IMG/VR virus record: IMGVR_UViG_3300033412_000048
Span: 1 to 32,688 of that record
Source of the DNA: a virus
Taxonomy: Duplodnaviria; Caudoviricetes
Strand: one strand, 5' to 3'
DNA length: 32,688 nucleotides
Translations under genes and position numbers: made by a program
Shown: in pieces, positions 1 through 32,688 of the stretch
How the letters are laid out: each line of letters opens with the position of its first letter
Numbering within the stretch: the stretch's first letter is position 1
Notes under the pieces: generated by a model
What the model saw: only the letters and a program-made list of their open reading frames with translations
Told to the model about the DNA's origin: nothing
Databases searched by the model: none

Positions 1-49
1 CGACGGGGCCCTTTGAGCTGATAGCGACGGTGATATAGGGATACGACAT
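1..49 (-). CDS. 5' end of the next tail-region gene (partial; MSYPYITVAISSKGPV...)
   Basis: ATG at 49-47 preceded by purine-rich AAGAAGAGAG, just after the stop of the 62..562 gene; runs off the window edge. Confidence 0.5.
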   Translation of the reverse strand, partial: MSYPYITVAISSKGPV

Positions 50-61
50 AGCTCTCTTCTT

Positions 62-562
62 TCATGATCGGGCCGTAGCGACCCAGTCAACGGGACCGGA
101 CCACGTATTGGGGGTTCCACTGCCGTCGGAGACGCGTAGCAGAAAGCCGGTGGTCGTGATGCTGATGGCCTGGGAAAACCAGGTCCTGGCGACGCCCGCA
201 CCGGCGGTGACGTTGGTGGTCACGACCGGCGCAGCACTGAACGTAAAGTTGAAGGTGACCGCGACGGCGACAGTCGCGACGGCCGACACCGAGACCGAGA
301 CCGAACCGGTGTCGACCGCTCTCGGCTGCGGACCGAGACTGACGCCAGTGGGGCCCAGCACCAGCCAGGACGAGTCCTGGCGGAACACGGCGACCACGTC
401 GCCGACGGCCGGGAGGTACGGGCCGAGGACGCCCACCCCGGAGGAGAACTCCCCGCCGTTCACAGACAGCGTCAGCGGCGACACGGCCACGACGGTGGCG
501 GTGCGCATCCCGTTGCCGATCCCGGCGGCCTTCTGCGTCTGGTGCGCCAGTTTCGTCGTCAC
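62..562 (-). CDS. Minor tail protein (~166 aa; beta-rich C-terminal tail-fibre/H-type-lectin-like domain)
   Basis: 3' part of ORF 62..1696. GTG start overlaps the TGA of the upstream gene (GTGA). PAVGDVVAVFRQDSSWLVLG and VTFNFTFSAAPVV...VDWVA patterns are typical of actinophage minor tail proteins. Confidence 0.7.
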   Translation of the reverse strand: MTTKLAHQTQKAAGIGNGMRTATVVAVSPLTLSVNGGEFSSGVGVLGPYLPAVGDVVAVFRQDSSWLVLGPTGVSLGPQPRAVDTGSVSVSVSAVATVAVAVTFNFTFSAAPVVTTNVTAGAGVARTWFSQAISITTTGFLLRVSDGSGTPNTWSGPVDWVATARS

Positions 563-1701
563 GACGTCACCGGGGCGTACGCGCGCAAGCTCAACGACAT
601 GTCCCCAGTCTCCCGTAGCGGCAGGGTGAACCCGACAACGACCTGGGTGCTCGCGGCCCCGTCGGCTTCCAGGGCAATGAGGTCCCCCAGTTCCAGCGAG
701 GCGTCCGGAACGACCGCGACGGGATCCCAGGTCTGGGTGATGGCTGTTGCGGCCTTCAGGGCGCTCTGGGCGGCGGACAGGCACTGCGACTGCGTCAGGG
801 CCGCCTGGTTCTGGATGAGCAGCGGCTTGCGGCCGAAGTTGCCCAGGTAGTTGGTCGGGCTGCCGTCGGCGACGTCGCGCACCGTGGCGTACACGGGGGC
901 CGACCCGTCCTGGCGTTCCGAGGTGAACACGACCGCGTTGTAGACGCCGGTCCGTGACACGGTGATCGTCCAGTCCGCGATGGTGCCGTACGCGCCGGGG
1001 GCCGTGTCGGTGCCGTCGGTCAGCGTCACCTGGGCTGTCTGGCCCGGGTTGGTCCACGGCACCCGCCGCTGCACGAACGAGCCGTCGGCCAGCGGATACC
1101 ACAGCATCGCGACGGTGGCGCTCATGTCGTCGAGGGCTTGCGCCCGGTCGCTCTGCCACACCAGCGGCGGGATGAGCACCCCGGTCAGGTCGGAGGTGCC
1201 GAACACAGCGTCGGAAACGGCGTCGGTGACGAGCCGCCGGAACTCGACGCTGATGGTGTTCGTGGTCACCGACGACTGCGGCGTTTCGAACGCGGCGTCG
1301 ACCACGTCGGCGGCCAGGTCGAGGGCGCTTACCCCGACCGCGCCGTCCCGGCGCATCTGGACCTGCTCGATGCGCCCGTAGAACACGGGGAAGGACACGA
1401 CGGAGCCGTCCCCGTACGTGATGCCCCGGTAGGCGCGCAGCCGGTTCCCGAACGGGGCCAGCAGGCCGTCTGTGTCGACGCTGCCGTTGTCGAGCAGCGG
1501 GAACCAGGACCGGTCCACCGTCAGGGACAGAACGCGCGCCACGCGGCTGTTCAGGGTGGCTCGCACACTGCCGTCGATGAACGGCATCCCGGAATACAGC
1601 ACGGACCCGTCCCGGGCCAGCACGTCGACCCGGTTGTAGACCGCGTGCGGGCGCGACAGGGCATCCCGATACTGGGCGTCGAGGCCCCCCGACCACACCA
1701 T
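559..1701 (-). CDS. Minor tail protein (Tal/baseplate-hub-like, DUF5047-like)
   Basis: 380 aa directly after the distal tail gene; LAPFGNRLRAYRGITYGDG and LELGDLIAL segments typical of this class; coupled TGATG start. Confidence 0.75.
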   Translation of the reverse strand: MVWSGGLDAQYRDALSRPHAVYNRVDVLARDGSVLYSGMPFIDGSVRATLNSRVARVLSLTVDRSWFPLLDNGSVDTDGLLAPFGNRLRAYRGITYGDGSVVSFPVFYGRIEQVQMRRDGAVGVSALDLAADVVDAAFETPQSSVTTNTISVEFRRLVTDAVSDAVFGTSDLTGVLIPPLVWQSDRAQALDDMSATVAMLWYPLADGSFVQRRVPWTNPGQTAQVTLTDGTDTAPGAYGTIADWTITVSRTGVYNAVVFTSERQDGSAPVYATVRDVADGSPTNYLGNFGRKPLLIQNQAALTQSQCLSAAQSALKAATAITQTWDPVAVVPDASLELGDLIALEADGAASTQVVVGFTLPLRETGDMSLSLRAYAPVTS

Positions 1702-2993
1702 CAGCCCGCCAGCCCTTGCAGGACCTGCGTCCAGGTCAGCCCGGCGGCGTTGACCGCGCCCCAGGTGGCGTACCGATTGCAGGTGTCCTGCCAGCGGGCC
1801 CCCACGGTGCCCTCCATGGGGCCGCCGGGGGCGGCGACAGTCACATGCGGCAGCGAGAAGACGCGGATGGGGAACCTGTGGTCGGGCAGTACCCGGCCTT
1901 CTGACGACGTCCCCACCGAGATGTACGCGTCCGGCAGCCCGTACTCGTCGGGCACCTGGAAGAGCAGCGGCGAGCCGGGGGCCAGCAACGCCACCAGCCG
2001 GTCCCGGTCGGCGAAGGTGCGCGACACCAGGGTCAGTGTGGACGTGACCGAGCTGCGCACCTTCGACACGACAATCGGCACATCCTGGTTGTTGATGTTG
2101 AACGTTGCCGCGTTGGCCGCCTGCTGCCGCACGTCGAGGCTCTGCCAGAACACCCCCTCAGCGGGGATGCACAGCGGGTTCGGGTCGAAGGTGAAGTCGA
2201 TCCGCACGTTGTTGCCGGGCCGCAACGGATCCTTGAGCTGACTCGACCCGCGCGAGGCCAGCGACACACCGGCCGAGGTCGCCGACCCGGCGGCAGACAC
2301 CACCACCACCGAGCTCACGCTGATGATCGTGGTCGCGGCGGGGGTGCCCGTCACGTTGATGAACGGCCGCACGAACGCGGCGTTGGCGGGGGCTACCAGC
2401 GTGAACGTGATGGTCGTCGCGGCGAGCACAGACGCGCTGGAACTACCGGTCGAAAGGAAGCCGCCTGCCCCGTCCAGGTAGCTGACCCCGACGTTCACCG
2501 TCTGAGTGACATTCGACGACACGACCGCCGTGATCGTGAACGAGGCACCGGGGGTGGCCGGGATGTCCTCGGCGCGCAGGTTCGGGGTGGCGATCGTCCC
2601 GTCGGTGAAGAAGGACATGAACGTCGCGCCGGACCTCGACGAGGTGGGCCGGATGGTGGTCGCCGAGGTGGACGCATACCAGGGGTCGGTGTAGCCGTCG
2701 GCGAACGTCGGGTTGGCGTTCAGGGTCACCACGGGCGCGCTGGCGGTGTAGTAGACCGAGCTGTCCAGCGGCGCTTCCGTGTCGTACAGGACCGCCTTGT
2801 AACCGGCCTGCATGGGCGCGTAGGCGACACCACCGATGGTGGTGGACGCGCCGTGACCGCGCACCTGCGCCGTCGCTCCGGTGGCCGCATCCACCCGGTT
2901 CACCAGGGCGTACGGGGCGTCGATGTCGCTGAAGTCGAGATCCAGGCGCACCTGGGACTTGGTTGCGTCGGCGGTGGCGGTGATCGTCGGCAC
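1701..2993 (-). CDS. Distal tail protein (Dit-like) with an inserted carbohydrate-binding module
   Basis: 430 aa directly after the tape measure gene; YDTEAPLD..VYY N-terminal motif; central NPTF...VSYLDGAGGFLS...APANA beta-sandwich insert. Confidence 0.7.
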   Translation of the reverse strand: MPTITATADATKSQVRLDLDFSDIDAPYALVNRVDAATGATAQVRGHGASTTIGGVAYAPMQAGYKAVLYDTEAPLDSSVYYTASAPVVTLNANPTFADGYTDPWYASTSATTIRPTSSRSGATFMSFFTDGTIATPNLRAEDIPATPGASFTITAVVSSNVTQTVNVGVSYLDGAGGFLSTGSSSASVLAATTITFTLVAPANAAFVRPFINVTGTPAATTIISVSSVVVVSAAGSATSAGVSLASRGSSQLKDPLRPGNNVRIDFTFDPNPLCIPAEGVFWQSLDVRQQAANAATFNINNQDVPIVVSKVRSSVTSTLTLVSRTFADRDRLVALLAPGSPLLFQVPDEYGLPDAYISVGTSSEGRVLPDHRFPIRVFSLPHVTVAAPGGPMEGTVGARWQDTCNRYATWGAVNAAGLTWTQVLQGLAG

Positions 2994-2997
2994 CCGG

Positions 2998-5400
2998 TCA
3001 CCTCGTCCCGTATGACAGCTCGTTGGCCTGGTCGCTCATTTTCTTGTCGATGCGCACGTCGAGGATATCCGTGATCTCCCTCGTGCCCAGGTAGACCCGG
3101 ACGTTGGTCGCTTCGCCGTGCGAGGCCCGGCTGCCCAGCATGTCGAGCAGGCCGGTGCTCTTGGCGACGGCGGCCGCCTTGGCCGGGTCGCCCATCGGCA
3201 CGACCGCTTCAGGCCCGGCCTCACCGACGACGGCGAGGGTCGGGGCGGTGACCAGGCCGCCGGACGCCAGCAGGGGGATGTGCGGCAGGCCGATGTGCAC
3301 GGCGCTGGATACGCGGTCGATGCCGGAATTGAAGCCGGAGATGATCGAGTTGATGCCGGACTTCAGCCCGGACAGGATGTCGTGCCCGACGTTGCGCATG
3401 AACCCGGAGATGCGGCCGGGCAGGTCGCGCACGAAGCTGACGACGGCGTCCGCGCCTTCCCGCACTTCCCGTTTCGCCCAGTCCCATGCGCTGCGGAACG
3501 CCCCGCCGATGATGCCGGGGAGGCGGTTGACGAACCCGGCGATCTTGCCGGGGAGCTGGGTGAAGATGAAGATCACGGCGCTCACGCCCAGCTCAAGGGC
3601 GGTCTTGCCCAGCGAGAAGGCCAGGTTCCACAGGTCCACGAACAGGTGACCGATCGACTTGACCGCGTCCCAGATCATCCCGGGGGCTTTGACGAAGAAG
3701 GCGATGATCAGGCCGATGCCGACGCCGATGGCGAACCCGGCCGCGTTCAGGGCGTTGAGGAAGAGCTGGCCCAGCAGGGCGGGCAGGGCGCTCAGGGCCG
3801 CCCAGATCTTGCCGGGGATGCTGGCGAAGAAGCCGGGGAGGGTGACGGTAAACCAGTCGCCGATGCTCTTGCCGACCGAGACGATCCACTGCCAGATGCC
3901 CTGGAAGAATCCCTTGATCGCTTCCCAGGCGGACTTCAGCGCGGTGGTGACGGCCCCCCAGTTCTTATAGATCAGGTAGGCCCCGGCGGCGATGGCGGCG
4001 GCGGCGAGCACGATCCAGCCGACCGGGTTGAGGGCGTCCACGATCGCTTCGTAGACGGCCACGGCGATGAGGGCGGTGCGGTACGCCATCCACGCGGTTA
4101 CGGCGGCGGCCAGCAGGTCGGGATGCTTGGCGAGGATGTCGGCGACGGACACCAGGAACGGCGTGATCTTGACGAGCGCGTCGGTGAGGCCCCCGGCGAA
4201 GATGCTCACGAGCTGGCCGATCGCGGGCAGCAGCGGCGTAAGGACCTGCGCCATGGTGCTCAGCGCGGTGTTCAGCAGCATGAACAGGTCCGCCAGAGCC
4301 TCCTGGCCCTGGGCGCTCGCGAAGAATGCGGCGAGCTGGCCGACAAGGGCGCTGAGGAAGCCGAGAGCCTGCGCGCCGTCGGCCTGGAGGGCCGTGATCA
4401 GCGCCGTCACAAGATCAAAAACGTTGCCGAGAAAGCCCCCGAGCTGCCGGAGGATGACCAGAGCATCGTCGAAGAACTGGGCCAGCGCCCCCGAGGCGGC
4501 CGCCTCGTTGATGAACTGCGAGAACTGCACCAGCAGATTCGCGAAGCCCGTGGAGAGGGTGGCGAACAGGGGGCCGCCGACCGCGCCCAGCGTGATGAAC
4601 GCCCCCGTCAACTGGGCCAGGGCCGGGATGAACGGCTTGAGCGCCTCGTGTGCGGCCGTGAAGATCGCCCCGATGTCCGCCGACCGGTTGCCGAAGGTCC
4701 GCAGGACGTTGTCGCCGATCTTCCCGATGTCCACGGCCAGGTAGGTGAGGCCCTTGTGCAGGGTCGGCAGCAACTGCCGGGCCACCCGGGTCAGCGTGCC
4801 CTCAAGCTGGTTGAAGAACACTTGCTGGATGTCCTGCTGAAGCTGGCGGAAGGCGGGGTGAAGCCGCTGGATCTCCCGGACGAAGTCCTGGGCGCTGGGC
4901 GACAGCTTCTTCATCGCCTCGTTGAACTGCTCGGCCTTTGCCGGATCGAACGCGGTCGAGAGGGCGGCCCCCAGGCCGTGGGTCGCCAGGGCCAGCGCGC
5001 CGACCGCGCCGACCATGCCGAAGATGGCCACTGGCAGGGTGCCCGCGAGGGCGGTGACGGCCGGGGCGAGGGCTGCCACGAGCTCCACGGCGAGGCCGAT
5101 CAGGGTGGGCATCAGGAGGGCGGCGGCGACGGACAGGCCTTGGCTCAGACCCTTCCAGAGGGAGGTCCCGCCCTTCTTACCCTCCTTCTCCATATCGTTT
5201 TCGATCTTGGTGTCGACGCCCTTGGCCAGCTCATCCGCCGCCGACTCACCCGCCTGCCGCGCCGACTTGTCCAGCTCCTCGAACTCCAGACCCTTCGTCT
5301 GCTCGTCGAGGGCTTTCTTGATCTCCTGCCGCAACCCGGGCGTGAACTTCGACAGGTCAGCGAACACCTGCACGAACGCGCGTCCCAGAACACCGGCCAT
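2998..5400 (-). CDS. Tape measure protein
   Basis: 800 aa, Ala/Leu/Gly-rich and helical with periodic W/F; N-terminal GRAFVQVFAD; C-terminal LASGGLV..PTLAVVGEAGPEAVVP. Confidence 0.92.
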   Translation of the reverse strand: MAGVLGRAFVQVFADLSKFTPGLRQEIKKALDEQTKGLEFEELDKSARQAGESAADELAKGVDTKIENDMEKEGKKGGTSLWKGLSQGLSVAAALLMPTLIGLAVELVAALAPAVTALAGTLPVAIFGMVGAVGALALATHGLGAALSTAFDPAKAEQFNEAMKKLSPSAQDFVREIQRLHPAFRQLQQDIQQVFFNQLEGTLTRVARQLLPTLHKGLTYLAVDIGKIGDNVLRTFGNRSADIGAIFTAAHEALKPFIPALAQLTGAFITLGAVGGPLFATLSTGFANLLVQFSQFINEAAASGALAQFFDDALVILRQLGGFLGNVFDLVTALITALQADGAQALGFLSALVGQLAAFFASAQGQEALADLFMLLNTALSTMAQVLTPLLPAIGQLVSIFAGGLTDALVKITPFLVSVADILAKHPDLLAAAVTAWMAYRTALIAVAVYEAIVDALNPVGWIVLAAAAIAAGAYLIYKNWGAVTTALKSAWEAIKGFFQGIWQWIVSVGKSIGDWFTVTLPGFFASIPGKIWAALSALPALLGQLFLNALNAAGFAIGVGIGLIIAFFVKAPGMIWDAVKSIGHLFVDLWNLAFSLGKTALELGVSAVIFIFTQLPGKIAGFVNRLPGIIGGAFRSAWDWAKREVREGADAVVSFVRDLPGRISGFMRNVGHDILSGLKSGINSIISGFNSGIDRVSSAVHIGLPHIPLLASGGLVTAPTLAVVGEAGPEAVVPMGDPAKAAAVAKSTGLLDMLGSRASHGEATNVRVYLGTREITDILDVRIDKKMSDQANELSYGTR

Positions 5401-5403
5401 GGC

Positions 5404-5973
5404 TCACGATCCTACGGGTGTGGGTGGTTGCGCCTGGCCCATCAGGGCCGCAAACGCCGACTCGGCCGCGCGCTGGTCGTACAGGTCATCCGCCTTCACG
5501 CCTTCCACGCCGATCGGGGGCATTCGCAGATCGATGTCGAACCTGTTGCGCTCCTGCTCGTCCATCGTGCGCACGCACACCACGTAGATGGCGTTCAGCG
5601 CCGCCGCAAGGCTGACCCTGTCCAGGTCCACGCCAAGCCGGGTCAGTTCCCCCCCGATGATGTGCCACGACGCGGCAGACGAACGGATCAGCCGGTCCGC
5701 CTCCCACCAGGGACGTCCGGCCGCCTCGGCCAGCAACTCTCGGGACCGGGTCGCAAGCAGCTCGGCGGTAATCTCGCCGTCAAGCAGCATGTCCGCGATG
5801 CGCTCCTCCGCGCCCGCGCCCATCATCCCCGGAATGAGGGGCAGCGGTACGTCCTCGTCAAGGATCGCGAGGAACCAGTCGGCTGCTGGCCGGGGAGGAA
5901 CCGTGAAGGTCTCCCCGGCCAACTCAACGTCGAGCGCCCAGACCTTGAGTGCAGCGAGAGCGTCAGCGGGCAT
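5404..5973 (-). CDS. Tail assembly chaperone (pre-TMP)
   Basis: 189 aa immediately upstream of the tape measure gene; AGRPWWEADRL motif seen in actinophage pre-TMP chaperones. Confidence 0.65.
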   Translation of the reverse strand: MPADALAALKVWALDVELAGETFTVPPRPAADWFLAILDEDVPLPLIPGMMGAGAEERIADMLLDGEITAELLATRSRELLAEAAGRPWWEADRLIRSSAASWHIIGGELTRLGVDLDRVSLAAALNAIYVVCVRTMDEQERNRFDIDLRMPPIGVEGVKADDLYDQRAAESAFAALMGQAQPPTPVGS

Positions 5974-6346
5974 CGGACGGCAGCTCGTTGCAAACGTGAA
6001 CGGGAGATCCGAACACGCAGCCGTGGCTGCACTTTGGTGCTTCGGCCCACGTCACTCCAGCCGCCCTACGCCTCTGGTCCGCCGCGCCCTGCAACCGGCC
6101 AAGCTGGATACCCTCGCGGTACGCCCGTTTGGCCTTGACGTCGGCCCGCCAGAAGTGGAACGGGAGCCACGCCGCAAGGGCCACGTACACGCCGAGCTGG
6201 ATCGGCCAGGGCACGTACTGGGCGATGTATTCGGTCCAGGGGATGGTTCCGGCCGGATGGAACACCCCGGCGACGACCTCCATGACGATCGCGGCGAGGG
6301 TGAGCCCAAGGAACACGACAGTCCAGAGGATTCGCTTCGTCTTCAC
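5963..6346 (-). CDS. Two-TM membrane protein, hypothetical
   Basis: 127 aa with two hydrophobic segments; GTGA-coupled to the upstream gene. Confidence 0.65.
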   Translation of the reverse strand: MKTKRILWTVVFLGLTLAAIVMEVVAGVFHPAGTIPWTEYIAQYVPWPIQLGVYVALAAWLPFHFWRADVKAKRAYREGIQLGRLQGAADQRRRAAGVTWAEAPKCSHGCVFGSPVHVCNELPSDAR

Positions 6347-6702
6347 CTGCGCCTCCGCACGGGGGCAGCCTTCTTTGCTGCCGGGGCGGCCTGGTCGTTG
6401 AATTCCTTGGTGGCCTCGGTGATCACCGCGAAGACCTGCTCTGCGCTCACGTCCCCGCCGATCATGGCGTCGTCGAGCCAGTCCTTGTCGTCGTCGCTGA
6501 CGATCATCTGCTCGACGACCTTGCCGATGGTGCCGAGGTTGCGGACCATGCGGTCGCGCTGCTCAGCGGTCAACTCCTCAACGTTTTCGATCTTGGGCAG
6601 GCCTCGAAATGTTCGGGCCAGTACCACCAGCGCGCCATCAGTCGGCTTGCGCATCTCGACCTCACGGCCGCCGAGCGTGACCTTCACGGTCGCCTCAGGC
6701 AT
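6343..6702 (-). CDS. Tail assembly chaperone (~119 aa; MPEATVKVTLGGREVEMRKPTDG...)
   Basis: Strong RBS AGGAGGAG before ATG at 6702; position between the gp10-like gene and the tape measure gene. Confidence 0.65.
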   Translation of the reverse strand: MPEATVKVTLGGREVEMRKPTDGALVVLARTFRGLPKIENVEELTAEQRDRMVRNLGTIGKVVEQMIVSDDDKDWLDDAMIGGDVSAEQVFAVITEATKEFNDQAAPAAKKAAPVRRRR

Positions 6703-6713
6703 ATCTCCTCCTC

Positions 6714-7166
6714 CTACGTGTCGCCGCCGGGCGCATCCGCTGCGGCAGCGCTCTGCATCTTCCATCCCTCGCTCGTAGCGACCTCACGCAGGGCGTCTCG
6801 CATCCACGGGCGACCCCGCCGGGCAGGCTGCGAGACCCACTTACGCACCATCGGCTGGCCATGCCAGACGAAAGCGAGGGCCTGCTTGCGCTTCGGGTAG
6901 ATGACCACCGGGCGGCGGCCCTCATGCACGGGCAGTGCGTACTTGACCCGGGTGAACACCTCGCCCGTGATCTTCGAACCGGACGCTTTGATCTTGAACT
7001 GGTGGCTTGCCCGCAAGTTCCCCGTGTCCACAGGCGTCATCACCCGAGCACGGTTGAGCACCTTCGTGGTGACCTTGACGACCTCACGACCTACGTCATC
7101 CTTCAAGATCCCCTGAATCACCGGCAGGAACAACTCGACGTTGACCGACTTCACCCCGCCCGGCAT
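6714..7166 (-). CDS. HK97 gp10-like tail-completion protein
   Basis: TPVDTGNLRAS, YALPVHEG and RPWMRDAL motifs; RBS GGAGGAGGAG before ATG at 7166. Confidence 0.8.
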   Translation of the reverse strand: MPGGVKSVNVELFLPVIQGILKDDVGREVVKVTTKVLNRARVMTPVDTGNLRASHQFKIKASGSKITGEVFTRVKYALPVHEGRRPVVIYPKRKQALAFVWHGQPMVRKWVSQPARRGRPWMRDALREVATSEGWKMQSAAAADAPGGDT

Positions 7167-7329
7167 CCGGCTCCTCCTCCGCCACGACCCGTAGGTAGCC
7201 ACTCTCCACGTACGGCGCGGGCCACCGGTCGTCCGCGTCCAGCGTGAACTGCTCGCCACGGTCCAGATGGTTGAAGCTCACCGCTACCTCGTACGTCCGC
7301 TTGCCGGTCTTGCGGCCCGATGCGGCCAT
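7096..7329 (-). CDS. Small hypothetical protein in the head-tail connector cluster
   Basis: 77 aa; RBS GAAGGGGGAG before ATG. Confidence 0.6.
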   Translation of the reverse strand: MAASGRKTGKRTYEVAVSFNHLDRGEQFTLDADDRWPAPYVESGYLRVVAEEEPDAGRGEVGQRRVVPAGDSGDLEG

Positions 7330-7397
7330 GGCTCCCCCTTCGTCCGGATGGGGCCCCTCGAATCTGCTTCAAGCCCGGAGGGGCTGCGGGCCGACCG

Positions 7398-7937
7398 TCA
7401 GCAGTCCGCGCACGGGGCGGGGACCGACACGGTCACCAGCAGTTTACCGCCGGTGCAACCACCCTCCACCGGCAGCGGAGACCACTCGCCCACCGCGCGG
7501 CGCTGCGTCGGCAGCCAGCAGCACGCCGCTGTGCGGCGCATCAACGTCTGATGGACCATCTGCGTCGCGGCCGCCGCCGCCCAGTCCGCCGTGCTCGGCG
7601 GATCGAGGTTGTCCAGGGTGTCGCTCGAATCCGACCAGGGCATGCAGAACGCGATGCCCATCTCCAGCACCACCGCGTACGCCAGCGGCCCGCACGGCAG
7701 CCACGTGTTGTCGGCGGCGGGGAAGCTGTCCCACGACGGGTAGATGTTGGCGATACGCACCCACGCCAGACCTGCACAGCACTCGTCGACATTCGGGCCG
7801 AAGTACGGGGCGGTGTCCTGGCCGACGCGAAGCTGAATGTACTTCGGCGGGGACGTCAGCGTGGCCAGCTTCGTCGTGAAGCAGGCCAGCAGCTCCTGGG
7901 CGACCGGCATACCGATCGGGTCGGCAGGCTGGGTCAC
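7398..7937 (-). CDS. Head-tail connector / tail terminator-like protein
   Basis: 179 aa; CC.GLAWVR and P.EGGC.GG motifs typical of this gene in cluster-B-like actinophages; GTGA coupling. Confidence 0.65.
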   Translation of the reverse strand: MTQPADPIGMPVAQELLACFTTKLATLTSPPKYIQLRVGQDTAPYFGPNVDECCAGLAWVRIANIYPSWDSFPAADNTWLPCGPLAYAVVLEMGIAFCMPWSDSSDTLDNLDPPSTADWAAAAATQMVHQTLMRRTAACCWLPTQRRAVGEWSPLPVEGGCTGGKLLVTVSVPAPCADC

Positions 7938-8743
7938 GGGATCGTGGTGATGCGGTTGGGCGACTGATCCATGGACAGCACCATAGGCGACTGCGCAAGG
8001 CGGCCCGGGTTGAACTGGACCACGAGCTGATCCACCTCATTGAGCCCGGTCAGACCCCGGTCCAAGTAGGTGTTGACGCTCGGGAACTGCACGGACACGC
8101 CCGTGCGGGACAGCGACTGCATGCGCTGCGGCAGGCGGCACGGCTGACCGGCGATCGCCTTACCGATCTCGCAGGCGAGGATGCTCGCCGCGTCCAGAGC
8201 CTCGTCGGGCACGACCCGGCCGAACACGCCGGTGACGCTCCACGTGTCGGCGGCACCCACGTCCTTGTCGAGGTCCTGGCATTGCGGCCAGCAGGAGCCG
8301 TCGGTGCGCACCAGCAGGTTGCCGTTGTCGACCCGGTAGGCGCTCGCGTTGAGCGTCGCCCCGTCGATGATCACCGACTCGATGGACACCGTACGGGGAA
8401 GCTCCACCTCGCAGGTGGCTCCGCAGCAGTTGATGCCCGCGCACCCGGCGTTGTGCCACACCCCGTTCTGGATGTACAGCGGGTAGTAGCTGTTGCCCTC
8501 GTCGGTGCCCCACGGGTTGATCAGGTTCACCGGGTAGACCTGATAGAGCGGCGGCAGCGAGGGGGCATTGCACGGCCTGAGCGTGAGCGTGACGGTCCCG
8601 AACTGCCGACCCGTCAGCGAGTACACGGTGAAGGCCGCCAGGCGCAGGGCGAGCGCTTTCTGGTCGGCGGTGAGGGCGGCCCAGGTTGTCGAGCAGGCCG
8701 CGAAGTTGGTGACGGTCCAGCCGTCAGGTACTGCACTGGTCAT
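7934..8743 (-). CDS. Head-to-tail adaptor
   Basis: 269 aa; LTGRQFG...RPC, WPQCQDL, CRLPQR..SLSRTGVS, TGLNEVD...NP motifs. Confidence 0.75.
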   Translation of the reverse strand: MTSAVPDGWTVTNFAACSTTWAALTADQKALALRLAAFTVYSLTGRQFGTVTLTLRPCNAPSLPPLYQVYPVNLINPWGTDEGNSYYPLYIQNGVWHNAGCAGINCCGATCEVELPRTVSIESVIIDGATLNASAYRVDNGNLLVRTDGSCWPQCQDLDKDVGAADTWSVTGVFGRVVPDEALDAASILACEIGKAIAGQPCRLPQRMQSLSRTGVSVQFPSVNTYLDRGLTGLNEVDQLVVQFNPGRLAQSPMVLSMDQSPNRITTIP

Positions 8744-8759
8744 GGCATCTCCCCACGGA

Positions 8760-8794
8760 ACGGGGGCCGGGCGGTTAGTCCACCCGGCCCCCGT
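8760..8794 (-). terminator. GC-rich hairpin after the major tail gene
   Basis: ACGGGGGCCGGG / CCCGGCCCCCGT inverted repeat; weak U-tail. Confidence 0.55.
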
Positions 8795-8810
8795 CTTGCC
8801 CGACTGTAGG

Positions 8811-9503
8811 TCAGCTCGCGCAGCCGCACGAAGCGGCAGGCGGGGCCAGGTACGTCCACTGAAGGTGCCGGTGGGTGTCCGGCGGCAGGGCGATCAGCAG
8901 CTTCTCTGACGCGCCCGTCGTCATGTTGGCCAGCACGTTCTTGGGGCCGGTGCCCCAGTTGGTGCCCTGCTTGGTGCGGCCGTTCACCGTGAACGAGATC
9001 GCCCCGTTCTCGATCTTGAGGTCGCCGACGGTGCCCTCGACGATGTTCGGCAGCAGGAAATACCCGTACGGGACCAGCGAGAACGTGCCGACCGTGACGC
9101 AGGCGGGGCTGGCGATGTTGGTCCACACCTCCAGCCCGAAAGCGCCCGCCGCGTAGTTGCTCGTCCGGGTTTGGAAGCCGACGGCCGCCGGGGCGGCGGC
9201 GTCGTTGAGCACCAGCGTGGAGCCGGTGATCAAGCCGAACAACTCCGGGTCGACGTTGCAGAACGTGATCGTTACGTCGATCCATTTGAGCTGCTTCGGC
9301 GACTTCTCGTTGACGCACATCACGCCAGCCGCGTTCAGGACGACGATCTCCTGACCCGACTCGACCTGATCCTGCATCTCCACCGAGACGAAACCGGTCG
9401 AGACGGCCGACACGCAGGAACCCGTATTCGGGGTGCCACACGAGTTGACTGTCTGGACCCGCATGGTGGTGCCCTGGATGGGGGCCTGGCATACGGCCGT
9501 CAT
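8811..9503 (-). CDS. Major tail protein
   Basis: 230 aa; G..MRV....CG.P, NAAG.MCV, FCNVDP, F.LEVWT, YGYFLLP and WGTGP motifs; RBS AAGGAG. Confidence 0.85.
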   Translation of the reverse strand: MTAVCQAPIQGTTMRVQTVNSCGTPNTGSCVSAVSTGFVSVEMQDQVESGQEIVVLNAAGVMCVNEKSPKQLKWIDVTITFCNVDPELFGLITGSTLVLNDAAAPAAVGFQTRTSNYAAGAFGLEVWTNIASPACVTVGTFSLVPYGYFLLPNIVEGTVGDLKIENGAISFTVNGRTKQGTNWGTGPKNVLANMTTGASEKLLIALPPDTHRHLQWTYLAPPAASCGCAS

Positions 9504-9508
9504 ATCCG

Positions 9509-9892
9509 CTACTCCTTGGCCTTGCCCTGCCGCGTACGCGACGCGGCGGGGGCGTTCTGTTCGGCGTCGTTGCTCTGCTGCTGGTTGAGACTGGCCTGCG
9601 CAGCGGCGGCGCGGGCCTGGTCCGCAGCATAGGCGTCTTCGCCGACGCTGGCGGATGGCAGGTCGGAGGCCTTCTCCCCATCGTTTTCGATCTTGTCGGG
9701 CCAGCGGTCGGCGCGCTCTCCGTCGAACGCGTCGGCCACATCCTGCGGAACCCGGAAGGACAGACCCGCATCGTGCTCGCCGCGCACGGCCTCAACGGTC
9801 CGGGCGTCGTAGCCCTTCTCGCTGGCCAGCTCCAGCAGCCGCGCGGCCACCTCGCCTTCCGGCTCGTGCCGGTTGGTGATTACTACTGCCAT
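9509..9892 (-). CDS. Hypothetical virion-module protein
   Basis: 127 aa; RBS AAAGGAG; lies between the capsid and tail genes. Confidence 0.7.
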   Translation of the reverse strand: MAVVITNRHEPEGEVAARLLELASEKGYDARTVEAVRGEHDAGLSFRVPQDVADAFDGERADRWPDKIENDGEKASDLPSASVGEDAYAADQARAAAAQASLNQQQSNDAEQNAPAASRTRQGKAKE

Positions 9893-9938
9893 GATCGACT
9901 CCTTTGCTTGTCGGTGACCACGGTGTACCCCATCAGAG

Positions 9939-10877
9939 TCACCACTGCACCGTCGCGACAGGGGTCGTGCTAGTCGTTGCCGTCATGGCGTTGAGGGCGA
10001 CCAGGACGAAGAACGCCACGCAGTCAACGGTGATCGCGTACGCCTGCTGTCCGGCCGTCTGCCACGCGTTGCCGGACCGGTCGAACGACTTCTCGGGCGG
10101 GCTCACCCACACCTTGTCGTCACGCCACACCGTCACCGCGCCGGTGGCCACCATGTAGGCGGTGCCCGCCGCCGGGGCCGTCGCATCGTTGTTGGGCTTG
10201 TTGCCGGAGTAGCCCCGGCCGAACGACCACACGTTCCCCATCGGCGTGAACTGCACCCCCGACGGACCCCGGGGGGCCTGCACGGGGGTCGGTGCGAGCA
10301 TCCGTTCGGCCGCGAACGGGGCCACCAGCGGCCGGGCGTGGATGATGCCCGGATAGCTGTACTGGGCGAGCGCATCTTCGAGCAGACCCAAGCCGTACTC
10401 GATCGTGACCGGGGTGCCCGGCGTCGGCGTGACGTCGAGGATGCCCGTGCCGCCGTTCAGCTCGGCCCGCTGAAGGGCAGGCTGAACATCGGCGTTGCCG
10501 CCCCAGAACGCCTGCTCGGCGACGTACTGCGCGTTGTCGTTGAGCCGCACCCGGACCCGGCGCTCCACCTCGGCGGCGTCGTACGGGAACGCGCTGGTCT
10601 TCAGGCTGGCAACAACCTGAAACGGCAGGCCGACGGCCGTGCCGTCACAGCCGTCCAGCGGGATGACCCCGCCGTTGACGGTGTGTTCGGAGCAGGACGC
10701 GGCCGCCCACAGGTGGGCCTGCCCGCAATGCTCCTCCAGGTATTGCACGCCGCCCACGTCGCCGTGATCCGGCATCGGGAACGGGCCGTTGGCGGCCGCG
10801 AAAAGACCGTAACGGATGTTGCCGACGGCGGGCTGCGGTACGTATACCGGCCCGGTCATCGGTGTGAGAGCAACCAT
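9939..10877 (-). CDS. Second capsid protein (pentamer-type) or minor capsid protein
   Basis: 312 aa following the large capsid gene; YGLF.AA, EQAFW.G, TPMGN.W.FG.GY and ATGAVTVWR motifs; RBS AGGAGGGG. Confidence 0.7.
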   Translation of the reverse strand: MVALTPMTGPVYVPQPAVGNIRYGLFAAANGPFPMPDHGDVGGVQYLEEHCGQAHLWAAASCSEHTVNGGVIPLDGCDGTAVGLPFQVVASLKTSAFPYDAAEVERRVRVRLNDNAQYVAEQAFWGGNADVQPALQRAELNGGTGILDVTPTPGTPVTIEYGLGLLEDALAQYSYPGIIHARPLVAPFAAERMLAPTPVQAPRGPSGVQFTPMGNVWSFGRGYSGNKPNNDATAPAAGTAYMVATGAVTVWRDDKVWVSPPEKSFDRSGNAWQTAGQQAYAITVDCVAFFVLVALNAMTATTSTTPVATVQW

Positions 10878-10903
10878 GCCTTCCCCCTCCTTTCCCGAAG
10901 GTG

Positions 10904-10960
10904 GACCCCGGGGCCGCCGTTGCGATCTGAGCGATCAAGCTGCGGGCGGCCCCGGGGGTC
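10904..10960 (-). terminator. Long hairpin between the two capsid genes (possible attenuator or mRNA stabiliser)
   Basis: GACCCCGGGGCCGCC ... GGCGGCCCCGGGGGTC inverted repeat. Confidence 0.5.
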
Positions 10961-10964
10961 TCGC

Positions 10965-12845
10965 TTACGGGTTGGACGGGAAGACGGCGAAGGTGCCGGT
11001 GGAGGCGAGCGCCTGCGCGTTCAGCGCGTACGCCGCCGCGCCGTCCGGGATCAGGCCACCCGTCGCGGTGCCGATGGTGTAGACCCGGCTGTCGAAGCAC
11101 GTCTTCGCGGCCAGGATGCCCTGCTCGGTGAAGAGCTGGGTGGTCTTGTTCTGCGCCAGCAGCGTCGAGTCGTACACGGTGTCGAGGGTGATGATGTCGG
11201 CGTTGCCGCGCACCCACGTACCGGCCGCGTACAGCAGGATCTGGAGCGTGTGCGGCCAGTCCTGCACGAAGTTGCTCGACGTCGGGTCGGTGCCGAACTG
11301 CTGCCACTGCGACGGGGCCCCCGTCGGGTAGGCCGCCCAGTAGAACGCGTCCTGCCAGTCGTACACCCACTGGACGCGAGCACCACGGACGGTCAGCCAT
11401 TCGGTCATCCGCTGCATGGTGACGGCGTACTGGTCGGATCCGTCACCGTCGTAGAACGCCTTGCGCGTGATGTCCGCGCGGATCCACGACTGCACCCAGT
11501 AGGGGAGCACGATTTCCAGGGTGCTGTTGAGCTGCATCCGCTGGCGGTACTTGTAATCCTGGATGGCCATGTCGAGCGCGCCCAGCAGGGTGGACACGAC
11601 GGAGTGGTCGGAGTACCAGGTGGTGCCGAGGCCGGGGGTGTGGCTGGCGACGTTGCTCGGGAGGCTGAGCGCGGTCGAGCCGGTCACCAGGGCGTTGATC
11701 ATGAACTGGTTGATCTTGTGGGTGTGCGCGACCATCGCGCCCCGCACGAACCGGGCGATCAGCTCCGGGTAGCCGCGAAGCTGAAGCAGGTCCGTCTGGA
11801 TCGCCAGACCGTCCGCCTCCAGCCGCGTGTCCGTGAAGCTCGGGCACGGCACGGACATCGTCGGCTTCGTGACACCCGAGATGATCTGTGCCTCGGTGTA
11901 GTGGAAGTAACCGGCACCAGAGTAGATCGACGAGAAGTCCGGGCCGGTCGTGTACTTGATGCCGCCCCGCGAGACGTTGATCTCCGGGATGTCCAGCAGG
12001 CCGTCGGACGACTCCAGCTCACACAGGTCGTACAGCACCTCGGACGGCGCGCACCAGCCGGTACCGGCGGCGGTCAGGCTGTTGCCACCCTGGGCCTCGA
12101 TCCGCTTGCGCGTGAGGTTGATCGACGCGAGCAGGGATCCGCCGGGAAGGCGCTTCTCGCTGGCCGCGTAGTCGATGACCGCCGTCGCGTCCTCCTGGAG
12201 GCCACCCGAGGCGACGAGCTCCTTCGGGTAGTCCAGCTTGAACTGGGCGATGGAATGCCGCTGTGCAGCGCCGCCGCCGCCCATCGCGCTGTACTGCTGG
12301 AACCGCTTCTCGACAAGCTTGCCGACCTTGTTCCAGTCCAGTTCCTCGCCCATGGGGACGTCGTTGTTGGCTCCGGCGAGGATGACGGCCGGGGTCCGCT
12401 GCGGGACCGTCTCCGCCGGAACGGCTGCGGGAGCCGTCTGGGACGCCACGGCCGCGACGCCAGGGGTGGGCGGCTTCGCCGCTGCCGCCGTGGTGGTCGC
12501 TGCGGGGGCGGCCGGGGCGCTGGCCTCCGTGCTGCCCGCGTCACCGGCGTCCGGCTCGTCGTCCGGCTCGTCCTCGTCGCCAAGGCTGTCGGTGAGGGCG
12601 GCGAACGCGCCTGCGGCACCGCTGCGCTTGGAGCGCTCCGCGTTCACGCCCTTCGTGATCTGGGTCAGCTCGCGCATCGTCTCGACGTCTTCGGGCGAGA
12701 CGTCGGAAATCTCCATGTCCGCGTACTGCGCCGCCGCCTCGCGAATCTGCGAGCGAATCGAAGTCAGGTCCTCCGTCGAATACGACGAAAAGACATAATT
12801 GCCTTTGTCGTCCTTCGGCGGCACCTGGAAAGGCAGGTTAGGCAC
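10965..12845 (-). CDS. Major capsid protein (hexamer-type) with N-terminal scaffold-like region
   Basis: 626 aa; SLTAAGTGWCAPSEVLYDLC, RGGIKY, QWVYDWQ and LFTEQG motifs of cluster-B-like capsids; acidic/Ala-Pro-rich N-terminus. Confidence 0.88.
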   Translation of the reverse strand: MPNLPFQVPPKDDKGNYVFSSYSTEDLTSIRSQIREAAAQYADMEISDVSPEDVETMRELTQITKGVNAERSKRSGAAGAFAALTDSLGDEDEPDDEPDAGDAGSTEASAPAAPAATTTAAAAKPPTPGVAAVASQTAPAAVPAETVPQRTPAVILAGANNDVPMGEELDWNKVGKLVEKRFQQYSAMGGGGAAQRHSIAQFKLDYPKELVASGGLQEDATAVIDYAASEKRLPGGSLLASINLTRKRIEAQGGNSLTAAGTGWCAPSEVLYDLCELESSDGLLDIPEINVSRGGIKYTTGPDFSSIYSGAGYFHYTEAQIISGVTKPTMSVPCPSFTDTRLEADGLAIQTDLLQLRGYPELIARFVRGAMVAHTHKINQFMINALVTGSTALSLPSNVASHTPGLGTTWYSDHSVVSTLLGALDMAIQDYKYRQRMQLNSTLEIVLPYWVQSWIRADITRKAFYDGDGSDQYAVTMQRMTEWLTVRGARVQWVYDWQDAFYWAAYPTGAPSQWQQFGTDPTSSNFVQDWPHTLQILLYAAGTWVRGNADIITLDTVYDSTLLAQNKTTQLFTEQGILAAKTCFDSRVYTIGTATGGLIPDGAAAYALNAQALASTGTFAVFPSNP

Positions 12846-12947
12846 TGCTTTCTCTCTTCACTTCGAGCGTTCGGCCGGACCGTGGCAGCGCCGATACACC
12901 TGCCGGGGATCATAGCCGGTACCGTGCACGAAACGGAGGAGGACCGT

Positions 12948-13967
12948 ATGGAATCAGCTACGCCCGGCGGCGGAGAGCGGCCGCACTTCACCCCGGAAGC
13001 AGTGCAAGCGGCCGCCGAACTGGCCGCCGCCCTGAACCCCCGCGCCGGGGAGAAGGTGTGCATCGGCGTCCCGCACCTGAACGAGGCGGGCTGGAACTTC
13101 GTCGAGTCGGTCATCCGGGTGGCCGCCTACGACAAGGCTCACGGCAACCACCTGCTGCACAACTCCGGCCTGATGAACAACGGTGCGCTGGCGGCCGTGT
13201 GGGGCCGGTCCATGGAGCTCGCCCACGCACGCAACACCGCCACCGCCGCGTTCCTGTCCAGCGACTCGGACTGGCTGCTCTGGTGGGACTCGGACATCGG
13301 CGTCGAAGAGGACGCCCTGGAGAAGCTGATGTCGGTCGCCGACCCCGACACGGCACCCATCGTGGGCGGCCTCTGCTTCGTCGAGGGCGACTACACGCAC
13401 GACTTCCGGGGCGGCCTGCGTTCCAGCCTGGCACCCACCCTGTATGACTGGTCCTGGGTGGAACCCAAGTCGGGCATGCCGGGCTCCTACAAGCTGGCTT
13501 CGCGGCCGGACTGGCCCCAAGACGAGGTGACCCGGGTCGGTGCGACCGGCACCGGCTTCCTCCTGACCCACCGATCGGTGTACGAGAAGATCAGCGCCTG
13601 GTCTGTGGGCCAGGGCGCACCGGCGCACATCTGGTTTGAACGCATCCCGGGCCCGGACGGCGAGAAGTGCGGGGAGGATATCTCCTTCTGCCTGCGCGCC
13701 CACCAGGTCGACGTGCCTGTTCTGGTGCACACGGGTGTGACGACAACCCACCAGAAGACTGTCTGGTACGGGGTGCCGGAGTACCGGTCGAAGCCGTTCC
13801 CGCCGCCCAAGGCGAGCATCCTGCCGCTGCCGCCGAACCAGTGGCCGAAGCTGGTCATCAACCGCAACGCGGCGGCGGACGCGGCCAAGGACTCGCCGAT
13901 GACGGACCAGCGGGAGGGCGGCAAGATCGAAAACGAGGCGGCCCCGGACGGGTTTGCTAACGTCTGA
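12948..13967 (+). CDS. GT2-family glycosyltransferase (~339 aa)
   Basis: 3' part of ORF 10338..13967; RBS GGAGGAGG before ATG at 12948; ARN, WLLWWDSD (DxD), ATGTGFLL.HR.V and GEDISFC motifs. Confidence 0.85.
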   Translation: MESATPGGGERPHFTPEAVQAAAELAAALNPRAGEKVCIGVPHLNEAGWNFVESVIRVAAYDKAHGNHLLHNSGLMNNGALAAVWGRSMELAHARNTATAAFLSSDSDWLLWWDSDIGVEEDALEKLMSVADPDTAPIVGGLCFVEGDYTHDFRGGLRSSLAPTLYDWSWVEPKSGMPGSYKLASRPDWPQDEVTRVGATGTGFLLTHRSVYEKISAWSVGQGAPAHIWFERIPGPDGEKCGEDISFCLRAHQVDVPVLVHTGVTTTHQKTVWYGVPEYRSKPFPPPKASILPLPPNQWPKLVINRNAAADAAKDSPMTDQREGGKIENEAAPDGFANV

Positions 13968-13983
13968 CCCGGGGAAACATAGA

Positions 13984-14018
13984 AGGACGGCCCCCGCCGG
14001 TTCGGTGGGGGCCGTCCT
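13984..14018. terminator. Bidirectional hairpin terminator
   Basis: AGGACGGCCCCC / GGGGGCCGTCCT stem between convergent genes. Confidence 0.7.
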
Positions 14019-14050
14019 GTGTTCGCGTTCGGTTCGTGGCGGTCCGGAGT

Positions 14051-14239
14051 CTACGCGCCGCCGCGCCCCTTGCGTAGCTTGCGGGCCTTGTGCGGGGCTG
14101 CGAGCGGGGTGCGCACGCCGTCGGTCTGGCCGCCGACGATCTTCCCGCTCGTCGAGGTGCAGGGCTCGCCAGTCTCCGCCCGGCAGATCTGCGAGCACTT
14201 CCGGTAGTCGTTCCAGTCGGTTGGGAGGGGGAGGTTCAT
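14051..14239 (-). CDS. Small zinc-finger-like protein
   Basis: 62 aa with C-x3-C-x7-C...H pattern (CSQICRAETGEPC...PH.AR); ATGA-coupled to the upstream gene. Confidence 0.65.
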   Translation of the reverse strand: MNLPLPTDWNDYRKCSQICRAETGEPCTSTSGKIVGGQTDGVRTPLAAPHKARKLRKGRGGA

Positions 14240-14478
14240 CGTGCCGCCTTCGGGGTGGCGCGGATCATCCGGAACTTGCGCAGTTGCCGCGCGGAGGGCT
14301 CGCAGACGGACAGGCCGACGCCCCAGCCCTTAGTCCCGGGCCAACGCTTGTCCAACGCACCGCCGTTCATGGCGGCGAACTTGTAGGCCGCCGCCATGGC
14401 GATGGTGACGTCATCGGCCTGGATCAGAATGGCTTGCGGCTGGTAGTTGACGTAGAACAGCTCGGCCATGAACACCAT
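14236..14478 (-). CDS. Hypothetical protein
   Basis: 80 aa; RBS GGAGGGGG; lies downstream of the 14517-14547 promoter. Confidence 0.65.
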   Translation of the reverse strand: MVFMAELFYVNYQPQAILIQADDVTIAMAAAYKFAAMNGGALDKRWPGTKGWGVGLSVCEPSARQLRKFRMIRATPKAAR

Positions 14479-14516
14479 CTTGGTTTCCCCCTCCAGGCGC
14501 TTCCTTGTATGCCATA

Positions 14517-14547
14517 AGCATACGCTCTACTTGACGGTGGTGTCAAG
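14517..14547 (-). promoter_or_regulatory. Sigma70-type promoter TTGACA-N18-TATGCT with overlapping palindrome CTTGAC-GGTGGT-GTCAAG
   Basis: Read directly; same architecture at three other loci. Confidence 0.8.
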
Positions 14548-14740
14548 CTTTCGTGAGCTGGCACTTCGGACAGATACGCACATGCAGTTCCTTACCGGTT
14601 TGAGAGGTTCCGTCGTAGACGAGCCAGCCGCGCGCCCGGAGCCTGTCATTGGACGCCCAGGCTCCGACCAGGCATCTGTCGCATGCCTGGTGCTCGCGCT
14701 TCGGGTCCGAGTCGGCGATCTCGAAGAGGGCGTCGGTCAC
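14543..14740 (-). CDS. Small CxxC...CxxC zinc-binding protein (~65 aa)
   Basis: C-terminal part of ORF 14543..15430; GTG start overlaps the upstream TGA; CDRC and CPKC motifs. Confidence 0.6.
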   Translation of the reverse strand: MTDALFEIADSDPKREHQACDRCLVGAWASNDRLRARGWLVYDGTSQTGKELHVRICPKCQLTKA

Positions 14741-14823
14741 GGCCACCACCGCCCGGCGTAGCTGATCGCTGCGGCCAGGGCCGGTATGCCGACGACGACC
14801 ACGGCCAAGGATCCGATGCCCAT
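14737..14823 (-). CDS. 28-aa single-TM peptide (MGIGSLAVVVVGIPALAAAISYAGRWWP)
   Basis: RBS AGGGAGG before ATG; GTGA-coupled to the next gene; not in the ORF track. Confidence 0.55.
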   Translation of the reverse strand: MGIGSLAVVVVGIPALAAAISYAGRWWP

Positions 14824-14847
14824 GCTGGCCTCCCTCTGTATGTCGTA

Positions 14848-14890
14848 AGCCTACGCCGGGTTGCGCCAGGCCGCAAGGAAGGTGTATGCT
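14848..14890. promoter_or_regulatory. Overlapping divergent promoters (+: TTGCGC-N18-TATGCT; -: TTGCGG-N17-TAGGCT) around palindrome TTGCG-N6-CGCAA
   Basis: Read directly; sits at the divergence point of the accessory island. Confidence 0.6.
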
Positions 14891-15013
14891 ATGAGCAGAC
14901 AACTGAATCGGGGGCCGGTCAGGACCCCCGGCGGAGAAGGCGATCGAGTCGCGCCGCTGGGCCACAGAGCCTGACCAGGCCCCCACCTCATTCACCGGCA
15001 GGAGGAGGACGAC

Positions 15014-15271
15014 GTGGAACACACCCCCGAGACTGGCCAGCAGTACAGATGGGCCGTCAGGACCACCATGGAATACCTGAACGGAAACGGTGACGTCGAG
15101 GACACCGTTAGCGACATCCGCGAATGCACGTCCGAAAGGGACGCCCGGGACCGGCATCAGGCGATCCAGAACACGCTGGCCCGGCCTAACCGGACGCACC
15201 CCAAATACCAGCGCATCGCGGCATCCGCCCTGGTCCGTCAGCCACTCGGCGAGTGGGAGACGGTGGAATGA
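15014..15271 (+). CDS. Hypothetical protein
   Basis: 85 aa; RBS AGGAGGAGG before GTG. Confidence 0.7.
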   Translation: MEHTPETGQQYRWAVRTTMEYLNGNGDVEDTVSDIRECTSERDARDRHQAIQNTLARPNRTHPKYQRIAASALVRQPLGEWETVE

Positions 15272-15504
15272 GCGGATCCTGGAAGGGCGACAGCAACCCC
15301 GGCGGGCCCGGCGGCAGGACGCGGAAGATCCAGACAAACGTCCCGCGCGGCCAAACCTCACACCGCGCAGGTGGCAGCAAGCCGCCCGAGAAGAAGTGTT
15401 GCCCGATGGTGGCGGCGGCCGCCTCGGCACGGCGAGGCAAGTACCGGCTGGCGCGGCGGTATGCCTGGATGTCGGTGCGCCTCATGTCCGGCTGGCTTGT
15501 CTAA
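15268..15504 (+). CDS. CCPM-motif basic small protein, paralog 1 (78 aa)
   Basis: ATGA overlap; KPPEKKCCPMVAAAASARRGKYRLARRYAWMSVR. Confidence 0.75.
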   Translation: MSGSWKGDSNPGGPGGRTRKIQTNVPRGQTSHRAGGSKPPEKKCCPMVAAAASARRGKYRLARRYAWMSVRLMSGWLV

Positions 15505-15713
15505 TGGGCCGCTGGTGGCCGGACCCAGAACCGGCAGGCGGGCCTCTGCCGCCGCCCAACCACGGCCGGAAGCCGCCCGCACCCAAGCCGCACCGCGATT
15601 CCGGGGGCTGCTGCCCGATGATCGCGGCGGCCCGATCAGCCCGGCGCGGGCAGTTCAGGCTGGCCCGGCGGTACGCGACCATGTCGGTGCGGATCATCGC
15701 CGGGAGGGCCTGA
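15504..15713 (+). CDS. CCPM-motif basic small protein, paralog 2 (69 aa)
   Basis: TAATG coupling; GGCCPMIAAARSARRGQFRLARRYATMSVR. Confidence 0.75.
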   Translation: MGRWWPDPEPAGGPLPPPNHGRKPPAPKPHRDSGGCCPMIAAARSARRGQFRLARRYATMSVRIIAGRA

Positions 15714-15961
15714 TGGGGCACGACTGGGACGACGTCCCGAAGTGGCGTAAGCAGGGCCGCACCGGGCCGGGCCCGGCCGCGCCCCGGTATTCGTCACGCA
15801 GGGACCGGGCGACGGTGCGGCGCGGCGGGAAGCCGGGCAAGCCGCCGGAGAAGAAGTGTTGCCCGATGGTGGAAGCTGGCCGGGCCGTCAGGCGGGGCCG
15901 GTTCCGGCTCGCAAGGCGGTACGCGCTGCTCTCGCTACGGCTGATCGCGAAAGGCGCATAG
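15713..15961 (+). CDS. CCPM-motif basic small protein, paralog 3 (82 aa)
   Basis: TGATG coupling; KPPEKKCCPMVEAGRAVRRGRFRLARRYALLSLR. Confidence 0.75.
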   Translation: MGHDWDDVPKWRKQGRTGPGPAAPRYSSRRDRATVRRGGKPGKPPEKKCCPMVEAGRAVRRGRFRLARRYALLSLRLIAKGA

Positions 15962-15965
15962 GAAT

Positions 15966-16009
15966 GCAGAGAGGCCCGGCCCCGGGGAAGGGGGGCCGGG
16001 CCTCTCTGC
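15966..16009. terminator. Bidirectional hairpin terminator
   Basis: 18-bp stem GCAGAGAGGCCCGGCCCC / GGGGCCGGGCCTCTCTGC between convergent genes. Confidence 0.75.
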
Positions 16010-16017
16010 GTGCGTTT

Positions 16018-16176
16018 CTAGCTGGTCTTGCGCCAGGTAGCACCGGGCACCCTGGCCGCGTACACCTTCGGCTCGGTCTCACGCACGGCGGTGAACCGCT
16101 TGATCAGATTGCCCTGGGCGTCCAGCACCTCGTAGTTGCCGAGGCCGGACCCGCCACCTCCACAGTTACAGGCCAT
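16018..16176 (-). CDS. Small MACNCG protein (52 aa) downstream of the maturation protease
   Basis: RBS AGGAGGAGAAG; MACNCGGGGSGLGNYEVLDAQG...; such M-x-C-x-C-G small genes commonly follow the protease in this phage type; not in the ORF track. Confidence 0.75.
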   Translation of the reverse strand: MACNCGGGGSGLGNYEVLDAQGNLIKRFTAVRETEPKVYAARVPGATWRKTS

Positions 16177-16191
16177 TGCTTCTCCTCCTGC

Positions 16192-18213
16192 TCACTCCTG
16201 CACGAGCGCCACCAGCAGCTCCGCGCGAGCCTCATCATAATCGGCCTGCGCGCCGCCGCCGGTGGCCGACGCGAGCAGCTCACGCCACTCCGCCGCCTGA
16301 GCTTCCCGCTGGGCGGCGGCCGCCTGCTCGGCGAGCATCCCCCGGGCGATGGCCCGGCCCAGCTCCTCCGTGTCGATTCCCGCCGCCGTGAGGCCCGTGT
16401 CGCCCTCGTCGACAACGCGGTGAAGCGCGCCAGCGGCGACGAGGCTCAGGACTTCCTCATCCTCAGGGAAGCCGCTCACGGTCGACGCGGTGAGCACGCG
16501 GGGGATGGGGAAGCCTGCCGTGTTGACGTGCAGGGCGGCCACCATCTCAAGGTTGCCGCCAACGCGCCGCCAGTCGCCGGACAGGGGGGCGGCGCGCATC
16601 TTGAAGACGGCGCTCTCGTCGGCGTCCGGGGCGAGCATGCCTGCCACCCAGATGCCGTGCTCGTCTTCGCCTGCGCGCACGTACGCGCCGGTGTTGGACG
16701 TGCGGTCGTAGTGTTCGGCGGCCGCCCGGTAGCCGAGGTTGGCGGCAGCGTGCCCGCCGCCGTACGTGAGGCGGCCCACGGCGACCCGAGAGCCGTCGTC
16801 GGTCTTCACCTCCCCGGTGTGGAAGTACGCGTAAGAGGTGGCCGTCTTGGGGGGCTTGACGCACGAGTCGCCGATGCCGACGTGGCAGGTGTCCCACACG
16901 GCGACGTGGCCGTAGACGCGGCCGTCGTCGCCGATGTGCAGCGGGGTGGGCCCGGTCAGCTTCGGGTCGTCGAACCACGCCTTGGGCGGGGCGACCGGGG
17001 CGGCCCCGGCCATGAGCGCGGCCATCTTCTCTCCGGCCTTCCAGTCGTCGGGGAGGCTGCCCTCGCAGCCCTTGCGCTTGGCGATGGCCGTGAGCCGCGC
17101 CTTGAACTTGCCGTAGGGGATTTTCGGGTTCGCCCGGCCGTACGAGGACACGGCGTCGGGGACGTCCCCGCACGAGGCGATGGGGAACCGGCGGCCTTCC
17201 GGGTCGACGAAGTCGGCGTCGTCGAGCTTCTTCCGCACGCCCGCCTTGGTGACGTCCGGCGCGGCGTAGGTGCCGCCGCCGAGGCCGCCGCCGCCCTGGC
17301 CCTGCTCGCCTTCATTGCCGGGCGGTTCGGGCTGGCCGTCCTTGCCCCGGTTCGGGATGCGCTTGCGGGCGAATTCCTCGAACTCGTCGTCGGTGAGCCA
17401 GATGCCGGAGCCGAAGAACTCCTCGTCGTCCTGATTGACCTTGGCGGCCTTGGGGTTGCGCTTCTTACGGTTGGGGATGCCGGTCCCGGTCGCTCCGTCG
17501 GACAGCACGTTGGCGAACTCGTCGCTCTCGTCCTCGAAGAGTTGCCCCAGGTCAGCTATCGACTGGAACACCTCGCGATCGTTTTCGATCTTGAATGCGC
17601 TGGACGTGGTCCCCTCGACATTCGGATCGGACGAGTCGATCGGAGTCAGCTTCGCGTGCCCGGACAGCTCCGCGAACGCGGGGATGTGCACCAGCGTGGC
17701 GGACGCCATCCGGCCGGACCGGATCATCTTCAGCCGGGGGCCGTCGTACGCCTCCTCGGCCATCACCGGATCGCCGCAGCCGCAGTCACCGCCGGTCTTC
17801 CCGGCGTGAGCCATCTTCGCGGCCTTCAGCTTCCCGGCCTGCTCTTTCTTCCATGCCGCGTACGCCTTGGGCTCCGGGACGTGCTCCATCTCCTGCATGT
17901 CCAGGTCGACGGACGGCCCGATGACCTTCTTTTCGGTGAACATCCGGGCGGCCATGGCGGCGTTGCGCACGTCTTCGGGCCAGGATTCGTCGTCGTAGAA
18001 CTCCCCCTGGCCGGGGAGCATCCCGTCCTTTTCCTTGCCGATCTTCGCGATGTGGCCGACGATCACAGCGTTCGCGTGGCCGCCCGAGTCTGCGGCCACG
18101 TACCGCAGCGGCAGCGGCAAGTCGCGGTGCGACAGCGCGCCTTCGTCGAACTGACGGCCGTCGCCGGTCGGCTTGCCGATGACGGCTAGCGGCATCTGCC
18201 AGGCGGTCCCCAT
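16192..18213 (-). CDS. Capsid maturation protease (multi-domain)
   Basis: 673 aa; TGDGR.F...LPLPL, GH..AV.VG.I, ATLV.IPAFAE, GRVYGH.A.W.TCH and SGDWR motifs; position upstream of the capsid gene. Confidence 0.8.
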   Translation of the reverse strand: MGTAWQMPLAVIGKPTGDGRQFDEGALSHRDLPLPLRYVAADSGGHANAVIVGHIAKIGKEKDGMLPGQGEFYDDESWPEDVRNAAMAARMFTEKKVIGPSVDLDMQEMEHVPEPKAYAAWKKEQAGKLKAAKMAHAGKTGGDCGCGDPVMAEEAYDGPRLKMIRSGRMASATLVHIPAFAELSGHAKLTPIDSSDPNVEGTTSSAFKIENDREVFQSIADLGQLFEDESDEFANVLSDGATGTGIPNRKKRNPKAAKVNQDDEEFFGSGIWLTDDEFEEFARKRIPNRGKDGQPEPPGNEGEQGQGGGGLGGGTYAAPDVTKAGVRKKLDDADFVDPEGRRFPIASCGDVPDAVSSYGRANPKIPYGKFKARLTAIAKRKGCEGSLPDDWKAGEKMAALMAGAAPVAPPKAWFDDPKLTGPTPLHIGDDGRVYGHVAVWDTCHVGIGDSCVKPPKTATSYAYFHTGEVKTDDGSRVAVGRLTYGGGHAAANLGYRAAAEHYDRTSNTGAYVRAGEDEHGIWVAGMLAPDADESAVFKMRAAPLSGDWRRVGGNLEMVAALHVNTAGFPIPRVLTASTVSGFPEDEEVLSLVAAGALHRVVDEGDTGLTAAGIDTEELGRAIARGMLAEQAAAAQREAQAAEWRELLASATGGGAQADYDEARAELLVALVQE

Positions 18214-18260
18214 GTGTTGCCCCTTTCGGATGCCTCACATGGTACGGCCGCCCGGGGCGT

Positions 18261-18368
18261 TCAGTGCCAGAGCGCCCCGGTTGCGGCGCTGACGATCGTC
18301 GCGATACCGGCGGCTATCAGCAGCGCGCCCGGCACCAGCTCGATCGCGTCAACAATCTTGCTCATCAT
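18261..18368 (-). CDS. 35-aa single-TM peptide (MMSKIVDAIELVPGALLIAAGIATIVSAATGALWH)
   Basis: RBS GAAAGGAA before ATG; hydrophobic; 3' end of ORF 18261..18680. Confidence 0.55.
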   Translation of the reverse strand: MMSKIVDAIELVPGALLIAAGIATIVSAATGALWH

Positions 18369-18398
18369 GGCTGTTCCTTTCTGTCGGTCGACATGGTA

Positions 18399-18428
18399 CA
18401 GCCCCCCTACCGGCAGGCAGGGGGGCTG
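18399..18428 (-). terminator. Hairpin after the 103-aa gene
   Basis: CAGCCCCCCT / AGGGGGGCTG inverted repeat. Confidence 0.5.
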
Positions 18429-18444
18429 ACGGAGGGCGGGTGGT

Positions 18445-18756
18445 TCAGTGGGAGATGTCCACCGTGATCGCGGTGTCGAGGGGCAGCGGGCCGATCTGCC
18501 CGCCGGAGAGGTTGACGAAGACGCCTTGGCCGGTGATGACGGGGTACTCGACGACCTTGCGGAAGGTGTCCATGTCGTCGGTGGCGACGTACATGCCGGG
18601 GCGGGCGTTCTGGACGCTGACGGCGGTGACGACCTCGGCGTCCATCTCCCGGTGCAGGGCCGCAACGGCGGGGTGGTCAACGATCGCGCTTTCGCGGGGG
18701 ATGAACCCCATCCCGTCGTTGATCATTTCCAGGTGGCGACCGTCGATGATGTTCAT
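18445..18756 (-). CDS. Hypothetical protein
   Basis: 103 aa; RBS GAGGGAGAA; own upstream promoter. Confidence 0.7.
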   Translation of the reverse strand: MNIIDGRHLEMINDGMGFIPRESAIVDHPAVAALHREMDAEVVTAVSVQNARPGMYVATDDMDTFRKVVEYPVITGQGVFVNLSGGQIGPLPLDTAITVDISH

Positions 18757-18788
18757 GCCGTTCTCCCTCGCTCGTTGTGTACGTCCAT

Positions 18789-18827
18789 AGACTACAGCCC
18801 GCTTGACGTGTATGTCAAGCGGGCTGT
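18789..18827 (-). promoter_or_regulatory. Promoter TTGACA-N18-TAGTCT with palindrome CTTGAC-GTGTAT-GTCAAG extended to 14-bp arms (may also terminate ARH transcription)
   Basis: ACAGCCCGCTTGAC-N6-GTCAAGCGGGCTGT at 18794-18827. Confidence 0.8.
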
Positions 18828-18838
18828 GACAGGGGATT

Positions 18839-20020
18839 TCAGCGGCTCGCCGCCCTGGTCAGATCACCCGTCAGGCTTTCCAACTCCCCCCGGTATTCGA
18901 TGTTGCCCAGCCAGTGCGACGGGAACGCCTTCAGTCCGTACGCGGCACCAGCCAGGGCCCCCGTGATCGAGGCGATGCTGTCCGAGTCGCCCTGGGTGAA
19001 CGCCGCCCGCCGGACGGCGCTAGCCGGGTTGTCCTTGAAGCACAGCAGTGCGTGCAGCGACGTCGCCAGGGCCTCTTCGGCAACCCAGCCGTCACCGCCG
19101 ATGTGGCACGGGTCGATCCAGCCGTCTCGGGTGACGAGCCTGATCCCTTCCAGCGTGTCGATGACCTTGTCCCAGCCGCGTTCGATGAACTGCTCGGGCG
19201 ACTTCACGGGCCTGCGGGCGGGCTTGACCGGGCGGGGTGCCTCGACGATGTCCTCCCGCGTGAACGTCGCACCCCTGGCGACGTCCTCCCACCAGGTCAG
19301 CTTGCCCGGCGACGGCAGCACGGGTGCGATGCTGGACCTCCACTCGTGACGGGGGGTCTGCCACAGGTGCCCCAGCCAGGCGGCGTCGTAGACGCTGCGC
19401 TGGTCCCACGCGTAGGCGATCAGGTGGTCAAGGAACTGCTCGTTGGGCCGGGCCACACCTTCCAGGAGCATGCGGACGGCGGCGGCGGTGAGGTGGGCGG
19501 CCGCCATGGCCGTTGGGTGGCCGTGGGTGATGGCGGCCTGAAGCTGGGCGGCGGCCCCCATCTCGTCCCAGGTCCAGTCGGTGCGCAACGCCAGCGGCGC
19601 GACGCGCATGTTGGCCCCGTTGCCCTTCGACCCGGCGTCGGTGGCTTTCGTCCAGTGCTCTCCCTTACGCAGGCGGGCGACAGCGGACAGGCAGGTGATG
19701 CCGGGGGCGCGCAGGCCGTCCGTGCTTTTCGGGTCGTTGCGCCAGCGGATGAACTCGCGCACGAACTGGTCGGTGAGGTGGGCGGGGTTGGGGCGGCCGT
19801 GGGTGCGGGCGGCGCGGCCTACGGCGATGCTCATCTGGGTGTCGTCGGTGACGATGCCGTTCTTGGCGGTGTTGATGCCGACGGCCCGGCGGAACGGTGA
19901 TCCGAGCTTGGTGATCATCTGGGAGGTGGCGAATTCGAGGGGGCGTCCGAGTGCGTCGCCGTAGGCGAGGCCGAGCATGATGCCCAGGCGTCGGTCGGTG
20001 TCCGGGGTGGTGTTTTTCAC
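18839..20020 (-). CDS. ADP-ribosylglycohydrolase (DraG/ARH family)
   Basis: 393 aa; GLAYGDALG..LEF, TDDTQM, GNGA.MRVAP, ITHGHP and GDSDSIASITGALAGA metal-binding motifs; RBS AGGAGGAG. Confidence 0.95.
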   Translation of the reverse strand: MKNTTPDTDRRLGIMLGLAYGDALGRPLEFATSQMITKLGSPFRRAVGINTAKNGIVTDDTQMSIAVGRAARTHGRPNPAHLTDQFVREFIRWRNDPKSTDGLRAPGITCLSAVARLRKGEHWTKATDAGSKGNGANMRVAPLALRTDWTWDEMGAAAQLQAAITHGHPTAMAAAHLTAAAVRMLLEGVARPNEQFLDHLIAYAWDQRSVYDAAWLGHLWQTPRHEWRSSIAPVLPSPGKLTWWEDVARGATFTREDIVEAPRPVKPARRPVKSPEQFIERGWDKVIDTLEGIRLVTRDGWIDPCHIGGDGWVAEEALATSLHALLCFKDNPASAVRRAAFTQGDSDSIASITGALAGAAYGLKAFPSHWLGNIEYRGELESLTGDLTRAASR

Positions 20021-20046
20021 GGGGCTTCTCCTCCTGTTGTATCTTC

Positions 20047-20508
20047 CTAGCTTACATTCTGCTTGACAAGCTTGTCAAGCCGCTGCGCGAGCAGGGCGCG
20101 GACCTGCGCCGTATCGACCAGGCGACCGCGCGCACGCGACCCGGCCGGAGGGGCAACCGACAGCAGCCGACCGCCCGTGACCAGCTCGTTCACGTACTGG
20201 CGCGAGCAGCCGAGCACGTCCGCCGCGTCCTGCTGCGTCATGGCCGCCGGGCCGCAGCCGCCCGCCGCGAACAGCAGGCGGCCCAGCGGAGTCGCCCAGA
20301 ATGACGCGCTGGCCAGGTCGGCGGGCTCGACAACCGCCCGCAACCTGGAGACGGCATTCTGGTCGCCCAGGGCGACGCGGCCGATCAGGTAGTCGGCGAG
20401 GGTACAGAGGTAGTGGCCCGGTCCGTCCTTCCCGGTGTTGAACGCGACGTTGTACCGGACAACGAGTAGCGCGAGCCGGTCGGTGAGGTCGGTAACGGGA
20501 TCCTTCAT
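20047..20508 (-). CDS. DNA-binding protein with a C-terminal excisionase/MerR-like helix-turn-helix
   Basis: 153 aa; MTQQDAADVLGCSRQYVNELVTGGRL HTH pattern; RBS GGAGGAA. Confidence 0.75.
   Translation of the reverse strand: MKDPVTDLTDRLALLVVRYNVAFNTGKDGPGHYLCTLADYLIGRVALGDQNAVSRLRAVVEPADLASASFWATPLGRLLFAAGGCGPAAMTQQDAADVLGCSRQYVNELVTGGRLLSVAPPAGSRARGRLVDTAQVRALLAQRLDKLVKQNVS
20049..20080 (-). promoter_or_regulatory. ARH promoter TTGACA-N18-TAAGCT with perfect 20-bp palindrome GCTTGACAAGCTTGTCAAGC
   Basis: Read directly; embedded in the last codons of the HTH gene. Confidence 0.8.
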
Positions 20509-20528
20509 GGCGTGTTCCTCCGATGCGG

Positions 20529-20559
20529 CAGGAGCCCCGGCGGGTGGCCGGGGCTCCTG
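20529..20559 (-). terminator. Intergenic hairpin
   Basis: CAGGAGCCCCGGC / GCCGGGGCTCCTG. Confidence 0.55.
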
Positions 20560-20571
20560 GGTGGGTGTGGG

Positions 20572-20892
20572 TCAGGCGGCGCGCAGCAGGCGGGCGAGCA
20601 GGCGCGGCACGCGCGGCAGGATGTAGCGGTAGACGCCCATCGAGTCGACGCGCTGGTCCATGGCGAGCGGGGCACCGTCGGCGTCGGTGACCATCTTCGC
20701 GGTTAGTTCGAAGCGGCCTTTGGTGGGCAGCGAGACCGCGCCGTTGGCGGTCGAGATGTGGATGATCTTGTCGGGGTCGGCGGAGTCACAGGCGATCCGC
20801 ATGGTGTCTTCGCCGTCGATCACCAGCATGAAGAAGGTGATGGTGCCGAGGATGCTGAGGAACTTGATCTCGTTGCCGTGTCCGAGCTTCAT
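20572..20892 (-). CDS. Hypothetical protein
   Basis: 106 aa; RBS AAGGGGAG; own upstream promoter. Confidence 0.7.
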   Translation of the reverse strand: MKLGHGNEIKFLSILGTITFFMLVIDGEDTMRIACDSADPDKIIHISTANGAVSLPTKGRFELTAKMVTDADGAPLAMDQRVDSMGVYRYILPRVPRLLARLLRAA

Positions 20893-20930
20893 GGTGTCTC
20901 CCCTTAGGTCTGTCGCTTGCTTGTAGACCT

Positions 20931-20961
20931 ATAGTAGACACCACTTGACGGCGTTGTCAAG
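20931..20961 (-). promoter_or_regulatory. Promoter TTGACA-N18-TACTAT with palindrome CTTGAC-GGCGTT-GTCAAG
   Basis: Read directly; the TTGACA contains the TGA stop of the 1708-aa gene. Confidence 0.8.
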
Positions 20962-23900
20962 CCTTCTTTTTCTGGCCCAGCTTCCCTAACTTCGACGCGG
21001 CCCTCCACGTCGGAGCCGTCACGTCCGCGACCGTCTCCATCTCCGACTGGTTACGCTTACCGCTGTGCTTACCGTAGTCGGCGACCACCCGATAGCGCAG
21101 GCCCCGCTGAAGGATGATCTCGTTCTCCCCCGGATGCTGGCCGCCCTTCGCATTGATCCCCTTGATACCCAGCCCCTTCGGGATGATGATCCGCATGACC
21201 ACCCCGTTGTATCCGGCGAAGGTCTGGGCGGTGCTCAGCGCCCCCGAGGTCGACGAGTAGGAGCGTTGCGACCACTCCACCCCAGCAACGTTCACGTCGT
21301 TCCACTTGCCCGACTTGAAGACGGTTTCCGGGCTGGAGAATCCCCGATAGAGCACGACGTCTCCCTCCAGCGGGGGCGAGGCGGCGAACGCGTTGTCGAT
21401 GGAGGTGATCTGGCTGCTGCCGGTCTTCTTAGCGCCCGGCGGGAGGCTGTTCAGCTTGGTGTTGATGTTCCCGTAGGAGCTTCCGGTGTAGGCGTAGAGG
21501 GCGCTCTTGCCGGACGACGACGCGCCCTTCGACTCCATGTTGTTGATCGACCATTTGAACTCCTTCTGCGCTTCGAGCCCGAACTTCGTGTCGGCGTTGG
21601 CCAGGTGTCCCTGGAGTGCCGCGAGGTGTTCGGGGCTGCTCACGTACGCGCCGCTCTGCGCGGGCACCCATCCGTGCTGGTCACCCCCGGCGACCGTGTC
21701 GATGAAGTGGTAGCCGTTCGACGCGGCCGAGGCGGCGTTCGGGTTCTTCCCGATCTCGGTGGTGGGCGGCTTCGCGTGGACCTTCGGCGCGGGCATCGGC
21801 GGGAGCGTGGCCGACAGCTTGGCGGTTTTCGCGGCAGCCTTGTCGGAGGGCGTCTTGTGGGCGACGGCGAACGAGGGGCCGAGCTTGGCCACCAGGTACT
21901 GCTTAGCGCTGGCGATCTTGCCGTAGTTCGGCTGGCCGTACCCGGCCGTCTTGAAGTAGGCGGCCTCGGCGGCGGCCGTCTTGACCCCGGCCGCGTCAAC
22001 CTTCGGGATGGAACGCTTGCTCAGTCCAACGCTGGCGCGGATCGCGTCCAGTTTCTGCTGGGCGATCTTGTGCTGGGAGGCGAACTGCGATGCCAGGTCG
22101 TCCCCGTGGGATGCCGCCTTCAGCCAGGCGTCCTGCTCCGGCCCCTTCAACATGACCCCCGTGTCGGGGTCGGTGGGGACAGCCTCCTTGGCGGCCTTCT
22201 CCTCGGCAACCGACAGGGCGAGCACGCCCGCAAGCTTCTTCAGGTTGCCCAGGTCTTGCGTGAGGCTGGGATAGTCCGAATGGGACTTCATGTCTGCTTT
22301 TTGCGAGTATGACTTGACCCCGTACAGGACGGCCTTGCTGGCGTGCTTCCCCCAGGCATCGCTGTAGATCTCGGGGATGAGGCCCTTGTCGTAGTCGGTG
22401 AGCGTCACCGGACCGGCGGGCTTCAGGTATCCCTGGGCGGACTTGGCGGACGCGTGGAACTGGTCTTCGGCGGCGGTCAGCTTCGCCTTGGCGGCGTCCA
22501 GGTCGGCGTAGAGGTGCCCGTTGGCGGCCTTCAGCATCTCCGCTTGCTTGGCGATGACTTCCCGATCCTCGCTGGTGAGCGGGTTGCCGTCTTTGTCCTG
22601 GCCGATTTTCAGGGCGTCGTAGTGGTAGGCCTTCAGGTGGGTTTCGAGCTTGTTGACCCGGGCGGTCGCGTCGAGGATCTTCGCGTGAACGCTGGCGAGC
22701 TTGGCCAGTTTCGCGGCCACCATCTCGTCCGCCAGCACCGCAGGCGAGTAGTTCTTGGCGGCGGCGTCGGCAAGCGCCTGCCCCGCGCTGGCGATGTTCA
22801 GCACGGTTGCAGGGTCCAGGGTGGTGCTCGGTGTGGACGCCCCGTCTTCCAGGAGCTCCTTCGCCCGGTCCCAGATTTGCGCGTTGGACATCGCGGCCGG
22901 TTTGGGCGCGTTGGCTTGCTTCACGGCCGCATGCAGCTTGTCGGCAAGGTCGTTTTCGGCCTGCTTCGTCGCGGCCTTCAGCTCGTCGATGTCGGCGGTG
23001 CTGGACGGGGGCGTGTCGTGGGCGAGCAGGTATTGGTGGTACTGGATCAGCGAGGCTTTCTGGAGGGGCGTCAGGTCGCTGCTGCCGGATGCCACCTTCA
23101 TGTTGATCTTGTTGTACGCAGAGGCCTTGGCCTTGGCCACGGCGTTCGCGTGATACTGGGCGGTCGCCGCGTCGTTCAGGGCGGCGACCGCCTTGGCCAC
23201 CTCCGGCTTGTCCAGGACAGCGCTGGTGTAGAGCTTCGTCTTCTGCCCGACGAGCGCTTCCGCAGCGTCATCGGCAGCCATCGCGTGTTCGACGTTGTCC
23301 GGGTTGTCGAGCTCGTTGAGCCCGGCAGCGTCCTTGGCGGCCTTGAAGAGCATCACGGGGGTGGCGGCCTGGGCCATCTCCTTGGCCTGCTTCGCCGACA
23401 GGTCGGGGTCCTTGATGCCCTGGGCGAAGTTGATGCCGGGCTTGACCACGTCAGGCTTCGGAGCCTCGGCGGCCTTGGCCGCGCCGAACTTCTCCAGCAG
23501 CTTGTTGGTGGCGGTGATCTTCTTCGGGTCCAGGAACTTCGTGACGCCCTTCTTCAGGTCGGCAACGATCTTGGCCTGGATGTCCGGGGCGAGTGAGTCG
23601 AATTCGGGCTTGGACAGCTCCTGGTAGGCGACGAGCTGGTTCTTCGCCCAGGACGCGCCGGGGGCCACCCCCTGCGCCATGGCGACCGCGTTGGAGACGT
23701 GGACGGGGGGCGCGGTGGCCGGGGCCGGGGTGGTGGTGTTGGCAACGGTGACGTGCTCGCCCTTGCCGAGGTTGTACTTCTCGCCCGACGTGGTCGTTAC
23801 GACGTAGAAGCCGCCGGGGACCATGACGAGGGTGCCTTCGTGGCCGCTGCCGTCGAAGCCGACCTTGACTTTCTTGCCGCCCAGGATCAGGTCGGCGGAG

Positions 23901-26083
23901 CCATCCTTTTTGATCTTGGCGGCGACGTTGACCGGCGTCATGACTGTCGTGTCGGCGTTGATCCCCGCGCCCTTGTTCTCGACCGGCTCGGCGAGGGGCG
24001 GCACGTCCAGGGTCGCGGGAGCGGCAGGCGCGGCCGGAGTCGCCTTGGGCGTGTCGTACTGGGGGTGCACGACCTTGGTGACGTTGGAGTGCTCGCCGAA
24101 GATGTTCTTCGACTCGACGGTGGTCTTCTCGGGGATGAGCGTCTGGACGGTGGGCTTGACCGGCTTGTCCTTGGCGAACTGCGGCACCCACTTATCGATC
24201 TTGTTCTGGTCGAGTGCAGGCAGCTCGATGTTGCGGCGCTTCATCCACGCCGACACCGGCGTGTACGCCTTGCCCGACTCGTCGATGTACCCCTGGTGCA
24301 ACTGCTGGTCGGCGGCGGCGGACGCAATCGCATCCTTGACGATGGCAGTCTTCGTGCCGTCGGGCAGCGCCTTCCACTCTTCGGCGTTGAGCTTCTGGTA
24401 CGTCTTGAAACGTTCGGCGAACGACGTCTGGAGGGCGATGATCTTCGGCGGGCTGACGAAGGTGCCCGCCATGGCGGTGGCGTCACTCATCGCGGGCGTG
24501 TAGTTCTTCGCGCTCAGCGGCTCGCCGGGCTTCAGCGGGGTGTGGTGGGCCGCAACGGCCGGGGCCGGGACGGCCTCCTGCATCTCCTGAACTTGCGGAG
24601 GTGCGGCCTTCTCCGCGACCTTCTTCGCGGCGGCTTCCTTGGCGGCCTTCTCGATGCCCGCCTTCACGTTCTCCGGCTTGGACGCCTCGTGATGGGCGAG
24701 CATCTTCGCCACCAGCGGCGGCAGGCCCGGCTTACCTTCGGCGATGTGGTCGGCGATCTGGTGGTTGAACTCCGTGATGCCGACGTCGTTCTGCCCGTGG
24801 CCGAGGCCGGGCATCTTGTCCTGGGCGGCGACCTTGAGCGCGGCCTGGGCCAGCGCGTTGACGGCGTTCTTGAACGGTCCAGCGTCCTTGAGGTCCCCCT
24901 GGGCCTTCATCTTGTCGAAGACTTCGACCAGCTTGCCGAGCACTCCTTCAGGCATCGACTTGACGCCGGGGATGGCGTTGGAGAGCGCGACGATGGCGGC
25001 TACCTGCCCGGCGGAGGTGGGATTGCCCGGCTCGTGCGCCTCCTGGACCTTGGGCGGCGTCGCCTTGGCCTTGTCCAGGATCTCGGCGATTTTCTTCTCG
25101 GCCTCGGCTTTGTGCGCGGGGCCGATCTTGTTGACCGGCTTGGCGGCCTGCCCGAGGGTGACCTTGCCGGGGGCGGCGAGAGGGGCGGCCGCCTTGGCGA
25201 TGGCGGCCTGCTCCTTCTGGAAGTCGGCGTTGGTGGCCTGGGCCTTCTCGACGGCGTCCGGCTTGGCGATGGTGAGCTTGGCCAGCAGCTCGTCAGCCTT
25301 CTTCTGCTGCGGCCCGAACCCATCGATTTTGACCTTGGCCAGCTCGCCACGGATGATCGACTGATCAGCTTCGGACAGGCCAGCCCACTGCTCCGGCGTG
25401 ATCGCGGCGGCCTTGTCCAGCTTGTACTGGGGGGTGACCTTCTCCTGGGCGATGATGAAGGCGATGCCCTTCGAGGCGAGCGTCGGCTTCTTCCCCTTCG
25501 GCCCCTTCTCCACCGGCCCCACCGGCTTGACGGCCTGCCCCAGCGTCACCTTCCCGGGCGTCTGCACGTGCACGCCTGCCGCGTCGGAGACGGCCTGCCC
25601 GGCGGCGTGCGCCTCACCGGTCGCCTTGTTCGCCGTCTGCCCCGCCTGCGGGTGCGGCTTGGCCACGATCGGCGTGAGCAGCTTCTTCGGGATCGGCTTG
25701 CCCTGAGCCTTCAGCGCCTCGATTTTCTTGATCCGGGCGGCGTTGGCCTTCTCGACCTTGGCGGCCTCGATGCTGTGCCACGCGCCGGGGGAGACCTTGA
25801 AGAGGGTTCCCTTCCACCCTTTGCAGGGGCCGGGGTGCAGCGGGTTGAGGCAGGCGGTCAGGGAGCACGTGTCGTGGGCGTCGTCGTCTTGGTAGATGGC
25901 GGCCAGGATTGTCTGTGCGAGGGTTTCCGGGTCGCCGAGGCCAGCCGGGAATGGTCCGGCGGCGGCGATCAGGGAGCAGATCTGCTGGACGTCTTCCAGC
26001 CCGCTCATGATGCTGAAGGTCTGGGGTGAGGCGTTTGCGTGCTCAACCGAGAACTGGATCTTGAGCAGGTCTTTCAGCGCCAT
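20957..26083 (-). CDS. Giant Ala/Lys-rich protein with an N-terminal Cys/His tag and a C-terminal VIP2/C3-type ADP-ribosyltransferase domain
   Basis: 1708 aa; ALYAYTGSSYGNINTKL, VVLYRG, SYSSTS and GENEIILQRG give the R-STS-ExE signature. Confidence 0.85.
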   Translation of the reverse strand: MALKDLLKIQFSVEHANASPQTFSIMSGLEDVQQICSLIAAAGPFPAGLGDPETLAQTILAAIYQDDDAHDTCSLTACLNPLHPGPCKGWKGTLFKVSPGAWHSIEAAKVEKANAARIKKIEALKAQGKPIPKKLLTPIVAKPHPQAGQTANKATGEAHAAGQAVSDAAGVHVQTPGKVTLGQAVKPVGPVEKGPKGKKPTLASKGIAFIIAQEKVTPQYKLDKAAAITPEQWAGLSEADQSIIRGELAKVKIDGFGPQQKKADELLAKLTIAKPDAVEKAQATNADFQKEQAAIAKAAAPLAAPGKVTLGQAAKPVNKIGPAHKAEAEKKIAEILDKAKATPPKVQEAHEPGNPTSAGQVAAIVALSNAIPGVKSMPEGVLGKLVEVFDKMKAQGDLKDAGPFKNAVNALAQAALKVAAQDKMPGLGHGQNDVGITEFNHQIADHIAEGKPGLPPLVAKMLAHHEASKPENVKAGIEKAAKEAAAKKVAEKAAPPQVQEMQEAVPAPAVAAHHTPLKPGEPLSAKNYTPAMSDATAMAGTFVSPPKIIALQTSFAERFKTYQKLNAEEWKALPDGTKTAIVKDAIASAAADQQLHQGYIDESGKAYTPVSAWMKRRNIELPALDQNKIDKWVPQFAKDKPVKPTVQTLIPEKTTVESKNIFGEHSNVTKVVHPQYDTPKATPAAPAAPATLDVPPLAEPVENKGAGINADTTVMTPVNVAAKIKKDGSADLILGGKKVKVGFDGSGHEGTLVMVPGGFYVVTTTSGEKYNLGKGEHVTVANTTTPAPATAPPVHVSNAVAMAQGVAPGASWAKNQLVAYQELSKPEFDSLAPDIQAKIVADLKKGVTKFLDPKKITATNKLLEKFGAAKAAEAPKPDVVKPGINFAQGIKDPDLSAKQAKEMAQAATPVMLFKAAKDAAGLNELDNPDNVEHAMAADDAAEALVGQKTKLYTSAVLDKPEVAKAVAALNDAATAQYHANAVAKAKASAYNKINMKVASGSSDLTPLQKASLIQYHQYLLAHDTPPSSTADIDELKAATKQAENDLADKLHAAVKQANAPKPAAMSNAQIWDRAKELLEDGASTPSTTLDPATVLNIASAGQALADAAAKNYSPAVLADEMVAAKLAKLASVHAKILDATARVNKLETHLKAYHYDALKIGQDKDGNPLTSEDREVIAKQAEMLKAANGHLYADLDAAKAKLTAAEDQFHASAKSAQGYLKPAGPVTLTDYDKGLIPEIYSDAWGKHASKAVLYGVKSYSQKADMKSHSDYPSLTQDLGNLKKLAGVLALSVAEEKAAKEAVPTDPDTGVMLKGPEQDAWLKAASHGDDLASQFASQHKIAQQKLDAIRASVGLSKRSIPKVDAAGVKTAAAEAAYFKTAGYGQPNYGKIASAKQYLVAKLGPSFAVAHKTPSDKAAAKTAKLSATLPPMPAPKVHAKPPTTEIGKNPNAASAASNGYHFIDTVAGGDQHGWVPAQSGAYVSSPEHLAALQGHLANADTKFGLEAQKEFKWSINNMESKGASSSGKSALYAYTGSSYGNINTKLNSLPPGAKKTGSSQITSIDNAFAASPPLEGDVVLYRGFSSPETVFKSGKWNDVNVAGVEWSQRSYSSTSGALSTAQTFAGYNGVVMRIIIPKGLGIKGINAKGGQHPGENEIILQRGLRYRVVADYGKHSGKRNQSEMETVADVTAPTWRAASKLGKLGQKKKA
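25814..25880. repeat. 67-bp direct repeat copy 1 (encodes AHDTCSLTACLNPLHPGPCKGW on the minus strand)
   Basis: 64/67 nt identical to 28057-28123 by manual comparison. Confidence 0.9.
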
Positions 26084-26119
26084 GAGCGCATCCTAGCCGA
26101 TCGTTTTTGATCTTCAGCC

Positions 26120-26836
26120 CTACTGGCGGCCCATCCGCAGACCCCGCACCGCAGTCACATGCCCGTGCATCTGCACGGCCTGCCAGTGCAGATACCGGCC
26201 CAGATCACGCTGATACTGCTCGGGATGGTTGACCCGGGCGTAGCCCTCATCCGGCTCCGCCTTGCCCGCGAACGGGTGCAGGTGCTCGACCAGCACGTCG
26301 GGCAGGTACCGCAGACAGCCAGCCTCTTTGCCCAGTTCCCTGACCGCGTTGTCGCAATACAGGTGGTCGACGTCGCACGGCACCATCCGGCCGAGGATCC
26401 GCACAATGTCGGACGTCATCGCCCACTGGGTGGGCAGCTCCTCCCCGCGCATCCCGTCGTCGCCGTACACGATGCCCGTGCCGAGGCTGTGCAGCTCGTC
26501 GAGGTACCGCCCGGCCCAGCCGTACGTGCGCGGCAGGTGGTCGTCACCGGCGAACCCCAGCGCGAACGGCACCTCGGAGTGCCGCAGGGCGGTCCGGTTG
26601 AGCTTGGCGACCATGGGCCGCCAGCAGGTGGCGATCGACAGCAGCACTTCGGCGGGGGCGATCTCGTCGAACGCCTCCCGGTACGCGTCGATCTCGGGGT
26701 CGTCGGCGTCGACCGCGAACATCAGGGCGGCCCGGTCGAACGCGCCGGTGGCGGCCCACGCCTCGACAATCCGGGGAAGGTGTTGCGGCCTGCCCCGGGA
26801 CGGGACGATCACCAGTAGCTCAGGATCCCCGTTCAC
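26120..26836 (-). CDS. GT2-family (GT-A fold) glycosyltransferase
   Basis: 238 aa; VIVPSRGRP, FAVDADD, GFAGDDH, HLYCDN and VEHLHP motifs; GTGA-coupled. Confidence 0.8.
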   Translation of the reverse strand: MNGDPELLVIVPSRGRPQHLPRIVEAWAATGAFDRAALMFAVDADDPEIDAYREAFDEIAPAEVLLSIATCWRPMVAKLNRTALRHSEVPFALGFAGDDHLPRTYGWAGRYLDELHSLGTGIVYGDDGMRGEELPTQWAMTSDIVRILGRMVPCDVDHLYCDNAVRELGKEAGCLRYLPDVLVEHLHPFAGKAEPDEGYARVNHPEQYQRDLGRYLHWQAVQMHGHVTAVRGLRMGRQ

Positions 26837-28152
26837 GCCTTACCCGCCTCCTTCAGGATCTTCTTCTCACGCGCTTCCCGCTTCGCCTTGGCGACTGCCG
26901 CCTTGGCCTTGTGGTAGGCGGCCCGCTGCTGGGGGCTCATCTTCGCCAGCTTCGCCTTCTCGGCCCGGCGCTCCAGGATCCGCTGGGCGGCCTTACGGAC
27001 GCTCTCCTGGTGCCGCTTAGCCGACCGGTCGATGGTGTCCTGTTCGCGGGTGTCGCGTTCCCCGGTCCGCTTGGCCTGCTCGTTGCTGCGCGCGGCATCC
27101 TTCAGGGTCTGCTGGTGGGGGGCGAGCGCCTTGCGGTATCCGGCGACGGCCCGGCGCGCGGCGGCGGCCAGCTTCGGGTTGCCCGGGTTCTGCGCGGCGA
27201 TCTGCTCGGCGCGGGCGATGGCGTCGGAGAGGCCTTTGACGGCGGTCTGCGCCACCTGGGCGGGTGTTTGCTTGGTGGCGTCCTGCGCGCCCGGCTCGGC
27301 CTGGCCGCGCTTCTGCCCCTTGCACAGGCCCGGCTTGTGGGTCTGCATGCAGAACTCGCCAGTCTGGCAGTCGGCAGCGAGGGTGAGCCCTGCGGTGACG
27401 GAACCGCGATGCTTCTGGTTCTTGTCGCCCAGGTCGACTTGCTTGGCGCGGCCCTTGTCGCCGGGGACCACTTCCAGGGTGATGTGCCGGAACTTCCCCT
27501 TCGGGGTGACGATGAATCCGTTGTCCTTGACGACGCGGTAGTGCGCGCCCCGGTCGAGCAGGATTTCCTTCTCGTCGCCCCATTGGCCGGGCGGTACGCG
27601 GATGGCTCCCATCCCGGCGGGGACGGTGATGTCGGCGATGAGGGGCTGCTTGCCGCTGCTGGTGGTGTGGAAGTGCTTGAGGATGAGGCTGAGGTCGGTG
27701 CCGGTGGACCCGAACGCGTGGTCGGTGTATTCGGCCCCGGTCAGGTCGATGCTGGTGTCTTTGCCGCCGAACGCGGATGGGCTGACCGCGCGTTGCACGG
27801 TGATGGGGTGGGTGAGTTTGGACGCGGCCATGGCTTTGTCCATGGCCGCGATCTCCGCGACGATGCGGGGGTCGTTGGAGCCGTCGCCTTTGCTGGCGCG
27901 CAGCGACCGGTTGATAGGGCCGGAGCCGTTGACGTAGGAGAGCAGGGCCTTCTTCGTGGTGCCCGCGCCGCGCACGGTCTTGGCCTTGTTGTAGGCCCCG
28001 ATGCCGCGCTTGGCACGCCGGGAGACCCGGTCGAATGCTTCCTCGGGGGTGCCGCGCCACCCTTTGCAGGGGCCGGGGTGCAGGGGGTTGAGGCAGGCGG
28101 TCAGGGAGCACGCCTCGTGGGCGGTCTGGGCGGCTTCCCTGAGCGTTGTCAC
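26833..28152 (-). CDS. ADP-ribosyltransferase (VIP2/C3-type) with two Cys/His tags and a basic helical C-terminus
   Basis: 439 aa; ALLSYVNGSGPINRSLR, ITVQRA, AFGSTG and DEKEILLDRG motifs. Confidence 0.82.
   Translation of the reverse strand: MTTLREAAQTAHEACSLTACLNPLHPGPCKGWRGTPEEAFDRVSRRAKRGIGAYNKAKTVRGAGTTKKALLSYVNGSGPINRSLRASKGDGSNDPRIVAEIAAMDKAMAASKLTHPITVQRAVSPSAFGGKDTSIDLTGAEYTDHAFGSTGTDLSLILKHFHTTSSGKQPLIADITVPAGMGAIRVPPGQWGDEKEILLDRGAHYRVVKDNGFIVTPKGKFRHITLEVVPGDKGRAKQVDLGDKNQKHRGSVTAGLTLAADCQTGEFCMQTHKPGLCKGQKRGQAEPGAQDATKQTPAQVAQTAVKGLSDAIARAEQIAAQNPGNPKLAAAARRAVAGYRKALAPHQQTLKDAARSNEQAKRTGERDTREQDTIDRSAKRHQESVRKAAQRILERRAEKAKLAKMSPQQRAAYHKAKAAVAKAKREAREKKILKEAGKA
28057..28123. repeat. 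67-bp direct repeat copy 2 (encodes AHEACSLTACLNPLHPGPCKGW on the minus strand)
   Basis: 64/67 nt identical to 25814-25880. Confidence 0.9.
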
Positions 28153-28400
28153 CGCTTCTCCTCGTCCTCGGTGGCGGTGTCATCTCGGACCATACCGGTT
28201 GGGGCTGAGGTTTTGTCGTCCCACTTCCGGACGGTGGTGGGTGCCGGTTTGGGGTCGGGCCACTTGGTGACGTCGAATTCGACGTCGTCGTCGGCGAACG
28301 GCTCGTACGTGGCCTTCTTAGCATCGTTTTTGATCTTGCTGGGGGGCTTCACGTCCGAGATGAGGCCGTCCTCGGAATCCCAGTGCTTGCCGACAGTCAC
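28149..28400 (-). CDS. Small charged protein, candidate immunity/partner of the MuF-ART
   Basis: 83 aa, Asp/Lys-rich; GTGA-coupled on both sides between two ART genes. Confidence 0.65.
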   Translation of the reverse strand: MTVGKHWDSEDGLISDVKPPSKIKNDAKKATYEPFADDDVEFDVTKWPDPKPAPTTVRKWDDKTSAPTGMVRDDTATEDEEKR

Positions 28401-29914
28401 GCGACTACCTCCACGTCCAGCCGACGCCTGCCCTTCGCGTCCACGCCGCCGTCGAACACCACGCGGTAGCGAACGTCGCGGCCGAGAAGCAGCTCATCCT
28501 CGTGGTTGTTGGGGTTCTCGGGGTGACGCATGTCTACCCCGCCGACCTTGACGTTCTTGGGGATCAGTACGCGCATCACCATGCCGCCCCTCTTCGCGAA
28601 CTCTTCCGCCGTGACGGGATCGGCGCTGGTCGAGCTGTACGCCTTTTGCGTCCACTCCAGGCCGGTCACGTCGTCGTCGTTCCAAGCATCACCGAACGCG
28701 GACGCCGGATCGCTCATGCCCCGGAAGACGACGACGTCCCTGTCGCGAGTGCCTTTCTTCAGCGCCTCGTCGAGGTACGTCTTCATGGTCCGGTCGACGC
28801 CCCCGAGCTTCTCCCCTTTGCCGACGGCAGTGTTCAGGGTTTTGTACCCGACCCCGGAGTAGTGGAGGAGGGCTGCGCGCTGGGCCTTGTCTTTCTTCTC
28901 GCTGAGGCTGCCGAACTGCGCCAGGGCTTCGTTTCCCTTCGCGGCCGAGTCGAATGCGGCGGCAGCCCGGCGCTTTTCGGCCGCCGGGTCGAGCTCGTCT
29001 TTCTTGCCGATCAGCGACTTGAGGAGACCGCCGCCGCCCTTCGTCCACTTGCCCTCATGGTCCCGCTTCTCCATGGGGTTGAATCCGAAGCTGCTGGCCT
29101 TCAGGTACTGCCGGTTCTCCATGCTGGTCGGCTTGTCGGCCTCTTCGAGCAGCGAGATGCACCGGCAGTTGACGACTTCCTTGGCGGGGGCGGTCGGGTC
29201 GTGGGGGTACATCATCTGGAAGCCGCCGACGATGAACGGGGAGCCGAAGGGGGCGGCCTGCCCGTCGGCTTCGACGTGGTCCGGCCGGGTGCGGGCGTCT
29301 TCGGTGGCGAGCCACCGTTTCACCCAGACGGTGCCGGGGTCGTTCTCGACGATCATGGAGAAGGCGTCGTAGGTGCCCCCGTTGTAGGCCCCGACGACTT
29401 CGGTGCGGGCGACGGTGCGGGCGCGGTTCTTCCAGGTGGCCATTCCGGTGTCGTCGAACAGTTGTTCGACTTGGGCGGTGACGTCGGGGATGCTCGCCCC
29501 GTTGGTAGTTGCCGAGTCAATTATCTTCGAGACCACGCCGAACACCTCGTCGGGAACCGCCGCCAGCCGGTTCTCCCGCTGGGCGATCCAGTTCCGCACG
29601 AACGGGCGCGACTCGAACGCCGTGCCGTCGGCGAACAGGTTCTTGTACGGGGCGGCCAGCACCTCACGCGCCACCTCGGCGGTGTACTCCGCCGTGAGGG
29701 CCGTCCACTTCGGCGTCTGCGAGAACACGGCGAGCGGGTCCGGCACCAGCCCCAGGGACGCCACCCCGCCGGTGAACATGGCGGCCCGGACGGCGGCCAG
29801 CCACTCGACCATCATCTCCATGTACGCCTCGTAGAGGGGCGGCTCGTACTGGGCGAAGACTTCCAGGGCGGCCTGCTTCTGGGCGGCGGCGTCCGGCACG
29901 TTCGGCTGGGTCAC
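28397..29914 (-). CDS. MuF (SPP1 gp7-like) minor head protein fused to a C-terminal ADP-ribosyltransferase
   Basis: RARTVARTE, KRWLATEDARTRPDH, F.VGG..MMYPHDP and VVNCRC (MuF); VVVFRG, AYSSTS and HEDELLLGRD (ART); likely GTG start at 29914 after RBS GGAGAGG, overlapping the upstream stop. Confidence 0.9.
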   Translation of the reverse strand: MTQPNVPDAAAQKQAALEVFAQYEPPLYEAYMEMMVEWLAAVRAAMFTGGVASLGLVPDPLAVFSQTPKWTALTAEYTAEVAREVLAAPYKNLFADGTAFESRPFVRNWIAQRENRLAAVPDEVFGVVSKIIDSATTNGASIPDVTAQVEQLFDDTGMATWKNRARTVARTEVVGAYNGGTYDAFSMIVENDPGTVWVKRWLATEDARTRPDHVEADGQAAPFGSPFIVGGFQMMYPHDPTAPAKEVVNCRCISLLEEADKPTSMENRQYLKASSFGFNPMEKRDHEGKWTKGGGGLLKSLIGKKDELDPAAEKRRAAAAFDSAAKGNEALAQFGSLSEKKDKAQRAALLHYSGVGYKTLNTAVGKGEKLGGVDRTMKTYLDEALKKGTRDRDVVVFRGMSDPASAFGDAWNDDDVTGLEWTQKAYSSTSADPVTAEEFAKRGGMVMRVLIPKNVKVGGVDMRHPENPNNHEDELLLGRDVRYRVVFDGGVDAKGRRRLDVEVVA

Positions 29915-30261
29915 GGCCTCTCCCGGTGGTGGCACGAGCAGGTGCAGGGGGACGCGCAGGTCTTGCATTGGGCGGGCCTGCGCGGGTGCCCGGGGGCCAG
30001 CTCCTGGGCGGAGCAGTCGGCGTGCCGCTCGTGGCGGCAGTGGGTGGACCAGTATTTGTGCTCGCCGCTGTCGAAGACGGTGTCGGTTTTTCCCCGGTCG
30101 AGGGGCCCGGCTTCCGCGCGCAGGAGCTGGATGCCGTAGATGATGCCGCTGGTCTCGTCGGGGGTGAGGTCGGCGGGCTGGCCCAGTTCGTGCTTGGCCT
30201 TCAGCTTGGTGAGGGCGCTGGCGAAGTTGGCGAACTTGCGGATCTGCTCGGGGGTCATCAC
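29911..30261 (-). CDS. Cys/His-rich hypothetical protein
   Basis: 116 aa; YWSTHCRHERHADC...CKTCASPCTCSCHH; coupled to both neighbours. Confidence 0.7.
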   Translation of the reverse strand: MMTPEQIRKFANFASALTKLKAKHELGQPADLTPDETSGIIYGIQLLRAEAGPLDRGKTDTVFDSGEHKYWSTHCRHERHADCSAQELAPGHPRRPAQCKTCASPCTCSCHHRERP

Positions 30262-30482
30262 TTCGCCCTGTTCGCGTCGTTTTCGTCGGGTTCTGCGGGG
30301 TGTTTCCCCGCGTTTTCTGGCACTCGTACCGGCCAGTAACTAGCTGAGCGGCTAGCCCACGCGGGCCGGGCGGCGACAGCCGACCGGTAGACCCGGGACG
30401 CCCCGGCGGGGCCCGGCACGTACGGGATGACGGAACGCGAAACGTACACGGTGCCGCGCATCTCCGCGTCGTTTTCGATCAT
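30258..30482 (-). CDS. Hypothetical protein
   Basis: 74 aa; ATGA overlap with the portal stop. Confidence 0.5.
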   Translation of the reverse strand: MIENDAEMRGTVYVSRSVIPYVPGPAGASRVYRSAVAARPAWASRSASYWPVRVPENAGKHPAEPDENDANRAK

Positions 30483-32416
30483 GGTACGAGGTCTCCCCGG
30501 GTGACATGCAGCGTCGACTTCAGCAGCTCGGGATCATGCGCGAGGCCCCGCGTCAGCAGCTCCGTGCAATACCCTCCCAGCAACTCCTCCAGCGCGTCGG
30601 CGTCCACACCCAGGGCGGGAGCCTGCTCACGTACGTGCGTCCACGCACCGGCCAGCAGGGCGGGCACGCGAGACCTGTCCGGAACCACCCGGGTGTGCAG
30701 TTCATGCTTCGGCACCGCGTACCGGGCCCGCGCGGGCCCGGCCACCAGGCGGCCACCAGCCAGCTCCAGGGCGCGGCGTACGGCGCTGTCGGCGGCGTAG
30801 AACAGGGCGGAGCGGTCCAGTGTGCTGACGGACGCGGCGAGCTGCCCCAGCTTCTGGCCCTTGCCGGATTCGGCCTCGGCCACGGACGGGAACTGCGGCA
30901 GGCCGCGCGCCCCGGCGTCGGCGGGTTCCGTGCCCGCCTCGTCGTAGCCGGGATCGCCGGGCATCAGGGCTTCCTGGCCGGGCGGGGCCGGTGGGGCGGG
31001 CAGGGCAATCTTCGGCAGGCCCAGGATCTTCTGCACTTCGGGGTCTCCCGCGTAGGCGGGCTGGGCCAGCACCAGGGCCTTGACCAGGTTGTATTGCAGC
31101 TCTTTCTTGTCGGGGGCGTCGTCGTCGGTGAAGGCGGCGTTGTCCCGGGCGGCCTTGGCGGAGATGAATTCCTTCTCGGCGAACTGCATGGCCTGTTCGG
31201 ACCGGTTGGGCCGGACGGTGAGGTTGGCGATGTCGAACCAGAGGGTTTTCTTCTCGGGGTTCTTGACGCCTGCGGCTTTGAGGGCGGGCTGGAAGTAGCC
31301 GAGGTTGAGGGCGTCGGCGAGTTGGATGAGCAGCGGCTCGATGTGGATCTTGATCGAGGATTCCTCGATCTGCCAGCCGGACCAGTGGTTGGTCGCGCCC
31401 ATGCCGGTCAGGACCTCGGGCGGGATGTCCAGGGACATGGCCATGCGCTCGACGGCCGCCTTGCGCATGTCGATGATCTTGTCGCTGATCTGCGAGTCGA
31501 ACGTCAGGTGTTTGATCTTGTCCAGGGCATCGGTCGACACCTGAAGGATGATCGGCACCAGCGCCGCCGCGCTGTCCCGCTGCTGCAACGACGTCGCCAT
31601 CGTCTTCTGCAACAACTGCTGGAACCCCTCCAGCGCGGACGGCTGCGGAAGGCCAGGGGTCTCCTGCGGCGGGCGCGGGAAGTCGATGTTGTCCGGCAGC
31701 AGCAGGATGCCCGCACCGGCCAGGCGCGAGTCGAGCTCCGCGAACACACGCTTCGTGCACTGCTCCAGCTCACGCAGCACCGGCAGGATGGCCCGCACCG
31801 TCGAGTCGGCGGCGTCATGGCGGCGCGGATGCGGATTCCAGCACCGGATCAGCAGGTCCTTCTTCGGGTCCAGCTTGTACGTGCCGCCCCCGTGGGTGAT
31901 GCTGCGCCGCACCATGATGTCGTCGCCGCGCCGGAACACCTCCGACGACGAGCACACGTACCACTTGTCGGTGCCCACCTCGCCGTCCTTGGCGGACTGG
32001 TAGCCCTCCGCGACGATGAACACGTCCCCGGCGGTCATCATGTTGATCCCCATCAGGCGCTGGGCCTGCGCCTTCGCGGCGGGGGAACCGAACATGGTCT
32101 CGGCGATGGTCTTGGCCTGCTCGTCGCTGGTCTCGTCGCCTACGGTGCCGTCGTCGGCGATGTCGGCGGCGTACATGCGGCAACGGCTGATGGCGTTGCC
32201 GATCCAGTTCACGACGAAGCGCATCTCGCCGCAGATGTCGTAATGCCGCCAGGCTTCCCATTGCCAGCGGTGGTCACCCAGTTTGAACATCTGCCACGAG
32301 GCGGCATCGCCCAGGTTGATGGGGACGGCGGCGGCGACGAGGGCGTTGGCCGGGCGCGTGCCGGGCCCCTGTTCGCCTCCTGCGGGGACGACTTTGCGCT
32401 TACTCAGCAGCCCCAC
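30479..32416 (-). CDS. Portal protein
   Basis: 645 aa; WQWEAWRHYDICGE, WNPHPR..D..DS, SRLAGAGILLLP, LDIPPEVLTG and NHW..W motifs of cluster-B-like portals. Confidence 0.88.
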   Translation of the reverse strand: MGLLSKRKVVPAGGEQGPGTRPANALVAAAVPINLGDAASWQMFKLGDHRWQWEAWRHYDICGEMRFVVNWIGNAISRCRMYAADIADDGTVGDETSDEQAKTIAETMFGSPAAKAQAQRLMGINMMTAGDVFIVAEGYQSAKDGEVGTDKWYVCSSSEVFRRGDDIMVRRSITHGGGTYKLDPKKDLLIRCWNPHPRRHDAADSTVRAILPVLRELEQCTKRVFAELDSRLAGAGILLLPDNIDFPRPPQETPGLPQPSALEGFQQLLQKTMATSLQQRDSAAALVPIILQVSTDALDKIKHLTFDSQISDKIIDMRKAAVERMAMSLDIPPEVLTGMGATNHWSGWQIEESSIKIHIEPLLIQLADALNLGYFQPALKAAGVKNPEKKTLWFDIANLTVRPNRSEQAMQFAEKEFISAKAARDNAAFTDDDAPDKKELQYNLVKALVLAQPAYAGDPEVQKILGLPKIALPAPPAPPGQEALMPGDPGYDEAGTEPADAGARGLPQFPSVAEAESGKGQKLGQLAASVSTLDRSALFYAADSAVRRALELAGGRLVAGPARARYAVPKHELHTRVVPDRSRVPALLAGAWTHVREQAPALGVDADALEELLGGYCTELLTRGLAHDPELLKSTLHVTRGDLVP

Positions 32417-32420
32417 ACGG

Positions 32421-32688
32421 TCACCCCTTCACGCGCGCCAGCGCACCGGCCGCAGCGGACAGGGCCAGCCCCAGGGCGGGCACGAACAGCCACGGCGTAT
32501 CGCCGTAAGCGTAGATGATGGGGGCGGCGGGGATGGCCAGCCAGATGGAGATGCACCAGGGGCAGAGCAGCAGGTAGGCCAGCCGGTGGTGGCCGCGTTC
32601 CTTCAGGGCCGTGACGAACGCGTCGCGGGGCGGCTCGGTGATGAAGTCCTTCGTGATGAGGACGATGAGGCGGGCGAAGGCGAGCAGG
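32421..32688 (-). CDS. DUF1360-like membrane protein (partial)
   Basis: Manual translation ...ARLIVLITKDFITEPPR...YLLLCPWCISIW...ARVKG*; CPWC motif and position upstream of the portal. Confidence 0.7.
   Translation of the reverse strand, partial: LLAFARLIVLITKDFITEPPRDAFVTALKERGHHRLAYLLLCPWCISIWLAIPAAPIIYAYGDTPWLFVPALGLALSAAAGALARVKG

Follow-up and report, generated by a model that had tools for sequence, protein, structure and literature searches.

What is a short A+T-rich word doing in so many unrelated structural genes of one phage? The question is raised by the window analyzed here, a stretch of 32,688 nucleotides of viral DNA (Caudoviricetes; IMG/VR record IMGVR_UViG_3300033412_000048), in which a sequence-only reading had listed eight exact and three one-mismatch copies of a 13-mer. 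All of these were recovered with the same coordinates and strands, and the word is enriched, with 13 matches at no more than two mismatches, whereas 100 dinucleotide shuffles gave 0.50 on average and never as many as 13. The length had to be revised: alignment of copies from 17 genomes yields a 16-bp asymmetric word, (C/G)A(A/T)GATC(A/G)AAAACGAT, with an information content of 28 bits. At a threshold of at least 20 bits on the phage matrix there are 303 sites in 17 near-complete relatives (13–23 per genome, about 18 on average), while in reversed genomes, used as a control, the top matrix score stays below 13 bits. Selection maintains this word as a DNA site, at about one per 3 kb, in the virion, lysis and accessory regions.

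Two copies lie in the tape measure gene, one at 4410..4425 (plus strand, 30.0 bits), antisense to the gene and read as NVFDL in the protein, with 13 of 17 genomes sharing its position in the alignment, and one at 5194..5209 (minus strand, 31.8 bits), sense and encoding KIEND, in the same column in 11 of 17. The gene at 6343–6765, likely a tail assembly chaperone by its position, has a sense copy at 6580..6595 (minus strand, 29.7 bits) that is found in 16 of 17 genomes. A weaker copy at 9003..9018 (minus strand, 17.9 bits) encodes KIENG in the major tail gene, and a site scoring 15 bits or more stands at its position in all 17 genomes. Other sense copies occupy differing positions among relatives: three over seven genomes for the site at 9680..9695 (minus strand, 31.8 bits) in gene 9509–9892, and five for the site at 13922..13937 (plus strand, 28.9 bits). 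The strand and coordinates of the latter stand as first read, with the correction that it is sense in a plus-strand glycosyltransferase-like gene (12948–13967), near its end. The capsid maturation protease gene carries its sense copy at 17578..17593 (minus strand, 31.8 bits) in all 17 genomes, in one column in 16 of them. Within a 1708-aa gene with a C-terminal ADP-ribosyltransferase domain (20957..26083, minus strand; PF03496, E=3.7e-16; PHROG 802), a site at 23903..23918 (minus strand, 27.5 bits) encodes KIKKD, and a weak copy at 25322..25337 (minus strand, 18.8 bits) is an addition to the earlier list. Finally, a sense copy at 28323..28338 (minus strand, 32.2 bits) encodes KIKND in an 83-aa gene (28149–28400), and the site at 30468..30483 (minus strand, 29.0 bits), rightly listed as a one-mismatch copy, proved to overlap and contain the portal stop codon; a copy at this portal edge is found in 7 of 17 genomes.

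The peptides KIEND, KIENV, KIENE and KIKND that the word was said to place in unrelated proteins, and the codons GTT TTT GAT CTT said to be forced on the tape measure gene by its antisense copy, are seen directly in the sequence. Among the 303 sites, 197 (65%) are genic; the other 106 fall outside coding sequence or at the edges of genes. Most genic copies (157/197) face the gene's direction and 40 are antisense; the bias arises because the sense word is easily encoded, in one frame, as K/M-I-E/K-N. Rare codons are forced by sense and antisense copies alike (GAA, 119/123). These codons, the antisense copies and the copies outside or at the edges of genes demonstrate selection at the DNA level and exclude a protein-level KIEN motif. 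The palindrome that had been noticed is indeed only partial, ATCR-N4-CGAT being mirrored while the near-invariant left flank has no counterpart on the right. An RNA hairpin was judged unlikely from the sequence, as its stem would have 3–4 bp and be broken if R=A, and antisense copies occur too. Codon-aware tests and the 17 relatives support the earlier proposal that a protein binds sites spread through the genome and selected at the DNA level, and the 16-bp word is almost certainly a site where a protein docks.

The site-bearing phages are a family of uncultured phages infecting actinobacteria. Two contigs of the clade are binned into one MAG, and the lysin matches used to point toward the host reach only 29–37%. 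A chromosome-organizing site of the host is ruled out by a scan of 401 Actinomycetes genomes, none of which has more than two copies. One of 20 stretches around matches in Actinomycetes is a contig of a clade phage, and the other 19 have no shared context. The 16-bp site was found in none of 45 distant phage loci that were scanned. Literature searches with four 11-mers of the site returned no phage paper among the matches listed, and a search on phiC31 repeats gave no relevant paper.

Outside coding sequence, the orientation of the site is not tied to transcription: there are 31 sense and 25 antisense copies between co-directional genes, and 22 and 20, respectively, at gene edges. This bears on the suggestion that the sites are stoperators, polar roadblocks for an immunity repressor that silences a prophage. 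Traits described for cluster A stoperators recur here (asymmetry, 13–16 bp, roughly 20 copies in each genome, promoter location of some; PMC9283540), and the sense bias of genic copies is also stoperator-like. However, the non-coding copies are not oriented with transcription, which therefore argues against stoperators, 65% of all copies are intragenic and none lies at an early promoter. Moreover, we found no integrase (PF00589, 0/17 genomes), ParA (PF13614, 0/17) or serine recombinase (PF07508, 0/5), and a search of 185,579 species genomes turned up no clade prophage, the sole match being a MAG contig. General Pfam/PHROG scans of the G001 proteins named no repressor combining an HTH with a Stoperator domain. 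The stoperator option raised by the sequence-only reading thus fails on orientation and on the enzymes sought, and we regard it as very unlikely.

Sites avoid each other, with only two gaps shorter than 500 bp against 42.5 expected and a mean spacing of 3.2 kb. The spacing of about 2.2 kb noted for the four copies from 23903 to 30483 is correct for these copies (2197, 2223 and 2145 bp), but the weaker copy at 25322 falls between two of them, and as a general rule the periodicity is dismissed, since only 19 of 303 gaps in the 17 genomes measure 2.0–2.5 kb. The replication/early block lacks sites in every genome (a gap of 6.6–8.7 kb, 17/17). Large late regions (the capsid genes, the portal body and the minor tail genes) also lack them, with gaps of up to 10 kb, and the tiling is therefore loose.

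The copy at 26100..26115 (minus strand), which had been called intergenic, turned out to occupy the spacer, from about -32 to -17, of a promoter predicted to be leaderless: it is followed by 4 nt, a predicted -10 box TAGGAT (26090..26095, minus strand) and, after 6 nt, the ATG at 26083 of the 1708-aa ADP-ribosyltransferase gene, the predicted target. The same register of a site, 3–4 nt, TANNNT and ATG is found once per genome in 17/17 genomes, with 0.04 expected by chance among 303 sites; the 17 instances reflect a single arrangement passed on by descent and do not count as separate events. The predicted terminase promoter (terminase start near 36771 in G001) is overlapped by another site in 13 of 17 genomes: its -10-like TAG(T/C)TT falls within the site, 6 nt ahead of the ATG. 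In G018 the site is missing but a TAGCTT box is retained. Sites are also missing from a third leaderless promoter, conserved in 16 genomes (cluster 24). Under late-gene control, the copy at -32 to -17 would replace the -35 contact, with activation the likely outcome, and the terminase promoter would be gated by the copy lying on its -10 box. No recognized sigma factor or late activator was found in these phages. On balance, the site probably serves as a docking site for late-gene control. A metagenomic site in the same promoter register before a DeoR-type gene (L500, L510 and L512, one sequence) raised the candidate of a DeoR operator, which was rejected as none of 21 homolog loci has an upstream site (best score 6.3 bits).

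Sites that are rare in hosts, scattered, in both orientations and spaced apart would also fit a role in DNA handling, be it packaging recognition by the terminase small subunit, a protective self mark or nicking. The 28 bits suffice to tell phage from host DNA, and the core genes include those for a terminase small subunit and for an HNH endonuclease. Such a role, however, leaves the 17/17 -10-box register and the site-free early block unexplained, and the helix of the terminase small subunit varies, as does that of the ParB-like protein described below. Nothing was found in support of the packaging and protective options put forward earlier, and we consider DNA handling rather improbable.

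Which protein would read the site under late-gene control? The leading candidate, proposed tentatively, is a ParB/KorB-like HTH protein of the phage (296 aa), whose gene lies beyond the window in the site-free early block and which is likely made early. The gene adjoins a second ParB-fold gene, DUF6551, and the pair is present in 17/17 genomes; all 27 loci found to encode the ParB-like protein carry 2–9 sites. PF02195 is detected in 48 of 92 members, and PDB profiles match as well. The structural model (pLDDT 91) has a helical middle and a C-terminal hairpin, and Foldseek relates it to pNOB8 ParB, ParB, Noc and KorB over about 230 columns, with TM of only 0.2–0.4. Invariant in the 92 sequences are R20, G53, R55 and R56 (nucleotide pocket, GxxR motif) and, around the HTH, G137, R139, G142 and R169. 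The recognition helix varies (position 168: R in 41, K in 19, S in 14 and H in 5 of 92), while the site is constant across the clade, and no co-variation between helix variants and site variants was seen.

The ParB-like protein would bind the sites through its helix-turn-helix and, once bound, is predicted to form a closed CTP clamp that then slides; with such sliding, sites buried in genes in either orientation could still reach promoters. Other phage DUF6551 proteins are reported to bind CTP or ATP (PMC12704722), and ParB-type clamps to act at a distance, KorB as a repressor (PMC11790492) and BisD as an activator (PMC12409273). The mean spacing of 3.2 kb is about twice the 1.5-kb reach given for KorB (PMC11790492).

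The same ParB-like/DUF6551 pair occurs in phiGD20-1 (E=1.6e-25), and strong matches to it occur in six distant loci (L420–422, L424–426; also L438), in each case without the site or a comparable scattered word. The promoter region of the pair has no site, and two other lineages have scattered palindromes without a ParB-like protein. Known ParB-family sites are palindromes bound by homodimers, and the clear asymmetry of the site speaks against the ParB-like binder.

Head-to-tail binding, as by BldC and Xis, suits an asymmetric site. The site might accordingly be the operator of a 123-aa protein that heads the early operon and combines a coiled coil with a MerR/excisionase-type winged helix, binding head to tail on an imperfect 10-bp repeat with GAT at positions 1–3 and 11–13. 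This protein is encoded in 17/17 genomes, has an invariant helix R-x-T-P-Q-Q-W-x-Q-R and is HTH_17/MerR-like according to Atlas. Yet the complete outgroup phage G025, in which no site reaches 12 bits, has a homolog with TPQQWRQR (E=1.4e-16), the protein's own promoter lacks the site, and no solved relative was found; this assignment appears unlikely.

The main rival to the ParB-like binder is the host nucleoid protein Gbn, which binds GATCWT and for which the site could be an optimized or composite target. On this view Gbn would cover the late region as it enters the cell and keep late promoters repressed, either by itself or together with a possible phage partner that would read the AAAACGAT half. 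The reverse strand of the site reads GATC-W-T-(G/C), which is the published Gbn consensus plus its G/C flank (PMC9239103). A(A/T)GATC is present in 282 of 303 sites against 11% of other GATC, 280 of 303 match (C/G)A(A/T)GATC, and a host factor would account for a site frozen across the clade. However, GATC is a common core and the match may therefore be convergence; the A-tract, the most invariant part of the site, is absent from the Gbn consensus and from the "strong" test site described in the Gbn paper (PMC9239103). Of 61 genomes from the order to which the MAG with the two clade contigs belongs, 46 have Gbn-type genes (PF19575), and one PF19575 protein matches Gbn in size and pI, but that MAG, which may not be the host's genome, has no Gbn match. 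On the phage matrix, GATC sites that precede gbn genes have slightly higher scores than control GATC (p=0.001), although the top gbn-promoter site, at 13 bits, is below the control at 15 and intergenic A+T bias confounds this test. No Gbn homolog was found in the clade phages, and a literature search found no paper on phage use of Gbn. Taken together, a Gbn site is conceivable but doubtful. Less probable still is a combination in which a two-protein ParB-fold CTP clamp displaces Gbn at about 18 composite sites, turning virion genes on. Gbn would then silence the late region on entry and the clamp would later take the sites over, in a lytic phage whose sites would matter enough to alter the sequences of capsid and tail proteins.

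Scattered conserved words are already known in several actinophage groups, their function being mostly open. The present case offers hundreds of aligned sites, demonstrated selection within coding sequence, anchors at two predicted promoters, a control region devoid of sites and three specific candidate binders that can be tested with synthetic DNA and purified proteins despite the phage being uncultured. If the ParB-like protein binds, gene control by CTP clamps would extend from plasmids and ICEs to a phage late switch; if Gbn binds, a host protein would be put to use by a phage. The sites also illustrate clearly how a DNA code can override protein sequence.

In phage P1, late promoters have a box at -22 and the C1 site is asymmetric. 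The likeness to P1 lies in a box just upstream of -10 (late promoters, Lpa) and in scattered operators (C1; PMC8198154), but here one copy per genome has that geometry and most copies are promoterless. Cluster A mycobacteriophages of the L5 type similarly have more than 20 asymmetric 13-mers genome-wide, some on promoters; these are described as intergenic, oriented with transcription and serving lysogeny (PMC9283540), whereas here most copies lie within genes, those in non-coding DNA occur in both orientations, early promoters carry no sites and the search for an integrase found none. The 17-bp repeat of cluster O, TGTTCGGNNNCCGAACA, is likewise a scattered conserved actinophage word of unknown function, with about one third of copies in genes and no meaningful orientation, but its sites are palindromic and reach their highest density in the non-structural arm (PMC4351075), while ours are asymmetric and lack such dyad symmetry. 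Scattered conserved words of unknown function are also reported for Microbacterium clusters EC, EF, EG and EI, where they are start-associated (PMC7302621); here 65% are genic and both orientations occur at starts. Unlike the cluster O and Microbacterium repeats, the present sites lie mostly in virion genes, rewrite peptides and avoid the early block. KorB-OB of RK2 (PMC11790492) and BisD-bisS of ICEclc (PMC12409273) pair a ParB-CTPase carrying an HTH with a mobile element of about 60 kb, and resemble the model proposed here in this respect, in having sites near and far from promoters and in control at a distance. Here, however, there is no ParA/IncC partner, the site is asymmetric and binding is only proposed; BisD has only two loading sites (PMC12409273) against about 18 sites per genome. 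Finally, half of the phage site equals the Gbn consensus including W and the G/C flank, but Gbn has thousands of 6-bp chromosomal sites (PMC9239103), whereas the phage site is nearly absent from chromosomes and adds to that consensus an invariant A-tract and CGAT.

All 11 copies of the AT-rich 13-mer listed in the sequence-only reading are present in the window, where the 13-mer, with up to two mismatches allowed, matches 13 times against 0.50 expected, and words of the motif rank top among the over-represented 9- to 12-mers. The iterated matrix yielded a 16-bp asymmetric site, (C/G)A(A/T)GATC(G/A)AAAAC(G/A)AT, trailed at about +19 to +22 by a weak G(A/T)(T/A)G; the information of the site is 28 bits against genome composition, and scores in reversed genomes never reached 13 bits. 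Our set comprised 17 near-complete records of the clade (the phage of the window and its close relatives) and the fragment L027. Across the 17 genomes, 303 sites score 20 bits or more; each genome has 13-23, at a mean spacing of 3.2 kb. These counts represent non-independent events because of relatedness among the records, which is close for G005 and G006.

These 303 sites comprise 157 in sense and 40 in antisense orientation, 42 at gene edges and 64 intergenic ones, the last class possibly including missed genes, as genes were called with our own codon scorer. Sense copies lie nearly all in one frame, encoding K/M-I-E/K-N; two proteomes contain 10 and 12 instances of [KM]I[EK]N vs 0.16 and 0.15 once shuffled. 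Within this peptide, Glu is encoded by GAA in 119 of 123 cases (21% genome-wide) and Lys by AAA in 19 of 19 (7% genome-wide), while all 12 VFDL peptides of the tape-measure proteins use GTT TT(T/C) GAT CTT (genome-wide use: GTT 6%, GAT 11%, CTT 4%). When six genomes were resampled synonymously, 3.5-5.8 sites resulted; the 10-14 observed were never reached in 60 rounds per genome. The codon bias and the resampling thus uphold the earlier proposal of DNA-level selection: the site is real, and selection acts on the DNA. Among relatives, site positions are fixed in the terminase, protease and major tail genes and mobile in a glycosyltransferase-like gene (five positions) and in the gene at 9509-9892 (three positions).

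Where coding imposes no constraint, orientation is free: 31 sense and 25 antisense sites lie between co-directional genes, and 22 and 20, respectively, at gene edges. The sites avoid each other, with two gaps below 500 bp vs 42.5 expected; every genome (17/17) shows less gap variation than the random mean, but only five do so significantly at 0.05 when taken alone. In all 17 genomes a site-free gap of 6.6-8.7 kb covers the early block (genes for the ParB-like, DUF6551 and winged-helix proteins, an O-like initiator and ERF), similar-sized gaps also occur over tail genes, and the capsid genes and portal body contain no sites.

Exactly one site per genome (17/17) is followed after 3-4 nt by a TANNNT box and, 6-7 nt further, by an ATG; the gene behind it, where inspected, is a long ADP-ribosyltransferase-type gene. 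At the terminase start, 13/17 genomes have a reverse-facing site with an internal TAG(T/C)TT, 6 nt before the ATG. Both arrangements look like leaderless housekeeping-sigma promoters of the actinobacterial type and are putative promoters; a further conserved leaderless promoter, also predicted, lacks a site. In the region preceding the winged-helix gene (41340-41544 of G001, a 58.6-kb record), TGTCAA(C) is kept in 17/17 genomes, and closer to the gene lie a box, TA(G/T/A)GCT, and a word resembling GCT(G/A)ACG; this region likely holds early promoters facing opposite ways and a distinct operator.

The window (65-71% GC) corresponds to a tailed phage's virion arm and contains genes for portal, MuF, protease, a capsid protein of 626 aa and tail. 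Among named proteins, the capsid protein best matches those of Actinoplanes phiAsp2 and the "hexamer" capsid proteins of Microbacterium/Gordonia phages (about 36-40%). G001 has nearly the same DNA plus the remaining genome. By gene content, the clade phages are likely lytic, because no tyrosine integrase or ParA was found in the 17 records and no serine recombinase in five, and a scan of species genomes gave only a clade contig in a metagenome-assembled genome (MAG; Umezawaea bin) and distant relatives.

Three ADP-ribosyltransferase-domain genes and an ADP-ribosylglycohydrolase gene (window 18839-20020, 20957-26083, 26833-28152 and 28397-29968), with a NADAR gene in the same phage (G001 46809-47348), suggest ADP-ribosylation conflict with host defences; seven relatives have a gene of macrodomain-like sequence appearance. 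A 77-bp repeat (91%; 25804-25880 and 28047-28123), encoding CSLTACLNPLHPGPCKGW, falls close to the N-termini of two proteins with transferase domains and is possibly a virion-targeting module. Three imperfect 109-bp repeats (15377-15945) lie where genes are sparse, with a small gene on either side. The long transferase gene has a variable 3' end: the G001 version (17164-22372 vs window 20957-26083) ends differently, with an offset of about 82 bp, and comprises 1692 aa plus a short frame, and a contig in run X1 diverges from the window at 21058.

Comparison of 76 capsid-gene loci showed a copy with up to one mismatch in all 31 closest ones (60-100%), of which L027, the farthest at 60%, has a single degenerate copy only, and in none of the other 45 (31-41%). 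The 14-mer core occurs 0-2 times in each of 401 Actinomycetes genomes (44 with any; the tally includes unpublished G095, with none). Several Actinomycetes genomes (L375, L376, L378, L389) have this core in the same homologous setting outside phages, GCGGTCAAGATC.AAAACGGA. In L500, L510 and L512 (one sequence; 301-326, minus strand), the full site precedes TAGCCT by 4 nt, and 6 nt further comes the ATG of a bacterial-type DeoR regulator gene, a register identical to that of the phage promoter; 21 DeoR homologue loci do not share this upstream site.

The core DNA-binding candidates are a ParB-like protein (296 aa, ParB_N; model pLDDT 91), the DUF6551 protein encoded next to it, a 123-aa winged-helix protein and the terminase small subunit. 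Foldseek matched the ParB-like model to pNOB8 ParB, ParB, Noc and KorB, and the DUF6551 protein has a ParB/Noc fold. The ParB-like/DUF6551 pair also occurs in phiGD20-1 and several distant loci with neither the site nor a comparable word, and G025 encodes the winged-helix protein yet has no site; thus, distribution outside the clade backs no candidate. Binding by the winged-helix protein is rather unlikely. In phiGD20-1 the pair directly follows cro, and repeated TAGACACCGC...AATTGAGGTATG blocks (L394-L395, 45664-51775) are probably promoters.

Lacking a recognised sigma factor, a lytic phage would require a late switch. The site, which is orientation-free, spaced out, restricted to DNA outside the early block and held in register with a -10 box, fits a factor that would load at many places and act over a range. 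The ParB-type clamp KorB slides up to 1.5 kb and represses (PMC11790492), and BisD slides and activates (PMC12409273). Given these precedents and the site layout, we tentatively prefer an operator of a ParB-type clamp for late-gene control, with binding predicted; the asymmetry could come from a clamp of two proteins or from a phage protein paired with a host one. The actinobacterial nucleoid protein Gbn is a lead on the host side, although a somewhat unlikely binder. The reverse strand of the site reads GATC-W-T-(G/C), the published Gbn consensus (PMC9239103), and 282/303 sites match its GATC-W-T part vs 11% of other GATC. But the A-tract is dispensable for Gbn, and the likeness of gbn promoters to the site is only weak. 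The clade phages encode no Gbn homologue; in the order of the MAG, 46/61 genomes encode Gbn (a tally including unpublished G467). A role in DNA handling is rather unlikely, and some other explanation quite improbable.

We found no earlier report of the site in the literature searched, subscription journals and some supplements lying outside its coverage. Among the capsid relatives, two further lineages carry scattered palindromes of their own, so words of this kind appear repeatedly in the phage group. TTCCCAC(C/G)GTGGGAA has 28 copies in 62.6 kb of G037:C1 (L278-L281), is also found in G033 and G034, and is dense in the non-structural arm; these three have only a short ParB N-domain gene, adjoining a likely terminase small subunit gene. 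The palindrome around TTTATCCGGATAAA has 15 copies in 64 kb of G031:C1 (L294-L297), mostly in one arm. The clade site fails the palindrome test, unlike palindromic operators, and also the stoperator tests, unlike cluster A, which makes a stoperator highly improbable; its presumed way of working nevertheless resembles that of the operators dispersed over cluster A and cluster O phages and RK2.
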